A stretch of DNA of 64,000 bases. Origin: an uncultured Desulfobacterales bacterium (GTDB lineage: Bacteria; Desulfobacterota; Desulfobacteria; Desulfobacterales; B30-G6). Shown here one piece after another: positions 1-64,000 of this stretch. Position numbers and translations under genes: made by a program. The stretch is from assembly GCA_964633115.1 (NCBI GenBank), contig CAZWEO010000006.1, positions 13,091-77,090 on the forward strand, given 5' to 3'. The notes beneath the pieces were generated by a model. It was not told where the DNA came from, made no database searches, and was given only the letters and a program-made list of their open reading frames with translations. Numbering within the stretch: position 1 is the stretch's first letter; each line of letters begins with the position of its first letter.

Positions 1-13
1 TATTAGGCAAAAC

Positions 14-979
14 ATGCAACGCGATGAATACCTTGCGCGTATCAACCGCGTAATCGATTACATTGAAAAAAATCTGGATGGTGATCTTTCTTTGCAGAAA
101 TTAGCCAGTGTGGCTAATTTTTCACGCTTTCACTTTCATCGCATCTTTAAATCCATGGTCAACGAAACCCTGAACCGGTTTATACAACGGGTGCGGGTTG
201 AAAAAGCTGCATCACAACTTATTAGCAACCCGCGGAAATCCATCACAGAGATTGCACTGGATACCGGATTTAGCGGATCGGCCTCTTTTGCCCGGGCCTT
301 TCGTGAAATTTTTCAGATGAATGCCAGTACCTACCGCTCATCCGCAAAAAACACCCAGAGCAATATCCGTGAAACGGACAGCAAGATTCGGAAACCGATT
401 GGCAAGAATCGTGAAGACGCACTTGAATTCTCCTTTTATATTGATGCACAAACCCATTACCCAACATGGAGGATTCAAATGAATGCACAACCTGAAATGA
501 AAGTCGAAGTCAAAGAAATGCCTGAATTTACTGTTGCCTACGTACGCCATATCGGTCCCTACAAAGGCGACAGTGCCCTGTTTGAGAGTATGTTTAACAA
601 AATTATGACCTGGGCCGGCCCGCGTGGGCTGCTACAAATTCCAGAGACCAAGGTTTTATCGGTATATCATGACGATCCCAAGGTTACCGACGAAAACAAA
701 CTGAGGACGAGCGCCTGTATTAGTATACCGGACGATACCCCCGTAGACGGTGAAATTGGAAAGATGACCCTGCCAGGCGGCCAGTTTGCAGTGGCCCGCT
801 TTGAACTAAAAGATGACGAGTATGAGGCTGCCTGGGACGCGCTCATGGGAGGCTGGTTGCCGGATAGCGGTTATCAGCCCGACGATCGCCTATGCTATGA
901 ACTCTGCCACACGAGCCCCAAGGATAACCCTGAGGGGCGGAGTAAGGTGGATATTTGTATTCCTGTCAAACCCTTATAA
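14..979 (+). CDS. AraC family regulator with C-terminal GyrI-like effector domain
   Basis: N-terminal FSRFHFHRIFK...ITEIALDTGF AraC HTH; C-terminal VAYVRHIGPY...WLPDSGY GyrI-like domain. Confidence 0.92.
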   Translation: MQRDEYLARINRVIDYIEKNLDGDLSLQKLASVANFSRFHFHRIFKSMVNETLNRFIQRVRVEKAASQLISNPRKSITEIALDTGFSGSASFARAFREIFQMNASTYRSSAKNTQSNIRETDSKIRKPIGKNREDALEFSFYIDAQTHYPTWRIQMNAQPEMKVEVKEMPEFTVAYVRHIGPYKGDSALFESMFNKIMTWAGPRGLLQIPETKVLSVYHDDPKVTDENKLRTSACISIPDDTPVDGEIGKMTLPGGQFAVARFELKDDEYEAAWDALMGGWLPDSGYQPDDRLCYELCHTSPKDNPEGRSKVDICIPVKPL

Positions 980-1017
980 AAACATGCCCGCCAGCATAGC
1001 TGGCGGGCATGCTTTTA
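978..1017. terminator. Bidirectional intrinsic terminator between convergent genes
   Basis: catgcccgccagc-ata-gctggcgggcatg stem with A/T flanks. Confidence 0.8.
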
Positions 1018-1713
1018 TTCTTCATAGCGTTCTTCCTTCCAGGGATCTGCGCTATTGCTGTAACCACTGGTTTCGTAAAAACCAGGCTCATCCACAGCAG
1101 AAAATTTGATTCGCTGCAGCCATTTGACGCTTTTATAAAAATAGCGATCAGGTACCAAGGCCCGTAGCGGTGCACCGTGTTTTTGGGGAAGATCTTGACC
1201 GGAAAATCCATGCGCCAGGAGTACATTCTCCTTTTTAGCCTCTTGAATCGGAATACTGCTGGTATAGCCACTGGGTGCTTCAAAGATAACAAAGCCAGCA
1301 GTGTCCCTTACTTTGACCAAATCCATAATGACCTGCATTGGTATCCCGCGCCAACGAGAATCGAGCAGCGTCCAGCCCGTGACGCAATGTACATCGCAGG
1401 TCTGAGTGACTTGTTTTAACGTCATCAGATCGGATAATTTCAAGTTCATTGGCTTTTGCACATCACCCTGAATTTCGAGTTGCCATCCTGGCACGCTGCC
1501 TTCACCGGTAGCACCACCCATGTTCCGTATCGTTTCAACAGCATGCTGTCCCGGAGGGATGGGGGGACGCCCATCCGGTCTCAATTCTGCCGCCAGGGCT
1601 TGATTGTCAAAGTCCATCAGCTTCATGAACACGCCAGGTAACCCGATGGATACAATACTGCCACCGGTAGCCGCCATAAATTTCCGACGAGATATTTTTT
1701 TTAAATTTTTCAT
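1015..1713 (-). CDS. Tat-exported sulfite oxidase/MsrP-like molybdopterin oxidoreductase
   Basis: SRRKFM twin-arginine signal; DVHCVTGW, HGAPLR and YFYKSVKWL motifs. Confidence 0.88.
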   Translation of the reverse strand: MKNLKKISRRKFMAATGGSIVSIGLPGVFMKLMDFDNQALAAELRPDGRPPIPPGQHAVETIRNMGGATGEGSVPGWQLEIQGDVQKPMNLKLSDLMTLKQVTQTCDVHCVTGWTLLDSRWRGIPMQVIMDLVKVRDTAGFVIFEAPSGYTSSIPIQEAKKENVLLAHGFSGQDLPQKHGAPLRALVPDRYFYKSVKWLQRIKFSAVDEPGFYETSGYSNSADPWKEERYEE

Positions 1714-2292
1714 AGTGATCCCTCTATATTACTCTTTGTTTTCTCAGCGTATCTGCTTACCGAGAAAATTCAGATAAAAGTGCGCCGCAGCTTCTGGTTT
1801 TTCCAACATGGGAACGTGCCCCACATTCTCCATGATTACTTTTCTGGCCTAATGATCACCTTTTTCATCATATCTGGCATATTGTCATCCTCAGACTGCC
1901 ATCAGCAATATTCTAATTCCGAATCTAACAGTGAATTTTCCACAGGGTATTTATTAAGATAATAACATATCAGCTTCGAGACAAGTAATAATCTTGGCCC
2001 TTGGCTAAGCTATCGTCCTGAAATAATAGATTCCATTATTACAGGAAAAAGTGCTAAATTCTGAAATTTCTCAATAACAAGTTCAGATTTGGAGTTCTGC
2101 TGCAATTGTAGTATAATTTTGTATTGAAATTATCGACGATGTTTCACAACATGTGTTATAGCTATTGTCATAATAACGTTCCGATTCGAAGGAAAAGCGA
2201 GACACCTATTTTTTTCAGAACATATCTTTGACATTTGGTATAAAGCATTCGAAATACGATGCTCTCGCTTCCAATTATCATGAGAGGGAACC

Positions 2293-2619
2293 ATTAAAAA
2301 AATTTGTACATTCGTCATTCTTTGGTTGGTTGCATTCAATCTTATCTGCTCAAACGCCATTGCAGATAATGCAGAGATGGTAGCGGTAAAAGCTGCGCAA
2401 CAATGGCTATCCCTGGTTGATGCCGGAAAATTTGATCATAGTTGGGAGGCGGCTGCAGCACTATTTAAAAATGCGATTAGCAAAGCGAAGTGGCATCAAA
2501 CCATCAAAGCCGTTAGACCGCCACTGGGTAAGCTAAAATCACGCAACTTGACATCTGCAACTTATACCACCGCACTGCCAGGCGCACCCGATGGTGAGTA
2601 CGTCGTCATCCAGCCCTAA
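2293..2619 (+). pseudogene. DUF4019-like exported protein, C-terminally truncated, start codon possibly mutated
   Basis: AAQQWLSLVDAG...LPGAPDGEYVVIQ then an abrupt stop; in-frame ATT after a gaggg RBS. Confidence 0.65.
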
Positions 2620-3298
2620 TCAACCGTATCCCCAACATTGATTAGGCGAATTGCCTTCCATTTACCCTGCCGGTATCGAAGCAAAGAAACACTAAACAAG
2701 GTCAATACATATATTGTCAGGATGATCCAGCAGGCATAAAGGCGATGGCTTCTATAGAAATAACAATGTTGCTTGTTGCCAAGGCCACCTTGCCAAGTAT
2801 ACCCAATCTTTTATTGCCCTGCGCAGGCACAAAATCGTCCTTAGTCTAGCCCATGTGGATTAAAAATCAGATTTCTTATAAGTCAGATAAGCCTCGTCAT
2901 AATTTTCGCCGCATTGATTTGGCAGTTTCCGGCTTATCTTTACGCGGATCAAAACATGACAGCACAATCATGCAATTCTGGTATGTGGATGATGGCGACG
3001 AAACAGCTGCGACACTATTCGAACAGCATTTTTCTAATTTTTATCAACCTGATTTCAAGCCGATTATGGCTTATAACAGTCGTCACTTCACACAGTCATT
3101 GGTTCAGCTGCATCCGGATTTATTTGAATAAAATTTTGAAGCACTCTCAGAATATATAGGCGTTGTCTAAAGATCAGATTTTTGTTCAAGATCAAGGCGG
3201 CTGATCGTTTCAATCCGCAGGAATACTTGTAGTATTTCGAGATGTTGAAACGTGAAGCCAACACCGATATTGAGCAAAAAGATTTCTTAAGACAAAGC

Positions 3299-4132
3299 CT
3301 ATTGGCAGGAGTACCGAAAGGAATCATCCAAGTCGAGTGGCAACACCAGCGTGCTGAATTGCCGATTCAGTGCGTCAGTACACAGCGTTGTCCGAGCCGA
3401 TGGATTGGTAACATACTCATTATCATATTCAGCACTGAGTACCGGTTTGCCGGCATCGATAAAGGCTGCCAGCAAATCGCACTCATCATAAGCAAAACAT
3501 TCTTCGTTGACCCCAAAATCATAGTAGTCAATCAGATCTTCAACTTGATCGAGATCGTTTTTCAAGCCGACTGCCAAGTCGCGTTCATGGGCCAGATTGG
3601 CAATTCGCCGATTGTATGCCAGCTGGTCTGCCGCTGTGAGATCGAACCCAGAATTATTAACATATCCGTCCATGTTGTCAGGTTCTACCCCGTCGCAATT
3701 TTTTTGAACAGCCAAGTCCATACGATCTTGCATGATCGCCAGGATAGATTCGGAACGGATATCCAGCCAGCGTTCGTTTGGCCAACCACTCAGCGTATTA
3801 CCCAGATCGTCGGAATCAAACGCATTGGCATCCGTTCGCCAGTCTTCGAAGGAGCCAGCCGAAAAATAGCAGATCACAATCCGGCCATCGGCTTGAAGCT
3901 GCTGGATTAGGGCTGCAGATGTATCGAAAAGATCGACATCATAGGCTGTGTTAATAGTGCCGATCAACTGCCATTGCCATGTGGTCGAAACAGAAGGACG
4001 GTACCAGTTGCCAGTCGTAATGGGTGCAATGTCCGCATCGGCGTCATCGTCGTCTCCATTACCTGAAGAGCCGCCATTGAAACAGCCACCCATTAATAAT
4101 AGTACCAGAATACTCAACAGGCAGATTCGCAT
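3299..4132 (-). CDS. Endo-alpha-1,4-polygalactosaminidase-like (GH114) lipoprotein
   Basis: Lipobox-like LMGGC; WQWQL, ICYFSAGSFEDWR, CDGVEPDNMD, GLKND and VNEEC motifs. Confidence 0.88.
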   Translation of the reverse strand: MRICLLSILVLLLMGGCFNGGSSGNGDDDDADADIAPITTGNWYRPSVSTTWQWQLIGTINTAYDVDLFDTSAALIQQLQADGRIVICYFSAGSFEDWRTDANAFDSDDLGNTLSGWPNERWLDIRSESILAIMQDRMDLAVQKNCDGVEPDNMDGYVNNSGFDLTAADQLAYNRRIANLAHERDLAVGLKNDLDQVEDLIDYYDFGVNEECFAYDECDLLAAFIDAGKPVLSAEYDNEYVTNPSARTTLCTDALNRQFSTLVLPLDLDDSFRYSCQ

Positions 4133-4243
4133 GAGCCCTCACGCCTAAACACTATTAGGTGGCCTCTCATTATTCTTGTGGTCCTAAATTTGTTCTGTTT
4201 CGTGTTAGAAATTGTTCATACTAGTTTGATTTTTAGACAACTG

Positions 4244-4543
4244 CTATGGTCTCGGACGACCTAGTCTTAGATAATCGCTTTTAATCGACCGCAGATATTG
4301 CCAGTGGGTCTTACGTTTGGGTCGTATTTTGATATCGACGATGCAATCTTCGCATAAGGATTTGCCGCAATACATGTGGACGCCACCGGCTTCTAATTCT
4401 GAGTTGCAGGAATCGCAGCAAATCAAGGGAGCCTGACTGATTTTAGTTTTGAATTTTAAATTTGAATTCCCCGCTGCTTGGCAGCGGCCGCAGTAAACAG
4501 CTGTAGATGAATTCAAATTCGGAGCGACGCAGTCGCGTTTCAT
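4244..4543 (-). CDS. Small Cys-rich hypothetical protein (start uncertain)
   Basis: CDSC...CGKSLCEDC, possible zinc ligands. Confidence 0.45.
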   Translation of the reverse strand: MKRDCVAPNLNSSTAVYCGRCQAAGNSNLKFKTKISQAPLICCDSCNSELEAGGVHMYCGKSLCEDCIVDIKIRPKRKTHWQYLRSIKSDYLRLGRPRP

Positions 4544-4568
4544 AAAATCGTTCTACGATTTTATTCGG

Positions 4569-4970
4569 CTATTCGGCATGATCGTATGATAATCCCAGCC
4601 AGATCATGGCTTCCCCAAGAGACCGGAAAACCCCAACCGCGATGGATAGACCTTCCAACTGAACGAACAATTCGTACTTTTTACTGACATTGTATTCGAA
4701 TTCTCCCCGGGCTACGATAGCGGTTTTCCCGCCAACCCGTTTTTCAGCATGCTGGGATAAATAGGTGACAATTCGCTTGAGGTCTTCATCCATGACTGTT
4801 TGGTCAGGGATAATTTCTCGCAGGTCCCAAACGATATTCAGTGTGGGTGGATGACCCGGATCCTCATAGATAGGTTGTAGAGATGAGAGTAATTCATCGA
4901 CATCTAGCTCGCCTTCCAGAATAAAGGTGGTCAGATTATTGTGTCTATCTATATTTGATGAAATCGGCAT
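4569..4970 (-). CDS. Hypothetical protein, SpoIIAA/STAS-like
   Basis: IVWDLRE...KTAIVA...VFRSLGEAMIWL pattern. Confidence 0.6.
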   Translation of the reverse strand: MPISSNIDRHNNLTTFILEGELDVDELLSSLQPIYEDPGHPPTLNIVWDLREIIPDQTVMDEDLKRIVTYLSQHAEKRVGGKTAIVARGEFEYNVSKKYELFVQLEGLSIAVGVFRSLGEAMIWLGLSYDHAE

Positions 4971-5257
4971 GGATTAAGATTGTGCAATGCGGCTATTCTG
5001 GGTCCTGTCCATGTTTCTCGACCAAATCCTGAATCGCTTCTTCGGTTAGATCGGAAATCGATCTTTCTGTATCAACACTAAGATGTTTCAACTTCTTTAA
5101 TAGTTCGTTATTGATTCGGGTTGCAAACATTTTTTTGGAATACATAATGATTTTATATCAAAAAATTAAATTGATTGCAAATAATTAATATATTATTTTA
5201 ATTTGTTTACATGATTGCATTTTTATTAATTTGAATAATAACAAAATTAAATTGAAT

Positions 5258-6043
5258 TTATAGCTGGTAAAAAATAGGTTTACGTTTATCTTTAAATGCC
5301 TGCAAACCTTCGCGTCCGTCTGGATGATCCGCGGCTGCGGATAGTCCCTCACGTTCCAGTTCCAACTGGGTTTCAAGTGAATGAACATATGAATCGTTAA
5401 GCAGATTTTTAGACAAACCATAGGCGTGCAATGAATTTTGAACCAGTCGATCTAACATATTTGTTGCTGCCGCCACTGATTTCCCATCGCCGACAACCTC
5501 GCTAGCCAATCCCCAATCATAGGCTTGGTCTGCCGATATGGGATTGTCAAACGCTGCAATTTCCAAAGCTCGTGTGTATCCCACCAGCCTCGGCAATGTA
5601 AAGGTACCGCCGCCGTCAATACAAAGTCCATTGGATGTATAAGCTTGCTGCATCACGGCGGATTCCTCCATGACACGAAAGTCGCAGGCCAATGCTAACG
5701 AGAAACCACCTCCTGCGGCAATGCCGTTTATGGCCGCCACTACGGGCTTTTTCATCCGTCGAATCTCTAATATTGCTGCGTGGAAATGGGATGCCAAGGT
5801 GTGAAAAGCGGCACCGGGATTTTTTGCAAAACCAGTTGCCCACTTCAAATCGCCGCCGGCACAAAACGCCTGTCCCGAGCCGGTAATGATAAGACCCCTT
5901 ATATCATCATCGGCCGCCAGGGAAATTAAATGCGAGGCCAGGCTGGCGATCATCTCCAGATTGAATGCATTATAAGCTTTGGGTCGGTTCAATATCACAT
6001 GAACAATGGTACCGGCTTTCTTCACATCAATAAATTCACTCAT
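5258..6043 (-). CDS. Enoyl-CoA hydratase/isomerase family protein
   Basis: LNRPKAYNA, AFCAGGDL and AAGGGFSLALACD crotonase motifs. Confidence 0.93.
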   Translation of the reverse strand: MSEFIDVKKAGTIVHVILNRPKAYNAFNLEMIASLASHLISLAADDDIRGLIITGSGQAFCAGGDLKWATGFAKNPGAAFHTLASHFHAAILEIRRMKKPVVAAINGIAAGGGFSLALACDFRVMEESAVMQQAYTSNGLCIDGGGTFTLPRLVGYTRALEIAAFDNPISADQAYDWGLASEVVGDGKSVAAATNMLDRLVQNSLHAYGLSKNLLNDSYVHSLETQLELEREGLSAAADHPDGREGLQAFKDKRKPIFYQL

Positions 6044-6380
6044 TGCTAGATCCTCTTGGCTTCAATGTTTTGGAGCAAATATTTTACGCAGTTCTTACGC
6101 CTTAGCCGCATCAAGTAAAAAATCGCTTGAATCGGGGGAAAGGCTTAGTTTATGGAAATAAGCAAGCTATCGCCACTGGGCGGTCCACAGACTAACTTTC
6201 TTAGCACGTATGCTGGAAAGTCATCAATAATTGATGTCAAGATAGATGAATTACTGGCCCGATCTGATTGGTTAGATGGTCTTATAGGATATCTGCTTGA
6301 CCTCATTAGCGATATTTGTCATTCTGATAATGTATCACATTTCATTCAATATTCAGGTATTAACTGTGAAAGGAGGTACC

Positions 6381-6845
6381 ATGTTTCGTGTCAAAGATAT
6401 CATGACAACCGAACTGATTACGGTTTCTCCTGAGACGGAAATTCTGCAGGCAGCCAAAGTTCTATTAGGGAATCACATCAATGGAGTTCCGGTTGTAGAT
6501 GAAGCCGGCAAGCTGGTGGGGATATTGTGCCAAAGCGATTTGATCGCCCAGCAAAAGCGCCTGCCCATCCCCTCGGTGTTTACATTTTTGGATGGATTGT
6601 TCACCACGTCATCCGCGAAACAACTTGAAAAGCAGGTTCAAAAAATCGCCGCCATTACGGTTGCGCAGGCCATGACCCCCGATCCAGTTTTTATAGAGCC
6701 TGAAATGAGTATTGAAGTCGCTGCCGGTCTGATGGTAGATAATGGTTTTCATACGCTGCCGGTGTTGGAGGGTGGGAATCTGGTGGGGATCGTCGGCAAG
6801 GAAGATATCCTCAATACCCTGCTGACCAAAAACAATTCGCATTGA
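6381..6845 (+). CDS. Tandem CBS-domain protein
   Basis: VKDIMT...GVPVVD...LPVLE...GIV; aggagg RBS before ATG 6381. Confidence 0.9.
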   Translation: MFRVKDIMTTELITVSPETEILQAAKVLLGNHINGVPVVDEAGKLVGILCQSDLIAQQKRLPIPSVFTFLDGLFTTSSAKQLEKQVQKIAAITVAQAMTPDPVFIEPEMSIEVAAGLMVDNGFHTLPVLEGGNLVGIVGKEDILNTLLTKNNSH

Positions 6846-6904
6846 TATATTCACTGTGATTTGCTTTTGCTAAGACCTGGAATTTGCGCACGACGGAGGG
6901 GAAT

Positions 6905-7375
6905 ATGAGTATCGACGAATACTCACTATCTTTTGACGGTGGTTTACTCTCGCGAGGTTTCTGGCTGCAGGTCTGGGCAATTGGGTATAATGGCCAACAA
7001 TATATTTATCTAGACCATACCGGTGATAATACTTGGGCCAACGCACCCTCCCCCTTAATTGGACTAAGTCAACATTTAGATTCGAGCAAGCATGCTCCTG
7101 ATAATTCCCTGTCAACGCGCCTTCGTAAGATAGACATTGACCCCCAGGCATGTCATTTTCGAATGCTGGCATTGGGACCCCTTTTTGAAGAACAGCTAAC
7201 CTTCCACAAGCACGAACCACTTCGTAATCAGATAAGCACACTTGAATATGAGGTTGCGGCCTATCTCAAATGGCAAGGTTTTCAAGTTATCGGTAACTGC
7301 CAGAAGGGGGGCTCAGTAACCCAATCTCTTCTTGATGAAGCAAAATCAAAAGTAAACAAGTTCCTAAAAATTTGA
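6905..7375 (+). CDS. Hypothetical protein
   Basis: ggaggg RBS, 156-aa ORF, no family recognised with confidence. Confidence 0.6.
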   Translation: MSIDEYSLSFDGGLLSRGFWLQVWAIGYNGQQYIYLDHTGDNTWANAPSPLIGLSQHLDSSKHAPDNSLSTRLRKIDIDPQACHFRMLALGPLFEEQLTFHKHEPLRNQISTLEYEVAAYLKWQGFQVIGNCQKGGSVTQSLLDEAKSKVNKFLKI

Positions 7376-7419
7376 AAATAGGCTAAAATCAATTGTGCTT
7401 CAATTCTTTGTTCTGGTTC

Positions 7420-9675
7420 TCAAGCTGCCTCGTTAGCAACCACGACCTGATCTAATAAGTTTCGAACGACACGGGCCATGTCGGCCAGAACAACCGGTTT
7501 CATTAAAAAACCTTTGATTCCCATTTCTTGGGCACCATCGGCCGTAATCTGATTACTGAAACCGGTGCATAGTATGACGGGTACGTTTTTACGAATTGTA
7601 TTAATTTCTTGAGCAAGCTTATCACCAGTCATTTGAGGCATGGTCATATCCGTAATCACCATATCAAATCTATCCGGTCGCGCGCGAAACAGGTCCAACG
7701 CCTCCAAGCTGTTGGTCCGAGTTTCTACCTTGTAGCCTAACCTTAGCAACATTTGTTCGCCGATATCAACGATGGCGGGTTCATCATCCACCAATAGAAT
7801 CTGTTCTCGGCCTCTAGCTAATATGGGTCGAGAAATTGGCTCGCTTTTCTCTGGACCATGCCCAATGGTCGGCAAAAGAACTTCAAAGACTGAACCATGT
7901 CCCAATTCACTGACGGCGTGAATGGTGCCACCATGGCTTTTAACAATACCATGATCGACAGCCAGACCCAGCCCAGTGCCCTCGCCGCGTTCTTTGGTCG
8001 AGAAAAAAGGATCGAACACGTTTTCTAGAATGTTGGGGGTGATACCTTGCCCGCTATCACGAACACTCAGTTTAATGTAAGCACCTGGCTCTAAATCTTG
8101 AAAATTGTTTTCAAGCCTTTGCCCAATTTCCATATCTGTAATGTTTACTTCGAGTACCCCACCGCTCTCCTGCATGGCATGTCCGGCATTGGCACACAAA
8201 TTCATTAAGATTTGGTGAATCTGTGTTGAATCGCCCATCACCAACGAGTCACTCAAGATATTTTGCCTTATTTCTATGGTTGTCGGCAAGGATGCGCGTA
8301 AAAGCCCAAGCGCCTCGTTGACAATGATGTTCACAGAGACCGGTTTAAATTTCTGTTCTGTTTGTCGGCTGAAGGTTAGAATCTGCTTAACCAAATCTTT
8401 AGCCCGATTACCGGCCTTTAGGATGTCTTTTAGATATTTAGCCGTACGTTTATCTACCTTGGCACTCATCTGAATCAATTCGGTATACCCGATAATGGCC
8501 GAAAGAATATTATTGAAGTCATGGGCGATGCCGCCAGCCATAGTTCCGATGGCTTCCATTTTGTGGGTTTGACGGAGTTGTTTTTCGAGCTGCCTTTTCT
8601 CTTTTTCAGCTTGCTTTCGAATAGAGATATCTCTGCCGACACCTAAAATTTCGATGGCCGTGCCTTGGGCATCACGAATGAAGCTTAATTTGGTTTCACT
8701 CCACCGGGAAGTGCCATCTTTACAATAGGATTCTAGTTCGATGACTTGTGATCTATACGGATCCACATGATCATCGCTCTCTTTTTCTAATTCTTCCTTT
8801 AATATCCGAACAGCGCTGGAAAACGATTCAGGGGCCAGTCGATCGGCAGCCTTCTGTGATAAGAACTCTTCAATGGAGTAACCCAGGGCTCTGACAACCG
8901 ATGGACTGACAAACTTCATGTTAAGATCTAGATCAGATATCCAGATCAGATCGGTAGCATTTTCGGCCAGCAGCCGGTATCTGGCTTCACTCTTTTTTAA
9001 GGCTGCTTTGGAACGGGTATTCTCAGCAATTTTTTCTTGGAGGTCGCTATTTGTCCTTTGCAATTCCAGTGTTCGATTATGCAATGTCCTGCTTGAATCC
9101 ATCAGGTAATTAATAAGCCGCCCCAATGACATGATCAACATGGTCGAGAACAGTGCAAATGCCAAGATTTTTGAAATCCATGAGGAAAAAGAGGTTGCGA
9201 CTAGGTTCATGTCAAGATTGAATGAAATCCATCCGAGATTTACAGCGAGTGCGACTCCTATCAAAATCATAAAGCAGATGACGATGATGCCAATGCCATA
9301 TCGTACCCCTCGAAACATGGTTGCAAAAATAACGGCAAAAACCATAAACATGATGCCACTCCCCACCAAGCCCATATTGACTGTGGCTACACAGCCAATT
9401 AATAGCGCAAAGATGACCAGAACCATAGACTTGATCGCATAAGAGATTTTTTGACGGCAAACGGTGGTAATCAAGATAAAGCCGTAAACCAATATATGTA
9501 TGTACATGACAGGCTGCCAACCTATTGCCACAACCCGAAAGAGAGAGGAGCCTAATGGGATAACTGAAAATGTGCAAATAGCGACCAACAGTACATTCAA
9601 TATATTTTCACGCACTGTATCGATGCATGGCTCTGTTACTTTTGTACAATCCATAGCGTCATATCTATGCATCAT
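7420..9675 (-). CDS. Membrane hybrid sensor histidine kinase (TM-PAS-HisKA-HATPase-REC)
   Basis: Several TM helices; [11 protein letters not shown]-box; GTGLGL; LVDDE...ITDMTMP receiver. Confidence 0.93.
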   Translation of the reverse strand: MMHRYDAMDCTKVTEPCIDTVRENILNVLLVAICTFSVIPLGSSLFRVVAIGWQPVMYIHILVYGFILITTVCRQKISYAIKSMVLVIFALLIGCVATVNMGLVGSGIMFMVFAVIFATMFRGVRYGIGIIVICFMILIGVALAVNLGWISFNLDMNLVATSFSSWISKILAFALFSTMLIMSLGRLINYLMDSSRTLHNRTLELQRTNSDLQEKIAENTRSKAALKKSEARYRLLAENATDLIWISDLDLNMKFVSPSVVRALGYSIEEFLSQKAADRLAPESFSSAVRILKEELEKESDDHVDPYRSQVIELESYCKDGTSRWSETKLSFIRDAQGTAIEILGVGRDISIRKQAEKEKRQLEKQLRQTHKMEAIGTMAGGIAHDFNNILSAIIGYTELIQMSAKVDKRTAKYLKDILKAGNRAKDLVKQILTFSRQTEQKFKPVSVNIIVNEALGLLRASLPTTIEIRQNILSDSLVMGDSTQIHQILMNLCANAGHAMQESGGVLEVNITDMEIGQRLENNFQDLEPGAYIKLSVRDSGQGITPNILENVFDPFFSTKERGEGTGLGLAVDHGIVKSHGGTIHAVSELGHGSVFEVLLPTIGHGPEKSEPISRPILARGREQILLVDDEPAIVDIGEQMLLRLGYKVETRTNSLEALDLFRARPDRFDMVITDMTMPQMTGDKLAQEINTIRKNVPVILCTGFSNQITADGAQEMGIKGFLMKPVVLADMARVVRNLLDQVVVANEAA

Positions 9676-9716
9676 GCCTTCCTTTAGGTCCTAAGCGATT
9701 CGCAGTTCTGTATCTG

Positions 9717-9974
9717 CTATTCTTCATGTTGATATGCTTTTTCAAAATTGTGTATCTTACCCCTAAACATGGGATAATATTTGTGCATGCAATCGCTGCA
9801 GATCGTATGCGTGAGGCTCACACTCGAATGGTTTTGCATATACTGATCCAAGAAAATCCAGCTGCCATTTTCGTTGCGGATTTTATGGCAGGCCGTACAC
9901 ACTGGTATTAGGCCTTTCAGGACATCTTGCTCTGCAGTAATTATTTTCAGCAAGCGCTTAAGATATGACTTCAC
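9717..9974 (-). CDS. Stand-alone Cys-rich signalling tail domain (GLIPVCxxC...HTICxxC)
   Basis: Paralogous to the C-terminus of the upstream PAS protein. Confidence 0.65.
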   Translation of the reverse strand: MKSYLKRLLKIITAEQDVLKGLIPVCTACHKIRNENGSWIFLDQYMQNHSSVSLTHTICSDCMHKYYPMFRGKIHNFEKAYQHEE

Positions 9975-10650
9975 TCATGACTCCGTTAGGGTTGGCCTCC
10001 AAATTAGTTGGGCCATATAAAACATGCTGACAGTCCCCGCAGACGGTGTCGGTGAGCTCAGCATCGGTTTTAGATTTCACATATGCATCCAACGGCCACC
10101 AGACTCCGTTCTCATCCCGGATTCTTTTACAACCGCTGCAAATGGGCAAAAGACCCCTTAAAGTTATGACCCCTTTGAGTAGTTCTTCTTTCTCCGTTAG
10201 AGCCTCTCTGAGCTTACGCAGTAATTGGGTTTGCTCCTGCTCCCTGTGTTTGCGCGGGGTTATATCGCTGCTAACACCGACAATTTTCAAAGGCTTTCCG
10301 GATTCCTTAATAAAGCGGGCCTTCACTTCCGCCCAGTAGGTGCCCCCATTTTTATGAAAAAATTCGAGATCCAGTTTTCGAATGATTTTTTCACCCTTTT
10401 TGAATTTAGGAAGCTCTTCTGCTAAAATGGCAGCTACCTTATGGAATGAATCGGCTGTCATCCTTTCCTGAATGTTAAATTTTCGATATTCATCCACGCT
10501 ATAGCCACTTAATTGCTGTATCGAAGATGTAATATAATCGAACTTCAGCGTATCTACGTCCACAGACCAAATCGCATCAATCAAATTATCTTCTATGAGG
10601 CGATGCTTTTCTTCCAACTTTTTTATTTTTCGCTTTATTCTGAGTGACAT
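9958..10650 (-). CDS. PAS-domain protein with C-terminal Cys-rich domain
   Basis: PAS/PAC (GVSSDITPRK) followed by GLLPICSGCKRIRD; start could lie further upstream (10749). Confidence 0.8.
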   Translation of the reverse strand: MSLRIKRKIKKLEEKHRLIEDNLIDAIWSVDVDTLKFDYITSSIQQLSGYSVDEYRKFNIQERMTADSFHKVAAILAEELPKFKKGEKIIRKLDLEFFHKNGGTYWAEVKARFIKESGKPLKIVGVSSDITPRKHREQEQTQLLRKLREALTEKEELLKGVITLRGLLPICSGCKRIRDENGVWWPLDAYVKSKTDAELTDTVCGDCQHVLYGPTNLEANPNGVMSEVIS

Positions 10651-10759
10651 TATCTTTCGCCCTATAAATTCGTATTTGCGTAAAAGTCTATAACGTGTCA
10701 TCTGCAACGGACTTACTATCGATTGCTTGAATTTGCTTTGTCGGTTCAATCATTGATGT

Positions 10760-12331
10760 TCAGGGATCGCTTGCATAGCCGCGACCACGAACGCCTTTAA
10801 GCATCCGATTGAACCATGGTCGCTTACGGACTTTTTTGTGCTCACCAGTATTGATTGATGTTGCCCCAACCAATGTAATCAGGCCGCTGATCATTGCCTT
10901 CAATTGGGCAGCCTGCGCATTCAATTCCTCAGAAGCAGCCGCCGATTCCTCTGCATCAGCCGCCCGCATAGCCAGATTTCGGACCTCGTCAGCCACGACG
11001 GCAAAACCGGCACCGGCTTCGCCTGCACGGGCTGCCTCTACAGCTGCATTTAGTGCCAGCAGGTTAGTCTGAAAGGCAATCTCATCGATGGTTTTGATGA
11101 TCTTGGATGTTTCCTCACTGGCCTTTGATATCTCATCCATACTGTGGATGAGTGCTGACATGGAATCATCAGCTTGCTTCACAACCTGATTGGCTTCCTT
11201 CATCAAATTATCGGCATGCCGCGCATTGTCGGCATTCTGGTTGGTCATGGCTGACATCTCCTCCAGTGAAGATGACGTTTCCTCTATGGAGGCTGCTTGT
11301 TCCGAAGAGCCTTCTGCCAAGGATTGGCTGGATGATGATACCTGACCCGAAGCCGCGGCCACCTGGTCAGCTCCCGCGTTGAGGCCTAGGATTACCCTGT
11401 TGAGAGGCTTGGTGATTGATCGCACCGAAAGGATGGATAGGGTCGTACCGATAAACAGAATAATACCGGAAGTAATGTAGAGAATCCAAATGGTCGCTAG
11501 TTTCTGATTGTTTGCTGCGGCCACCTTGGATGCAATAATTTCATCGATTACTGCGTTGATATTGACAACAGTCTTCTCAACGTCATGCGCAGCCTGCCGC
11601 ATAACCGGATACTGTTGCTCCATCAAAGCAATGTTGGCCGCAAATTGGCCCAAGCTGCCCACATAAGAATTCGTGTGGCTTGCGATCTCATCTTTCAAGT
11701 CACTTACCAATTCCATTTCAGCCAGATCAACAGCCATGGTTTCCATGACGCTATGGGCCTTTTGAACGTACTTGTCGTCTTCCCGCAATACATAGTCCTT
11801 CTCATGCCGTCGTAAAAGAAGATAGTGTGCCATGAGTTCGGAAGATCCGGTTTTCTTGATCGCAGACTCGATTTTATCCGCAAAGTAACGCATGTCACCC
11901 CGGATGCCTGAATCTTTATCCCCTTGCGCTAAAATCTGCTCAGCCACCTTAGCAAAAGCAGTTTTATAGGATATTATCGCTTTGAGAGCCGGTTGTATGT
12001 CGGCCACAACACCCTCTAATTGCATACGATCGCATACTTGACCCATCTCCTGGAAACGGGCGGTCATGCCGGAAAGGGTTTTGTCCATGCGGACTTTATA
12101 TTTTTTGTCGCGACGGGCAATGAAATCCTTTTCATGCCGGCGGGCAGTTAAAAGCGATGTATGAATATCCTTGGCATCATCACCGATCTTTTTGTACGAT
12201 GCGATCAACTCATCAAAAGTATGGGTAATATCAGTCAATTCAAAGATGGAAATGCCGGCAATGATCATTACAAGGAATAAAACGATTCCAAACGCCGCAT
12301 ATAATTTCTTCCCGATGGTTAAACTATTCAT
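10760..12331 (-). CDS. Methyl-accepting chemotaxis protein with apparent in-frame deletion in the signalling domain
   Basis: Two TMs; [31 protein letters not shown] tip; C-terminal arm of the hairpin largely missing. Confidence 0.85.
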
Positions 12332-12357
12332 GCGTGCCTCCCTCCTATAATTTTTGA

Positions 12358-12870
12358 TTAGGCGGCTTGCTCCAGTACTTCGACTTCCTGTCGGCTCAGT
12401 ACCTGATCGATTTCGAACAGAATTTTTACGCCGCCCTCCATCTTGGCCATGCCCAGAATATAGTCTGTATTCAGCTTGGTTCCGAATGCCGGTGTTTCCT
12501 CGATCTCATGCTCTCTGATATTCAACACTTCAGATACTGAATCGACGACGATGCCGATCTGTACGGTTCCGGCCGCGCCTACAATTTCAACCACGATGAT
12601 GCAGGTTCTTTCATTATAATCGATAGTATCCATGCCAAAGCGCAGCCTGAGGTCCATGACCGGTATCACCTTGCCGCGCAGATTGATGACTCCTTTGATA
12701 AATTCAGGCGTCTGGGGTACGGATGTAATCGGCATCATGCCGATGATCTCCTTGATTTTCAGAATCCCAATGCCGTATTCCTCTTGGGCCAATGTAAAAG
12801 TCAGGTATTTGCCTTCCTTGTCTGCAATTGAATTTGCGGTCTGAATCGCCTCGTCGGTTAATGCGGTCAT
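12358..12870 (-). CDS. cheW: Chemotaxis coupling protein CheW
   Basis: KYLTF...[29 protein letters not shown]. Confidence 0.95.
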
Positions 12871-12943
12871 TTCAATTTCTCCTCTATATCGATTGGGGAT
12901 TTCTTTATCGTTTGCTTAGTACATTGGTTCAGGACATGCTAAT

Positions 12944-12960
12944 TACAATTAGCATGCCAA
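12944..12960 (-). promoter_or_regulatory. Putative sigma54 promoter of cheW-mcp
   Basis: TTGGCATG-N4-TTGTA on the minus strand (-12 deviates from TTGC). Confidence 0.55.
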
Positions 12961-13102
12961 AAATGATATCATTTATTTATAATTATATTATCAGATAGTT
13001 AATTAATCGAATTGTCAAATCAGGAAGGATCTTTAAAGGAGGTGTCCGTCTTTTACGAACAAACGATTCGCATAGAGTGAACCAAACCGGGATTAGTGGT
13101 TA

Positions 13103-14524
13103 TCACTTGAGGCTGAGTTTGTGTTTCTTCAATAATTCGTATAGGCGTGTACGGGCTAGATTGGCCATTTTGAGGGCTTTTTTATGATTCCCTCTGGCTT
13201 TCGCAACCAACTTTTGCAGATACTCTTTTTCAACCAATTCCAATTTTCGATCTCGAAATTCCCGAAAGCTCGGGAAATCTTCTTCGTTATCCCAAACATC
13301 GATGGCAACCTGACTTTCCAATGATTTTGGTTCTGGTTTAATTTGCTTTGTAACGCGCGACTTTACACTTATAGCCCGGATTTCAACGGGCAGATGTTTG
13401 GCAAACAAAATCGAGTCGTTATATGCCTGGGCAACCAGTTCCATGGTGTTGGCCAATTCTCTGACATTGCCTGGCCAGTTATAGGTTTCCAGCATTTGAA
13501 AAAAATCTTGGGAAAACCCTTTTTCCGGGATCCCGAAATCCTGGCAAAGATTGTTGGCAAAATAAATAGCCAAGGCCTTGATATCTGAAGATCTCTCCCT
13601 TAAGGGTGGCAGGCTGATGGTAAAAGTATTCAAACGATAATACAAATCCCTTCGGAAATCGCCTTTGATAAGCATGTTCTCTAGATTGCGGTTGGTTGCT
13701 GTAATCAGTCTGAAGTCTATTGCTTGTTCCTGCACACCACCTACCGGTCGATAACGATGCTCCTGCAACACCCGCAGAAACTTGCGCTGCGTGGCAAGCG
13801 GCAATTCGCCAATTTCATCCAGAAATAGTGTTCCTTGATGGGCGGTTTGAATAAGACCGGATTTGGATCTATCTGCGCCGGTGAAGGCGCCTTTTTCATG
13901 CCCGAAAAGCATGCTCTCAACAAGGTTATCCGGTAAACTGGCGCAATCTACTACCGTAAAGGTTTGGTCTGCCCGATGGCTGTTGCGGTGAATCAAATTG
14001 GCAAACAATTCCTTTCCGGTCCCGGTCTCACCGGTTATGAGCACATTGGCCTCTGTGGATGCGGCTTTGGCCACCAAAGCAAAACAAGCCCTCATCCCGG
14101 AACTGTCGCCAATCACGCCGGCATGATCCAATACCAGCAAGGAATCTCCCAACCGCGACTGTGCGCGAAAGCGAATGGCGCGCTGCAAGGTTAGCGTAAA
14201 TTTATCGATGAACACCGGTTTTTCCAAAAAATCCCAAGCACCGTTTTTTACGGCCAGTTCAGCGCCATCCGGGTCTCCGTAGGCGGTCATGATGATGATT
14301 TCGGGTTGACCCGGACCTACGCGCAAGATTGGTAGGATATCCAACCCACTCCCATCCGGCAATTTGATATCCAAAAAAACCACGTCAAATAGGTTGGCAT
14401 TTCCAATAGCCAAAGCATCTTTGCAGGTGCCTACGGTTGTGATTTCATGCCCGAGATCTGAGAACTCACCCTCCAGCAAATCACGGATATCCAGCTCATC
14501 GTCGACAATCAAAATCGATGCCAT
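13103..14524 (-). CDS. Sigma54-dependent response regulator (NtrC-type REC-AAA+-HTH)
   Basis: GETGTGKE, GAFTGA, FLDEIGE and WPGNVREL motifs. Confidence 0.95.
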   Translation of the reverse strand: MASILIVDDELDIRDLLEGEFSDLGHEITTVGTCKDALAIGNANLFDVVFLDIKLPDGSGLDILPILRVGPGQPEIIIMTAYGDPDGAELAVKNGAWDFLEKPVFIDKFTLTLQRAIRFRAQSRLGDSLLVLDHAGVIGDSSGMRACFALVAKAASTEANVLITGETGTGKELFANLIHRNSHRADQTFTVVDCASLPDNLVESMLFGHEKGAFTGADRSKSGLIQTAHQGTLFLDEIGELPLATQRKFLRVLQEHRYRPVGGVQEQAIDFRLITATNRNLENMLIKGDFRRDLYYRLNTFTISLPPLRERSSDIKALAIYFANNLCQDFGIPEKGFSQDFFQMLETYNWPGNVRELANTMELVAQAYNDSILFAKHLPVEIRAISVKSRVTKQIKPEPKSLESQVAIDVWDNEEDFPSFREFRDRKLELVEKEYLQKLVAKARGNHKKALKMANLARTRLYELLKKHKLSLK

Positions 14525-14562
14525 CTTAAAACCTCATGCTTTTTTGTGGTCGTATCCTTTTA

Positions 14563-17500
14563 TTAATTTGAGTTGAACTGATCCAGCACGCGCCTGACGG
14601 TGGTGGCAATTTCCTCCACCACTGCGGGCTTCATGATCATTTCTTTTATACCCAGTGCTTTGGCCTTGGCCGGCGTAATTTTTTCGCTGTATCCGGTACA
14701 AATAATAATTGGCAGGTCCGCTTTGAGGGCCAGCATCTCCTTGGCCAGCTCATCACCGGTCATCTTCGGCATGGTCATGTCGGTTACCACCAGGTCGAAC
14801 AGGTCCGGATTTTGGCGAAACACCTTCAAAGCCGCCAGACTGCTCGTTTCTCCGGTTACAGAATAGCCCAGCAGTGTTAAAACCTGTTTGCCAATATCAA
14901 CCTGGTTGGGCTCATCATCAACAAAGAGGATTCGCTCGGTACCCATGGGAAGGGGGGCGCGTGTAACCACTTTGCCAATCGATTCGGTATCAATGATTGG
15001 CAAAAACACACGAAAGCGCGACCCCTTACCAGGTGCGCTTTCCACGGTTATCAAACCGCCGCAATCCTTCACGATGCCATGCACCACGGATAGCCCCAGA
15101 CCAGTACCCTCATCTGGTTTTTTGGTGGTGAAAAACGGATCAAAAATACGGTCTTTGGCTTCAGGTGACATGCCATGGCCGCTATCCTTTACAGTCAGCT
15201 CAATGTACGCGCCGGGAACGACGTCGGTATGCGTTTTACAGAAGTCATCATCCAGCATAATATCGGTCAGACTTACAGTCATTTTGCCACCACGCATCTG
15301 CATGGCATGGGCGGCATTGGTGCACAAGTTCATGATAATCTGGTGGATCTGGGTGGGATCGGCCATGACTGTCGATGCGCTATGAATATCTTGCGCAACA
15401 TCGATTGTTGCCGGTAAGGAAGCCCGAATCAGTTTTAGGGCTTCTTTGGTGATAGATTTAATTTGGACCGGCTTGACGGCCCGTTCGGTTTGACGACTGA
15501 AGGTTAAAATTTGTTTTACCAAATCACCCGCACGGATGCCGGCACTTAATATCCGCTGTAAATTATCCTTCAATTTGGAACCGTGGGGTGCATCCCGCAA
15601 GGAGATCTCCGTAAAACCAATGATGGCAGAAAGGATGTTGTTAAAATCGTGGGCAATGCCACCGGCCAGGGTTCCAATGGCTTCCATTTTTTGGGCCTGG
15701 ATGAGCTGTTTTTGGAGCTGTTTTCTTTCCTTTTCAACTCGCTTTTGTTTGCTTATGTCCCGGACAATGGCTTGAATATGGGGCCCATCACTCAACTCAA
15801 CCCGGTTCAGATTGACATCCACATCAAACATGCTGCCGTCCTTGCGTATGTGTTGCCATTCGAAATGTTGGGTTTCGCCTTGATAGGCCGCCTTGATTTT
15901 TTGTAGGGCCTTTTCTTTTGATGTGATCCCGTCCGGTTGCAACACAGGTGAAAAGTCAGCTGGGTTTTTACCGATAATCTCATACCGCTCGCGACCGAAC
16001 ATCTCTAGTGTTTTAAGGTTGCAGTCCATAAATACATCGTCCTTCATGGTAAATATGGTATCATTGGCGGCATTAAATAGAGTACGATAGCGGCCTTCCT
16101 TTTTCCGTAGCGCTTCCTCAGCCAGCTTGCGTTCAGTAATGTCATAGATGACACCGTCAAGATACTGAATTTTACCATTCTCACCGTTGATCCCCACACC
16201 ATGCTCATACACCCAAAGTTCATGTCCCTTTATGTCTGTAATTCTGTATTCTAACATAAAGGAATCGCCATTTGTGATGCTCTCTTCAATCGCGTTCCAA
16301 ACCATGTCGCGATCGTCCGGGTGGATAATACTGGCAAATGTTCGCACCCGACTTCCGATGAAGTCAGACGCTGGGTATCCGGAAATATCCGTTACCACAT
16401 CACTCAAAAAATGCATGGTCCAATCCGAATCCCGATCGCATCGATATACCGCACCCGGAATGTTTGCCACCAGCGAGCGGAAACGTTTTTCATTGTCGCG
16501 GAGTTCCTTTTCTGCCTTTCTAAGGCTGGAAATATCAATGAGCGATGCGATACTCTGTTGTGTTTCCACAATCAAGCCAACCTGAATAATCGCGTTTCGT
16601 GTTTGGCCCTGCCTATCGATCAATTCGAGTTCGTATTCGGAAGGGACGTTTTCTTCTCCTTTTCTTCTACCAACATGATAGGCCTGGATTCTTGCAAGAT
16701 CCCTTTCACTCACAAAATCAGAGGTTTTCATTTTGCCTTCGATTTCATCTCGCGAGTATCCTATGAGTTCCTCACATTTTGTGTTGACTTGCGATATGGT
16801 CATATCTGCTTCAGCAACAAAAGTCGCGGTCCCCGTGTTTTCAAAAAGGCCTCGATATATTTTTTCGCTCCTACGCAACGACTCCTCCGCCAGCAAGCGA
16901 TGGGTGATATCGCGTATCACTTCAATGGCGCCTACAATTTCTCCGTTGGAATTATAGAGCTTACAGGCGCTATTCCAAAACAGGGACGGTTTCGGTTTAA
17001 AGGGCGGATCGATGGTTTCTGATATTAGCACTTCGCCTATCTGCTTTACATAAGCATATTCCTTAGCGATCTTCTCTTCCCAATTGAGGGATAAGTCGGC
17101 CAAAACCGGTCTTCTAGCACCGTAAAAAGGGACTGCATATTCATAGTTGCCTTTGCCGATCATATCTTCTGCCTTGGCGCCGCTAAGCTCCTCGATGGCA
17201 CGATTCCATGCCAATACTTTGCCTTCTGTATCGATGACATAGGTAGCATCCGGCAAAAAGTCGATGATGTCTGCCAAGCGGCGCTCTGAATCTTTCAGAG
17301 CATTCTCGATCTTTAGGCGATCCGATATATCTAATCCTAAACTCAGAACAAAATTTTGGTTATTCACCAAGAACCGTTTCCCGGTCAGCATATAAGGTAT
17401 TTTCGAACCATCTTTTACGGTCGCGCAAACTTCGATGTTCTGGTTTTCTCCTTGTAACACCCGATCGATGCCTCGGATAGCCGCTGTTTTCTCCTCGCCC

Positions 17501-18129
17501 TCAAAGAAATCAGTTATGGGCATATGATCAAGCTCTTCGGAACTATAGCCGCTGAGTACTTCAAGATTGCTATTCCACTTTATGAGGTGCCGATTTTCAT
17601 CGTAAAGATAAAATACACCCGGCAGGCTGTTCAATAGGGTTTCCGAGAAGTTCTTTTCTTGGAAAAGCTTTTCTTCGGCTTGCTTACGATCGGATATATC
17701 CTGGATGATGCCGTCAGAATAAATGAAGCGACCCTCTTTATCTTTTACGAGGCTGGCATTGATGGAGCCCCAAAAAATCGTTCCATTCTTACGCTTGAAC
17801 TCGACTTCAATATCCTTCACGCTTCCTTGTGCTTTCAACAAACCCAAATTTTCTTCTCTTTTTTCAGGATCTTTATATATATCGGTCAACTTGAATTTGG
17901 AAAGGTCCTCTGCATCGAATCCGAACATTTTAAGTGCCGCAGGATTTGCCGACAAAATAACTCCTTCGGTAGAAGCACGATATAATCCCACAGGAACGTT
18001 TTCTGAAAGCGACCGATACCGTTCCTCGCTCTCTTTGAGGGCCTTCTCTGTTAATTGGCATTCTGCGACAATTTGCTTAAGTTCTTTGATGCGGGCCTCT
18101 AAGGCTTCTCGGGTGGGTTTATCAACCAT
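14563..18129 (-). CDS. Cytoplasmic multi-PAS hybrid histidine kinase
   Basis: About six PAS/PAC repeats, AHDFNN H-box, C-terminal receiver. Confidence 0.94.
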
Positions 18130-18199
18130 TGGAAGATCCTCCGGTTGATTAAAAAGGGGAAACCGAACCGCTCAATATCAGTTGAGCAATACATTCTTC

Positions 18200-18251
18200 A
18201 AAAACAAAAGGCTCATACAATTGGCATGGTCTGATACCGTGTATGAGCCTT
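18200..18251 (-). terminator. Terminator/attenuator-like hairpin upstream of the kinase
   Basis: 12-bp stem aaggctcataca/tgtatgagcctt followed by a T-rich tract on the minus strand. Confidence 0.55.
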
Positions 18252-18458
18252 GTCTGTCATAGGGAAGCATCCCTGATTCGGTTGATATTTAAACTTTATT
18301 CAAGATAATTTCATTTCCGCATAGTCGATTGGAAGGCGTCCTCAGTTTAAATTTAAATAGCACAGCTCATCGTATACGGCAAATGGTATCCAAACCAGAA
18401 GAGATTGTTGACGCTAATGGGGATAGAAGATAAGCGTGGCATCTTACCGGCGGTGAAA

Positions 18459-19325
18459 TTAGAGGGTAACTTCTGATAGCTTTTTATACAATGCTTTGCG
18501 CACTTCTGTTAACGCAAAAGGTTTCTTCAAAAGAGGAATATTTTCATGGTTGATGTATTCTATCATGTGATCTGTTGCCGCTCTGGACATGAAAATGAAT
18601 CTATTGCCCACATCTTCGTACTGTTGTTTCAATTCTTGGTAAAATGCGATGCCATTCATCTCCGGCATGTCGATATCAGATATAATCACCGCATAATACG
18701 CACTGCATGCCATTTTGAAAGCTTCTTTACCATTGCTTGCTGTTTCTATATTCGCATCCCGGCTTAAAACGGTGGATAACAAATCCAAAATTGGCTCAGC
18801 ATCATCCACGACCAATATCCTCTCCCGCCAGACCGGCGACAACTCTTTTAAGCGTTGAATATAGTCAGATCCATTGGAGATTTCCCTTAAAAATTCCTCG
18901 ATGATGCGATGATGGTTCTGGATACTCGGTCCAATTACCTTGAAATGGGGACAATTAGCTTTCAGCGAATTAATGACATACAAAAAAATATCATTCCATT
19001 CCGAATATTCACAATTCAAAATAAACTCTAATATCAAGGATTTGTTAAGCGATCCTAATTCAATGGCGCTCTCAATTTTTTCTAATCCTTGTTCGATAAG
19101 TTCCGTTTCTTTTTGATTTAGCTCTATTTCCGAAACCAAGTGCGGATTATTTTTTAAACAAATAAGGGCACTGTTCATAAAGTGGAAATGCATGGCCTCA
19201 TCTTCGGCTAATCGACTGACAAATTCGGAAAAATGCGCATCCTCCCCAAAAGCAGCGGCCAAGGCTTCATATACCCTGCTGGCTCGATCTTCCAAATATA
19301 TCAACCATTCCACAAGATTTTTCAT
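18459..19325 (-). CDS. Ferritin-like N-terminal domain fused to a receiver domain
   Basis: LEDRA...LAEDEAMH (ExxH) helices; ILVVDD...ISDIDMP receiver. Confidence 0.8.
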   Translation of the reverse strand: MKNLVEWLIYLEDRASRVYEALAAAFGEDAHFSEFVSRLAEDEAMHFHFMNSALICLKNNPHLVSEIELNQKETELIEQGLEKIESAIELGSLNKSLILEFILNCEYSEWNDIFLYVINSLKANCPHFKVIGPSIQNHHRIIEEFLREISNGSDYIQRLKELSPVWRERILVVDDAEPILDLLSTVLSRDANIETASNGKEAFKMACSAYYAVIISDIDMPEMNGIAFYQELKQQYEDVGNRFIFMSRAATDHMIEYINHENIPLLKKPFALTEVRKALYKKLSEVTL

Positions 19326-19331
19326 GTTATC

Positions 19332-19811
19332 TCATTTTCGATTTTGTTGATTATTGAGCCTGGGTTGAATACCAAACCTTTGGATAAATGTGACAAGCTG
19401 CCTTCTTTGATTTTTTGTTAGCTTGATAAATCGGATACCAACTTTTCTGATATCTTCATTTTTAGGGTTCGAAAATATCTTGCGGTCAGAAATCACTTTA
19501 TAAGCAATGCTACCAATTAATCTGCTGTTTTCATTTGTCACGATGGATAGGGTACTGACATCATGCGGCCAAATATCTTGAGACACATATCGGGCACCCA
19601 GACCATTCAAGCTGATATCAACTATCGTTGCGATATAATTGGTTTCCTTTTTCCATATTTTAAATCGGTGTGGTTTTCTGATTCGAATATAAAAGTTTGA
19701 TTTGAGCGTGTAACGCAATTTGTGCCGACGTTCACCCAGATTTTGTCTACGGTCTTCTTGGCTTCGCTTTATCAACACCCGCTGACCGGTATCCGATTTT
19801 GAGTCCGGCAT
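19332..19811 (-). CDS. PilZ-domain protein
   Basis: ERRHKLR (RxxxR), DISLNG (DxSxxG), GIRF. Confidence 0.82.
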   Translation of the reverse strand: MPDSKSDTGQRVLIKRSQEDRRQNLGERRHKLRYTLKSNFYIRIRKPHRFKIWKKETNYIATIVDISLNGLGARYVSQDIWPHDVSTLSIVTNENSRLIGSIAYKVISDRKIFSNPKNEDIRKVGIRFIKLTKNQRRQLVTFIQRFGIQPRLNNQQNRK

Positions 19812-19873
19812 GGTGGTTTCTTTACTGGTTGTTTTGTTCTCAAAGTCTGTTCCAACAACTCGAAATTCTATAA

Positions 19874-19889
19874 TCAAATATTATGCCAA
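19874..19889 (-). promoter_or_regulatory. Putative sigma54 promoter of the PilZ gene
   Basis: TTGGCATA-N4-TTGA on the minus strand. Confidence 0.5.
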
Positions 19890-20035
19890 CATGGAGTCTA
19901 ATAATTTATATAACTAAATTAAATAGATAGATGAAGGGATAAAAAGGAAGGTAATATTTTGCGCTTTATATTTCCGCTCTTTACGAACAACTTGTTCATA
20001 AATAATGAACTTGGGCTCGATGAACCGGCTAGCAT

Positions 20036-21340
20036 CTAAAGCATTTTGCCAGGTAACCAAAGGGCCAATGAGGGAAACAACATGGTTAGCAAGAGGACAA
20101 TCAGCTGGATAAGGACAAACGGTGGGATGGATCGCCAGATGTCCTTGGTGTGAATTTCAGGCGGGGCCACACCTTTCATTAAAATGAGTGCCCAACCAAA
20201 GGGCGGCGTCAAATAAGCCACTTGCATGTTGAGGATAAAAATGATGGCAAACCATGTGGGATCGAATCCCAACAACACGGCAATGGGAATAAAAATGGGC
20301 GCACAAATGGTCAGGACTGCATAGTCGTCCATAAACATACCGAAAACAAGCAGGATGACTTGCATAACAGCCAGGATTAGCCAGCGGTTAACTGTCAAGC
20401 CTTCAACCAGTTCCATAACCATGTCTTGAGCCCCGGCACTGGTATACACCACCCCAAACAGAGTGGCCGTGACCAGGATCCACAGCGCCATACCGCTAAT
20501 TTTCATGGTTTCCAGGCAAGAATCGGTTAGGACCTTCCACGTTAAGCGTCTGTAGACAATACAAATCACAAAAGATCCAAAAGCACCCACCCCAGCGGCT
20601 TCACTGGGTGTGGCAATCCCCTTAAAAATCGATCCCAATACCAAGACCACCAACATAGCCGGAAGGACAATATCTTTTAAGGACGCCAGCCTGGCTTTCC
20701 AGGTCGTATCTTCAACTGCTTTGGGAGCCAATTCCGGCTGGAGGTAACAACGTACACTGATGTAAATGATATAAAGACTGGCGGTGATCAAACCGGGTAT
20801 GGCGCCGCCAAAGAAAATTTTACCAATCGAAATTCGGGAGATATAGGCAAATATGATCATGATGATGCTGGGTGGAATGATCTCTCCCAGGACACCGCCG
20901 GCCATGACACTACCCAGGGCCAGGGATTTGTCGTAGCGTTGCTTGAGCATCGCCGGCACCGCGATCAGACCCATGGTGAGAATTCCCGGCCCAAACCCAC
21001 CACACATGGCCAGGGCCACACAGACACCCACGGATACAATCGCCAGACCGCCGCGCACACCTGTAAGCCAAAGATTCAGAGCTTTGAATAAACGATCGGA
21101 TATACCCGAATGGATCAAAAAGTTGCCCATTAGGAGAAACAATGGAATTGTGATCAATCCTGGATCCGTAATTTGGCGGTAAGTGGTGGTAGCAACCACA
21201 TAAAGACCATTGGTGCCGTCCAGTAAAGAAATAATCAGTACGCTGATGCCACCCAAGGCAAACACAACTGGAACACCCAACGCCAGCAGAGAAAGAAGTC
21301 CGCCAAATAACAGGACTGTCGACAATCCAATACTCATCAT
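20036..21340 (-). CDS. dctM: TRAP transporter large permease
   Basis: TIPLFLLMG, GEIIPPSI, IATPSEAA and YLTPPFG motifs; highly hydrophobic. Confidence 0.93.
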   Translation of the reverse strand: MMSIGLSTVLLFGGLLSLLALGVPVVFALGGISVLIISLLDGTNGLYVVATTTYRQITDPGLITIPLFLLMGNFLIHSGISDRLFKALNLWLTGVRGGLAIVSVGVCVALAMCGGFGPGILTMGLIAVPAMLKQRYDKSLALGSVMAGGVLGEIIPPSIIMIIFAYISRISIGKIFFGGAIPGLITASLYIIYISVRCYLQPELAPKAVEDTTWKARLASLKDIVLPAMLVVLVLGSIFKGIATPSEAAGVGAFGSFVICIVYRRLTWKVLTDSCLETMKISGMALWILVTATLFGVVYTSAGAQDMVMELVEGLTVNRWLILAVMQVILLVFGMFMDDYAVLTICAPIFIPIAVLLGFDPTWFAIIFILNMQVAYLTPPFGWALILMKGVAPPEIHTKDIWRSIPPFVLIQLIVLLLTMLFPSLALWLPGKML

Positions 21341-21356
21341 ATTGGTTCCTTTTTGA

Positions 21357-21845
21357 TCAATTTAGACGCCGTCGGAAAAAAGATATGCCTTCTAGTAGAA
21401 ACAGAAATGCAACCACCGGTATCAACAATTTAAATGGGTAAAGGGGAATTCGGAAGGCTCCGGGTGCTTTTTCCCGCATCATCAGAGAATTCCAGCCCAT
21501 CCAGCTGGACTGCCAAATCAAAATCCCAATAAAGGCGATAAAGGCGATAAAGGCGATCCAATCGGCAACTTTTTTAAAGCCGGGTGGGAAGTGGTCATAA
21601 AAAATTTCGATACGGATATGCTCGCCCTTGTAGAGCGTATAGGCACCTGCAAACATGATGAAGACGCCGAACAAGATCCGGTTGAGGAGCCATCCCCAGA
21701 GCAAGGGGTGATTGAAGACATATCGCGCGGTTACATCTATGGCCGTTATGGCCATGATGACAAAGACTAAATAGCATACGACGCGACTCGACCGATCGAC
21801 TGCCAGATCGACCCAGTTGCAAATTTTATCAATAATTTGATTCAT
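21357..21845 (-). CDS. dctQ: TRAP transporter small permease
   Basis: DVTARYVFNHP, GEHIRIE; four TMs. Confidence 0.92.
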   Translation of the reverse strand: MNQIIDKICNWVDLAVDRSSRVVCYLVFVIMAITAIDVTARYVFNHPLLWGWLLNRILFGVFIMFAGAYTLYKGEHIRIEIFYDHFPPGFKKVADWIAFIAFIAFIGILIWQSSWMGWNSLMMREKAPGAFRIPLYPFKLLIPVVAFLFLLEGISFFRRRLN

Positions 21846-21878
21846 GCCGGCCGCCTGTAATATAAGTGTGTATACGAC

Positions 21879-21941
21879 TTCGTACGCTTACGTGAAGGTT
21901 TTGCACCATTACGTGAAGGTTTCGTACCCTTACGTGACGGT
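21879..21941. repeat. Three imperfect 21-bp tandem repeats
   Basis: ttcgtacgcttacgtgaaggt / tttgcaccattacgtgaaggt / ttcgtacccttacgtgacggt. Confidence 0.8.
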
Positions 21942-21945
21942 AATT

Positions 21946-21983
21946 AAAAGCCAGGAGGGTAATCCGTTACCCTCCTGGCTTTT
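21946..21983 (-). terminator. Strong hairpin after dctP (terminator or mRNA stabiliser)
   Basis: aaaagccaggagggtaa-tccg-ttaccctcctggctttt perfect stem. Confidence 0.8.
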
Positions 21984-22041
21984 GGCTGTTGGTTCTTGTA
22001 GGGAATGATAATCGTCGCTTGCAATAAATATGGCGGAATTA

Positions 22042-23100
22042 TTACAAATTTTTACGCCATTCTTTGATGATCTCAATGGCCTGAGCCGCGGCCGGATCTC
22101 TTTCGCCAATTTTGTCCCAGAGATCATAGGCTGCCACTTCGTGTTGACGATCACAGTCGGCATCTATCTCACTCTTTATGACTTTGCCGGCCTTAATTAG
22201 TTCATCCACTTTCTTCAGTTCGCCCACGTAAACTTTTAGCAGTTTATGGAAATAGTCTTCGGCAGCATCGGCCATGACCTGCTGCAGGTCGGCCGGCAGT
22301 GCATTCCAGGACTCCATATTGAATAGAATATGTCCCACAACGACATCGTTCTGTCCCCCCATGAGCCAATAAGGGGCCACCTCATGCCAATTCAGACCTG
22401 TAATGGCGCTGACATCCCACTGAGAGGCATCAATGGTACCCAACTTCAATCCCATATAGGCTTCCATACCACTGATATAGGTTCCCCGGGCTCCCACGGC
22501 ATTATAATAATCAGCCCAAGACCCTTCCACGCGGAATTTTAATCCCTGCATATCTTCACACGTAAGGATTTTTTTGGTGGACATGGTGATAATGGGGCCA
22601 TAGGAATGGACATCTAACCAATAGAGACCTTGGCTGGCATACTGCTCACGCAGCAAACGCACATAGCCGGTATTAAAAAACAGATTGCGGATCTCTTTCC
22701 CGGCGCTAAAAATATCCGGTTCACCCGGTAAATTATAGGCATAGGGCAGACCAAATTCGACTTCACCAATTGGCAGGATGCCACCCCACATGGCCGCTAC
22801 GGCGTGGACCATATCCAGGGTGCCTTTTTGGGTGGCCTCAAAAAGTTGCTCGGCCGGAACCAGTTCCGGATCGGCAAACACCTGAATCCGGATGCGACCG
22901 TTGCTGTTCTTTTTTGCCGTGGCGGCAAAATCATTCAGCAATTCCATACTGAGATCGCCGCGTGGATAAGCAGACTGAATCTTTAGACGATAAACTTTAT
23001 CGGCAGCTTGAGCGCTAACAGGGGCCATGACCAAGGTAGTGGCAAAAATTGCCGCCAAAATAACAGATAGTAGCAAAATTGTTCGATTCAATTTCATCAC
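22042..23100 (-). CDS. dctP: TRAP transporter substrate-binding protein
   Basis: Signal peptide; LKIQS, GLKFRV and EAYMGLKLGTIDA motifs. Confidence 0.93.
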   Translation of the reverse strand: MMKLNRTILLLSVILAAIFATTLVMAPVSAQAADKVYRLKIQSAYPRGDLSMELLNDFAATAKKNSNGRIRIQVFADPELVPAEQLFEATQKGTLDMVHAVAAMWGGILPIGEVEFGLPYAYNLPGEPDIFSAGKEIRNLFFNTGYVRLLREQYASQGLYWLDVHSYGPIITMSTKKILTCEDMQGLKFRVEGSWADYYNAVGARGTYISGMEAYMGLKLGTIDASQWDVSAITGLNWHEVAPYWLMGGQNDVVVGHILFNMESWNALPADLQQVMADAAEDYFHKLLKVYVGELKKVDELIKAGKVIKSEIDADCDRQHEVAAYDLWDKIGERDPAAAQAIEIIKEWRKNL

Positions 23101-23538
23101 CCTCCTCCTTTCTGAAAAGATTGTTGAAGTTAAGGTTGCCCTAGCTCACATCACCTCCTTTACATGAACTGATCGCATCAATTTGTTTTGACTATTTGCT
23201 GATTGCTAGTATTGATTGGAGCAATAAAATCGTGTTCCACGCTTTTATGAAACGCGACTATTTCGCTCCTAAGCGAAAGGCTAAAACCCCTATCCCTGCA
23301 GCAAGACTCGTCAACGAGCTCAAGTCGATTCGCTACAGGGTAATACAAACTTTTTGCCGAAATCCTTCATATTTCTGCACCGCACTTTCGCAAAAAAGGG
23401 ATCTTAATCCATAATTTGAATTCATCCCACGCTGCAAGACTTGTCGGCGAGGAGTTCGGCCGAGGCTCACTCGAAGCCCTCAAGTCGAGTCGCAGAGAGG
23501 AATTCAAATTTAAAGCTGGTTTGGAGCTGGATCCGCCT

Positions 23539-23563
23539 AAAGAAATCGCTTAGCGATTTCTTT
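23539..23563. repeat. REP-like palindrome AAATCGC-N3-GCGATTT (also at 29231-29257 and 54167-54189)
   Basis: Three intergenic copies seen directly. Confidence 0.7.
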
Positions 23564-23567
23564 TTAA

Positions 23568-23612
23568 CACTCAAGCATACGCAGGTCCTTTGGGCCAAGT
23601 ATGTTTGAGTGT
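23568..23612 (-). terminator. Hairpin downstream of the Rid gene
   Basis: acactcaagcatac...gtatgtttgagtgt stem. Confidence 0.55.
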
Positions 23613-23620
23613 AGATATCA

Positions 23621-24040
23621 TTATGTCAGCCGTGTCGTCAAATAAGAACCGATCACCGCATCGGCTTCGATTTCGACCAGATGTTCGGGTCTAGCCAAGG
23701 CTTTAACTTCGGCCATAGTAATTACCGGTCGAATTTGTTTAAACCACTCCGAATACGCTTTAATATATTCCTGACCGCGACTGATATCGGTCACATAAAA
23801 ACGCACACGCACAACGTGGGACATTTTGGCGCCGGCCCGTTTTAAAACCTGCTCTATTTTTTGCAGGATGATTTTGGTTTGTTGGTAAGCATCCCCGGGC
23901 GCTTCGACCTCGCCTTGGGCATTCGTGGTAGTGGTGCCGCCTACAAAAACCATATGACCGACTCGGACAGCCCGGCTGTAGCCGGCCTTTTCTTCAAAAG
24001 GAGCGCCCGAAGCAAAATTTTCTCTTTTTAAAAGTACCAT
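23621..24040 (-). CDS. Rid (YjgF/YER057c/UK114) family protein, Arg-less subfamily
   Basis: GYSRAVRVG, VEIEADA; RPVIT in place of the RidA PAR motif. Confidence 0.88.
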   Translation of the reverse strand: MVLLKRENFASGAPFEEKAGYSRAVRVGHMVFVGGTTTTNAQGEVEAPGDAYQQTKIILQKIEQVLKRAGAKMSHVVRVRFYVTDISRGQEYIKAYSEWFKQIRPVITMAEVKALARPEHLVEIEADAVIGSYLTTRLT

Positions 24041-24750
24041 TATGCCTCGCCAAATTCTTGGGCTATATTATTCAATAAGGTTTGCATCAATTCATACGAA
24101 TCAGGCAATTCAGCCGTTCGAGCCAGAACCGTTGCCCCATCGTGGACATGCGTATCGGACACCCAATCCTGGCTGTGATTGCCGGCATAGAAGCGAACCA
24201 TATCCAAAGTATATTCCGGGTGAAATTGCAAGCCCACAACCGGTCGCTGCCCGCAAACAAAAGCCTGATTTTCAGTGGCCTTGCTACTTGCCAATCGGAT
24301 ACACCCTTTTGGCAGTGAAAAATGATCGCCGTGCCAATGAAAGGTCGTAAAAGAATCGGGTACGTGATCAAAAAGAAATGATGCCCGGCCTTCAGAAGTA
24401 AGCGTTACCTTATGCCAGCCGATTTCCTTGTGTTTTGCGGAAAATATGCGTCCACCCAATGCCTCTGCTATAAGTTGGGCACCAAAACAAAACCCCACAA
24501 CAATCTTTTGGGCCGTCAAGGCTTGCTGTAAAAAGTCTTTTTCCGCTGGGATCCATGGGAAGTTAGCGTTATCCCACGCGTGTTGTGATCCCCCCATGAC
24601 CATTAAGCAATCAAACGAATCCGTTGCCGGTAAGGCCTCACCCTTGCAGATATAGGCTTGCCTTAGCCGGTGATTATTTTCCGACGCCCAGCGCGTTATA
24701 TTGGTGCGCGAAAAATCTTCCGGATCGTGCTCGATCAATTGAATTCTCAT
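24040..24750 (-). CDS. Class I glutamine amidotransferase-like protein (candidate gamma-glutamyl-amide hydrolase)
   Basis: VMGG, GFCFGAQ nucleophile elbow, WHGD, LQFHPE triad. Confidence 0.9.
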   Translation of the reverse strand: MRIQLIEHDPEDFSRTNITRWASENNHRLRQAYICKGEALPATDSFDCLMVMGGSQHAWDNANFPWIPAEKDFLQQALTAQKIVVGFCFGAQLIAEALGGRIFSAKHKEIGWHKVTLTSEGRASFLFDHVPDSFTTFHWHGDHFSLPKGCIRLASSKATENQAFVCGQRPVVGLQFHPEYTLDMVRFYAGNHSQDWVSDTHVHDGATVLARTAELPDSYELMQTLLNNIAQEFGEA

Positions 24751-24754
24751 ACAT

Positions 24755-24834
24755 GATGGCTTCGTGAAAAGTCCAATTTCCGTGTCTTGAACAATTTACT
24801 TTGCCCTCCCAATTTGGTTTTTTTCGAACTCATC
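24755..24834. mobile_element. 80-bp MITE-like insertion with 6-bp target-site duplication
   Basis: Termini gatggcttcgtgaaaa...ttttttcgaactcatc, flanked by atacat on both sides. Confidence 0.75.
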
Positions 24835-26287
24835 ATACATTGCTTCCATAGCGGTAGCGCAAATCATCGGTCATCACACAGCGCCGGATACGCGTAAACG
24901 ACTTGGGCCGCGTATGGCCCTCACCATTGGTGGCAATATGAAAGCTGACATAGCCTTCCCCGGTGACACCCACGCCCCCCAAACCACAAGCACCATTTTT
25001 CACAAACGACGCGCAGCTGGCCCGGCTGGCCATCAATTGGATATTGGCCAGGTTTTTGGAATGAATCGCCATGGTGTGACCAAAATTTTGTTCGGCCGCA
25101 ATCGCCCGGTCGATGGCCTCATTCACATCACGGCAGCGCACAAATGGCAGCACCGGCATAATCTGCTCGGTCCAGACCAGGGGGTGCTGATGATCTGTCT
25201 CTAAGATGACAATCTGCACCTCGGGTCCCACTTTCACATCGATTGCACCTAAGATAAATTGGGGAGTTTTACCGATATAGTCCATATTGATTTCCCCGGG
25301 CGTTCCCGCTGCGTTGACCTTTTTAAAAATATGTTTGATTAAGGCTGCCCCTTGCTGGGAACTGATTTCATGGGCACCCTGCTTCAGGAGTTCCTGCTTC
25401 AATTGATCCGCCACCGAATCGACCACGAATATTTCTTTCTCGCTGGCACAGGCGATGCAATTGGAAAAACCGGCACCCTGGATGATGCATTGGGCCGTAC
25501 GCTTTAAATCAGCGGTTTCATCCACAACCACGGGTGGATTGCCCGGTCCACCAGCGATGACGCGCTTACCGGTCTTGGTGGCAAAATCCACGACGCCATG
25601 ACCGCCGGTAACGGCAATCATACCGATATCTGCATGGGTCATGAGCTGCTGGGCGGATGGCACCGAGGGTTCCTCCAGACAACTGAGACAATTCGGGGGG
25701 CCGCCGACGGCCACAATCGCTTGGTTCAGATCGCGAATCACCCGGGCGGACACCTTTTTGGTTTTTGGGTGCGGATTAACCACCACGGCGTTTCCAGCGG
25801 ACATCATCATAATGGCGTTAAAAAGGATACTCGGCGCTGCATTGGTCACCGGGTGTACCGAAGCAATGACCCCTACGGGTAGCCGTTCGATGATGGTGAC
25901 GCCCTTATCGCCGGCAAATACTTCCGGGATTAAATCCTCCAAACCCATCACCTGGCAGGCCGATATGTTTTTATTTACATTATCCACCAGTTTACCCAGA
26001 CCCGTTTCCTCGAACTCCATGCGACCGTAGGTTTCGGCATTGGCCGTACCGGTATCCCGGATGGCCGTGATCACCTTTTCCCTTGTCTCCAAGGGCAACG
26101 CCACCAGAGCTTTCTGGGCCGTCCCGGTTGCCTGAATACAGGTAATCATGTCCTGAAATACACCATTGCCGGAAGCTGTCGCCGGTGCTGCCTCCACAGC
26201 AGTCGTCTTGCTATCCCCATCCATATTAGCCAACTTGCGCACCACCGATTCCACAATCTGATCAATAACTTTGTCGTTTAGTTTCAT
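24833..26287 (-). CDS. BMC CoA-acylating aldehyde dehydrogenase (EutE/PduP family) with N-terminal encapsulation peptide
   Basis: VIDQIVESVVRKL peptide plus linker; PVTN, VTGG, GPGNPP, catalytic Cys in IACASEKE, HTMAIHS. Confidence 0.92.
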   Translation of the reverse strand: MKLNDKVIDQIVESVVRKLANMDGDSKTTAVEAAPATASGNGVFQDMITCIQATGTAQKALVALPLETREKVITAIRDTGTANAETYGRMEFEETGLGKLVDNVNKNISACQVMGLEDLIPEVFAGDKGVTIIERLPVGVIASVHPVTNAAPSILFNAIMMMSAGNAVVVNPHPKTKKVSARVIRDLNQAIVAVGGPPNCLSCLEEPSVPSAQQLMTHADIGMIAVTGGHGVVDFATKTGKRVIAGGPGNPPVVVDETADLKRTAQCIIQGAGFSNCIACASEKEIFVVDSVADQLKQELLKQGAHEISSQQGAALIKHIFKKVNAAGTPGEINMDYIGKTPQFILGAIDVKVGPEVQIVILETDHQHPLVWTEQIMPVLPFVRCRDVNEAIDRAIAAEQNFGHTMAIHSKNLANIQLMASRASCASFVKNGACGLGGVGVTGEGYVSFHIATNGEGHTRPKSFTRIRRCVMTDDLRYRYGSNV

Positions 26288-26393
26288 TTTTGATTTCTCA
26301 CCATCTTGATTATTCAGATCTGCAATTTACTATTTTCACAAAACGATAGGGGAAAATCCCAATAGCGTTTTAGGTATTTAGTCTAATAGCCTA

Positions 26394-27341
26394 TTAGCCT
26401 GAATTGTCTTTTTCCTTTTGCGGCCACAATGTCGTGATAGTGGCTCGCTCGCGGTAAGCCAATTGTTGATCCATATCATTTTCGGTATAAAACTCATCCG
26501 CAGCTTTTACACCGCGATCAAACTTTGAAATACAGCGCATGGCCTCTTTATTATCAATAAAAGTTATTTCATGAACCAAAGCCCCCAGGAATGCAATCAC
26601 GTGGGCAAAAGGATCCACAAACGAAACCCCTTCAATGTCCAGAACCATGTATTGGTCCGAGAGCGTGATGATGGGTGATTTGGGTGTGTCGCTTAGCCCG
26701 ATTACCTTGACTTTACATTTTTTAGCATACTTCACTATCTCGATAGTTCTACGCGGATATCGCGGGAAGGCGATCGCAACCATCAAGGCATTGGGGCCAC
26801 TCTCAAAAAGAGCATCCATCAACTCCCAGGAAAGATCGGTATTGATAACCACCTGTGGCCGCACTTTTTTTAACAGGTAACCAAAATGGTATGCCAGGGT
26901 CGCTGAGGCACGGTAGCCCACAACAAAAACTTTTTCAGCCCGATGAATCTTACGGGCAATATTTTTAAATTCTTTTTCAGATACAGAGGCCATCAGGTTG
27001 TTCAGATTGTCAATCGCATTCTGGCAATAACTCTGAATGGTTGTTTCGGTATGGCCCTTACGACTGGATCGCCGTAGCCTTTCCGCACTGGTCAGCTCGG
27101 TATGTAGCAATCCTTTCATATATTGCAGGAACTCGGTATATCCGGAAAATCCCATATCAACACTGAAACGGACAATGGTCGGTTCACTCACCTGACATTT
27201 TTCAGCAATCTCCCGCGCGGTCATCAAAAAAATATTCTTGTAGTCATCCATTATCAAATCAGCCACCCGACGCTTCTTGGGAGAAAGCTTGGGATAAATT
27301 TGAGCGATTTTATCAAAGAGATCTTTCTTGGCTGATTTCAT
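26394..27341 (-). CDS. RpiR/MurR family regulator (HTH + SIS)
   Basis: LSPKKRRVA, VSEPTIVRF...GFSGY, FPRYP, LSDTPKSP. Confidence 0.93.
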   Translation of the reverse strand: MKSAKKDLFDKIAQIYPKLSPKKRRVADLIMDDYKNIFLMTAREIAEKCQVSEPTIVRFSVDMGFSGYTEFLQYMKGLLHTELTSAERLRRSSRKGHTETTIQSYCQNAIDNLNNLMASVSEKEFKNIARKIHRAEKVFVVGYRASATLAYHFGYLLKKVRPQVVINTDLSWELMDALFESGPNALMVAIAFPRYPRRTIEIVKYAKKCKVKVIGLSDTPKSPIITLSDQYMVLDIEGVSFVDPFAHVIAFLGALVHEITFIDNKEAMRCISKFDRGVKAADEFYTENDMDQQLAYRERATITTLWPQKEKDNSG

Positions 27342-27383
27342 GATTCTATTTCTCTTGTCTATACTGTCGCCACGGGGCGGTTT

Positions 27384-28001
27384 CTAGTGTTCCCTTCCGT
27401 CTAATGCTGCCAACGCCGTCTCCGCCGCCATCTTAGCTGCCTGAATATCAGAGGTCTCACCCGCCAAATAGACACGGCCACTGGCCCCAAAAACACTGAC
27501 ATGATTGATGGTGACCTCAGCGGCTTTCTCGGCCTCATTGGCGGCATAACCTGCATAGCCGGCTGGTACGACTTCCAGAATATAAAGGGTCTCATCACTC
27601 ACGGACATGCTGGCCGATCGAAAACGATTTACAATTTGGCTCATATAGGGATTCAAACGTTCAACTGTCTCGGTCGACAATATCTTGGGTTTGAGACGAT
27701 CGCTTTCTGTACAGCCGATATAGTCTAATATAACCTGGCCGGCTTCCTGGACATCGGCGGGATCGTCCGCATGTACTTCCAGCATGCCATAAGTTCTTTC
27801 CACCACCAATGCGCCAATGCGAACGTTGGCCTTTTTCATAACAGCATCGGTAATGGTGTTGATTTCCATGCCTGGGGCAATCTCGATAAACAGCGCAGCC
27901 TGTCCCGTAACCGGGTAGTAGCCACGCGCGCTGGAGCCGATGTATGCTACCATTTGCTTTTGTAATTGATCGATAAATGCGAACGCTCGGAGGTCTATCA
28001 T
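27384..28001 (-). CDS. BMC-T shell protein, double-stacking (CsoS1D/CcmP-like)
   Basis: LRAFAFIDQLQ, EIAPG, VVERTYGMLEVH, AANEAEKAA, FGASGRVYLAG. Confidence 0.92.
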   Translation of the reverse strand: MIDLRAFAFIDQLQKQMVAYIGSSARGYYPVTGQAALFIEIAPGMEINTITDAVMKKANVRIGALVVERTYGMLEVHADDPADVQEAGQVILDYIGCTESDRLKPKILSTETVERLNPYMSQIVNRFRSASMSVSDETLYILEVVPAGYAGYAANEAEKAAEVTINHVSVFGASGRVYLAGETSDIQAAKMAAETALAALDGREH

Positions 28002-28013
28002 ATGATTCTTTCC

Positions 28014-29219
28014 CTATATGCTTTTAAGCCATTCACGCTTGTTGGGACACACCGCTGTTACCGTGGTGCAGGCGGCATTGCCCTGGCACGAACATTCATG
28101 CTCAGAACCTTTGTGAAAACGCCCGTAGCAGAAATCATTGATGGGCATCGATGTTTGGCAATCCATGATCAACTCGGAAATCAAGCGACCGATCACCGGC
28201 GCCAGCCCAAACCCGTGACCACTGAATCCGGTGGCGAAAACAAACCCGGGCACCTCCGAAGTATAACCAAGTACGGGTATGGCATCCGACATCTGAGCAA
28301 TGAGCCCTGACCACATACGAATCACATTCAAATTTTTCAAAACCGGAAAATAATCTATTACCATCTGGGAAATGGCCGGGCCAATATAGTGAAAAAGCGG
28401 TTTGCCTTCCCGGTATATGAATTGTTCAGTCCCAACAAATCCACCCCAAAAAAAGGAGCCGTGTTGTGTTTGCCGGCCGTAAAACAAACCCTTGGCATGT
28501 CCGATCATCTGTTTGAAAAGCGGCGGATAGGCCTCGGTGATCAGAGCCTCAGAGAAAATGGGTCGCATGGGGATATCCAGACCCACCATGTTGGCGACTT
28601 TGCGTCCGGCGATACCGGCGGCATCCACCACCAGATCGGTGGCAAACTGCTGTTTATCAGTTACGACACCGGCCACTTTGCCTTTTTGCATCTGAATTTC
28701 TTTGACTTCTTCATGCGTAAAGAAGCGCGCCCCGAGGCTCTTGGCCTTCAAATAAAAGCCGTAGGTTACCAAGAAGGGATTGACATGCCCGTCGGTGGCA
28801 CAGTAACTGGCCCCGATGACCTTTTCTCCCACATAGGGGTTGAGTTCCAGAACCTGCTGGCGATCCAGCATGGTCAGTTCCAAACCACTTTCGCGCTGAT
28901 TAATTATAGCTTGACGCATGGTCTCCAGCTCTTCTTCCGAAGTGCACAGCCGCAGGTTGCCTTCGCGGACATACTCCACATCCATACCGAGTTCATCGTG
29001 CAGTTGACCATAAATCTGGATACTTTCCATGGCCAGTGGCATTTCCTTCAGGTTGCGGGCGGATTGGCGCACCCCGCCGCCATTGCTCCCGGAAGCCTCG
29101 CCGCCGATGTCCGACTTTTCGATCACAACCGGCTTCAATCCTTCTTTAGCCAGATTATAGGCGATGGCACATCCCATGACGCCGCCACCGATGATGATAA
29201 TATCTGCTTTTTCGGGCAT
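28014..29219 (-). CDS. FAD-dependent amine dehydrogenase subunit (DAO / sarcosine oxidase beta-like)
   Basis: IIGGGVMG, ASGSNGGGVRQ, TGFSGHGFGLAP; Cys-rich C-terminal tail. Confidence 0.9.
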   Translation of the reverse strand: MPEKADIIIIGGGVMGCAIAYNLAKEGLKPVVIEKSDIGGEASGSNGGGVRQSARNLKEMPLAMESIQIYGQLHDELGMDVEYVREGNLRLCTSEEELETMRQAIINQRESGLELTMLDRQQVLELNPYVGEKVIGASYCATDGHVNPFLVTYGFYLKAKSLGARFFTHEEVKEIQMQKGKVAGVVTDKQQFATDLVVDAAGIAGRKVANMVGLDIPMRPIFSEALITEAYPPLFKQMIGHAKGLFYGRQTQHGSFFWGGFVGTEQFIYREGKPLFHYIGPAISQMVIDYFPVLKNLNVIRMWSGLIAQMSDAIPVLGYTSEVPGFVFATGFSGHGFGLAPVIGRLISELIMDCQTSMPINDFCYGRFHKGSEHECSCQGNAACTTVTAVCPNKREWLKSI

Positions 29220-29360
29220 TTATTCTCCTAAAATAAAATCGCTGAGCGATTTTATTTGATGCGACTTCGTCGCTAGTATTAATCAAGTCTTTCTGACACT
29301 AAATTTGGATCTACCGATTTATTGGTACATTCCTTGATGTATAGGTTTTAACTCAAGACA

Positions 29361-29486
29361 AACATCCAACATTGAACACACAACACCGAATATGGAATTT
29401 TTCTCTTCTATATAAGTAAAATGGACGAGAGTGCAGCGACTCCTCATTCGACGTTGGATGTTGAGCGTTCGATGTTCGATGTTGAT
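29361..29486. repeat. Inverted arrays of degenerate 7-bp repeats
   Basis: aacatcc/aacattg/aacacac/aacaccg...gttggat/gttgagc/gttcgat/gttcgat. Confidence 0.75.
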
Positions 29487-29556
29487 CATTTATCATCATC
29501 AATTTTAAAGCGTGCGAATTTTGTAGCACGACTTAACCATTGGAATCTTAAAATTT

Positions 29557-30243
29557 TCAGTTGTTTGCAAAAACACCCAAACGTAAGGGTCGCACCGGCC
29601 CCCTGGCCGTGGTGGGATCAATCATTGCCGGACTGATCCCCAACTCCTGGGTTAGGATCTGGGCCACAAGACGCTGACAAGTCTGTCCCTGACAGAGCCC
29701 CATACCGGCCCGGGTAACTCGTTTAATCCCATTTAAAGTTTGCATGCCATTGCGAATGGCCGATTTGATTTCACCCCGCGTGATTTCTTCACAACGACAG
29801 ATAACCAGATCATCGATATTGTCTGACTCCGTTTCTGCTGCTTCAATTTCTTTTTTAGTCGGCTGAGCAACTGCGCTTGGAGCCGCCACTTTAGCTGAAT
29901 CCTGCTTGGCCTTTAAATGCCGAAAACGTTTGAGGACCCGGTCTACAATGGCATCAAGCTCCGCTTCCGCTATCTCCAGGGTATCTTCGGAACGCGTGGA
30001 TGCATTTTTTCCCTGCGGTACTGGTTTGTTGGTGGTTCTACGACAGTCGGGCACGGATGATTTGCGAGCTGTTTGTGATTGCTCATCTGTGCCCGGGGCC
30101 ACGGTTATGACAGTGAGTTGATGCTCTTTAATCAGATCGGCAGCAGCTGAAGAAATACGAGTTCCTTCGGCAATTTTTATTTCCTTTCCGCCGGATCTGA
30201 CGATACTGCGGACCTGTTCGCCAAATAGAAAAACGGGTGCCAT
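29557..30243 (-). CDS. BFD-like [2Fe-2S] dehydrogenase subunit with N-terminal BMC-associated domain and internal encapsulation peptide
   Basis: C-terminal ICRCEE...RAGMGLCQGQTC...RGPVRP; central ELDAIVDRVLKRF helix between low-complexity linkers. Confidence 0.85.
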   Translation of the reverse strand: MAPVFLFGEQVRSIVRSGGKEIKIAEGTRISSAAADLIKEHQLTVITVAPGTDEQSQTARKSSVPDCRRTTNKPVPQGKNASTRSEDTLEIAEAELDAIVDRVLKRFRHLKAKQDSAKVAAPSAVAQPTKKEIEAAETESDNIDDLVICRCEEITRGEIKSAIRNGMQTLNGIKRVTRAGMGLCQGQTCQRLVAQILTQELGISPAMIDPTTARGPVRPLRLGVFANN

Positions 30244-30269
30244 TAAATGACTCTCCCTTTATATTAGGA

Positions 30270-30380
30270 TTATTTTTTTCGCCTGCTAGGCGCAGCCTTG
30301 GCCGGCGCTTTTTTCGCTTGCCCACCTTGAACGGAAGCCTTTTCTGTCGGAATCATCAAATCAATTTCGTCATGCGGCCT
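30270..30380 (-). pseudogene. 3' remnant of a BMC-H shell gene with a Lys/Ala-rich tail
   Basis: Alternate frame reads RPHDEIDLMIPTEKASVQGGQAKKAPAKAAPSRRKK*; compare [11 protein letters not shown] in the BMC-H at 35500. Confidence 0.7.
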
Positions 30381-30982
30381 TTCATCTGGCTTAGTGTTTC
30401 AACAATTTTCTGAGCTGCGGCTTGAACTTCCGATTCGCTGCCGGCTAAATAGATACGACCGGCCGCACCAAAGAAGCGGATGTCTACGAGTCTGATGTCG
30501 CAATATTTCTCAGCTTCATTGGCGGCAATTGCAGCGTAAGCCGCCGGCGTTACTTCCAACAGATACACATCATCACCCCCCAATATCATCATCCCTTTAC
30601 TGTTGCGGTTGATGATAACGGCCTGATAGGGATCGATCTTATTAATAATACTCGTGGATAGGATGCTGGGCACCATACGATCTTCTTCTCTCAGGCCCAG
30701 CTCCTCCAAGATCATCTCGCCGGCATGTATGATCTCTTCGCGTTCGAAAGAATGAATTTCCATCATACCGTAGCGTCGTTCGACGATCATCTCACCTGGC
30801 TTTGAATTGGTGACCTTCAAACTGAGATCGGCCAGACGGTTGATGACAATACCCGGCAACACCTCCACAAACAATGAGGCCATACCCTCCACAGATAGAA
30901 ACCCCCGGCATTTACTCGCAAAAAGGGATGCAAACTGGGGCTGCATCCGATCGATGTGACAGTAGGCTCTTAGTTCGGCCAT
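30356..30982 (-). CDS. BMC-T shell protein, double-stacking (second copy)
   Basis: LRAYCHIDRMQPQ, EVLPG, VERRYGMMEIH, AANEAEK, FGAAGRIYLAG. Confidence 0.92.
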   Translation of the reverse strand: MAELRAYCHIDRMQPQFASLFASKCRGFLSVEGMASLFVEVLPGIVINRLADLSLKVTNSKPGEMIVERRYGMMEIHSFEREEIIHAGEMILEELGLREEDRMVPSILSTSIINKIDPYQAVIINRNSKGMMILGGDDVYLLEVTPAAYAAIAANEAEKYCDIRLVDIRFFGAAGRIYLAGSESEVQAAAQKIVETLSQMKGRMTKLI

Positions 30983-31052
30983 GCGTTCATCTCCATATTG
31001 GTATCTGAATGTAAAATTATCATGCTCAGTTTGGTTTCGCTATGTGCAACAA

Positions 31053-31871
31053 TCAATCGCCATCAGTAATAATCCGTATCCCATATTCCTTGGCCTGGTC
31101 GCGTGCCAATGGTGTAATCAGGCCGCCTGGAGCCACAGCGATTGTCTCTTGTTTGATATTTGCTGCGGCTTGAATATCCTTGGCAGTTAACAGGGTAAGA
31201 ACGCCATTTTGCGAATTAATATTTTTAGAGACCCCAGCACCTGCTTGTGGACCCGGGCGGCCCTGCATGTCTTGAAACGTTGCAGCCAAATTTTCAGTTT
31301 TACACATGCGCATGCCAAAGCCTTCCAGTTTGGCTACGATTTGGTTAATTTCGGATTTTATGCCTGGGTTGGCCAGTCCCTTTAACAACATGAAACCGTC
31401 ATTGCTAGCCAATACGCGTTTGCCTTGAATTAACGCTGACAGCACCATGCCGCTTTCGTCATCATCCGTGATGAGGCGGGCTACTTTTGCGGCAGTCTTA
31501 AAACAGAAAGTCGGCAGCACCAGGATGTCTGCTCTTTGCAGCACCTTTTCGAGCCCATCCCTCTTAACCGTATCTAAAATACACCGCGTGCCAGCCTGAT
31601 TCTTTACATCCTGGCCGCACACCCAGGCACGGGCCGCACCCACCGTGTAAACGCTCGATTTGGCGGCCACTTTTTCAATTTGCTTTATCTGCACCAATGC
31701 CTGTTCCAATTTCCGAACCCCGGGATGGAAAACACTAAGTATCACCGGACCCGAAGATCTGTGGTGGCGTCTGTTTAAAGCCAGCTTGCCAGCCGCACGG
31801 TCCACCAGGTCTAATTCCTGTAAAGCTTCTTGCACCAATTGGCGTATGAGTTCTTTTTGCATAACCACCAA
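31053..31871 (-). CDS. BMC-associated flavoprotein-fold/PduM-like protein with encapsulation peptide
   Basis: KELIRQLVQEALQEL N-terminus; ADILVLPT...TAAKVA; C-terminal LITPLARD motif. Confidence 0.78.
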   Translation of the reverse strand: MVVMQKELIRQLVQEALQELDLVDRAAGKLALNRRHHRSSGPVILSVFHPGVRKLEQALVQIKQIEKVAAKSSVYTVGAARAWVCGQDVKNQAGTRCILDTVKRDGLEKVLQRADILVLPTFCFKTAAKVARLITDDDESGMVLSALIQGKRVLASNDGFMLLKGLANPGIKSEINQIVAKLEGFGMRMCKTENLAATFQDMQGRPGPQAGAGVSKNINSQNGVLTLLTAKDIQAAANIKQETIAVAPGGLITPLARDQAKEYGIRIITDGD

Positions 31872-31880
31872 GTATTTACA

Positions 31881-32711
31881 CTAGCTTGCTTGCAGACACG
31901 AAAGCGCAATGCCTAACGGCGTAATAAATTGAGGCTTATCCGGTCGAAAGGTATTGATCTGCAGTACGTCTTGAACGATTTCAGTAAAACCGTCCAGTTC
32001 GCAAGTGCCACCCACCAAACAGACATCGCTGAGGTCTGTAAAAGGTTCTAGGCTTTCTTTGACAATGCTGGCGATCTTTTCGATAACCGGCCGCACCACC
32101 GGAACGATTTCAGAGTGTCTGTTCGGATCGGCCTTTAATTTTTCAGCGGCTTCATAGTCGATCTTATAGTTGCCGGCCACAACCAGCGATAAGTGTACCC
32201 CGCCGGTGGCCTCATCGCAGGTAAAATCGATCTTACCATCCTTGATGACGGCGACGCCGGTGGTGCCACCGCCCACATCCACGACGGCCCCGCTGGTCAA
32301 TTTTAAAATCTGATTGGCAGCTGATGGTTCATCCAGAACGTTCAATACGTCTATACCGGCGCCTTCCAGAATATAACGGGTGGCGTTGACATTGGCATAT
32401 TCGGTCTGGGGCGGGAATGAGGTAGCCCCTTTTTCAATGGGCAGCGGGCTGGCTGACCGCAATTGAGCCAGCATATCGCGAACAATCTGTTGGGCGCCGG
32501 CATAGTCGACAATCAATCCACTGCGTACCACTTCTGCCCGTTGCATCAGTGCTGCTCGGGGTTGCCCGTTTTCATCGATGATAATGGTAATAGCCTTATA
32601 AGTTCCCAGATCCACCCCGGCATATAGTTGTGCGACGCCGGAAAAATCCCAGTTTTCAGGTTGGTTGACAAGGTTTCCTAGTTTAAGGCCAGCTGCGCTC
32701 ATAAAATACAC
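31881..32711 (-). CDS. eutJ: EutJ (Hsp70/actin-like BMC protein)
   Basis: GVDLGT, DEPSAA, VDVGGGTTG, DEATGG, LVGG, TPLGIA. Confidence 0.92.
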   Translation of the reverse strand: MYFMSAAGLKLGNLVNQPENWDFSGVAQLYAGVDLGTYKAITIIIDENGQPRAALMQRAEVVRSGLIVDYAGAQQIVRDMLAQLRSASPLPIEKGATSFPPQTEYANVNATRYILEGAGIDVLNVLDEPSAANQILKLTSGAVVDVGGGTTGVAVIKDGKIDFTCDEATGGVHLSLVVAGNYKIDYEAAEKLKADPNRHSEIVPVVRPVIEKIASIVKESLEPFTDLSDVCLVGGTCELDGFTEIVQDVLQINTFRPDKPQFITPLGIALSCLQAS

Positions 32712-33259
32712 TTTCTTATGTCTGGACTGGGAGAAGGTATCACCACATGACTCAAAATCAGGCCAGTACCGCGCAACACATCGATACCGGCCTCCACCGC
32801 TGAATTAATCGAGGATACATCGCCGGTCAGATAGAGAAATGATTTACCCCCCAATCCGGTAGCACATCTGATTTCAATTATGTCCACATCAGCTGCCTTG
32901 ACGGCTGCATCGGCCGCCATGATCGAGGACGCCACAGAGAAGGTCTCGATAACAGCCAAAGCGTCAATGTCCTGGATCCGGGTCGTCGCCGTTAGGGCCG
33001 GGAAAACGGATGCATGCACATTGGGAATTACAAAATCGTCCACCAGAAACTCACCGGCAGTCTCTTTGCCGATATCGGCGGCGCGTTCCACCGAATCCAC
33101 ATCTCCGGATACCAGCACCATGTATTTGCCGGCACAAATCGGATGCGCCATGACCAAATCCACATCGGCGGTCTTCAGCATTTCATCGGCGGTTTCGACG
33201 CCCTTGGCAATACTGTTCAGTTCAACCATGGTAATGGCTTTTAGTTCCATACTTTCCAA
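32699..33259 (-). CDS. pduT: PduT-like BMC-T shell protein retaining the Fe-S Cys
   Basis: ELNSIAKGVETADEMLK, ICAGKY, GLGGKS, SHVVIPSP. Confidence 0.9.
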   Translation of the reverse strand: MESMELKAITMVELNSIAKGVETADEMLKTADVDLVMAHPICAGKYMVLVSGDVDSVERAADIGKETAGEFLVDDFVIPNVHASVFPALTATTRIQDIDALAVIETFSVASSIMAADAAVKAADVDIIEIRCATGLGGKSFLYLTGDVSSINSAVEAGIDVLRGTGLILSHVVIPSPSPDIRKCIL

Positions 33260-33324
33260 TCCTGCGATTAAGACTTGAGCAATTAACTATAAAATTTTGA
33301 CCATATTTACTATTATGGGATAAA

Positions 33325-33511
33325 GGGTCCAAGGATCCGAGGATTCAAGGGTTCGAGTGATTTAACTGATAGCCTACAGCAGTAAGCTCTAAGCTTTAAG
33401 CAGCTTAGGGCTGAAAGCTTATGGCTGATAGCAGCCTAACAGTCTAATTGCCTTCAGCCTAAAGGCCTGGTGTTCGCTTGACCCCTTGAACCCTGGAATC
33501 CTTGGATCCTC
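33325..33511. repeat. Palindromic element bounded by inverted 8-bp repeat arrays (second member at 45238-45388)
   Basis: gggtccaa/ggatccga/ggattcaa...ttgaaccc/tggaatcc/ttggatcc with core aagctttaagcagctta. Confidence 0.8.
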
Positions 33512-34841
33512 AGCTGTTTATCACCACACTATCCCCCACCGATTCAACCACGCCGTCAATACTCGCATGGACTCTGGCGCCCAAAACACCTTCGGGGATT
33601 TCCCCCAGCAGGTCACCTTTCCTTACCCGATCCCCCGGTTTGACCACTGGCTCAGCCGGTTGGCCCAGGTGTTGCTGCAACGGTACCCGGACATGGCTGA
33701 CATGAAAATCCCCTACATAGAAAGGCGGATGGGTGTCGTATGCCAATACCTCCAGGCGTTGCATGAGACGCTGGAGGGGAATTTTGCGGGTATCGTTAAA
33801 CATGGATACTTGGTAGGTTGCACGTTTGGGTTCACGTTTTACGCCGTCCTGCAGCAACTTATGCTTAACGGCTGCGTTAATCTCTCTTGGGGAGAGCATC
33901 ATGGGACAGGCAAATTTTTCACAAACCCCGCATTCCGAGCATATCAGTGCATCTTCCAATACCTCACCCTGCATACCGGGATTGTAAGCCAGATGTCGCA
34001 TGATCCGATGGGGTTCCAAGGAATGCCCGATCAGATAACGTGGACATAAATCCGTACAGCGTGAACACTGGGTGCAAGCGGACTTGGCAATGAAGCGCAT
34101 CTGATCCAGACTTCTATTTTTTCCACCGATTATATTGTGATTTGCAGGCAGCACGATGATGCCGCTGGTGGTTTTGGTGATGGGTTCGGCTTCACTGGTA
34201 ATCACTTTGCCCATCATGGGTCCGCCCATGACAATGCCATAATCATAAATTTTGGGACCACCGGCCAACTGGATGATATCGCTAACCGGCGTACCAATTG
34301 GAACTTTACAGATCAGCGGTTGCTGAACTTCGCCGCACACCGTTAGGTAGCGCTCCGTAACCGCTTTTCCGATCATGGCCCTACTGATATTCAATAAGGA
34401 TTCGATATTGTTAACCACCGTCATCACATGCAGGGGGATACCGCCTTCGGGAACGATCTTTCCAGTGACTTCATTGACCAGGATAAATTCATCACCGGCC
34501 GGATAAAAGTCTTCTAGTTCAAACAGATTGATTTGCCCGTTGCTGTCCCGATTTTCAATGTGATCCTTCAGGACTGCGACCGCATCGCCATGCTTCTTTT
34601 TGAGACAGATGCTGCCGTTTTGTGAACCGGTGCAATCCATCACGGTTTGCAGGCCATCCAGAACAACATCGGCATGCTGGGTCATGAGATAGGGATCACT
34701 GACCAAAAGCGGTTCACACGAGGCCCCATTGGCCAGGACCTGCTTGGCCTCAAACTGCAGCTTGATATGGGTCGGAAAACCAGCTCCGCCCGCACCAACG
34801 ACGCCGGCAGCCCGAACCTTGTCAATAACATTTTCTCTCAT
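33510..34841 (-). CDS. pduS: PduS-like (RnfC-family) flavin/Fe-S oxidoreductase
   Basis: GVVGAGGAGFPTHIK, CEPLL, YPAGDE, GGPMMG, two CxxCxxCxxxCP motifs, VPLQQHLG. Confidence 0.92.
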   Translation of the reverse strand: MRENVIDKVRAAGVVGAGGAGFPTHIKLQFEAKQVLANGASCEPLLVSDPYLMTQHADVVLDGLQTVMDCTGSQNGSICLKKKHGDAVAVLKDHIENRDSNGQINLFELEDFYPAGDEFILVNEVTGKIVPEGGIPLHVMTVVNNIESLLNISRAMIGKAVTERYLTVCGEVQQPLICKVPIGTPVSDIIQLAGGPKIYDYGIVMGGPMMGKVITSEAEPITKTTSGIIVLPANHNIIGGKNRSLDQMRFIAKSACTQCSRCTDLCPRYLIGHSLEPHRIMRHLAYNPGMQGEVLEDALICSECGVCEKFACPMMLSPREINAAVKHKLLQDGVKREPKRATYQVSMFNDTRKIPLQRLMQRLEVLAYDTHPPFYVGDFHVSHVRVPLQQHLGQPAEPVVKPGDRVRKGDLLGEIPEGVLGARVHASIDGVVESVGDSVVINS

Positions 34842-35131
34842 TTTGTTTTTCTGCCAGCCGGTTCAGCCAATTCCAGGTTGTCGGCAATGCCTACTACCAC
34901 CGCATCCACCGGGATCAAGGCACTTTTGTCAAAGGCCTGCATGGCCGGCGCACCCTGAGTCACAATCACCAATTCATCAAATCCGGCCCCGACCTCATCA
35001 GCGGCCACAAGCACATTGCCTTCTGGCTTAAGCGTCTTCCCCAGCGGCTGGATTAACAATAATCGTAAAGCAGAAATTGAGTCCTTCTTTTTAGTGGACC
35101 ATACATTTCCGATCACTTTGGCTAATAACAT
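34838..35131 (-). CDS. eutN: BMC-P pentamer (EutN/CcmL family)
   Basis: MLLAKVIGNVWSTKK, VAADEVGAG, PVDAVVVGIAD. Confidence 0.95.
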   Translation of the reverse strand: MLLAKVIGNVWSTKKKDSISALRLLLIQPLGKTLKPEGNVLVAADEVGAGFDELVIVTQGAPAMQAFDKSALIPVDAVVVGIADNLELAEPAGRKTK

Positions 35132-35177
35132 ACTGATTCTCCTTCAGCCTTATACACAATCCATATACCAGGCCGGG

Positions 35178-35489
35178 TTATTTCAGATCTTCGGCGTTTT
35201 CAATGGCTGCAATGCTGGCTTCCACATCGGCAATATCACCAAAAATCCCGATCATGGTAATATGTTGCGGACACAGTCCACGCATGTCGAAAACGCGTAC
35301 ATCGCCGGCTTTCTCGGCAACGTCGGCGGCAGCGATCATATCGACCAATTTCCCTTGCACCAGCCCCACAGCCGTGAAGGGAACCTCGGCCTCGGCAAAA
35401 ACTTTTTTGCCGGTCACACCTACACGCTGTCGCAAGAATTCAAAGACACCCGGTGATGGGTGCGAAATTATACGCGTATTCAGTGCCAT
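35178..35489 (-). CDS. GrpU-like BMC-H shell protein (Fe-S binding)
   Basis: RIISHPS, AVGLVQG, AADVAEKA, GxCPQ motif (RGLCPQH). Confidence 0.88.
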   Translation of the reverse strand: MALNTRIISHPSPGVFEFLRQRVGVTGKKVFAEAEVPFTAVGLVQGKLVDMIAAADVAEKAGDVRVFDMRGLCPQHITMIGIFGDIADVEASIAAIENAEDLK

Positions 35490-35499
35490 GATGAGCCCC

Positions 35500-35778
35500 T
35501 TATTCGGCTTGTGGAATCGTAAACTCGATATCGCTGTGCGGTCTGGGGATCACGTGTACGGATACGAGTTCACCCACGCGTTCTGCAGCGGCCCCACCCG
35601 CGTCGGTGGCTGCCTTCACGGCCCCCACATCACCGCGTACAAATACGGCCACCAGTCCGCCACCCACAAATTCGCGTCCAACAAATCGAACCTTGGCTGC
35701 CTTTACCATTGCATCGGCGGCCTCGATGGCGCCAACGATCCCTCTAGTTTCTACCATACCCAATGCGTGCTCTGCCAT
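35500..35778 (-). CDS. Canonical BMC-H shell hexamer (PduA/EutM-like)
   Basis: [40 protein letters not shown]. Confidence 0.96.
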
Positions 35779-35878
35779 GTTGCTTTCCTCCTGTTTGAAG
35801 TTCTCAATTTACGTCGTGTTTAAGTTTACAGTAATTATCTTTCACTTGCCTTTTGCTAAATCCGAATCATTTTTATTT

Positions 35879-35980
35879 GAATAATGAATGTCGAATAAGA
35901 AATGTCGAATGCTGAAGTGAGCTGGTTGCCATATGCATAACTTCGAAATTCAATATTCTTCCAATCGACATTCGATATTT
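35879..35980. repeat. Inverted arrays of degenerate 7-bp repeats
   Basis: gaataat/gaatgtc/gaataag/aaatgtc/gaatgct...gaaattc/aatattc/gacattc. Confidence 0.7.
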
Positions 35981-36044
35981 TAAATCTTGAATCAAGTCCC
36001 ATGGGCTATATATCCATCCATAAGTCATCACCCCAAATTAGAGT

Positions 36045-36554
36045 TTATGACCTAGTTTTCAGTTTAAGCGCGCGGGCCTGCATGGACCACGACCGCGGCA
36101 CTTCGATGGTAACGGTTGCGGTCTGATCCATTTTCTTGGTCTGCCGAACCTTAAGGACGGTGGCATCGCCCAGTTCCCTGCCGGCCCGGTCCAAGGCCGT
36201 CACACTATCACCTTTGGCCGGTAGCGGCCGATATTCATATGGCATCATGACACTGGCCCGGTCATCGGCTAGACTTTCATCGATCATAAATATAGCCTGG
36301 CCCGGGCAGATATACACACAGGTCTGACAGGCCACACACTTATCTTCCAACAGATGGGGAATATTGGTAATGTCATCCCCCACCACAATCGCATCGACGT
36401 TGCAGCTCGATTCACATGGATTACAAGGGATATCCTGCAAACACTCAATGGCCGCCACCGGGCCTTGGCGACGTCTCTTTTCACTGGGCAGACCCGGACT
36501 GTCTTTTAATTCTTCACCCGATAAATATCCAGTAAGCACCGACTCAGGCGGCAT
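36045..36554 (-). CDS. 2x[4Fe-4S] ferredoxin-like subunit of the amine dehydrogenase
   Basis: ECLQDIPCNPCESSC, CVACQTCVYICPGQAI, PYEYRPLP. Confidence 0.88.
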   Translation of the reverse strand: MPPESVLTGYLSGEELKDSPGLPSEKRRRQGPVAAIECLQDIPCNPCESSCNVDAIVVGDDITNIPHLLEDKCVACQTCVYICPGQAIFMIDESLADDRASVMMPYEYRPLPAKGDSVTALDRAGRELGDATVLKVRQTKKMDQTATVTIEVPRSWSMQARALKLKTRS

Positions 36555-37647
36555 GCGTCATTCCTTTCATCACCGCATTTAAATGTTCTTTGGCTTTACC
36601 GCGCACGGAACCGTGACTTCCGCTGCGCATACCGAGCATGCTTTGATATTGTTGCCCGCGTTGTTCCAAAAAGGAGACCTTGTCAATATACCCGAGGCTA
36701 TGGGCGATGGCCAATCCGGCAATGCGACCTTCAATAATTGCGGTACTGGCCTCTTCGATTCCGGCAATATCGCCACCAACGTAAACGCCCTTGATGGAGG
36801 TCTGCATGTTTTTGTCATGCGCCGGAATTTGACCGCCCAGGACCGGTTCGAAACTGGTTTTACAGCCAGCCATCCGTAACAGTTGGGTCATGGGGCTCAA
36901 ACCGACGGCAATACAAATGGTGTCCACATCAAAGCTTTTTTCAGTGCCCACAACCGGCTGCCACGATTCGTCCACTTGAATAATAGTGGCACCCTCGACG
37001 CGATCTTTGCCATGCGCCGCCTTGATGGTATGTGACATCATGAATGGCACCCCAACCCGTGCAATTTTGGCGGCATGTACGGCATAACCGCCGATTTTGG
37101 GTGCGGCATCGATTACGGCTGCAACCTTACAGCCGGCCTGCATCATCTGATAGCTGACGATTACGCCCACATTACCGGAGCCAACCATCAGAATCTGATT
37201 GCCGGGACGGACACCGTGAATGTTGGCCATAGTTTGAGCAGCTCCCGCTCCGATGACACCAGGCAAGGTCCAGCCCGGAAATGGAATCATGTTCTCGGAT
37301 GCGCCCGTGGCAACTAAAATTTTTTGGCCTTGGACATGTTCGATGCGATCACCGATCATGACATTGATACCGCCGTTCTCATAAATACCCAGCACGACTG
37401 AATTTAAAGAGACTTCCACGCCGTGCTTTTGCGCTTCCTCCAGAAAATTACGGCCGATATTGAATCCGCGCTCCTTGGCATGGTGCTCGCGCGATCCGAA
37501 AAACTTGTGAATCTGCTTGAAAAGCTGACCGCCCGGCCGTTCGTTTTCATCAAAAACAATCACCTGAACACCGTTTTTGGCGGCTGCCACGGCCGCGGCC
37601 AATCCAGCCGGACCGGCGCCCACACAAATCATTTCGTATCTACGCAT
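36544..37647 (-). CDS. FAD/NAD(P)-binding oxidoreductase subunit (sarcosine oxidase alpha / HcnB / OoxA-like), no folate-binding domain
   Basis: GAGPAGL, PGGQLFKQIHKFFGS, ATGASE...FPGWTLPGV, GSGNVG, GDIAGIEEAS. Confidence 0.9.
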   Translation of the reverse strand: MRRYEMICVGAGPAGLAAAVAAAKNGVQVIVFDENERPGGQLFKQIHKFFGSREHHAKERGFNIGRNFLEEAQKHGVEVSLNSVVLGIYENGGINVMIGDRIEHVQGQKILVATGASENMIPFPGWTLPGVIGAGAAQTMANIHGVRPGNQILMVGSGNVGVIVSYQMMQAGCKVAAVIDAAPKIGGYAVHAAKIARVGVPFMMSHTIKAAHGKDRVEGATIIQVDESWQPVVGTEKSFDVDTICIAVGLSPMTQLLRMAGCKTSFEPVLGGQIPAHDKNMQTSIKGVYVGGDIAGIEEASTAIIEGRIAGLAIAHSLGYIDKVSFLEQRGQQYQSMLGMRSGSHGSVRGKAKEHLNAVMKGMTHAA

Positions 37648-37650
37648 AGC

Positions 37651-37974
37651 TTACTCCGTGGGCTTGTGCAGGCCTTTGCCCTTTTGGGTTTCAACCACCA
37701 TGCCGGGTTTTAGCGGCTCCACGCAGGTGCGGATGTTTGGCTGCCCATTAACGACCATAATGCAGTCGGTACAACGACCGATGCCGCAAAACATACCGCG
37801 CGGTTCATTTCGGTGGGTTGTGTAACGATGAATCAGGATGCCGTTGCTGCGTAAAGCCATGGCGATGGGTTCGCCCTCAAAACCCGCCATGGATTTACCG
37901 TCAATCGTAAACTGGATCTTAGGGCCTAGTTCAAATTGCCCTAAGATTGGATGCTCATCGATTCGCATGCTCAT
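37651..37974 (-). CDS. [2Fe-2S] subunit (HcnA / sarcosine oxidase alpha N-terminus-like)
   Basis: RIDEHPILG, GEPIAMAL, RGMFCGIGRCTDC, NIRTC. Confidence 0.9.
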   Translation of the reverse strand: MSMRIDEHPILGQFELGPKIQFTIDGKSMAGFEGEPIAMALRSNGILIHRYTTHRNEPRGMFCGIGRCTDCIMVVNGQPNIRTCVEPLKPGMVVETQKGKGLHKPTE

Positions 37975-38127
37975 AATACTTCCCAACCCTAAAAAATTCT
38001 CGCTGTCCAATTAAACCATGGCCATGATTTAATCTTAAAATTTTTCATCTATGCTACTCAAAAGGCCATTGCTGGTATTGAGCGAATTATTGAATTCATG
38101 TTACCTGATTGGTGCCTGTGAAAAATT

Positions 38128-39432
38128 TTAGCAGAAGCCAAACATCTCCCCGAATGTATAATTACTGCCCACCAGGGGGATGCCTGTCATGGCACAGGAT
38201 TCCAGGGTCAGTGATCGCAAATCTTCCCGTTCCAGGCTGCTCAATTTGGTTTTTCCGGCGGCCTTGGCCAATATGGTGGCTTCAATCGTCATGGCTTGGA
38301 TATAATTGGCCACCCGCTGGGCGGCTGCATCAATGTCCAAACGTTTACGCAGTTCCGGATCCTGGGTGCCGATACCAAAGGCACATTTGCCTTCATGGCA
38401 GCGCAGGCAGACCACACACCCCATGGCAATCATGGCACCGGTACCGATCGCAACCGCATCGGCTCCAATCGCCAGCGCCTTGGCTACATCAGCACCATCC
38501 TTGATGCCGCCGGAAACGATCAGGCTGATATCCTCTTTGACGCCCATATCCTCGAGCGAGCGCACCGCTTGTACCAAAGCCGGCAATGTGGGCACCCCCA
38601 GGTTGTTGGAAGCTATTACGGGGGCTGCCCCGGTACCGGCTTCGGAACCGTCGATGACGATGCCGTCCGCGCCGGCCTTAACGGCGATTTTAACATCCTC
38701 CCATACCCGTCCGGCAGCTAACTTAAGAAAAATCGGTATTTCGTTGTTGGTGATATCGCGTAGTTCGTCCATTTTGAGACATAAGTCGTCGGCACCAAAT
38801 ATATCCCCATGGCGTGGATGGCTGTGCAGGTCAATACCCTCGGGTAGCTGACGAAATTCGGCAATCTCCTTGGTGATTTTGCTGGCCATCAAATGCCCGG
38901 AGAGACCAGGTTTGGCACCGATACCCACAATAATTTCCAAGGCATCGGCCGCCTCGATGCTACGCAGTGAGAAACCCATACGGCTGGGTAGAATTTGAAC
39001 CACCTGTTTGTAGGAATTGGCTCGTTCCTCCGGCAAAAGACCGCCTTCGCCATTATTGATGGAGGTGCCCACGATATCGGTGGCCTTGGCCAAGGCGATT
39101 TTGGCTTCTTTACTCAAGGCGCCGTAGGACATGCCGGAAATCATTACCGGGGTTTCAATAACCAGCGGCTTTTTGGCTGTGCGGGCCCCCAGAACGGTCT
39201 GGGTTTGACAATCTTCGCGATAGGTGTCGATGGACATCCGGGTCAGCTGGGAAGGCAGCATCAGCAGGTCATCGAAATTGGGAAACCGTTGCGGCGTCCC
39301 GCAACCCCGGATGCGATGTAAGCCGGTTTCAGCCTTATGCTTTATCTCGGACACGGCTTCCGACATCCACACGCCTCTTTGGACATCTTTGACCCGAACT
39401 TTCTTTTGCTTCTGTTTTTCGTCTTTTGCCAT
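38128..39432 (-). CDS. FMN-binding glutamate-synthase domain protein (MgsC/GlxD-like)
   Basis: GMSYGALS, GEGG, GAKPG, DGSEAGTGA, SGGIKDGADVAKALAIGAD, CxxCxxxxxC. Confidence 0.9.
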   Translation of the reverse strand: MAKDEKQKQKKVRVKDVQRGVWMSEAVSEIKHKAETGLHRIRGCGTPQRFPNFDDLLMLPSQLTRMSIDTYREDCQTQTVLGARTAKKPLVIETPVMISGMSYGALSKEAKIALAKATDIVGTSINNGEGGLLPEERANSYKQVVQILPSRMGFSLRSIEAADALEIIVGIGAKPGLSGHLMASKITKEIAEFRQLPEGIDLHSHPRHGDIFGADDLCLKMDELRDITNNEIPIFLKLAAGRVWEDVKIAVKAGADGIVIDGSEAGTGAAPVIASNNLGVPTLPALVQAVRSLEDMGVKEDISLIVSGGIKDGADVAKALAIGADAVAIGTGAMIAMGCVVCLRCHEGKCAFGIGTQDPELRKRLDIDAAAQRVANYIQAMTIEATILAKAAGKTKLSSLEREDLRSLTLESCAMTGIPLVGSNYTFGEMFGFC

Positions 39433-39438
39433 TATCCC

Positions 39439-40134
39439 CTACCTCACCTGCTTATGGGTTGGTTTGAATAGCACGTACTCGTGCCGCCCGACGACTTTGG
39501 GAACGATGCTTTGAAAGGCACCAACATCCTGCTTGATCCCGTATTTAGCAAACAAGGCGTCCAGCTTTTTTTGCTCGTCCGGTGCTATGGGAATTAACCT
39601 GACATTGCCGCCCAGTTTATCCCCGACAGCCGGATCCAGCACGTGTATGATGCCGCCGTACATGGATTCGCCAATGCCTTCGCCCACTTCACCCAGGACA
39701 ACAATCCGTCCTCCCAGGGTCATCTTTCCGGTCCAGCGCCCCACATTGCCACAGACAATCAAATTGCCGCCCTTCATACCCCAGCCGGCGCGACTACCGC
39801 TATTACCCATGACCACAATGGTGCCCCCAACCATGGATGGAGCCACGTTACTACCGGTGTTCATTTTCACCACAATTTCACCAGCCATCATGTTATCACC
39901 TGTATACCAACCGGTATTGCCCTTGATGGTCAGGCAGGGGCCTTCCAGGAAACCGCCGGTATAAAAGCCGGTGCTGCCGTTGATGGTAATGGTAGCATTT
40001 CCGATCAAGGCCGTGGCAAAGTTGTGCATAGAGTGCGGATTGTCGATCTCAATCTGGTCTTCCGTCTTTATCATTGCCTTGAGCTGGACGTTTACCTCAC
40101 GCGAATTTTGCGCTTTAATATCTAAACGGGCCAT
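39439..40134 (-). CDS. GXGXG beta-helix protein (MgsB/GlxC-like)
   Basis: Gly-rich repeats GSTGFYTG, GNSGSRAGWGMKGG; ATG at 40134 overlaps the upstream gene end. Confidence 0.88.
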   Translation of the reverse strand: MARLDIKAQNSREVNVQLKAMIKTEDQIEIDNPHSMHNFATALIGNATITINGSTGFYTGGFLEGPCLTIKGNTGWYTGDNMMAGEIVVKMNTGSNVAPSMVGGTIVVMGNSGSRAGWGMKGGNLIVCGNVGRWTGKMTLGGRIVVLGEVGEGIGESMYGGIIHVLDPAVGDKLGGNVRLIPIAPDEQKKLDALFAKYGIKQDVGAFQSIVPKVVGRHEYVLFKPTHKQVR

Positions 40135-41021
40135 ACCTTTACGCCTCCTGGATCCATCTCCGTGGCGTACACATCGGAGACAATTGGGGTTAAACAAATT
40201 TGTTCGGATCCCAAAAGTACTGTCGCGCCCTCCTGTTCATAAAACAGCATGGGTTTGATCCCCAGTTGGTCCCTCAGTGCCCCGACCTGTTTGCCAGTGC
40301 TGACCAACAGGGTAAATACACCATCAAACGTTTCCAGGCCCTGATAAAGCGCCGCTTCCAGGTCCAGACCCTTTTCTTTCATCTGATAAGCCAGAAAATG
40401 CACCGCCATCTCAGAATCGTTGTTGGTTTTGAAGCGAATGCCCCAACTCTCCATTTTGCGACGCATGTTAAAATAATTGGTGAATTGGCCATTATGCACA
40501 ATGGCCAGTTCGGGCATTAGATAGGAAACAAACGGGTGCGCAAAATTAATATTTTCGACACTTTCCGTGGCCAGTCTCACATGGCCGATCCCATGCGACG
40601 CTGCCACCGCAGGGATTTGATGTGTTTTTTGGAGATCTTCGGCCGAGCCCTCATCCTTATAGACCTTGATCTGTTGGCCGATAGAATGCACGCACAGTTG
40701 CGGGTGGCTGTCAATTTCCCAATGCAGCCTTGGCATTTCAGCGGCATCCATATCAATGCTGGCTTCAAAAAAATGGAATACACCCTGTCCGGAATAGCTG
40801 CGCGGTGCTGCCATGGTCCCAAATTTCTGAATATAGTTTTCCAAGTCAGGTTGGTATTCAGCCGAAGTTAAGGATACGCGCAGATCAATGGCATCCCGCT
40901 TTTCGTAGACCGCCACGCCGGTGGCATCCCGTCCCCGGTGAATGAGTTGCTTTAACATGTCGATTAAGCCATTGCCCTGGGTTGCTGATTCCCCGGCAAT
41001 AAAGCCTGCAATACCACACAT
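40122..41021 (-). CDS. Class II (Ntn) glutamine amidotransferase (MgsA/GlxB-like)
   Basis: MCGIAG, HRGRDATG, GHVRLATES, AHPF, VHNG, NDSE. Confidence 0.9.
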   Translation of the reverse strand: MCGIAGFIAGESATQGNGLIDMLKQLIHRGRDATGVAVYEKRDAIDLRVSLTSAEYQPDLENYIQKFGTMAAPRSYSGQGVFHFFEASIDMDAAEMPRLHWEIDSHPQLCVHSIGQQIKVYKDEGSAEDLQKTHQIPAVAASHGIGHVRLATESVENINFAHPFVSYLMPELAIVHNGQFTNYFNMRRKMESWGIRFKTNNDSEMAVHFLAYQMKEKGLDLEAALYQGLETFDGVFTLLVSTGKQVGALRDQLGIKPMLFYEQEGATVLLGSEQICLTPIVSDVYATEMDPGGVKVWPV

Positions 41022-41041
41022 AGCTTACCTCCTATTCAAAT

Positions 41042-42382
41042 TTAGAGGTGATAGGCATACTCATTGAATTCCCAATCGGTGACACTAGTTCGGAAACGTT
41101 CGACTTCATGTTCTTTGAGAGCCAAATAAGCCTGAACCAACTCAGGTCCCAGGGCTTCACATAAAACCGTGTCGGCTTTAAAATCCTCAAGCGCGTTTTG
41201 CAGCCAAAAAGTTACCGTTTCCAAGCTACCCGGTTCGGCCCCGTAGACATCATCGGGTGCTGGTTCACCTGGGTCTATCTTATTTTTGATACCGTCGAGG
41301 CCGGCGGCTAACATGGTCGCTATGGCTAAATAGGGATTAGCTGATGCACATGGCGCCCGATTTTCCACCCGCGTGGCCTGACCGCGTTCGGCCGGAACGC
41401 GGCAGTATACGGTACGATTATCCCAGCCCCAAGCCAGGTAAAATGGGCAAAAGTTGCCCAACACAAAGCGGCGGTAGGAATTAATGGTCGGTGACATGAT
41501 CGCTGCCATGCCCCGAGCATGCGCCATTTGCCCACCCAAAAAATAACGCAGCAGGTCGGAGACACCATCGGCAGCGGCCGGGTCGTCAAACAAGTTTTTA
41601 TTGGACTCGGGATCATTTAGCGACGCATGCAGATGATAGCCACTGCCACCGTTATCGGTTTTGGGACGCCCCATAAACGTCAACAACAAGTCGTTTTGGG
41701 CGGCTACTTCCTTGCAGACATACTTAAAGGTAAAAGACTGGTCTGCCATTTTAAGCGCCCGGTCGTGTTTCCAATTAACCTCAAATTGTCCTGGAAAGAA
41801 TTCATGATTGATATAAATGATGTCCAATCCAAGCTCGATAAAGAGATTCTGAAATCGCCGCATCATGCCTTTGGGATCGACAACCGGATTAACCTGATAG
41901 ACACACGAAGGACTGGCGTTATACACCTCGCCATCGGCTTCGCCACCCTGGTTAAAAAGGAAAAATTCCAGTTCGGATGCCACAATGGGATCCAGGTTTA
42001 GATCTTGATATTGCTTGATTATGCCTTGCAACACATAGCGGGGGTCCATGGCCAATGGTTGGCCGTCATGCCCAAAGGAATTTCCTATGAATCTGGCAGT
42101 GCCATCCAAATATGGGAGTACGGTAAACGTATCCGGATCTGGTTTGATGGTCATATCACGCCATTGAATTTCGTCACAGAGACCACTGCCCATGGCAATA
42201 TCATTGGCTAAATCGACGGAATAGGTGGCGGTCACATGGTTGCAACCTTCCTCCAGAACCGCTTCAAGTCGACTGGCCGGTACAAGCTTGCTGCGGCAGA
42301 TCCCATGTAGATCCGGAAAATCAATCCGCAACGAATCAATATCGGCTGCCTTAATTTGTTCCTGAATCTCTTTTACTTCCAT
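41042..42382 (-). CDS. Glutamine synthetase-like gamma-glutamyl-amine ligase (GMAS/PuuA-like)
   Basis: DLHGICRSKLVPA, ELEFFL, HEFFPGQFE, GSGYHLH, RVENR, NPYLA; flap GNFCP lacks the GS Glu of GYEAP. Confidence 0.9.
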   Translation of the reverse strand: MEVKEIQEQIKAADIDSLRIDFPDLHGICRSKLVPASRLEAVLEEGCNHVTATYSVDLANDIAMGSGLCDEIQWRDMTIKPDPDTFTVLPYLDGTARFIGNSFGHDGQPLAMDPRYVLQGIIKQYQDLNLDPIVASELEFFLFNQGGEADGEVYNASPSCVYQVNPVVDPKGMMRRFQNLFIELGLDIIYINHEFFPGQFEVNWKHDRALKMADQSFTFKYVCKEVAAQNDLLLTFMGRPKTDNGGSGYHLHASLNDPESNKNLFDDPAAADGVSDLLRYFLGGQMAHARGMAAIMSPTINSYRRFVLGNFCPFYLAWGWDNRTVYCRVPAERGQATRVENRAPCASANPYLAIATMLAAGLDGIKNKIDPGEPAPDDVYGAEPGSLETVTFWLQNALEDFKADTVLCEALGPELVQAYLALKEHEVERFRTSVTDWEFNEYAYHL

Positions 42383-42491
42383 ATCCCCCCCTTTGGCTGA
42401 AATTAAACAAATAGAGCACTATATTTGATTAGTTGAACAGGTATCTTGGCAAGGGTTATTGTAATTTATCTTTCAGTATGATATCGAAATT

Positions 42492-42520
42492 GTAATACTT
42501 CATTCATGTTTTACTGTCAA
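42492..42520 (-). promoter_or_regulatory. Putative sigma70 promoter of the BMC operon
   Basis: TTGACA-17 nt-TATTAC on the minus strand. Confidence 0.5.
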
Positions 42521-42546
42521 GTAAATTATCCCGGAGATTTATAGCC

Positions 42547-44709
42547 ATGCTTGAATCCACTGACGAGCGTGCCGCCCGTGAAATGCGTTTACACGGATAT
42601 GATCACATGGTTAAGAGCCATTGTCGCATGTGTCACGGCGGCTGTGGCGTATTGGTTTACCTCAAAAATGGCCGTGTCATGAAAATTGCGGGCGATCCGG
42701 GGTGCCCCATCAACCACGGCAGTCTGTGCAGCAAGGGAATCGCGTCACCGCAACTGGCCTATCATCCGGATCGATTGACCTATCCGATCCGGCGCATTGG
42801 CCCTAAAGGTAGCGGCCGCTGGGGACGGATCACATGGGATGCGGCTCTGGATCTCATCGCCGAGCGAATGCTGACCTATAAAGGTACCCATGGCGCTGAA
42901 TCGATTGTCATGGGATATGGTACCGGGCGGGAAAACGAGGCAGTTATTTATCGATTCGCCAATCTATTGGGCAGTCCCAATGTACTCACTGCCGGCCATT
43001 TTTGCTACGGCCCCAGAATCGCCACCAGCATCATCACCTGCGGATCCAATCCCATCGTGGATTACGAAAACAATCCCGGCTGCATCATGGTTTGGGGCAA
43101 TAATCTGGTTATCTCCAATCCCGATTGCTACAAAGGCGAACCCTTTTCCTCCAGTGTGGCCCAAGGAGCCAAACTGATTTGCATCGATCCCAGGTTGACC
43201 CGCATCGCCGCACGATCCGATATTTGGCTGCAGCTGCGTCCGGGGACGGATACGGCCTTGGCTTTGGGGATGCTGCATGTGATCGTAAACGAAAATCTTT
43301 TCGACGCCGATTTTGTCAAAAACCACGTTTATGGATGGGAACCCTTCGTGCAACGGGTGGACGCATACCCGCCCGAAAAGGTCGGACAGATCACCTGGGT
43401 GCCCAAAGAAAAAATCATTGCTGCCGCACGGCTATTTGCCACCACCAAACCGGCTGCCATTCAATGGGGCGTGGCCATCGAACAGCAGATCAATTGTGCC
43501 GATAATAATCGTGCTTTGATGGCCCTGATGGGGATCACCGGCAATATCGACCGGCCCGGGGGTCAAGTTCTTTTCAACCCACCCAAAATCCGTAATGTCG
43601 GTCGTTTTGGTGCCCATCGCATGCTGCCTCACGAACAATCGTTAAAGCGTTTGGGTGCTGAGCACTTTCGCCTGGCCGGAAATTTTGCCATCATCAATCC
43701 CAAATATGTTTGGGATGCTATTTTAAAAAAGGAACCCTATGATGTAAAAATGCTTTTTTTGATCAGTTCCAATCCGGTTATCACCCGCGCCAATGCTCGC
43801 GAGGTCTATCAAGCCCTCAAAGCTGTTGATTTCATGGTGGTGTCCGACTTTTTTTTAACACCCACTGCCGAATTGGCCGATGTGGTGCTGCCGGCGGCCA
43901 CCTGGCTGGAGATGGATTATGTGGGCGATTTCTGGAAGCGCCATGGCTATCTGCTACCCAGACGCAAAATTATTCAAGTGGGCGAATGCCGTTCCGACCA
44001 TGCCATGTTGAACGATTTGGCTCACCGTGTCGGTCAAGGTGATCACTGGTGGGATAATTTTGAGGGGGGGCTCGATTACATCCTGGAACCTTTGGGCATC
44101 ACCTGGCAAGAATTCAAACAGATGGATTATATCAGGGGCGATGTCAGTTATTTTAAGTATAAAGAACACGGATTTTCAACCCCCACCAGAAAGTTTGAGC
44201 TCTATTCGACCCTGCTGGAAAACTGGGGCTATGATCCCCTGCCACGTTACCAAGAACCGCCCGAAAGTCCGGTCAGTACCCCGGATATTAAAGCAGGCTA
44301 TCCGTATATTTTGATTACCGGCGCCCGCTCGCCCGGATTTTTTCACACCGAGAATAGGCAGGTTCCCTGGTTGCGGGCACTGCATCCCGATCCTTTGGTT
44401 GAGATCCATCCAGATACGGCTAAAAAGGAAGGCATCCGCGACGGCGATTGGGTGGTGTTGGAATCACCCCGCGGCCGTATCCGCCAGCGGGCCAAAATTT
44501 TCGCCGGTATTCATCCCCAAGTCATCCATGCTCAGCACGGGTGGTGGTTTCCGGAAAAAAAGGAGCCAGGCCATGGATGGGATGAATCCAATGTCAATAT
44601 TTTAACCGACAATGCCTTTGAAAGCTGTGATCCGGCCATGGGAGCCACCAGCGTACGCACGCTTTTGTGTCGTATTTATCCTGAGCAGGCCAAAGGGGAA
44701 ACCGCATGA
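42547..44709 (+). CDS. Bis-MGD Mo/W oxidoreductase, acetylene-hydratase-like clade, cytoplasmic
   Basis: CRMCHGGC...C Fe-S motif, HPDRLTYP, LLGSPN...FCYGP, LRPGTD, HGWWFPE; no Tat signal. Confidence 0.88.
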   Translation: MLESTDERAAREMRLHGYDHMVKSHCRMCHGGCGVLVYLKNGRVMKIAGDPGCPINHGSLCSKGIASPQLAYHPDRLTYPIRRIGPKGSGRWGRITWDAALDLIAERMLTYKGTHGAESIVMGYGTGRENEAVIYRFANLLGSPNVLTAGHFCYGPRIATSIITCGSNPIVDYENNPGCIMVWGNNLVISNPDCYKGEPFSSSVAQGAKLICIDPRLTRIAARSDIWLQLRPGTDTALALGMLHVIVNENLFDADFVKNHVYGWEPFVQRVDAYPPEKVGQITWVPKEKIIAAARLFATTKPAAIQWGVAIEQQINCADNNRALMALMGITGNIDRPGGQVLFNPPKIRNVGRFGAHRMLPHEQSLKRLGAEHFRLAGNFAIINPKYVWDAILKKEPYDVKMLFLISSNPVITRANAREVYQALKAVDFMVVSDFFLTPTAELADVVLPAATWLEMDYVGDFWKRHGYLLPRRKIIQVGECRSDHAMLNDLAHRVGQGDHWWDNFEGGLDYILEPLGITWQEFKQMDYIRGDVSYFKYKEHGFSTPTRKFELYSTLLENWGYDPLPRYQEPPESPVSTPDIKAGYPYILITGARSPGFFHTENRQVPWLRALHPDPLVEIHPDTAKKEGIRDGDWVVLESPRGRIRQRAKIFAGIHPQVIHAQHGWWFPEKKEPGHGWDESNVNILTDNAFESCDPAMGATSVRTLLCRIYPEQAKGETA

Positions 44710-45158
44710 AATCCCTATCTTTAGATATCGATCAAGCATCCTGTTGGGGTTGTCTGACTTGCCAAGTGGCCTGTATCCAAGAAGCAAGCGTAACTGAAAA
44801 TATCAGTATGATCCGGGTCTCTGAAAACGGGCCTAGCATACAAAACGGCCAGCTTGATTTTTCATATGACGTCACGGTCTGTCAACACTGTGACGATCCC
44901 GACTGTCTGGCGGTCTGTCCGGTGGAAGCCATCATAAAGCGGGATGACGGGATTGTTATTTTGGATAACGAGTTATGCACTGGGTGCCAACTCTGTCTCG
45001 AGGCCTGCCCTTATGACGCCATTTTCTTTGATGATTCTATTGAAATTGCCTATAAATGTAACCTGTGTCATCAGCGTATTGACCACGGGCTTAAGCCGGC
45101 TTGTGCCGATAATGTTTGCCTGGCACATTGCATTCGGCTGCAAGGATCATTATCTTAA
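44706..45158 (+). CDS. DmsB-like multi-[4Fe-4S] partner subunit
   Basis: CWGCLTCQVAC, CQHCDDPDC, CTGCQLCLEACPY, KCNLC; ATGA overlap with the upstream gene. Confidence 0.9.
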   Translation: MKSLSLDIDQASCWGCLTCQVACIQEASVTENISMIRVSENGPSIQNGQLDFSYDVTVCQHCDDPDCLAVCPVEAIIKRDDGIVILDNELCTGCQLCLEACPYDAIFFDDSIEIAYKCNLCHQRIDHGLKPACADNVCLAHCIRLQGSLS

Positions 45159-45237
45159 TATTCTTAGGTCATATTCCGATGAGATGTAGCTGTTTAATAA
45201 AAATGAAGGTGCTCGCACTGGCTTTTCGACCTTATAG

Positions 45238-45388
45238 GATTCAAGGAGTCAAGGATCCCAGGGGTCAAGTGGAACTCAGGCCTCAGCTTTAAGCCCCAAG
45301 CTTTAAGCAGCTTAAGGCTTAAAGCTGATGACTGATAAGCCGTTGGTTAATCACTTGGATCCTCGAATCCTTGAATCCTTGGACCCTG
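45238..45388. repeat. Second copy of the 8-bp-array palindromic element
   Basis: Shares termini and core aagctttaagcagcttaaggcttaaagctgatgactgata with 33325-33511. Confidence 0.8.
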
Positions 45389-45454
45389 GTATTCTCCAGC
45401 GCTTTTGGAGAAGAACCATCTTATTCATCTCATAATACGCATAGGGACCAAGCA

Positions 45455-45931
45455 ATGACTTTCGATTTCAATGCCGACAATATACTGGAAGTTGCGCAGC
45501 AACTTGAGCGCAATGGCGCTATATTTTATCGCCAAGCTGCTGAGACGGTCAGCGATTCATCCAACAAGTCCTTTCTGTCCGAATTAGCCGATATGGAAGC
45601 TGAACACGAAGCAACCTTTGGAGCCCTGCGCGCCGAATTATCCCAGAATGAAAAAGCAGGTAATCTATTTGCTGCGGGGGGGGATGCGGGTGTCTATTTA
45701 CAGGCCCTGGCCGATACGCGTGTCTTTTTTGAAAAAGAAATGGATCCCCAATCGATTGAAGATATTTACAAAGCCGCTATTACGGCGGAGAAGGATTCAA
45801 TTGTCTTTTATTTAGGCCTAAAGGACATGGTGTCTGAAGCATTAGGCAAAAAGCGTATCGATCAAATTATCAATGAGGAAAAGGAGCATTTAACACTCCT
45901 CAGTCAAAAATTGATCGAAGTAAAATCTTAG
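45455..45931 (+). CDS. Ferritin/rubrerythrin-like protein
   Basis: LERNGAIFY, DMEAEH, AEKDSIVFY, EEKEH. Confidence 0.88.
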   Translation: MTFDFNADNILEVAQQLERNGAIFYRQAAETVSDSSNKSFLSELADMEAEHEATFGALRAELSQNEKAGNLFAAGGDAGVYLQALADTRVFFEKEMDPQSIEDIYKAAITAEKDSIVFYLGLKDMVSEALGKKRIDQIINEEKEHLTLLSQKLIEVKS

Positions 45932-46002
45932 CTTAAAACATCAGACTTTAGCCTATTAGAATAAAATGCTAAAGATGTATCCAAGCCTTCCAGTTCTCGG
46001 TT

Positions 46003-46082
46003 GTCATCCCCATGAAAATGGGGATCCAGAATAGGCCTCAAGCAGATGGCTTTGTTTGGATTCCCTCTTCCGAGGGAATGAC
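46003..46082. repeat. REP-type inverted pair
   Basis: gtcatccccatgaaaatggggatccag...tggattccctcttccgagggaatgac. Confidence 0.75.
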
Positions 46083-46220
46083 GGAAGGTATTGGGAGGGG
46101 TGGCGGGTGTTGCGGGTTGCTCGTTGAGCTTTGGGCTGTGAGCCATAAACAGCCTACGGTCTAAAAAACTACCGCTTGTTATCTGAATTTAAAACTAAAC
46201 TCAAGAAAACGAGTAAAGCC

Positions 46221-46694
46221 ATGTCGGACACAAATCTATTAAATGAAAAAAGAATTCTGATCGTCGATGATGAACCCGATGTCTTAGAGGTCTTGGAAGA
46301 CCTGCTCAGCATGTGCCGGATTACCAAGGCCGCCAATTTTGAAGAAGCGCGTGACCTCCTGGAAAATCAATATTTCGATTTGGCTATTTTGGATATCATG
46401 GGTGTCAACGGCTATGAATTGTTGGACATCTGCGGCCATAAAAAAGTGATCGCTGTGATGCTAACGGCCTATGCCATGACGCCCGAAGATATCAAGAAAT
46501 CGTATCAAGAAGGTGCGGCCTCCTTTGTGCCCAAAGAAAAAATGGCCGATATCGACGTTTTCCTAACCGACATATTTGAAGCCCGTCAAAAGGGAAAAAG
46601 CCTTTGGTGGCGCTGGTTCGACCGTTTGGCCGATTACTGTGAACGCAAATTTGGTCCCGACTGGCAGAAGGAGCATGGATTCCGGGTCCGCTAG
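46221..46694 (+). CDS. Single-domain response regulator
   Basis: ILIVDDEPD, LDIMG, MLTA, FVPK. Confidence 0.88.
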   Translation: MSDTNLLNEKRILIVDDEPDVLEVLEDLLSMCRITKAANFEEARDLLENQYFDLAILDIMGVNGYELLDICGHKKVIAVMLTAYAMTPEDIKKSYQEGAASFVPKEKMADIDVFLTDIFEARQKGKSLWWRWFDRLADYCERKFGPDWQKEHGFRVR

Positions 46695-47044
46695 CGACTG
46701 CGCTTAAAGGTCATTCTCCCCTCTTCTGCCATGCTGGCAGCAAACTGATCATAGCCGTTTTGACGTATGGCCTTGATGCAGGCAGCCCGATTGCTGTTGA
46801 AAATCAATCCAAACAGTTTGGCCATAAAATTATCGTATTTTTTACAAGCCATTACATCGGAAAACTGAGTGCATTCGACACAGGACGCATAGCCATTTTC
46901 TAGGCAGCAACTGCGTACCTTGCACCAGGATGCCTTTTCATTGTGCATACACCCCGGGCACTTGCCCTTTTGATACTTACCGCAGGCACCGCAATACAAT
47001 CCACATTTGGCAATCAGATTGGTGTCAACTTTAATCTGTTTCAT
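46691..47044 (-). CDS. DUF3795-like Cys-rich protein
   Basis: CGLYCGAC...CPGC...CKVRSCC...CVEC. Confidence 0.8.
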   Translation of the reverse strand: MKQIKVDTNLIAKCGLYCGACGKYQKGKCPGCMHNEKASWCKVRSCCLENGYASCVECTQFSDVMACKKYDNFMAKLFGLIFNSNRAACIKAIRQNGYDQFAASMAEEGRMTFKRSR

Positions 47045-47111
47045 AACAATCCTCCTTTGATGATGTTATTGTTTGTTTCCTGTCTTGGAAACCTATAGTA
47101 ACAGACCCCTT

Positions 47112-47127
47112 TGACACCCCTATGTCA
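47112..47127. promoter_or_regulatory. Palindromic operator TGACA-N6-TGTCA
   Basis: tgacacccctatgtca upstream of the DUF3795 gene, next to the WYL regulator. Confidence 0.55.
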
Positions 47128-47253
47128 GGTTTAGTTTCAGAATCTTGTATAAACCTTGATATCAGTTTTTGAAGTAGCGATGAATATTGATTTTATAAGG
47201 AAAGTTTGAGGCTATTAGGTGTTTAGACTGTTAGGCTTTTAGCTGCTAACAGC

Positions 47254-48189
47254 CTAATTGTTTGAATAGATACTGGCCATTGCGGCAATCCGTTCCTGGA
47301 CATGTTTGACCAAGCTATGCGGTTCCAGCACCTTCACCATGGGGCCATAGCTTAAGATCATTCCCATGAGCCACTCCCCATCGGGCACCTGAACTTCAAT
47401 GGTCAGCCAGCGGTCGTCTTTAGCCAAGACCTGGGCATCATCAAAATAGTCTTCTACCAAATGTTTGACCTGGTTTGAAAATTTTAAAACTACCCTGATG
47501 TGTTTTTCTTTGGATTCCCAGCGTGTGTCCGTTTTTTGGTAAGCTTGATTTTTTCTCTCAAAAACGACACCCAAGACTTCGATTTTTTTGAGGCGGGTTA
47601 ATTTAAACAGTCTGGTATCCTTGCGTTTGCGGCAGTAGCCGTATACATACCAGGCAAATCCTTTCATGATTAAAGAAAGCGGCTCGATCTCTCTGTGGGA
47701 AGCCGCTCCATAGCTATCCATATAGTCAATCCGTATCACAAGTCTGCTTTTGACAGCTTCATAGATCTGTTGAATTCTGGCCCCGGTTTTATCCTGACTC
47801 CCCCAACCTTGGGTATCAAAAATAATCATATCGGATTCGGATGCGTGTCCCTCCCGTTCACTGTCGGGCAACAGGCTTTGCACTTTTTCGAATATCATCG
47901 CCATATCATCATCATCCAGGACGGCATTAACCCCTTTTAAGGCCGATAGAATGGAGCGTAAATCGGAAATGCTCATAAATTGTTTATTGAATTTGTAATT
48001 ATCCGGCAGTTCGTAACCGCCGCCGGTTCCCTGATTGGAAATGACAGGAATGCCGGCCAGATTCAGGGCATTGATATCACGGTACACGGTTCGCAGGCTG
48101 ACCTCAAAACGGTCTGCCAATTCCTTTGCTGTGATCTTGCGGCGATTTAAAAGAATCACCACGATGGCAAGCATTCGATCGATTCGCAT
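47254..48189 (-). CDS. YafY-type wHTH-WYL transcriptional regulator
   Basis: RIDRML, LADRFEVSLRTVYRDI, REIEP, WYVYGYC...RLFKLTR. Confidence 0.93.
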   Translation of the reverse strand: MRIDRMLAIVVILLNRRKITAKELADRFEVSLRTVYRDINALNLAGIPVISNQGTGGGYELPDNYKFNKQFMSISDLRSILSALKGVNAVLDDDDMAMIFEKVQSLLPDSEREGHASESDMIIFDTQGWGSQDKTGARIQQIYEAVKSRLVIRIDYMDSYGAASHREIEPLSLIMKGFAWYVYGYCRKRKDTRLFKLTRLKKIEVLGVVFERKNQAYQKTDTRWESKEKHIRVVLKFSNQVKHLVEDYFDDAQVLAKDDRWLTIEVQVPDGEWLMGMILSYGPMVKVLEPHSLVKHVQERIAAMASIYSNN

Positions 48190-48309
48190 TTGGGGAACCC
48201 TGTATTTTTTTCGACTAGTACCAGATTTTTGCAAAATTCAGGTAGCATATGTGTCCGCTTTTAGCATGTCCGGTTACTGAGCATGGCGATGGTATGTTAC
48301 TCAATTCAA

Positions 48310-48621
48310 TCATTCAGACGAAGCTGATTCCTTTTTGATAATTTTATAGGTCTCTTGATAAATCGTTTTACGTGGCCCGACTGCAATTAAATCAATAGTT
48401 TGCCCTGAAGAAATACGATATATAATCCTGAATCTACTGATTCGGTAGCTCATCAGTCCGCTAAGATCATCCTTAAGAAGTTTACCAGATTCCGGTTCAA
48501 CTAAAATGTGTCTTAGCCCCGCCCTTATTTTCCTCTTTAGATGCGGATGACACCCTCTGATCAGTTCAACGATCGAATCAGGGACTCTGAGCTTTCTTTG
48601 GATGCTTCTTCTCGAAATCAT
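48310..48621 (-). CDS. RelE/ParE family toxin
   Basis: GKLLKDDLSGLMSYRISRFRIIY...VGPRKTIY. Confidence 0.88.
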   Translation of the reverse strand: MISRRSIQRKLRVPDSIVELIRGCHPHLKRKIRAGLRHILVEPESGKLLKDDLSGLMSYRISRFRIIYRISSGQTIDLIAVGPRKTIYQETYKIIKKESASSE

Positions 48622-48624
48622 ATT

Positions 48625-48882
48625 CTATTCGAAAAGCTCTTCCAAGGTATATACATTCGTACCTTTGTTAAGATCATTAAGACCTTGTTTTATCTCGCTC
48701 ATTAAGTCGCCATCTGCTTTGATTTCAATGGTTTCACGCCAGGACTCAAATTCATCCGGACTGACCAAAACCGCGGCAGGTCGACCGTTCTTGGTAATGA
48801 TGAACTCCGCGTCCGTGGATTGAACCTTTTCGATCAGTTCACTCAGTTTCATTTTTGCTTCGGATAAAGAAAGTGTATCCAT
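48625..48882 (-). CDS. Phd/YefM family antitoxin
   Basis: LSEAKMKLSELI, ITKNGRPAAVLVS. Confidence 0.92.
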   Translation of the reverse strand: MDTLSLSEAKMKLSELIEKVQSTDAEFIITKNGRPAAVLVSPDEFESWRETIEIKADGDLMSEIKQGLNDLNKGTNVYTLEELFE

Positions 48883-48902
48883 ATTATGACCTCAATTATA
48901 GT

Positions 48903-48950
48903 TGACCAATATTATGGTCATAATTTAACCCAACATCACCACATTGTCAA
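48903..48950 (-). promoter_or_regulatory. Toxin-antitoxin promoter with palindromic operator
   Basis: TTGACA-17-TAAATT (48950-48922) followed by the tgacca-N6-tggtca palindrome. Confidence 0.65.
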
Positions 48951-48975
48951 ACTTAAATGCCTATAGCCTTATATG

Positions 48976-49509
48976 TTATTTCCCTACCTGATCAGGTCTG
49001 TTATTGCGTCGATCACGCAATCTATTCAAAATATCCTGCTTTTCCCGAGGTGTGAGATTTTGCCAACGTTGAAATCGATTGGAAAGGTTTTGGCGCTGTT
49101 CTGGTGTTAAATTCTGATAGTTACGATAAAATTTTCGCATCCTTTCTTTTTTATTTAGGGGTAACTTTTTCCAGCGTTGATAATTTTTTAACAAGGTATG
49201 TTTCTGTCCTGTTGTCAACTGGGCAAAACGTTCAAAATTTCGCTGCAGCCGTTGCTGTTCTTCGCGTGGTAGTCTTCGGTAGGCTTTTATCCTTTTGCGT
49301 AGCCGATCCTTTTGATCATCTGACAGGCTGGTCCACTGTTGATACTTTTGTCGTAGGTTCTCTTTTTCCTGGGACGAAAGTTGCTGCCATTTCTGAATAT
49401 CCTGCGGTGTAACCGTTTCAGCCTGTGCCAATTTTAGGCCCCAAAGATTAAAAACCAACATAACGGTAATTAGGATGCTAGTCTTTATTTTCATTTTGAT
49501 TTTCCTCAA
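48976..49509 (-). CDS. DUF3106-like periplasmic helical-repeat protein
   Basis: Signal peptide and repeated WxxLSxxxK / WQNLTP units. Confidence 0.8.
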   Translation of the reverse strand: MRKIKMKIKTSILITVMLVFNLWGLKLAQAETVTPQDIQKWQQLSSQEKENLRQKYQQWTSLSDDQKDRLRKRIKAYRRLPREEQQRLQRNFERFAQLTTGQKHTLLKNYQRWKKLPLNKKERMRKFYRNYQNLTPEQRQNLSNRFQRWQNLTPREKQDILNRLRDRRNNRPDQVGK

Positions 49510-49702
49510 TCAATACGTCCATATCTTTTATAATATCTATAGATTCCATCAGATCCATCAGTTGAAGGATATCCATCACAGCGATGATTTTCAGATCTTC
49601 TTTGCTGGGTTGCTCAGATGGCTTGGGTGGTGCGGTACCGCCATCTGCCATAGCAGATCCCGCCCACAAAAGAGTTGCTATGATGATTACAATCAGTCGC
49701 AT
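49478..49702 (-). CDS. Small exported protein of the ECF module
   Basis: Signal peptide; acidic MDILQLMDL tail resembling the anti-sigma C-terminus. Confidence 0.6.
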   Translation of the reverse strand: MRLIVIIIATLLWAGSAMADGGTAPPKPSEQPSKEDLKIIAVMDILQLMDLMESIDIIKDMDVLIEENQNENKD

Positions 49703-49706
49703 ACCC

Positions 49707-50177
49707 TTATCCCTGAGAATTTATGGTCTGCAGCGCTTCCCAAACTTCAAATAATTCCAAATTTTGTATCAGCTCTAAGTCATCTAACATGTCGATACTC
49801 TCTGCGATGATGACTTCCTGAACACTTGGCACTGGTGGTGTGTATTGCCATAATGCTAGACCAGCAATAATACCGACAGTTAAACCAGCAGCTAAAATCG
49901 GCTTCCAGTGAGCCAACCAGCGCATTCCCCAGAAGGACTGGGATCGGGCCATCTCAATCTGATCAATTTTTTGCCAAAGCTCGCGATTGAATTCTGGCCT
50001 TGCCATTATACCTGGAAGGCCTCGGATCATCTCATCGCCCAATTCATAATGCTCCAATGCTTTACGACAGGTGGTACAATCACCTAGATGCCCACGAATC
50101 TGATGCATACGCTTGTCGCTTAAAGCCCCATCCAAAAATGCACTCAAGCTTTGCTCACTCGGACTTTTTTTTTTCAC
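49707..50177 (-). CDS. Zinc-binding (HxxxCxxC) anti-sigma factor
   Basis: LSAFLDGAL...HLGDCTTC, single TM. Confidence 0.88.
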   Translation of the reverse strand: MKKKSPSEQSLSAFLDGALSDKRMHQIRGHLGDCTTCRKALEHYELGDEMIRGLPGIMARPEFNRELWQKIDQIEMARSQSFWGMRWLAHWKPILAAGLTVGIIAGLALWQYTPPVPSVQEVIIAESIDMLDDLELIQNLELFEVWEALQTINSQG

Positions 50178-50179
50178 AT

Positions 50180-50764
50180 TTAATCTCCGAAATATTTTGC
50201 CAAGGCCGCTTTAAGCCTGCATCTGCCCCGGTAAATTAAGGTTTTAATGTGGTTTTCAGATCGATCCATTTGCTGGCCTATTTCCTGATAACTAAACTCC
50301 CCTTCTACACGCAGGAGCAATGCTGCGCGTTGGTCGTCTGGGAGTTGGGCCATGGCTTTTAGAACCATGTGTCTTTGCTCTTCCTGATCTAGAAGTTCGT
50401 CAGGGCGTTCCGGCCTATGCCCAGACTGACGGTTGATTGTAGCTTCATATTTTTTTGAATCGGTCCCATCCAATGACTCGGATCGTATCTTATAACCGGG
50501 TCGTCTGATCTCATTCAAACAGACATTGGTTGCAATCTTGAAAAGCCAAGTTCGAAAACGAGCCTTGGGGTAATAACGGGCTGCAGCACGGTAAACCCGT
50601 ATAAACGTTTCCTGGGCCAGCTCCTCGGCCACACGCTCATCTCCGCAGAAACGATGACAAAAGAGAATTACGCCATTCTTATGACGATCAAACAGTTGTC
50701 GGAAGGCGTCTGAGTCACCGTCCTTAAACCGAAGCATCAAAGCCACATCCGGATCTGTCTGCAT
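50180..50764 (-). CDS. ECF sigma factor
   Basis: AEELAQETF, FRTWLFKIATN, FSYQEI, IKTLIYRGR. Confidence 0.94.
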   Translation of the reverse strand: MQTDPDVALMLRFKDGDSDAFRQLFDRHKNGVILFCHRFCGDERVAEELAQETFIRVYRAAARYYPKARFRTWLFKIATNVCLNEIRRPGYKIRSESLDGTDSKKYEATINRQSGHRPERPDELLDQEEQRHMVLKAMAQLPDDQRAALLLRVEGEFSYQEIGQQMDRSENHIKTLIYRGRCRLKAALAKYFGD

Positions 50765-50772
50765 ATATTGTT

Positions 50773-50800
50773 TAAACCCGGCTCGCTAAAAAAAGTTACA
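50773..50800 (-). promoter_or_regulatory. Putative autoregulatory ECF promoter
   Basis: TGTAAC-N15-GGGTTTA just upstream of the sigma ATG. Confidence 0.65.
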
Positions 50801-52093
50801 CGTCAATCCCAATGATAATAATGATGCCGCCTCAGGCGTCTGACCTTCCTGGTCTTCAAAAAAATTGCCATATTCAAAATGGGCATACGCCAGATTGAGT
50901 TCATATCTTTGTAAAAAAGTATATTGAAAACGAAGGTCAAACTCCCAGCCATATTGGTCGCGATCATCCTGGGGTGCATCATATGGATAAAGTATCGCTG
51001 CAGTCGACTCAATTAGGGCGTCATTAAATGGTGCTAGCGTTAGTTGGATACCGGGAGCCTTGACGCCATAAAAGGTGCCCCCACCATAGGTCAATACGCC
51101 TTCAATGCTACTGTCTTGCCATTCTGGATCAAAAAAAATTAGCAAGCGTGAATTATATGGCAGGGGCGAGATAAACGTCGTCAGAGTGTCCTCCCGAAAC
51201 GAGTCGTCGCCTGTGGCCGTAAAGAAAAAAAATGCCATGCTGAGACGGTCATTCAGATTGGTTTCTAACGAGATATCGGCTAAATAGGCAGCAATGTCCC
51301 GCTTGGTCTCCCCCGTCAGATGGTCAAACTTCACCTGGCCGCCTTCATAAATTGTGTGTAATCGTAATTGTGTATTGCCCAAAAAAACTTCAGCCGACAC
51401 TCCCAGCCACCAAAGTTCACTGTCGCTGGTGGGCTCCAATAGCTGAAATCGATCAGGCAAGGTATGCGCAAAGGCATCATCCTGGTCTTGAAACCAGGCT
51501 CCGAAAAGGTTTACTTGCTCAAAAAGTCCAGGTTCATAAGCCAGCGTCATTCCCAACATAGGGGAATGATCCATTATCCGCGCTGCTTGCAAATGCCATT
51601 TCCAGGGAGACTGATGTACCGTCAATGACATGGCCGGGGCATCATCGATACAGATCAATCCATTACCGAACACCACGGGCTGCAACCCCACAATGGTCTG
51701 TAGAGGCGCCTTGCCCATATTGATATAGGCGTTGGTTATCGTATCTTCTTGATCCTCTTCTAGGTTACTGTAAGTTTGCTCGCCATTGTCATCAAATTCC
51801 CACTGCAAATCCCCACGCAAATAAGCAAAAATGTCCTTTTCAAAAAACAGCATCAGTGACGGTGTTATGCTTAAAAGATCCTCATCCAGATCCCGGTCAT
51901 ATTCGCCCGATATGCCATCAAGATAATTAGTTTGGCTGACATAGGTATTCCGCAATTCAAGATCGATTTGCGATTCTAAGGCCCAGGCATCAATGCCCCC
52001 CAGAATCAGCATGATTAACAGCGGCAACATCCAACAGCTGCGTTCATATGGTTTATACGAACTATGCATGAATGGAATCTTTTTTATCAGCAA
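50786..52093 (-). CDS. Outer-membrane beta-barrel protein (start uncertain)
   Basis: Signal peptide, amphipathic strands, GWEFDL, C-terminal Phe. Confidence 0.72.
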   Translation of the reverse strand: MLIKKIPFMHSSYKPYERSCWMLPLLIMLILGGIDAWALESQIDLELRNTYVSQTNYLDGISGEYDRDLDEDLLSITPSLMLFFEKDIFAYLRGDLQWEFDDNGEQTYSNLEEDQEDTITNAYINMGKAPLQTIVGLQPVVFGNGLICIDDAPAMSLTVHQSPWKWHLQAARIMDHSPMLGMTLAYEPGLFEQVNLFGAWFQDQDDAFAHTLPDRFQLLEPTSDSELWWLGVSAEVFLGNTQLRLHTIYEGGQVKFDHLTGETKRDIAAYLADISLETNLNDRLSMAFFFFTATGDDSFREDTLTTFISPLPYNSRLLIFFDPEWQDSSIEGVLTYGGGTFYGVKAPGIQLTLAPFNDALIESTAAILYPYDAPQDDRDQYGWEFDLRFQYTFLQRYELNLAYAHFEYGNFFEDQEGQTPEAASLLSLGLTCNFF

Positions 52094-52095
52094 AT

Positions 52096-52123
52096 TGTAA
52101 CTTTTTCCAGCCCGACGTGTTTA
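52096..52123 (+). promoter_or_regulatory. Putative ECF promoter of the lipoprotein gene
   Basis: TGTAAC-N15-GTGTTTA, same layout as 50773-50800. Confidence 0.62.
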
Positions 52124-52301
52124 TCCCTATTAGATCGCAAGGTTTTTGAAACCACGCAGGGTTGATGCCCTGATAAGGTCTCAATGAGCGGCCATTAGGT
52201 CTCGAAATTGAAATCGATATCGGTATCGGTATCGAAACTGCCCAAACGCGAGTTGTCACGAGCACATTTTTACAAAATGTAAACGAAACCGGAGGGGTAT
52301 T

Positions 52302-54170
52302 ATGCATACTTTTTGTTTAAACCAAATTCGATCACTCAAATTTCTAGCCGTGATAATGGTAACGGTTTTTTCATTATTAGCCTGTGCTGGCGATGGAAAT
52401 GACACAGGCACCGATGATAGCGACCAGAGCGGTGACGTCACCATTAGCCTGACGGATGCGGTTGGCGATTTTGCCACTTACAGTGTCGATGTGGTCTCTC
52501 TAACCCTAACCAAGGCCAATGGCACCGAGATCTCATCCCTGCCTCTCTCCACACGAATCGATTTTACCCAGTATACAGACATGACCGAATTTCTGACTGT
52601 AGCTACCGTCCCGTCGGGCGTTTATGTGGCCGCCACCCTGACCCTGGATTATACCAATGCCGATATATGGGTAGAAGATGAAGTCGGAGTACTGGTGCAG
52701 ATACAGGAAATTGTTGATGAGGATGACAATCCACTGATCCTGGTGGAAATGACGGTTCAACTGGAAGACCGCAACCAACTGGTCATTGCACCGGGTATCC
52801 CCATGCATTTGCAGTTGGATTTCGATTTGCAAGCCACAAACAAAGTTGAATTTGAAGAACCGGATGATCCCAAACTGATCGTTGATCCCTATCTGGTTGC
52901 AGATGTTAATCGGGTTAGTTCAAAAATTCACCGTCTACGCGGACTACTGGATGAAGTCATCCCGGAAGAACAATCCTTTACGGTCTTCATTCGGCCCTTT
53001 TATACTGCCCTGACTGGAAAACATCACCGTTTTGGACGCATGACAGTCGTGACGGACGAAGAGACGCTCTATGATCTCAATGGCGGGACCTATCAAGGAG
53101 AAGAAGGTCTGAAAGCCATGCAGGACCTCGATCCCCTGACAGCGATAGTTGTTTTGGGTGATCTCAAATTTAATCCTTTACGCTTTGATGCCAAACAGGT
53201 ATTTGCCGGCTCCAGTGTGCCCTGGGGTGATCAGGATGTGATTTCCGGAACGGTAATCGCCCGCCAGGACAATGAGTTAACCGTCAAAGGTTGCACCCTG
53301 GTGCAAGACGACGGCAGCATCATTTTCCATGATACGGTGACTGTAACCGTCGGAGACGAAACCCGTGTAACCCGCCAGCTCTCCAACCAGAGTTTCACTA
53401 TTCAAGATATCTCCGTGGGTCAAAGGGTCACTATTTTTGGCACCCTCACCCAGGATCAACCGCTGAACTTAGCCTTGGACGCCACCCAGGGACGGGTGCA
53501 CATGAAGCTCACAACTGTCCGGGGTACTGTTATTGAAGTCGATGAAGACAATCCTGTTGCGCAGATAAACCTTGACCTACAATCCATCAACCGCCATCGT
53601 GTGACCATCTTTGATTTCAGTGGTACAGGTATCGATCCTACCTACAATGCCGATCCCAGCGATTATGAGGTCAATACCGGTGCCTTAGATCTTAACAAAC
53701 TGGAACTGGGTGATCCCATCAAGGTGCGCGGTTTTGTGCAGCCCTTTGGTGCGGCCCCTCCCGATTTCAATGCCCAAACCATCATCAGCGTTGCCGATGT
53801 ACGTGCTTTTATGAAGGTCAAGTGGCAGCCCGCCAGCATGGAAGCGTTCACTTCCATATTACCTGACAGTCTGACATTGAACCTGGATGGCGTTGGCTGG
53901 CCCCATCACGTCTACCGTAGTTGGGTCGCTACTGATTTGACCGAGCTGGATCAGCCCACAACGATCCAGCCTTTAGAAGATGGGAGCGGCCTCTTTATCA
54001 TTCACTATGGTAGCGTATTCGAGCTGTTCTTAAACTTTGAAGATTTTAGCGCGGATCTGCAAAACATTATCGAAGAAGGTTGGGCTGTTCACAAGGTCTG
54101 GGCCCGGGGCGCATTTGACGATGCCAGTGCCACCCTGACTGCCAACATGGTGGATGTGCACCTTAAATAA
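52302..54170 (+). CDS. DUF4382-like beta-rich lipoprotein
   Basis: LLAC lipobox, ISLTDA, VPSGVY, LDFDL. Confidence 0.8.
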   Translation: MHTFCLNQIRSLKFLAVIMVTVFSLLACAGDGNDTGTDDSDQSGDVTISLTDAVGDFATYSVDVVSLTLTKANGTEISSLPLSTRIDFTQYTDMTEFLTVATVPSGVYVAATLTLDYTNADIWVEDEVGVLVQIQEIVDEDDNPLILVEMTVQLEDRNQLVIAPGIPMHLQLDFDLQATNKVEFEEPDDPKLIVDPYLVADVNRVSSKIHRLRGLLDEVIPEEQSFTVFIRPFYTALTGKHHRFGRMTVVTDEETLYDLNGGTYQGEEGLKAMQDLDPLTAIVVLGDLKFNPLRFDAKQVFAGSSVPWGDQDVISGTVIARQDNELTVKGCTLVQDDGSIIFHDTVTVTVGDETRVTRQLSNQSFTIQDISVGQRVTIFGTLTQDQPLNLALDATQGRVHMKLTTVRGTVIEVDEDNPVAQINLDLQSINRHRVTIFDFSGTGIDPTYNADPSDYEVNTGALDLNKLELGDPIKVRGFVQPFGAAPPDFNAQTIISVADVRAFMKVKWQPASMEAFTSILPDSLTLNLDGVGWPHHVYRSWVATDLTELDQPTTIQPLEDGSGLFIIHYGSVFELFLNFEDFSADLQNIIEEGWAVHKVWARGAFDDASATLTANMVDVHLK

Positions 54171-54194
54171 AATCGCTTTGCGATTTTATGGTAT

Positions 54195-54239
54195 GAAATA
54201 AATAATGCTCTGCCGTTTCGGCAGAGCATTATTTATTTC
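54195..54239. terminator. Bidirectional terminator
   Basis: aaataatgctctgccg-ttt-cggcagagcattattt. Confidence 0.8.
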
Positions 54240-54802
54240 TTTTTGAGCTTAAGCCATCGCTTGGCATCTCCATTGCCCATGCTGGCTGCTTTGCGAATAT
54301 TCTGGACGCCTTTTCTTTTTTTCCCCATCTTTATCAGCGTGGCCCCGCGTTCGAAATAAACCCTTGAGATACCAGAATCTATTTGGACGACAGTGTTGAA
54401 ATCTTTCAAAGACTTTCTATATTCGCCGGTTTTTCGATAAGCCCTGCCACGATGGTAGTAATAAAACCATTTGGGATTGGCCTCGACACGGGCCTTGAGA
54501 CGATAGATTTTACCGTCCCAAGATTCCTCCAGGATCTCAGTTTTTACAATTCCGGCGCTGAAAGATACGATTTCATCCCTGGTAATCTGGTGATCGGTCA
54601 CCACGGTATTGCTTTCTAAATAGGTTCCCAGTCTTTCCACCAGGATCCGTTTGACCTGTAGCAGCGAGATGGAGCGACAGGTCAGCTTGCTGTCAGCTTC
54701 ACCTGCGTCATAGTCATATTGTTCCACAAATGAAATTGCTTGAGCACACGGATTGAATCCGAACATCAGGCAAATCAATCCGAAAAATAGGATCTTTTTC
54801 AT
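54233..54802 (-). CDS. Exported TPR-containing protein, possibly internally deleted
   Basis: Signal peptide; YYHRGRAY and YFERG TPR units; KAASMGN. Confidence 0.7.
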   Translation of the reverse strand: MKKILFFGLICLMFGFNPCAQAISFVEQYDYDAGEADSKLTCRSISLLQVKRILVERLGTYLESNTVVTDHQITRDEIVSFSAGIVKTEILEESWDGKIYRLKARVEANPKWFYYYHRGRAYRKTGEYRKSLKDFNTVVQIDSGISRVYFERGATLIKMGKKRKGVQNIRKAASMGNGDAKRWLKLKKK

Positions 54803-55258
54803 TGTTTGGTTCCTCCGTAGGCAAATGGGGCAGGTTCAATCATGGATTCCCTCAGTTTTAACTGCTTCAGGTTTTCTATTTTGTCAACACTGTTCACATG
54901 TTTTGGTCGCAATCTTAAATATAATCTAAAATTATCAGAGGTAATCCGCGCCCACATCACCTTATACTGTGCTTTGGATTTTTTTAGTTATCGTCCCGGA
55001 ATCATGGCTTTTACTTTTGCTATGAAACCGCCTAAAATCTTAGTACGCAAGGTTACCTGTGTTAATTTTCCAAAGAATTTTGGCATTACTTATCCCTTCG
55101 TTTTTCAATATAATATTTTTAAACCGGACCTAATCCGATTTTTTTCCATCTTAAGCTAATTTGACCATATAAATATATTGGTAGGTCGGCTTAAAAACTT
55201 TAATTAAAAAACGATATTATAGAATTTAGTTTAACGGCCTCGAGGAGTTCTAGATAGG

Positions 55259-55345
55259 AAAAAAATGTGGCTCCGGTCCCATCAAACCGGAGCCACAAGA
55301 CGAAAGGAGGTATGAAGGAGGGCTAGATTTATGCCCTATGGCGGT
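55259..55345 (-). ncRNA. Candidate small RNA with anti-Shine-Dalgarno motifs
   Basis: Upstream TTGACA/TATAAA, 5' hairpin agggc/gccct, two CCTCCTT motifs, 12-bp terminator stem plus T-run; no ORF. Confidence 0.55.
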
Positions 55346-55789
55346 ACATTTATACCATATATAGTACATTGTCAAGCATTTTTATCAATATATGGTACAA
55401 TTTATGGTACAATTTATATGCAATTATATGCAATTAATATCATATTTATGGAATGTATGGCGAAATTAATAGATCACCCATGCATTAAATTGCGAAATGT
55501 CAATTAGGCAAAATGAAAAGGCTTCCCTGAATGCCGTTATTTTATCCAGTGCATCTTTTTATTTGTTTTTTTGAGGATCACTGGATTAAAAGATGCACGT
55601 ACATTCGAGAAGCCTATTAAATGCCATCCCTTGCCTTTATACTTGATAGGCATTTGGTACGCTGTTTTATGTATAACTATAGAATAATGTCTCTCGGGAG
55701 TATGTCAATTAACGCTTTTACGGTTGAAAACCGGTTGTGTGTGCTCCGCGAGTTATGTGAAAATAATTTATACCTTTTTAAAGTGGTTT

Positions 55790-56920
55790 TTAATTAATAG
55801 CTCGTGCCAGCCGCTCAACACCTTCTTTCAAATCATTTTGTCTATAGTACGCAAAACACAGCCGTAGATGGTCGCGCAAACCCTGCGCGCATGAAAATCT
55901 AATCCCAGGTTGATACACTACCTTATGTGACTTGGAATCGGCCAGCAATAATTCGCTATCAGCACCTTTTATCAATCGTGCCCAGATAAAATACCCGCCG
56001 GACGGTTCCCTAAAATGTAGAGTAGGTATCTTCAAACTTAATGCGTCACACAGGGTGGCCATGCGATTTTGATAAATTTCTTTAAGTTTTTTCAGATAGG
56101 ATTCTTGCAGGCCCAATTCTATTACGCTACTCACAATGCTGGAAACAAATGGATTCAATCCGCCACCGCTATCCAGATAGCCACACCCCGTAAATGGCGA
56201 CAGCAATTTGTTTTTGGCGTGCATCCAACCCAGTTTTAATCCCGGCGCGAGGATTTTGGAAAATGATCCCAATGAAAGAACCCTTTCGCCTACATCGAAA
56301 TATGTCATGGGGGGTGGGGGTGTAGACGTGTAATTCAGCAATTGATAGACTTCATCTGCGATGATAAAAAAATCATATTTCTCACTTAGGTCGATGAGTT
56401 TCTCTCGTCGTTTTGCAGAAAGGGTGACACCGGCTGGATTGTGGAAAACCGGTACGGTATAGATAAAAACCGGGTTGTGTTTCTTCAGCTTTTCTTCCAA
56501 GGCATCGATGATGAGACCATCTTCATCAATTGGCGTTCCGATGACATTTAGTTTGTAATCCGCAAAAATGCGCAGTGCCAGAAAATAGGAAGGCTCTTCA
56601 ACGATTACCGTATCACCCGGACGCGTTTTAAGTCCGCAAATCATATCCAACGCTTGGGAAACGCCACCGGTAATAAAAAGATGATCCGGGTCGACCGGCC
56701 TCTCGTATTGGGCGCTTAAAAAACCAGCCAAGGAGATTCTAAAATTACCATTGCCCTGTTCTATACCGTACTGCAATATACCGCGGTCCTTTTGCTGGAA
56801 TCGATGATTCGCGGCTTGCTCCAATAATTCTATGGGAAGATTGTCTATTTGCGGTTGCCCGATCCCGAGATCAATCCAATCTTTGGGAACACTTACTTGA
56901 ATCACCTGTGCTTTCGTCAT
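55790..56920 (-). CDS. PLP-dependent aminotransferase, class I/II (MocR/LysN-like)
   Basis: LQYG, HNPAG, DEVY, GSFSKILAPGLKLGW. Confidence 0.92.
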   Translation of the reverse strand: MTKAQVIQVSVPKDWIDLGIGQPQIDNLPIELLEQAANHRFQQKDRGILQYGIEQGNGNFRISLAGFLSAQYERPVDPDHLFITGGVSQALDMICGLKTRPGDTVIVEEPSYFLALRIFADYKLNVIGTPIDEDGLIIDALEEKLKKHNPVFIYTVPVFHNPAGVTLSAKRREKLIDLSEKYDFFIIADEVYQLLNYTSTPPPPMTYFDVGERVLSLGSFSKILAPGLKLGWMHAKNKLLSPFTGCGYLDSGGGLNPFVSSIVSSVIELGLQESYLKKLKEIYQNRMATLCDALSLKIPTLHFREPSGGYFIWARLIKGADSELLLADSKSHKVVYQPGIRFSCAQGLRDHLRLCFAYYRQNDLKEGVERLARAIN

Positions 56921-57430
56921 TAGGTTTCCTCCGTGATCTCCTGAGCCTTATTCAACACCTTTTCCACAAAATCACTATCACCCAAAATACGTTCATCGCC
57001 CTTCATCAAGCTATTCGTCTTGCGCATTGCTTTAACAGCTGACCAACCGCCCATACTCCGGATAAGACCACCACCCCTCAGTTCAGGTCGCTTTCCTTCG
57101 TTAATACCTTTGTTGATAAAGGCACGGTAACGTCGACGTGCGGTGGATATATTGCTCTCAAAAAGCGACAAGACATATTCAGTATCCTGTCAGCAACCGC
57201 CGCATCACGGTCGTGATCGGAGCATTTCCTGTTCGTAACAGCAGATGAAAATGATTGGGGATACCTGCCCAGGCAAAGCAGGCCGTATTGGTATCGATCA
57301 AAATTTTACTGAGCCGATTTACTAAATTATCCTGATCTTCATTATCATAAAATATATTTCGACGTGCGATACATCTTACTATGATGTGATGCAGCGCACC
57401 CGGGGAATCTATGCGGGATTTTCTGGGCAT
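56920..57430 (-). pseudogene. HUH (Y1) REP-associated tyrosine transposase remnant with internal deletion
   Basis: MPRKSRID...HHIIVR...PNHFHLL...RRLLTGY* then an out-of-frame C-terminal piece GGGLIRSMGGW...DERILGDSDFV. Confidence 0.82.
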
Positions 57431-57764
57431 GAAAATTTAATAGCGAGGTAGCAATCGTGTGTCAACCAATAATCCAATGGACGTTAATTCTTACTTTGCA
57501 GGATATCGTCTTTTTGATGATACGTAGACTCTGCTATAATTTCTTCTCAGCATATCATTCAATGCCCTTGAAATTGATGATTGCTTAAAAGCCTACAAAT
57601 CACTACGACAACCGAAGAAGAGCGATAATATAATATTTCACAACCTTATTGCAGGGACTAAAATTAAAGGATAAATTCTTGATGCTCCACTAAAAGAGTA
57701 AAAATTTTGAATCTAGTGACAAGAAAATAGCATACATTACAGCCGATTAGTTTGAAAGAATTGA

Positions 57765-58031
57765 TTATATAAACCTTGCTCCAAAGCCCCACTCATCTGA
57801 CCAATCGATCTCTGCGGGCTTGACAGTATGGTTGTCTTCACATTGCATTGATATGAATATTGTTTTTCCCTTTAGGTGGTAAGATGAGTTTCGCGTTCTA
57901 ATAAGAACTCCATCATTGCCAAGGGAATCAATTCTGCCGGTATATTTATTATCATCAATATTAATTATGACTTCTCTTTTCCATATATTCCCTTTACATG
58001 TTCTAACATCTTTATGCATCATCTCCTCCAT
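57765..58031 (-). CDS. Degenerate PilZ-like protein
   Basis: TGRIDSLGNDGVLI...AEIDWSDEWGFGARF; lacks a clear RxxxR. Confidence 0.55.
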   Translation of the reverse strand: MEEMMHKDVRTCKGNIWKREVIINIDDNKYTGRIDSLGNDGVLIRTRNSSYHLKGKTIFISMQCEDNHTVKPAEIDWSDEWGFGARFI

Positions 58032-58068
58032 AAGGAACCTCTAATGTTAGGCTATTTTTAACTATAGC

Positions 58069-58086
58069 TAGCAAAATTCATGCCGA
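58069..58086 (-). promoter_or_regulatory. Putative sigma54 promoter
   Basis: TCGGCATG-N4-TTGCT on the minus strand. Confidence 0.6.
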
Positions 58087-58274
58087 GATCTCACAACCAT
58101 CTAAACTTATGATTAACAACACTTTTAGAAGAATACTATAAATTTCGGCCACAGAGATTATAACGTAGATTACATAATTATCTATCAAGATGTTACTAAA
58201 AGTTGACACCGTCAGGTCAGAATTGTAATCTTGTAAATAAAACATTATTAACACCAAACTATAAGGAGAATAAA

Positions 58275-58421
58275 ATGGTAGATAAAAGAAGTGGTAATGA
58301 CCGAAGGATTAATCCAGACAGAAGAAAAGGTGAAAGATCTTCCTACAACGGTTCTGAAAAGAGGGAAATAGAATATCGGAGACTCGAGATAAGCAGGAGG
58401 GAAAAGGAAATTTCAGATTGA
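58275..58421 (+). CDS. Small Arg-rich protein with repeated DRR-type motifs
   Basis: aaggag RBS; MVDKRSGNDRRINPDRRKG... Confidence 0.6.
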   Translation: MVDKRSGNDRRINPDRRKGERSSYNGSEKREIEYRRLEISRREKEISD

Positions 58422-58990
58422 GATTTCAATGGTTGAATGTAAATACGCCTTTATAAACGATGCGCCTACTTAATCCATTAGAATAATTTGCATTCACGTC
58501 ATCAACCTCTATCTAAAAGTTTGCTATTGTTACCAATGGCTGAACAGATGCACTATGAATTCTCTTCAACTTGGCCGATTAGTTTTTGTAAGGCGTTTTC
58601 AGAATCTGGCAAGGACGTGGTGTTGAAACCCAAATATCGGCATGTTATTGCTTAACCAGACAGTTAGGCAGCCCTGACCCCCTCCGGCCAATGACTCGAA
58701 TATGGCCACTCAACCAAATATAGCCGTCTGAAAAGCAGGCTGTGACAACAACATTACATCCAACCCTGCTACGGCGAGCTTATACAAAATCCAAGCATCA
58801 AATCCAACCTTATTACAAATATTCCTAGATCAACATCCTCTCCCGATCTATTAGTAGTTGCCAGGGCATTGTCTGCTGCCTACTGTTTTATTTGCAATAA
58901 ATCTACAATTAGCAATTTCAGTTGTGTTCTCATCATAGCTTTGATATTCTCCTAATTTCGAGTTGATAGAATCGTAAAAAGTTTTAAATA

Positions 58991-59115
58991 GACGGTTTCG
59001 TAAAAAGTTCAAATTCAAGGCGTGCAAATTTCGTAATTATGAGGCGTACTTATTGTACGTTGAATGAGTGCGAAGTGAAGCACAACACAGAAGTTGGTCT
59101 TTTTATAAATCCGTC
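58991..59115. mobile_element. MITE-like element related to 24755-24834
   Basis: Termini gacggtttcgtaaaaag...ctttttataaatccgtc. Confidence 0.65.
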
Positions 59116-59299
59116 TTGGATTGTGGATGATATACCCATTGTCGCAAATATGTTCCGAATCAACACTTAATCTAAAGTAACCGGAATATTATGCCGACAA
59201 CTCCTGTAGAACGATCATGCGCTAGATTTGCAAAACGATGTGTTAACCTGATTTCTCCGCTATGATTCGCTGTTCATAAAATCGTGTGACGATTTTATT

Positions 59300-61837
59300 A
59301 TGCTAAAAAAACTCTTCGGGACCAACCTAGTCCAAATTTCCCTTTTAACACTTGTGGTAGTGTTGTGTATGCTTTGGCCTTTTTATCCGCTGGATCGCTT
59401 GGAAAACGAGTATTTTGACTTCTGGGCCGGCCGATTCAATACCGGAGATCACCCACCAGTGGCCGTAGTTGAGATCGACGATAAAAGTCTTCAATCTATT
59501 GGGGCCTGGCCCTGGCCACGATCGTATGTTGCCGAAATGGTACAGGGTCTATCAGATGCTGGCGCTCAAGCAATTGGTGTCATGCTGCTCTATTCTCAGG
59601 AGGCCTTGAATCCCGGCCTGGAGGAAATCCATACTCTGCGGGAAATCAATCGGATTAAATCACAACAATCCACGAAGGCCTCTGCAAAAATACCGGATAC
59701 CGAGTTTTCCCGTTCCGAGAAACGACTGAATCATGATGAACAGCTTATATCAGCCGTTAAATCCTCTCGAAATGTGGTTCTACCTTTTCGGCTATTAAAT
59801 TCAGCCTCCCCTTTTGAAGGTGACGACAAACTCTCGGGCATGCTCATCATCAATTCGCTGAAAGGTGAAAAAAATGATGCCTTGGTAAACAGAGGTTTTA
59901 CGGGTCTGAGTGCGTGGATGCGGCAACGGAGTGGGACCGGCAATCCCATTTATCCAATTCGTGAACCGTACAAAGAATTGGCCGGTAAGGCTGGTGCAAT
60001 CGGCCATCTGAATTTAACCGTTGATGCCGATGGCATCGTCCGCAAAATCCCCCTACTTCTCGATTATAAAGGCCGCCTATTGCCATCTTTTGCCCTCCAA
60101 ATGGTACTCAAATACAAAAACAGCAATCTCAAAAAACTAAAAATAGGCAGCAATGGCGGTACAGCGGGCGGATTGCGGGTTGGAGATTTGGACATACCCA
60201 CCGACCGATCCTATCAGATGTTGTTTTCCCATAATCCCAACGAGTCTAAATTAAAAACATATTCATTCGTAAATGTTATGAATGATGCAGTTGACGCCAA
60301 ACAGCTTAAAAATGCCATTGTCTTGCTCGGTATCACGGGGGGTGAATATGCTCGACTTTACCGAGCAGCGGGCGGTGATGAGATATCCGAAGTGGAATTT
60401 TTTGGGAACATTCTGGAAAATATCCTAAGCCCGCGGCACCTCTCCCGCCCAGGCTGGTCCTTACCGTTGGAAATTCTCGCTGTTCTTTATTTCGCTGTGT
60501 TTCTCATTTTTATCATCCCCCGGATCAATTTCAAAGTCGCTGGGTTGATCCTGGGTATTTTTTTAGTGACCTGGGCCGGCACCAGTCTGGCCCTTTTTTG
60601 GGTGAACGGATACTGGATTAAAATATTTCCACCCGTGATCCTGGCAGTGTGTGGTTTTGGACTGGTGGGTTTCAAATCTCTTGCCTCAAAAAAACGCTAT
60701 GAAATGCTGGAGGCTAACAAGACCTTGGGATTGTCTTATCAAGGGCAAGGTATGCTGGATAATGCCCTGGAGAGATTTATGCAGTGCCCGGTCGAGGACC
60801 AATCCGTGAAAAATTTGCTTTACAATCTAGGCCTTGATTTCGAGCGTAAAAGAATGGCCAACAAATCCCTGGCCATATATGAACATATCCGTAAGGGCGG
60901 GAATTTTAAGGACCTCAAAAAACGAATTAAAAAGCTCAAAACCAAAGGCGGTGCGCGACCCATCTCATCAACTAGCGGCCTCGGTGGCACTACCATGTCC
61001 GTGGATGATACTGATACACATCCGACCCTTGGCCGTTATGAACTTTTATCGGAGCTCGGTCGGGGAGCCATGGGCACAGTTTTTCTTGGGCTGGATCCCC
61101 GAATCAATCGAGAAGTTGCCGTAAAGACATTACCCTATACAGAAATCGAGACCAATGAATTGGATGATGTCAAAACCCGTTTCTTTCGAGAAGCTGAGGC
61201 TGCCGGAAAATTGTCCCATCCCAATATCGTTGCCATCTACGATGCCGGAGAAGAACACGACATGGCCTATATCGCCATGGAATATCTGCAGGGCCATGAC
61301 CTTACCAGCTGCTGTACAAGCGATAATCTGCTACCCCTTGAACAAGTACTGGAGATTATTACCGCTGTGGCCTCGGCTCTCGAATATGCCCATCGCGAGG
61401 GGGTTGTCCATCGTGATATCAAACCCTCCAACATTATGCTGGTGAAAGATAACCTGGTTAAGGTCACCGATTTTGGTATTGCCAGGGTCATCGATACCTC
61501 TCAAACCCGAACAGGGGTTGCCCTGGGGACACCCAGCTACATGTCACCGGAACAGATTGCCGGGAAAAAGGTGGACGGCCGCTCGGATCTTTTTTCTTTG
61601 GGTATTGTTTTTTACGAACTGTTGACGGGGCAAAAACCGTTTGCAGCTGACTCCATCACCGCCATTCTCTATGCCATCACGCATTCATCCTATACGCCGC
61701 TATCAGCAGCCGCCGGTAAAATTCCACCCGGCTGTGTGGCCGTAGTAGATAAACTGTTGAAAAAAGGTTTGACTAAAAGGTTTGCTTCGGCATCCCAGGT
61801 TATAAAGGCTATTGAGGCTTTTCAGAACAAGCTGTAA
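59300..61837 (+). CDS. CHASE2-domain membrane Ser/Thr protein kinase
   Basis: IDDKSL...WPWPRS, DADGIVR; GRGAMG, VAVK, HRDIKPSN, DFG, GTPSYMSPE. Confidence 0.94.
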   Translation: MLKKLFGTNLVQISLLTLVVVLCMLWPFYPLDRLENEYFDFWAGRFNTGDHPPVAVVEIDDKSLQSIGAWPWPRSYVAEMVQGLSDAGAQAIGVMLLYSQEALNPGLEEIHTLREINRIKSQQSTKASAKIPDTEFSRSEKRLNHDEQLISAVKSSRNVVLPFRLLNSASPFEGDDKLSGMLIINSLKGEKNDALVNRGFTGLSAWMRQRSGTGNPIYPIREPYKELAGKAGAIGHLNLTVDADGIVRKIPLLLDYKGRLLPSFALQMVLKYKNSNLKKLKIGSNGGTAGGLRVGDLDIPTDRSYQMLFSHNPNESKLKTYSFVNVMNDAVDAKQLKNAIVLLGITGGEYARLYRAAGGDEISEVEFFGNILENILSPRHLSRPGWSLPLEILAVLYFAVFLIFIIPRINFKVAGLILGIFLVTWAGTSLALFWVNGYWIKIFPPVILAVCGFGLVGFKSLASKKRYEMLEANKTLGLSYQGQGMLDNALERFMQCPVEDQSVKNLLYNLGLDFERKRMANKSLAIYEHIRKGGNFKDLKKRIKKLKTKGGARPISSTSGLGGTTMSVDDTDTHPTLGRYELLSELGRGAMGTVFLGLDPRINREVAVKTLPYTEIETNELDDVKTRFFREAEAAGKLSHPNIVAIYDAGEEHDMAYIAMEYLQGHDLTSCCTSDNLLPLEQVLEIITAVASALEYAHREGVVHRDIKPSNIMLVKDNLVKVTDFGIARVIDTSQTRTGVALGTPSYMSPEQIAGKKVDGRSDLFSLGIVFYELLTGQKPFAADSITAILYAITHSSYTPLSAAAGKIPPGCVAVVDKLLKKGLTKRFASASQVIKAIEAFQNKL

Positions 61838-61882
61838 TATTTTCACTAACGCAACCATAGAAAAAGATCCCAGGAGGTCGCC

Positions 61883-62257
61883 ATGTTAAAGATTCTTTTA
61901 AAATTTAATGATAAGCTTTTAAAAACCATCGAAACCAAAAAACAAGAACTCTCAATCGGCCGAAACCCCGGCAGCGATATCGTAATCGACAACCTGGGGG
62001 TATCTGACCGGCATGCCCGCATCGTCGAACAGGACGGCCGGTACACGATTGAGGACTTGGATAGCACCAATGGTACCTTCGTGGACGGAAAAAGAATTGC
62101 CAGTGCCGTGTTGGAACCAAACAGCGAAATCATTATCGGTAAGCATAGCTTGGTTATCGAAGAGATACGCGCCAAAGGTTCGGACAACCTATCAAAAACC
62201 GAAAAAACCATGAAGCTCGAAACCAGTCAATATAAGGAGATGCTGAAAAAGCAGTAG
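61883..62257 (+). CDS. FHA-domain protein
   Basis: IGR, VSDRHA, DLDSTNGTFV. Confidence 0.92.
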   Translation: MLKILLKFNDKLLKTIETKKQELSIGRNPGSDIVIDNLGVSDRHARIVEQDGRYTIEDLDSTNGTFVDGKRIASAVLEPNSEIIIGKHSLVIEEIRAKGSDNLSKTEKTMKLETSQYKEMLKKQ

Positions 62258-62263
62258 ACCACT

Positions 62264-62677
62264 ATGAGTCAACTCGATAATAAAACTATATGCGAACAAT
62301 TGCTTTATGATTTCCGTGGGGTGCTAACGTGGAAATGGGATGACTGGGTCGGTACCTTTTTAGCTGAGTTTGACATCGATCAAGAAAGCGACGTCCGTTC
62401 AGTCTTGGAAAAGCATCTACCTATCGCATGGGATAGTTCTAATATAAACAAGGCACCCAAAGCTGTACTGCAACTTGACGACTATCTTGGTGGCATCAGA
62501 CCTACGCAATACTTGTTTAGTTCAGATCCATTTGATGAAGCGTTTGTATTTTGTGCATGGTGGCCATGGGGAAATGGAAGTACCATTTCTCTTCGGATTG
62601 CGCCTTACAATCAAAACCTTTCTAAATCTGAGGAAGAAGAATTAAAGCAGCAGCTGATGGTATTGGCAGGCATTTAA
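62264..62677 (+). CDS. Hypothetical protein
   Basis: 137-aa ORF with AWWPWGNG...ISLRI motif. Confidence 0.65.
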   Translation: MSQLDNKTICEQLLYDFRGVLTWKWDDWVGTFLAEFDIDQESDVRSVLEKHLPIAWDSSNINKAPKAVLQLDDYLGGIRPTQYLFSSDPFDEAFVFCAWWPWGNGSTISLRIAPYNQNLSKSEEEELKQQLMVLAGI

Positions 62678-62760
62678 TGTATTGGGTGATGCGGATTTGA
62701 TGTTGCGTCCAAGAAAGCCAGTGACGTTTAAGTGCAATGGCAGGCTCAGAGAGAGTGTTA

Positions 62761-63126
62761 ATGGTGGATAACGCTAAACTTGTATATTCTACTGAATCTG
62801 GAAGGGCCTGCCCCGATTGTGGAAAACCAACGAGAAGTTGCTCATGTAAAGCAAGGAAGACAAAATTCCATAGCAATATAAAGTCTGATGGAATCATCCG
62901 TATCAGACGAGAAAAGAAAGGCAGGAAAGGCAAAACAGTCACAACAATTTCGGGATTCCAAAAAGGTACCGATGACCTTAAACAGATTGCTAAGGGATTG
63001 AAAAACAAATGTGGAACTGGTGGCTCAATTAAGGACGGCGTTATAATTATTCAAGGAGATCATCGAAAGACAATTCAAACCGAAATACAGCAACAGGGCT
63101 TCACAGTTAAACTTGCTGGTGGGTAA
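62761..63126 (+). CDS. yciH: SUI1/eIF1 family protein YciH
   Basis: LVYSTE, REKKGRKGKTVT, CGTGGSIKDG, IQGDHR. Confidence 0.92.
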   Translation: MVDNAKLVYSTESGRACPDCGKPTRSCSCKARKTKFHSNIKSDGIIRIRREKKGRKGKTVTTISGFQKGTDDLKQIAKGLKNKCGTGGSIKDGVIIIQGDHRKTIQTEIQQQGFTVKLAGG

Positions 63127-63162
63127 GTAATACGTTCGTGCAGAACATACATTAAGTAAGCT

Positions 63163-63400
63163 TTAAACAGATGTTAATTTAAGCAATGAAACTTCGGGTC
63201 TGCAATTAAATCGCACAGGAACCGTGCTGCCTATTCCGCGTGTGGTATAAACCCAACGATCTGTTCCTGAGATACGATTCAGACCCAAAGGATATTTTTC
63301 TGAGAGATATGGATAGTAAGGAGATCCAATAAAAGGAAAAGAAATTTGCCCACCATGAGAATGCCCAGATATCCAAATCCCAGGCATACACCAATTCTTA
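63163..63400 (-). pseudogene. C-terminal remnant of a metallophosphoesterase
   Basis: ISGHSHGGQ...YTTRGIG...RFNCRPEV without the N-terminal motifs. Confidence 0.72.
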
Positions 63401-63543
63401 ACAAATAATCCAAGAAGCTGCGTTTTGATAACTTGATTGTCATAGGCTCGATTTAAACCAAAGATAGCGTACCAATTGCGCAACAGAACAAGGTGTGGCT
63501 TACAACAATTGAATAATGCCGGCATCCGCACTCGGAAGATAAA

Positions 63544-63690
63544 TCAGTTTCGAATAAATAACATTTTGTATTGCATCTTTTCTGCAAACTCAACAATTTC
63601 AAGAATTCGCGGTTTAACCGGCCTTACTTTATCATCAAGCTCTTGATAGCCTTCTCCCTCTTGGATGGTAGCATTCTGTGCGAATCTCAA
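63544..63690 (-). pseudogene. Internal fragment resembling DUF1847 proteins
   Basis: FAQNATIQEGEGY...RPVKPRILEIVEFAEKMQYK then a stop. Confidence 0.5.
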
Positions 63691-64000
63691 GGTTTCAGAA
63701 TTGTTACTGTTTGAGGGCTTGTATCTGTGTAATCAAGGCTAGAATAGGGTGTTTGCTAAAATTACAGCATAATCGCACAATAGAACTAATTAATCAAAAG
63801 TTTCAAGTAATTATGATACTGCGAATCAATATTAATAGCAAATAACTATTGATATCTGCTTGACATCATTACCCATATTTGACATCTTATCTATATCATA
63901 CTCTCCCGTACCAGCACAGCCTTAAAAGACCTAAACTGGCACGAACCGCTGCACAGTGGTGCCTGTTAAAAAGGAGCTGGCGCTATGAAGGATCTAATCA

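Follow-up and report, generated by a model that had tools for sequence, protein, structure and literature searches.

A conserved metabolosome locus of uncultured Desulfobacterota with a predicted pathway from amine through N-substituted glutamate to acyl-CoA

The window analysed here is a 64,000-nucleotide stretch of DNA from an uncultured Desulfobacterales bacterium. Between positions 20036 and 42382 it carries 25 open reading frames, 25/25 on the minus strand, whose products were assigned by Pfam and NCBIfam profile searches as follows.

41042-42382, minus: predicted GS-like gamma-glutamyl-amine ligase, 446 aa (PF00120, 333 bits)
40122-41021, minus: GlxB-like class-II (Ntn) amidotransferase subunit, 299 aa (GATase_6/7)
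39439-40197, minus: GlxC-like GXGXG subunit (PF01493)
38128-39432, minus: GlxD-like FMN glutamate-synthase-domain subunit, 434 aa (PF01645, 342.7 bits)
37651-38010, minus: 2Fe-2S subunit, Fer2_4, 119 aa (PF13510, 95.5 bits; soxA positions 15-99)
36544-37647, minus: FAD/NAD(P) Pyr_redox_2 protein, 367 aa (TIGR01372 soxA positions 171-500)
36045-36554, minus: 2x[4Fe-4S] ferredoxin-like subunit, 169 aa (Fer4 families)
35500-35778, minus: BMC-H shell protein, 92 aa (PF00936, 95.2 bits)
35178-35489, minus: second single-domain BMC shell protein, 103 aa (PF00936, 34.1 bits, residues 40-99)
34838-35131, minus: BMC-P pentamer (vertex) protein, 97 aa (PF03319, 91.3 bits)
33510-34841, minus: PduS-like flavin/Fe-S electron-transfer protein, 443 aa (Complex1_51K, SLBB, Fer4_17, RnfC_N)
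32699-33259, minus: PduT-like tandem BMC-T shell protein, 186 aa (two BMC domains; TIGR02526 E 1.6e-41)
31881-32711, minus: EutJ, 276 aa (NF011660, 311.8 bits against a cut-off of 182)
31053-31871, minus: 272-aa protein with an N-terminal EP-like helix (TIGR02536 eut_hyp, weak, E 1.8e-10)
30356-30982, minus: CcmP-like tandem BMC-T shell protein, 208 aa (NF053796 E 4.6e-68)
29557-30243, minus: BFD [2Fe-2S] + SO_alpha_A3 protein, 228 aa (PF04324, PF17806)
28014-29219, minus: DAO-family catalytic beta subunit, 401 aa (PF01266, 242 bits; 1y56_B E 1.8e-54)
27384-28001, minus: second CcmP-like tandem BMC-T shell protein, 205 aa (NF053796 E 7e-70)
26394-27341, minus: RpiR-family regulator (HTH_6 + SIS)
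24833-26287, minus: CoA-acylating aldehyde dehydrogenase (AldDH), EutE/PduP type, 484 aa (NF011927, 505.8 bits against a cut-off of 403)
24040-24750, minus: class-I glutamine-amidotransferase-like protein, 236 aa (PF00117)
23621-24040, minus: Rid-family protein, 139 aa (PF01042)
22042-23100, minus: TRAP solute-binding protein DctP, 352 aa (PF03480; PDB alignments)
21357-21845, minus: TRAP small membrane subunit DctQ (PF04290)
20036-21340, minus: TRAP large membrane subunit DctM (PF06808)

The co-oriented locus described by a sequence-only reading of this DNA, with its six shell genes, PduS, EutJ and acylating AldDH, was recovered in full, as were the GS-like ligase, the three glutamate-synthase-like subunits (GlxB, GlxC, GlxD) and the DAO-type dehydrogenase. 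The Fer2_4, SoxA-middle-like Pyr_redox_2, 2x[4Fe-4S] and BFD + SO_alpha_A3 proteins, the RpiR regulator, the class-I amidotransferase, the Rid-family protein, DctPQM and the 272-aa protein are additions to that reading's list. Of the shell proteins, the 103-aa one has an N-terminal extension of 39 aa and scores 34 against a PF00936 cut-off of 24.5, both CcmP-like proteins score under the NF053796 equivalog cut-off, and Cys42 of the PduT-like protein is invariant (28/28 sequences). The PduS-like protein falls near the rnfC and PrdC models in profile searches. The reported lack of a B12 or glycyl-radical lyase and of an aldolase was borne out: none of the 25 proteins matches these families, or those of phosphotransacylases (PTAC) and alcohol dehydrogenases, at E <= 0.001.

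Related loci were gathered by GlxD at 78-98% identity (n=32 genome loci). The same shell and enzyme genes stand in the same order in 28 of the 32, the remaining four contigs ending before the shell position, and such a recurrence is therefore far beyond chance. Synteny of the GS/Glx and shell genes in relatives had been set as a test of the proposed pathway; it holds wherever the contig is long enough and survives a rearrangement in a Desulfobacula MAG, where GlxBCD lies between shell genes and the whole set is retained. Further, RpiR, AldDH, Rid and TRAP genes were present in all five genomes that were extended downstream. The RpiR regulator is conserved in G001-G005, and the class-I amidotransferase-like gene varies in position or is absent in relatives. 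In the Rid protein, the equivalent of E. coli RidA Arg105 is Ala in five of six sequences and Cys in the sixth. A survey of 401 sampled genomes of the phylum, this genome included, returned a locus-type GlxD (at least 76% identity) in seven, this genome counted; the next-best GlxDs of the sample (50% and 49%) both belong to canonical N-methylglutamate (NMG) clusters.

The GS-like ligase keeps E129, E131, E212, E220, H269, H271, R321, R339, R344, E357 and R359, the residues of the metal, glutamate and ATP sites, in 24/24 sequences, and in the same 24 sequences D50, S53, Y179, N264 and E327 are replaced. These five positions are also the ones replaced in E. coli PuuA; like PuuA, the ligase has thus lost the ammonium site and retained the catalytic residues. 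This finding favours the amine ligase of the earlier proposal, although the protein reaches none of the NCBIfam equivalog cut-offs for GlnA, type III/GmaS and PuuA. GlxB starts with MCGIA (MCG(I/V)A in 24/26 orthologues) and has a conserved catalytic Cys1. GlxC probably begins at Met22 (position 40134), because its alignment to R. etli GlxC opens at residue 22. The four-Cys motif CxxCxxCxxxxC of GlxD is present in 32/32 sequences, and several canonical-type GlxDs share the same Cys residues. Compared with glxBCD of the R. etli plasmid, which lies in a canonical soxBDAG-glxBCD-glnT cluster, identity is 48% for GlxD, 32% for GlxB and 30% for GlxC, and no terminal extensions of the ligase or of GlxB, GlxC and GlxD were seen relative to the R. 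etli proteins. The assignment of the trio to the NMG type gains support from the GlxD identity. An ordinary GS-GOGAT system beside the microcompartment, with GS and a split glutamate synthase assimilating ammonia from a deaminating oxidase in the compartment, would fit the ligase's nearest matches of solved structure, all true glutamine synthetases (best shown by 8oow, E 2e-74), and the glutamate-synthase Cys motif retained in GlxD. We regard it as very improbable, given the replacement of the ammonium-site residues D50, S53, Y179 and E327 in every ligase sequence, the canonical GS and GltB (1549-aa frame) encoded elsewhere in the genome, and the distance of the locus GlxD from that GltB (28% identity, against 48% to the NMG-type protein).

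In the earlier proposal a sarcosine-oxidase-like dehydrogenase stood in the place of N-methylglutamate dehydrogenase. Orthology to that enzyme is ruled out by an identity of 25% between DAO and SoxB, by the absence of SoxD and SoxG, and by the best solved relative of DAO being 1y56_B, which we take to be part of a Pyrococcus proline dehydrogenase complex. The enzyme instead resembles HcnABC and archaeal PDH, but with a split alpha subunit of SoxA/HcnB-like type: the Pyr_redox_2 protein (PDB relatives 2gag_A and 1y56_A) is its N-terminal half and the BFD + SO_alpha_A3 protein its C-terminal half. The Fer2_4 subunit, with four Cys in 27/31 orthologues, resembles HcnA and the SoxA N-terminus, and the ferredoxin-like subunit has eight invariant Cys. 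Profile searches detected no GCV_T (folate-binding) domain in the 25 locus proteins, nor SoxD or SoxG, and a dehydrogenase of this kind is therefore expected to release free aldehyde. Members of the DAO dehydrogenase family also oxidise proline, hydroxyproline, opines and glycine.

Four proteins carry encapsulation-type extensions: DAO, AldDH, the BFD protein and the 272-aa protein. AldDH (solved relatives 5jfl_A and 4c3s_A, both about E 3e-93) has an N-terminal encapsulation peptide followed by a variable linker, and conserved amphipathic helices adjoin variable linkers in AldDH, the 272-aa protein and the BFD protein. At the N-terminus of the BFD protein (A4), a 48-aa module is followed by a linker and a conserved EP-like helix, itself flanked by variable linkers; the module recurs at the C-terminus of the 272-aa protein (hhalign 91.7%), for which no Pfam match and no PDB relative were found. 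DAO ends in a Cys-rich tail that is conserved in shell-linked orthologues. In the shell-less sister locus L077, whose proteins are 71-75% identical, the BFD protein is without the module and helix and DAO without the tail; extensions confined in this way to the shell-linked forms mark the dehydrogenase as probable cargo. They also speak against a signature enzyme encoded elsewhere, for example the pair of CutC-like glycyl-radical enzymes encoded on contig C8, with the amine genes as accessories. No second shell locus was found in the genome, which has four glycyl-radical enzymes; two of the four adjoin an MttB-like gene and, at 984 and 1012 bits, stay under the CutC model's cut-off of 1050. 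However, close orthologues are lacking in the five other carriers, where the best matches reach 41-43% identity and nothing in G001 or G003 matches at E <= 1e-100, so that this explanation seems highly unlikely.

Two further shell-less loci, L076 and L099, combine the GS-like ligase and GlxBCD with an HcnABC-type trio. Their Pyr_redox homologue is full length (489-492 aa), and in L076 Fer4 and DAO form one fused protein. Two genes lie directly upstream on the same strand in L076, one for S-(hydroxymethyl)glutathione dehydrogenase (720 bits, cut-off 544) and one for S-formylglutathione hydrolase (415 bits, cut-off 282), a FrmA/FrmB neighbourhood seen in no other locus; L099 has an AOR-like gene 3′ of DAO. 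In both, other aldehyde-disposal enzymes take the place of the shell and AldDH, one set being formaldehyde-specific, and this agrees with the earlier claim that the product is an aldehyde. The shell-less forms nest within the shell-linked clade of the GlxD tree (FastTree, read without support values).

With regard to the substrate, DctP keeps the carboxylate-selecting arginine (R190), where the ethanolamine binder 4uab has Phe; across 14 paralogues no other Arg column is as well conserved. This residue argues against plain methylamine, ethylamine or ethanolamine, all among the candidates named earlier, as the imported compound. The transporter suggests an amine with an additional acidic group, whereas the pathway type and the L076 sister locus point to methylamine as substrate and formaldehyde as product. 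The arginine would equally suit an N-substituted amino acid, and an imported secondary amine or imino acid (an opine, sarcosine, another N-alkyl amino acid, proline or hydroxyproline) might be oxidised directly by the HcnABC/PDH-type dehydrogenase, with the ligase and GlxBCD salvaging the released primary amine. The relationship of DAO to 1y56_B is in line with this alternative, as is the shell-linked variant L075, in which an Octopine_DH-family gene accompanies GlxBCD and AldDH and neither a GS-like nor a DAO gene occurs within 10 kb. We nevertheless think it rather unlikely. The ligase and GlxBCD head the cluster in every sufficiently long locus and join the dehydrogenase trio in L076 and L099 as well, a strict linkage for which a salvage role does not account, and the enzyme order is that of the canonical NMG pathway, where ligase, Glx synthase and dehydrogenase in turn form the entry route.

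In a second alternative, of the Puu/Eto type, the amine would stay gamma-glutamylated while DAO and then AldDH act on the rest of the molecule, and glutamate would be freed by the class-I amidotransferase-like protein, a possible gamma-glutamyl-amide hydrolase. The ligase site pattern is that of PuuA, and the parts overlap those of an ethanolamine gamma-glutamylation operon with RpiR, TRAP, GS-like, AldDH and amidohydrolase genes, described in PMC10132767. Against this, the amidotransferase-like gene is outside the cluster in G003 and was not found in the extended G002 and G004 regions; GlxBCD, which all loci conserve, is left without a role; DAO groups with multi-subunit SoxB/PDH-type enzymes and needs the alpha and Fe-S subunits; and DctP differs from the ethanolamine binder at the key position. 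We judge this route improbable.

The preferred reading is that an amine, probably taken up via the TRAP system, would be coupled to the gamma-carboxyl of glutamate by the PuuA/GmaS-like ligase at the expense of ATP, and that GlxBCD, as counterpart of the N-methylglutamate synthase MgsABC, would make an N-substituted glutamate from the gamma-glutamyl amide. Oxidation of the N-substituent would take place inside the shell, by a multi-subunit secondary-amine dehydrogenase of the flavin/Fe-S type (DAO beta, the split Pyr_redox_2 and BFD/A3 alpha, the 2Fe-2S and the 2x[4Fe-4S] proteins), and yield glutamate and free aldehyde, which the encapsulated EutE/PduP-type dehydrogenase would turn into acyl-CoA; the exit path for electrons may be formed by the Fe-S subunits, PduS and the PduT-like shell protein with its cysteine. 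We infer all of these chemical steps, the luminal enzyme set and the substrate. The locus has no phosphotransacylase or alcohol dehydrogenase, and the 94%-complete genome gave no PF06130 match, so the scheme leaves CoA and NAD recycling unexplained. The alkylamine scheme first proposed keeps its synteny, ligase site, GlxD affiliation and aldehyde-disposing sisters and loses dehydrogenase orthology, the ligase equivalog and plain-alkylamine import. Synteny, ligase site, GlxD identity, cargo extensions and sister loci together make it the best explanation, to which we give a little better than an even chance.

The searchable literature yielded no description of such a microcompartment. In conclusion, uncultured Desulfobacterota related to sulfate-reducing bacteria share a conserved locus for a metabolosome, a catabolic bacterial microcompartment, and the chemistry proposed for this organelle, from amine through a toxic aldehyde to acyl-CoA, would be one so far undescribed for microcompartments.

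The locus at window 20036-42382 is a real, conserved metabolosome type, known here from its genes. Its 25 open reading frames, every one of them on the minus strand, were assigned by Pfam and NCBIfam scans. The sequence-only reading had described shell and amine-oxidation genes in one co-oriented run, and this observation was correct, although the locus proved richer than that description.

Genes of the locus, in order from window position 42382 down to 20036
Gene 1, minus strand: GS-like protein
Gene 2, minus strand: GlxB-like Ntn amidotransferase, starting MCGIA
Gene 3, minus strand: GlxC-like GXGXG protein
Gene 4, minus strand: GlxD-like protein with the FMN glutamate-synthase domain
Gene 5, minus strand: Fer2_4 2Fe-2S protein
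Gene 6, minus strand: Pyr_redox_2 protein, matching SoxA model positions 171-500
Gene 7, minus strand: 2x[4Fe-4S] protein
Gene 8, minus strand: BMC-H
Gene 9, minus strand: second BMC-domain protein
Gene 10, minus strand: BMC-P
Gene 11, minus strand: PduS-like protein
Gene 12, minus strand: PduT-like BMC-T
Gene 13, minus strand: EutJ
Gene 14, minus strand: unassigned 272-aa protein
Gene 15, minus strand: CcmP-like BMC-T
Gene 16, minus strand: BFD + SO_alpha_A3 protein
Gene 17, minus strand: DAO-family protein
Gene 18, minus strand: second CcmP-like BMC-T
Gene 19, minus strand: RpiR
Gene 20, minus strand: EutE-family acylating aldehyde dehydrogenase (AldDH)
Gene 21, minus strand: class-I amidotransferase-like protein
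Gene 22, minus strand: Rid-family protein
Genes 23-25, minus strand: TRAP DctP, DctQ and DctM

Shell genes, five of the PF00936 type and one of PF03319, are interspersed with the enzyme genes, the combination by which a metabolosome is recognised, and no other shell locus was found in the genome (5.8 Mb, 94% complete). The AldDH scored 505.8 bits against NF011927 (cut-off 403). The earlier statement that no B12 or glycyl-radical lyase and no aldolase is encoded was confirmed by the same scans, which among the 25 locus proteins found no B12-dependent lyase, glycyl-radical enzyme, aldolase, phosphotransacylase or alcohol dehydrogenase; PF06130 and EutB had no match in the window's genome (94% complete). 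With neither phosphotransacylase nor alcohol dehydrogenase in the locus, the metabolosome core is incomplete, an 'incomplete core' by the terminology of the BMC catalogue (Sutter et al., 2021; PMC8217296). The 272-aa protein had no Pfam match even at E 5 and no sequence relative in PDB (best E 0.24). The Rid protein scored 65.8 against TIGR00004 (cut-off 106.25) and carries Ala (five of six sequences) or Cys (one of six) at the position of E. coli RidA Arg105, the residue that binds the 2-imino-acid carboxylate; it thereby lacks this hallmark of a RidA imine deaminase.

A GlxD scan with one genome per species recovered 32 loci (78-98% identity). Their source genomes are without exception MAGs, bearing the titles Desulfobacterales, Desulfobacteraceae, Desulfatiglandales, Desulfarculia or 'delta proteobacterium'; one carrier MAG is titled Olavius-associated Delta 1 bacterium. 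The sequence-only reading had proposed searching genomes for co-occurrence of shell, GS-like, Glx and DAO genes, and these genes were indeed syntenic: shell and enzyme genes stand in identical order in 28 of the 32 loci, the contigs of the other four are too short and stop before that point, and no differing context was seen among the 32. The downstream regions of five carriers all contain RpiR, AldDH, Rid and TRAP, the amidotransferase-like gene being variable. In a Desulfobacula MAG the order is reshuffled and the gene set unchanged, with GlxBCD flanked by shell genes, the GS-like gene adjoining a pair of AldDH copies, and the DAO half carried by another contig, the end of which is compatible with the first. 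Sampling 401 genomes evenly across the phylum gave seven (the window's genome counted) that carry this GlxD at 76% identity or above; the next-best GlxDs, at 50% and 49%, lie in canonical glxBCD-soxDAB-glnT clusters.

Comparison of 20 upstream flanks revealed no conserved gene beyond the GS-like gene. A molybdopterin oxidoreductase pair lies beside the locus in five of these flanks (the window and the loci L008, L016, L028 and L032). In the window the pair occupies 42547-45158 (plus strand), divergent from the adjoining GS-like gene, and comprises a cytoplasmic-looking molybdopterin oxidoreductase (720 aa), which the PhsA and Fdh-alpha models score about equally and below both cut-offs, and a 4Fe-4S subunit (150 aa). 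Directly downstream of DctM, window 14563-19877 (minus strand) encodes a multi-PAS hybrid histidine kinase of 1188 aa, followed in the list by a response-regulator protein and a PilZ protein; no counterparts of these genes turned up at the equivalent place in other carriers. In many relatives, such as L001, a third BMC-H gene, sharing 65-74% identity with the BMC-H of the window, separates the first CcmP-like gene from the BFD gene; it is missing in the window, L005, L008, L009, L012, L017, L026 and L029. Promoter-like sites were not enriched over shuffles (29 vs 24.2 +/- 4.0), terminator-like sites numbered 35 against 22.7 +/- 5.6 in shuffles with none clearly placed, and Rfam gave nothing at E <= 0.1 over window 19000-46000. 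An AT-rich gap of 337 nt (window 29220-29556) separates the BFD gene from DAO and holds a short tandem CGATGTT-like repeat and, immediately ahead of the DAO ribosome-binding site, a short hairpin with a T-run after it. In view of this gap and what it holds, the locus may be more than one transcription unit.

The scheme put forward in the sequence-only reading was that an alkylamine is converted to a gamma-glutamyl-alkylamide and then to an N-alkylglutamate, which is split inside the shell into glutamate and an aldehyde that ends as acyl-CoA. This scheme, the chemistry of which we infer throughout, stands as the best explanation of the locus; the dehydrogenase comes from another branch of its family, the core is incomplete and the substrate may be another amine. 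For its first step, the GS-like ligase was aligned with 23 orthologues, E. coli GlnA, PuuA and the two other GS-family proteins of the window's genome, and the residue numbering was checked against E. coli GlnA, which shows the expected residue at each position. Metal, glutamate and ATP residues are all kept in 24/24 sequences, and D50, S53, Y179, N264 and E327 are replaced, again in 24/24, by V/A, T/I, V, G and F. D50, S53, Y179 and E327 (E. coli numbering) are the ammonium-binding residues of glutamine synthetase; the five replacements are of the same kind as in E. coli PuuA. Ordinary GS-GOGAT ammonia assimilation was rejected on these active-site residues, the ammonium-site ones being replaced in all 24 sequences, and canonical GS and GltB (1549-aa frame) are encoded elsewhere in the genome. 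A GS fold with catalytic residues and no ammonium site marks the protein as a putative gamma-glutamyl(methyl)amide synthetase. It lies below every equivalog cut-off (GlnA 313 vs 429; type III/GmaS, TIGR03105, 306 vs 469.6; PuuA-type 271 vs 650) and is 33% identical to R. etli GlnT. GS-like neighbourhoods on plasmids (36-37% identity) gave no usable hint on the substrate.

The second step would fall to the glutamate-synthase-like proteins. All three are present, in order, with 48% (GlxD), 32% (GlxB) and 30% (GlxC) identity to R. etli plasmid glxBCD, a reference set that lies in soxBDAG-glxA-glxBCD-glnT-purU, the textbook N-methylglutamate (NMG) cluster; their gene content is that of a putative three-subunit N-methylglutamate synthase (GlxB/MgsA, GlxC/MgsB, GlxD/MgsC). 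The GS-like protein and GlxBCD have no terminal extensions relative to R. etli. The motif CxxCxxCxxxxC occurs in 32/32 GlxDs of the shell-locus type, at the position of glutamate synthase's cluster motif. Its use as a distinguishing feature, R. etli GlxD being without all four Cys, was withdrawn, because several canonical-type metagenome GlxDs beside soxBDA and glnT keep four Cys, there separated by an insertion.

The dehydrogenase had been taken for the sarcosine-oxidase/NMG type, an assignment that has to be given up in favour of a different family branch. The best solved relative of its catalytic beta subunit (DAO) is 1y56_B (E 1.8e-54), with SoxB chains far behind at about E 6e-23; DAO is 25% identical to SoxB. 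The Pyr_redox protein matches SoxA and 1y56_A, and the BFD/A3 protein matches SoxA positions 485-597. Fer2_4, Pyr_redox, BFD/A3 and DAO are predicted to be an HcnABC/PDH/opine-oxidase-type enzyme, with the alpha subunit split into an N-terminal (Pyr_redox) and a C-terminal (BFD/A3) half. Kin of this heteromeric SoxB type, among which we count archaeal L-proline dehydrogenase (PDB 1y56), HcnABC, opine oxidases and D-hydroxyproline dehydrogenase, share the DAO beta subunit, the Pyr_redox alpha subunit with a BFD part and the small 2Fe-2S subunit; the locus enzyme differs from them in the split alpha subunit, the added 2x[4Fe-4S] protein and shell-specific extensions on the BFD half and DAO. The scans detected no SoxD, SoxG or GCV_T/folate-binding domain in the locus proteins, which do not make up the four-subunit NMG dehydrogenase (SoxBDAG-like, with a folate-binding alpha subunit). 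Sarcosine oxidase and NMG dehydrogenase hand their aldehyde to tetrahydrofolate; with no folate-binding domain, the locus enzyme cannot pass on its aldehyde in this way. Elsewhere in the genome, contig C68 (L057:3098-15631) carries a contiguous, unsplit Fer2_4 / SoxA-like / DAO trio, a paralogue of the shell-linked dehydrogenase, neighboured by a trans-4-hydroxy-L-proline dehydratase (1227 bits vs 1100) and an activase-like gene (362 bits, below 425).

Three proteins, AldDH, the 272-aa protein and the BFD protein, each have a conserved amphipathic helix set between linkers of low conservation, which is the usual form of an encapsulation peptide (EP). In AldDH the helix is N-terminal and followed by a variable linker in 7/7 sequences, and the last 48 residues of the 272-aa protein align with the first 48 of the BFD protein (hhalign 91.7%, E 7.8e-7). 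On the metagenome contig L077, GlxD, Fer2_4, Pyr_redox, Fer4, BFD, DAO and RpiR stand in a row with no shell gene, its proteins being 63-88% identical to those of the window; its BFD protein is without the N-terminal module and helix and its DAO without the tail. The absence of both extensions from this shell-less contig suggests that they go with the shell, and would mark the dehydrogenase as shell cargo. The DAO tail consists of the C-terminal 27 codons (window 28014-28094), is Cys-rich, ends in ...CPNKREWLKSI and recurs among the orthologues linked to a shell; its role could be to hold a metal or cluster, or to tie the enzyme to the shell. In the PduT-like protein a Cys is invariant in 28/28 sequences, at the position where PduT binds its cluster, and together with PduS this suggests electron export. 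A satellite glycyl-radical enzyme was also considered as signature enzyme and was rejected, as it is not conserved in five other carriers. Contig C8 of the same genome (L056:3919-12488) encodes two adjacent CutC-like glycyl-radical enzymes, at 984 and 1012 bits just under the cut-off of 1050 and without conservation in five other carriers of the shell locus; they adjoin an MttB-superfamily methyltransferase-like gene, a neighbourhood that suggests metabolism of choline or quaternary amines.

Metagenomes yielded three kinds of locus: standard shell-linked (L059, L061, L062, L064, L066, L068, L070 and L081), divergent shell-linked and shell-less. Among the divergent ones, an APC-type permease separates GS-like from GlxB in L079, and L075 (20-19131) carries AldDH, Peptidase_C26, GlxBCD, an Octopine_DH-family gene, Amidohydro_3 and a LivK-type ABC transporter, with neither a GS-like nor a DAO gene within 10 kb; L075 may represent a second, related compartment type. 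The shell-less L076 and L099 (GlxD 77%) share the order GS-like, GlxBCD, Fer2_4, full-length Pyr_redox protein (489-492 aa) and DAO (572 aa). The DAO of L076, the one scanned, bears a C-terminal 2x[4Fe-4S] (Fer4) domain, a fusion that ties the window's Fer4 protein to the dehydrogenase. Directly upstream in L076, on the same strand, are S-(hydroxymethyl)glutathione dehydrogenase and S-formylglutathione hydrolase, both above equivalog cut-offs, and in L099 an AOR-like gene follows DAO. These contexts, taken with the shell and AldDH, argue for one ligase-synthase-dehydrogenase core joined to three aldehyde-disposal solutions. In a GlxD FastTree rooted on distant paralogues, with no support values printed, the shell-less forms branch from inside the shell-linked clade, and the sister group of that clade is the canonical NMG one; the label 'BMC' there denotes identity of at least 78%, some such contigs being too short for context.

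With regard to the substrate, TRAP was present in the locus in 6/6 carriers examined. The Arg of KFR(190)V in its binding protein aligns with the Arg of two carboxylate binders and with Phe in the ethanolamine binder 4uab, and the R190 column is the most conserved Arg column among the 14 TRAP binding-protein paralogues of the window's genome. The ethanolamine binder Csal_0678 is reported to be without an Arg-147 equivalent, and 96.8% of family members have Arg (PMC4646407). Because the carboxylate Arg is kept and TRAP recurs in all six carriers, an acidic imported substrate is the plain reading of these sequences. Ethanolamine, suggested by an Eto-like parts list, was rejected on the same residue. 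However, the pathway type and the formaldehyde enzymes of L076 point instead to methylamine, in conflict with the TRAP Arg. A TRAP binding-protein paralogue near 14703 on contig C84 has Phe at the conserved-Arg position and a local sequence much like 4uab; the genome may thus also encode an ethanolamine-type TRAP system elsewhere.

Compared with the NMG pathway of methylamine oxidation, which uses GmaS, MgsABC (GlxBCD) and MgdABCD (SoxBDAG-like), the locus has in common a ligase without ammonium site, three glutamate-synthase-derived subunits in the same order and a SoxA/SoxB-superfamily flavoprotein dehydrogenase. It differs in its dehydrogenase, an HcnABC/PDH-like enzyme with split alpha subunit, extra Fe-S proteins and no SoxD/SoxG or folate domain; in its ligase, which falls short of the equivalog cut-off for type III/GmaS; in the coupling of the pathway to a shell, acylating AldDH, PduS and TRAP transporter; and in its carriers, which are probable anaerobes. 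The PuuA-like active-site pattern of the ligase recalls putrescine (PuuABCD) and ethanolamine (Eto) gamma-glutamylation, pathways that, unlike the locus, do without GlxBCD and a shell and use a non-acylating AldDH. The Eto operon has RpiR, TRAP, aldehyde dehydrogenase and an amidohydrolase-type protein as accessory proteins in common with the locus (PMC10132767), but its TRAP binding protein is without the Arg that the locus protein keeps. As in known metabolosomes (EUT, PDU, GRM, PVM, SPU, RMM), there is a BMC-H/BMC-T/BMC-P shell with PduS, PduT-like protein and EutJ, here seen as genes, and an AldDH of the N-terminal-EP type, close to PduP-like structures. To our knowledge, the aldehyde in all characterised metabolosomes comes from a B12 enzyme, a glycyl-radical enzyme, an aldolase or an amino-alcohol route (RMM type). 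Unlike them, the locus has no B12 lyase, glycyl-radical enzyme or aldolase and no PTAC or alcohol dehydrogenase, and the candidate for its signature enzyme is an amine dehydrogenase of the flavin/Fe-S kind, which would receive its substrate from a ligase and a glutamate-synthase-like enzyme. No description of shell genes linked with these enzymes was found in the searchable literature. The catalogue of Sutter et al. (2021; PMC8217296) includes the function-unknown BMC types MIC and MUF; the search covered its main text, which leaves these enzyme families unmentioned, and the type may already be catalogued without a function in its supplementary MIC/MUF locus lists.

One specific and, in our judgement, rather unlikely version of the scheme is a formaldehyde metabolosome, in which methylamine would be oxidised anaerobically via gamma-glutamylmethylamide and N-methylglutamate, with formaldehyde freed in the shell and trapped as formyl-CoA. 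The carriers would be uncultured relatives of sulfate reducers, a gutless-worm symbiont included; alternatively, the methylamine moiety would be brought in by an acidic carrier compound. If true, this would be the first one-carbon metabolosome and a route for sulfate reducers to compete for methylamines, which are usually regarded as substrates left to methanogens. More broadly, a shell that houses a flavin/Fe-S amine dehydrogenase, with an ATP-dependent gamma-glutamyl ligase and a glutamate-synthase-like enzyme supplying it, would constitute a new class of compartmentalised chemistry, would explain what one of the many 'unknown function / incomplete core' loci does and would show an anaerobic variant of the NMG logic with physical confinement in place of the folate hand-off. 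Shell and acylating AldDH, glutathione-dependent formaldehyde enzymes and an AOR-like enzyme offer a natural series for asking why cells enclose aldehydes. As the locus is carried by common sediment bacteria and by an animal symbiont, its substrate is of consequence for the cycling of nitrogen and carbon in anoxic sediments.

Follow-up and report, generated by a model that had tools for sequence, protein, structure and literature searches.

An encapsulation peptide, in the definition of Kinney (2012) and Aussignargues (2015) as given in PMC4594438, is an amphipathic helix of 15-20 aa that is attached through a poorly conserved linker and occurs only in those homologues that belong to bacterial microcompartments (BMCs). 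For EutQ of Salmonella, the results reported in PMC12487888 describe a region with two functions: H1/H2 (residues 9-41) bind the shell and H3/H4 (62-99) bind the peptides of EutC and EutE (Kd 6.35 uM for EutC1-20), so that the region bridges shell and cargo peptides; the substitutions L89A and V93A abolish peptide binding. The published EutQ work reports H1/H2 at the EutL-EutM interface. According to PMC4827028, pull-down of EutM is lost once the first 100 residues of EutQ are removed, and Held et al. assumed that EutQ sits on the cytosol-facing side of EutM.

The gene considered here lies at 29557-30243 (stop codon included; minus strand, as are the dehydrogenase, aldehyde dehydrogenase, flavoprotein and shell-gene ranges given below) of the window, the 64,000-nucleotide stretch of Desulfobacterales DNA that was analysed. 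It encodes a small [2Fe-2S] subunit of BMC type, 228 aa in length. A threshold of E <= 0.001 yields 673 homologues, of which the 120 best have lengths of 214-264 aa. The open reading frame, alignments and an AlphaFold2 model divide the protein into a small beta-alpha-beta-alpha-beta domain of the EutQ N-terminal (H1/H2) type (aa 1-51; 30091-30243; pLDDT, alignment, HMM), a first linker (aa 52-88; 29980-30090), a conserved, presumably amphipathic helix of the encapsulation-peptide type that aligns with EutQ H4 (aa 89-111; 29911-29979; alignments, AlphaFold2, hhalign), a second linker (aa 112-143; 29815-29910) and a BFD-like [2Fe-2S] / SoxA-A3 domain (aa 144-228; 29560-29814; Pfam, PDB relatives, invariant Cys). 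Along aa 1-143 the pLDDT runs through blocks of 88-97, below 50, 78-88 and below 50, the values under 50 falling at aa 53-90 and 118-135. The preliminary description, made from the letters of the window, had seen an amphipathic helix between low-complexity linkers, and this layout is borne out: in alignments of 24 and 68 homologues domain and helix are conserved while both linkers lack a consensus, the first varying in length as well as in sequence, and hydrophilic or small residues make up 90% of linker 1 and 88% of linker 2. All carriers of the extension come from metagenome-assembled genomes.

The C-terminal ~85 aa had been taken for the BFD-like piece of sarcosine-oxidase-like enzymes, and correctly so: aa 144-228 contain matches to Pfam Fer2_BFD (aa 147-198; E 1.7e-14, 54.3 bits against a cut-off of 26) and SO_alpha_A3 (aa 152-226; E 1.5e-11, 44.9 bits against 23.1). 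The nearest solved relative is residues 408-491 of 1y56_A (E 9.6e-12) – the alpha subunit of Pyrococcus horikoshii L-proline dehydrogenase, whose C-terminal domain the match covers – followed by SoxA and Bfd. Foldseek superposes the domain on SoxA (1vrq, 2gag) with an rmsd of 1.2-2.7 over 62-68 columns and on Bfd (4e6k, 6e6r) with a TM of 0.83-0.86. C149, C151, C184 and C189, the putative ligands of the [2Fe-2S] cluster, are invariant across 68 sequences. Directly downstream lies the gene of a DAO/SoxB-like FAD catalytic subunit (28014-29219; 401 aa; Pfam DAO, E 1.8e-71), and Pfam and NCBIfam identify further dehydrogenase subunits of the Fer4 (36045-36554), Pyr_redox_2/SoxA-like (36544-37647) and Fer2_4 (37651-38010) types; in BMC loci the dehydrogenase genes fall into two groups. 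In every non-BMC operon, too, the BFD gene has the Fer2_4, Pyr_redox and Fer4 partners beside it; where the contig reaches far enough, the Pyr_redox(-Fer4) gene stands on one side of it and the DAO gene on the other. The 228-aa protein is a microcompartment-adapted small [2Fe-2S] subunit of a five-part flavin/iron-sulfur dehydrogenase (Fer2_4, Pyr_redox_2, Fer4, BFD, DAO).

The 80 best genome loci matching the 228-aa protein were compared, shell genes being sought within 10 kb. Every locus whose match begins at residue 1-3 (17/17) has shell genes within this distance, and the extension is found in none of the 63 loci that encode the same dehydrogenase operon but lack shell genes. These 63 match by the C-terminal domain only: the median length of their BFD gene is 110 aa, with a median of 19 residues ahead of the position aligned with residue 144. 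Longer tblastn matches in four non-BMC loci (L031, L060, L066, L076) pass a stop codon or precede the start codon. Among 401 genomes of the phylum, all six matches to the extension at E <= 1.5e-8 lie within ~6 kb of shell genes. Three matches in genomes that lack shell genes (E 6e-5 to 6e-4) were treated as spurious: that in G371 is the ribosome-recycling-factor gene, that in G136 is an antisense frame over an acetyl-CoA carboxylase beta gene, and that in G395 shares its frame length (186 aa) and alignment range with G371 and was rejected along with it. The extension of the BFD subunit is restricted to BMC loci, as first proposed; the observation named as its refutation – the same extension in genomes without BMC genes – was looked for in the 80 loci and the 401 genomes, and no genuine case was found. 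The DAO subunit carries a BMC-specific addition as well. Its C-terminal tail (aa 369-401; 28017-28115), defined by alignment with orthologues, is kept in the window and in 13/13 aligned BMC-locus orthologues and missing in 10/10 aligned non-BMC orthologues; the peptide of the [2Fe-2S] subunit is therefore not the only BMC-specific addition.

The small N-terminal domain (pLDDT 88-97) had been likened to an 'ITPLARD-like' domain in the protein encoded from 31053, and the likeness is real: aa 5-47 align with residues 227-269 of that protein without a gap (hhalign 90%, E 1.5e-6). A Pfam search with the first 55 aa gives no match at E <= 10. With the complete model as query, Foldseek returned specific matches for the BFD domain only, the small domain yielding generic beta-alpha-beta fragments (E > 0.1). 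Run on 11 Eut proteins, a profile of the small domain matches E. coli EutQ at aa 3-37 (E 1.6e-5) and EutT at aa 19-47 (E 3e-6), the other matches being reported at E >= 0.28. In EutQ the correspondence reaches further: aa 5-109 are collinear with EutQ 4-106 (hhalign 96.2%, E 2e-9) and the helix falls on EutQ 85-100, while the helix alone gives E 0.06 and a probability of 0.9% against EutQ H4. The EutQ cupin (PF06249) was found neither in the 228-aa protein nor in the genome, which is 94% complete. Judged by sequence, the first module is the counterpart of the shell-binding part of EutQ.

The distribution of the small domain follows that of shell genes. In the phylum sample its 22 matches fall in 16 of the 401 genomes, all 16 being among the 22 genomes with shell genes, and each match lies within ~5 kb of a BMC-domain match on the same contig; the 379 genomes without shell genes have none. 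Representative carriers, 85 in number, include 16 EutQ, 9 Nitro_FeMo-Co (NifX-like), 6 BFD, 3 RpiB and 2 Flavoprotein proteins, together with one PduL, one EutN and one enoyl-CoA hydratase: unrelated enzymes in other kinds of BMC locus also bear the domain. It is an unnamed module and, in the 401-genome sample, a marker of BMC loci. Complex prediction paired the small domain with three BMC-H chains (a half-hexamer) and scored 0.59 against 0.00 for the best of three controls, which is weak support by the tool's calibration: of 80 solved complexes 58 attain the mark, as do 2 of 110 mismatched pairs, but with scores of 0.60 or under only 7 of those 80 complexes do so, and both mismatches. Between the half-hexamer runs at least 92% of contacts are shared, with a partner pLDDT of at least 83; the output named no interface.

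Conservation between the linkers centers on aa ~89-111, where R106 is invariant and E97, I99, F107 and K111 are each conserved in at least 90% of sequences (24- and 68-homologue alignments); AlphaFold2 predicts a helix at aa 93-119 with a block-mean pLDDT of 78-88. The helix is visible in 120/120 near-length homologues. Cluster P0137 (50% identity) has the small domain but no helix, which is thus dispensable in at least one lineage. The hydrophobic moment of the helix (0.51; 0.45 and 0.42 for the N-terminal helices of the locus's aldehyde dehydrogenase, AldDH, and of the 31053 protein) is not exceptional, because 9% of shuffles equal it, and this is not the top window of the 228-aa protein. 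The preliminary description also held that the helix resembles these other two. This is so in part: profile-profile comparison gives E 6e-6 with the AldDH helix and 7e-5 with that of the 31053 protein (30-column profiles), and against the full-length profiles (E 0.002 and 0.003) the best match falls exactly on the N-terminal helices, but the likeness is weak, and HMMER profiles of the three show no mutual match at E <= 5. Set beside the published definition, the helix is short (~15-20 aa; core aa 89-111, helix 93-119), aa 112-143 provide a poorly conserved linker to the functional domain, and occurrence is limited to BMC homologues (17/17 against 0/63 loci). Its position is not terminal: a folded domain of 51 aa and a linker of 37 aa precede it. 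The name encapsulation peptide fits the type of helix and misses the arrangement, the helix being internal and only half of a two-module, EutQ-like region. It is not a terminal encapsulation peptide grafted alone but the second module of a region homologous to EutQ. By analogy, its partners may be the peptides of other cargo, which it would receive or bundle with, and not the shell.

Both modules recur in the 31053 protein (31053-31871; 272 aa), a flavoprotein with the small domain (AlphaFold2, Foldseek and an ESM Atlas lead). Its model (mean pLDDT 82.9) has an N-terminal amphipathic helix at aa 3-19, a linker, an HFCD/UbiX-type fold at aa 43-204 (CoaBC/UbiX/EpiD, E 8e-6 to 1e-5, Foldseek), a second linker and the small domain at the C-terminus (aa 225-269); a phmmer search of PDB sequences gave nothing useful. 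The acylating AldDH (24833-26287; NF011927, E 1e-151) begins with a conserved encapsulation peptide (aa ~3-21; 26225-26281) that is followed by a variable linker (12-sequence alignment). The shell genes of the locus (starting at 35500, 35178, 34838, 32699, 30356 and 27384) include one for an EutM-like BMC-H protein, the candidate docking partner (35500-35778; Pfam BMC, E 2.3e-27; NCBIfam EutM, E 4.6e-37), and two CcmP-like BMC-T paralogues, one of the double-stacking kind directly upstream of the BFD gene (30356-30982) and one directly downstream of the DAO gene (27384-28001), which match NF053796 at E 4.6e-68 and 7e-70, both under its cut-off. This synteny is conserved. Further products of the locus are a PduS/RnfC-like protein, a PduT-like tile, a conserved TRAP transporter (binding protein at 22042-23100) and – beside the Sox-like dehydrogenase – a GS-like ligase and a glutamate-synthase-like trio (GATase2/GXGXG/FMN). 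A PduL-type phosphotransacylase was not found in the genome, which makes the core unusual. The GS and Mgs-like proteins, in which no peptide had been seen before, indeed lack an extension relative to non-BMC orthologues (four comparator loci, only two for GS), and from this they would be cytosolic.

Since the extension is confined to BMC loci and GS and Mgs have none, the dehydrogenase is the best candidate for the aldehyde-forming cargo. This part of the original proposal stands. Starting from the observed domain architecture, homology and BMC-locus restriction of the extension, we consider it probable that the extension acts as EutQ does: it would dock on the shell, pack against cargo peptides and carry the dehydrogenase in. 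By analogy with H1/H2, the small domain would dock on the shell, with the EutM-like hexamer as its likeliest site. Disordered linker 1 would then lead to the helix, which – as with H3/H4 – would pack with the N-terminal peptides of AldDH and the 31053 flavoprotein, or with itself; disordered linker 2 would lead on to the BFD domain, and the remaining dehydrogenase subunits would enter by piggy-backing on that domain. In our reading, then, the dehydrogenase is cargo tethered via its BFD subunit, a binding that we infer, as we do the partner of each module and the shell face on which they would meet. Because no EutQ was found in the genome, the BFD subunit would both mark luminal cargo and take over EutQ's bridging role, a role that the 31053 flavoprotein, with the same two modules in reverse order, may share.

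An account in line with the preliminary description would make the helix a classical encapsulation peptide that binds the shell unaided and is the sole targeting signal, leaving the small domain to another task, for instance docking the flavoprotein or the PduS-like protein for electron transfer. Most elements of the definition in PMC4594438 are indeed present, within the full AldDH profile the helix matches the N-terminal peptide best, and the 31053 flavoprotein has the small domain in common. Yet the helix is internal, and it is the small domain that every family member keeps, P0137 included; moreover, this domain is homologous to the EutQ segment for which PMC12487888 reports shell binding by experiment, and it occurs on unrelated enzymes in other BMC locus types. 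We therefore regard the helix as sole signal as unlikely. A role in assembly instead of encapsulation would follow if the small domain resembled the peripheral-subunit-binding domain of the E2 of 2-oxoacid dehydrogenases and held an E3-like Pyr_redox_2 protein. The dehydrogenase does include a Pyr_redox_2 flavoprotein, Pfam E3_binding (PF02817) is matched by 3 of the 85 carriers (best E 1.8e-5), and the C-terminus of the 31053 protein gives a weak match (E 0.036, 14.7 bits against a cut-off of 23.7). However, the N-terminal domain of the window protein has no Pfam match at E <= 10, the EutQ, PduL, RpiB, NifX-like and hydratase carriers need no E3-like partner, and non-BMC operons assemble the same dehydrogenase without the small domain, all of which renders the suggestion very improbable.

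The two long disordered linkers (~37 and ~32 residues) on either side of the helix raise a further alternative, in which the extension would anchor the [2Fe-2S] domain to the shell as a swinging carrier of electrons from the luminal dehydrogenase to the PduS-like protein and the [4Fe-4S] tile of PduT type, and would serve mainly to export redox equivalents rather than to package the enzyme. Both partners are encoded in the locus, and the core, for which no PduL-type phosphotransacylase was found, is unusual. A domain that swings is difficult to reconcile with its homologues, which are a fixed part of the alpha subunit in 1y56_A and SoxA, and with the non-BMC operons, in which the BFD subunit is always present, its gene placed between those for Pyr_redox and DAO; we give this alternative scarcely any credence. 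The EutQ-like tether remains our preferred reading.

More tentatively – and here we would not claim even odds – the small domain may be a general docking module of metabolosome shells, the [2Fe-2S] subunit may have taken EutQ's bridge job, and the compartment may be of a kind not described so far, in which an amine conjugate of N-alkylglutamate type is oxidised to an aldehyde. The proposed general module is a domain of ~45 residues with no Pfam-A match, whose carriers include EutT, PduL and RpiB. In the literature searched, no microcompartment is tied to sarcosine oxidase, and none is linked to GS / N-methylglutamate-synthase-like amine chemistry. The BMC catalogue of more than 7000 loci (PMC8217296) does not, in its main text, mention glutamine or glutamate synthase, sarcosine, Desulfo-, EutQ or flavoprotein; the locus type may already figure among the 68 types of its Supplementary Data 2, for instance as one whose function is not assigned. 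EutQ does not appear in the SPU paper. Should the small domain prove to be a portable shell-docking module, it would supply a second sequence rule, beside the encapsulation peptide, for predicting the cargo of uncharacterised BMCs, and a new tag for loading engineered cargo. The bridging mechanism defined by experiment for EutQ would then reach beyond Eut to other compartment types, and a shell-cargo bridge could reside in one of the signature enzyme's own subunits. For a Desulfobacterota compartment with a link to an amine pathway of the glutamine-synthetase / N-methylglutamate-synthase-like kind, the locus also suggests that the aldehyde is formed by a Sox/proline-dehydrogenase-like flavin/iron-sulfur dehydrogenase.

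Comparison with described systems places the protein nearest to EutQ, with which it shares the order of modules: a two-helix small domain, a flexible region (here aa 53-90, pLDDT below 50 and variable), a presumably amphipathic helical segment and a functional domain. It differs in that the functional part is the [2Fe-2S] subunit of the presumed signature enzyme and not the cupin PF06249, in having one helix where EutQ has H3 and H4, and in a shell without an EutL-type tile, whose trimers are CcmP-like and PduT-like. With the peptides of PduP, PduD, EutC, EutE and CcmN it has in common a short, presumably amphipathic helix, a poorly conserved linker and restriction to BMCs, and the other parts of the enzyme would be carried in by piggy-backing, as PMC4594438 describes for classical peptides; unlike those, the helix follows a folded domain and a linker, and it resembles the AldDH peptide of its own locus only weakly.

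Relative to the alpha subunit of 1y56_A and the A3 domain of sarcosine oxidase alpha, the BFD domain is here a separate polypeptide, as it is in the non-BMC operons, and relative to these and to Bfd the window protein adds an extension of 143 aa. The 31053 protein matches TIGR02536 ('eut_hyp') at aa 95-268, small domain included (E 1.8e-10), with a score of 40.8 bits that is far under the cut-off of 152.6, and it has an N-terminal helix and linker besides. Methylamine use by the N-methylglutamate pathway is encoded by gmaS, mgsABC and mgdABCD. The present locus resembles this pathway in its GS-like ligase, glutamate-synthase-like trio and Sox-like dehydrogenase; it departs from it in that the dehydrogenase is split into Fer2_4, Pyr_redox, Fer4, BFD and DAO subunits rather than being SoxBDAG-like, and in that the genes stand in a BMC locus, together with an acylating AldDH and a TRAP transporter.

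The extension that precedes the [2Fe-2S] domain in the product of 29557-30243 (-), a protein of 228 residues, is built from a folded domain, a helix and two linkers. Alignments of 24 and 68 members resolve five parts: a small folded domain (aa 1-51; A34, L37 and I38 invariant), a linker (aa 52-88), a helix (aa ~89-111; R106 invariant, and E97, I99, F107 and K111 conserved in at least 90%), a second linker (aa 112-143), and the BFD domain (aa 144-228), which is nearly invariant and contains four invariant cysteines. The linkers are without consensus, and in both about 90% of residues are hydrophilic or small. In the AlphaFold2 model based on the 68-row alignment, residues 1-50 adopt a beta-alpha-beta-alpha-beta fold (pLDDT 88-97) and residues 93-119 form a helix (pLDDT 78-88), while pLDDT is below 50 at residues 53-90 and 118-135.

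Pfam assigns the C-terminal domain to Fer2_BFD (aa 147-198, E 1.7e-14) and SO_alpha_A3 (aa 152-226, E 1.5e-11). Among solved structures, the C-terminal domain of the L-proline dehydrogenase alpha subunit of Pyrococcus horikoshii (1y56_A, 408-491, E 9.6e-12) is nearest in sequence, and the heterotetrameric sarcosine oxidase alpha subunit and Bfd come next; Foldseek comparisons of the model with SoxA (rmsd 1.2-2.7 over 62-68 columns) agree with the sequence result, and the model matches Bfd with TM 0.83-0.86. Among candidates of near-equal length there are 673 homologues at E <= 0.001; the best 120 of these are 214-264 aa long, share 54-70% identity over 92-100% of the query and, where the source is named, come from Desulfobacterales or 'Deltaproteobacteria' assemblies. 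One 50%-identity cluster, represented by P0137 (183 aa), has the small domain and the BFD domain joined by one proline-rich linker, the helix being absent.

Scanning one genome per species gave at least 600 matching stretches, 568 of which were confirmed; the best 80 loci were analysed. The match starts at residue 1-3 in 17 of them, all from Desulfobacterota, and all 17 have at least one shell gene in the fetched flank. In the remaining 63 (Bacillota, spirochaetes and others) only the C-terminal domain matches, and none of the 63 gave a shell-gene match. In these non-BMC loci the BFD gene encodes a median of 110 aa (range 90-155; 61 ORFs, longest-ORF rule), with a median of 19 residues before the position aligned with residue 144, as against 143 in the window. 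Longer tblastn alignments in four non-BMC loci were rejected, as they cross a stop codon or reach beyond the start codon into upstream sequence. When the extension alone (aa 1-143) was searched against 401 genomes drawn evenly from the phylum, nine matched, and six of these (the window genome included, E <= 1.5e-8) have BMC-domain matches within ~6 kb on the same contig. The three weak matches are attributed to chance: one is a ribosome recycling factor, one lies in an antisense frame, and the third was judged from its frame length and range, the same as for the ribosome-recycling-factor match. The extension is strictly associated with shell genes, in keeping with the BMC-specificity anticipated in the preliminary description; its occurrence in a genome lacking BMC genes was found neither in the best 80 loci nor in the 401 genomes.

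Between the small domain and the last 45 residues of the 31053 protein the alignment has no gaps (hhalign 90%, E 1.5e-6), bearing out a resemblance noticed earlier. The window copy has no Pfam match, and the sole match of the 31053-protein copy is E3_binding, below cut-off. A profile combining both copies (28 rows), searched against 1.84 billion representatives, detected at least 796 representative proteins at E <= 0.001, 49 of them at E <= 1e-10, with one or two copies per protein. A Pfam scan of 85 carriers drawn from the 150 matches listed (P0121-P0270), after short fragments, three very long repetitive sequences and some further ~256-290-aa members of the 31053-protein family had been set aside, identified as partners EutQ (16), Nitro_FeMo-Co (NifX-like; 9), BFD/SO_alpha_A3 (6), RpiB (3), E3_binding (3), Flavoprotein (2), and PduL, EutN and enoyl-CoA hydratase (1 each). 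Among 11 Eut proteins the profile matches the N-termini of E. coli K-12 EutQ (L091:8303-9004; aa 3-37, E 1.6e-5) and EutT (L091:7503-8306; aa 19-47, E 3e-6), the remaining matches reported having E >= 0.28. In the 401-genome sample it gave 22 matches in 16 genomes (E <= 1e-4): all 16 come from the 22 that have shell genes, every match has BMC-domain matches within ~5 kb on the same contig, and none occurs in the 379 genomes without shell genes. Since related genomes are not independent, these figures are given as counts, with no statistic. Ten of the small-domain genomes are without the BFD extension, so its use extends to other compartment types.

The likeness previously proposed between the helix and those of its neighbours is weak. 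Its hydrophobic moment (0.51) is comparable to those of the N-terminal helices of AldDH (24833..26287 (-); 0.45) and the 31053 protein (0.42), but 9% of shuffles reach it, and no HMMER cross-match was found between the helices of the locus. The 31053 protein (31053-31871 (-), 272 aa) consists of an amphipathic helix (aa 3-19), a disordered linker, a flavoprotein fold, a second linker and the small domain; it has two modules in common with the BFD protein, in reversed order. Its fold is of the HFCD/UbiX/EpiD type (Foldseek E 8e-6; 65 matches at E <= 0.001), and it is probably an FMN protein. In AldDH the N-terminal peptide is conserved and the linker variable. The DAO subunit ends in a tail of ~33 residues (aa 369-401; 28017-28115 (-)) that is conserved in the window and in 13 aligned BMC-locus orthologues (L001, L005, L006, L008-L017) and absent from 10 aligned non-BMC homologues. 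The tail, rich in Cys (spaced as CxC...C...C in the window sequence and in 11 of the 13 orthologues), closes with a near-invariant CPNKREWLKSI-type motif; it may act as a second targeting peptide or form a small metal site. Taken together, these features single out the dehydrogenase, AldDH and the flavoprotein as marked for the compartment, which agrees with the earlier view of the dehydrogenase as signature cargo. The GS-like ligase and three Mgs-like proteins, described as having no obvious peptide, indeed show no added residues relative to orthologues in four non-BMC loci (L033, L064, L067, L074; GS in two only).

The BMC loci share one gene order: Mgs-like genes, three dehydrogenase genes, five shell/accessory genes, EutJ, the 31053 protein, BMC-T, the BFD gene, DAO, a second BMC-T, RpiR, AldDH and RidA. 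The dehydrogenase genes form two groups, with ~6 kb of shell/accessory genes between them, and Pyr_redox_2 and Fer4 are separate genes (36045-37647 (-)). The 63 non-BMC loci (L018-L080) carry, wherever the contig covers it, a contiguous operon Fer2_4 - Pyr_redox_2 - BFD - DAO, in which Pyr_redox_2 and Fer4 are mostly one gene of ~526 aa, the exceptions with two genes being L040, L042, L043, L070, L077, L079 and L080. In two related loci an additional BMC-H-like gene separates the CcmP-like BMC-T gene from the BFD gene (L004:2881-3231, L006:1183-1530); the window has only a 112-base gap at this site. The GXGXG ORF as listed (39439-40197 (-)) shares 76 bases with the end of the GATase2 gene upstream of it; its true start is probably the Met at residue 22, since orthologues begin there. 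A TRAP transporter (DctPQM, 20036-23100 (-)) adjoins the BMC locus, as in eight related loci (L001, L008, L011-L015, L017), and its conservation suggests a substrate that we presume to be an amine with a carboxylate or sulfonate group.

L033, L064, L067 and L074 (Bacillota, Desulfosporosinus and Syntrophomonas among them) combine Mgs-like genes, the five-part dehydrogenase and RidA, with a GS-like gene in L064 and L067 and no shell genes in any of the four. The combination resembles an anaerobic N-methylglutamate-like pathway that lacks a compartment, and makes these loci natural comparators for the BMC version. The window genome (94% complete) has one BMC locus, which encodes a PduS/RnfC-like protein and a PduT-like tile; neither a PduL-type phosphotransacylase (PF06130) nor a EutQ cupin (PF06249) was found in that genome, and on this basis the locus would be classed as a metabolosome whose core is incomplete.

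We propose that the small domain would dock on the shell, that the helix would pack with the peptides of AldDH and the 31053 flavoprotein, or with itself, and that the BFD domain would carry the rest of the dehydrogenase. A predicted complex of the small domain and three EutM-like BMC-H chains scored 0.59 (best of three controls, 0.00), with at least 92% of contacts agreeing between runs and partner pLDDT of at least 83. In calibration, 58 of 80 solved complexes and 2 of 110 mismatched pairs came up to the mark; at scores of 0.60 or less, only 7 of the 80 solved complexes reach it, as do both mismatches. Where a pairing has no prior plausibility, such a pass misleads more often than not; here homology to EutQ H1/H2 supplied that plausibility, and the prediction lends weak support to docking on BMC-H. 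The weak likeness of the helix to its neighbours and the helix-less cluster P0137 count against the proposal.

EutQ's bridging role and encapsulation peptides are already published. Within the portions of the literature covered by our search, the EutQ N-terminal region was found neither as a portable module on other enzymes nor fused to a signature-enzyme subunit, and a compartment around such a dehydrogenase with an N-methylglutamate-like pathway was likewise not found, although the supplementary catalogue of PMC8217296 may list the locus type.

According to PMC12487888, residues 1-99 of Salmonella EutQ form helices H1-H4 with a flexible stretch between H2 and H3: H1/H2 (9-41) attach to the shell where EutL meets EutM, and H3/H4 (62-99) are the binding site for the EutC (Kd 6.35 uM) and EutE N-terminal peptides, binding that is abolished by L89A and V93A. 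EutQ without its first 100 residues is reported to lose co-elution with EutM (PMC4827028), and PMC12339742 describes three-helix bundles as a mode of encapsulation-peptide association, which fits packing of the helix with other peptides. Against the proposed mechanism, the extension has one helix where EutQ has two (H3, H4), and the window locus is missing an EutL-type tile, its trimers being CcmP-like and PduT-like; the shell face bound by EutQ is itself disputed between PMC12487888 and PMC4827028. Searched without the small domain, the helix still finds EutQ 85-100 as its best match (E 0.06, not significant alone). In a profile comparison, residues 5-109 of the extension are collinear with EutQ 4-106 (96.2%, E 2e-9), with the helix placed on EutQ 85-100, and at the level of sequence this establishes the extension as a homologue of the EutQ bridging region.
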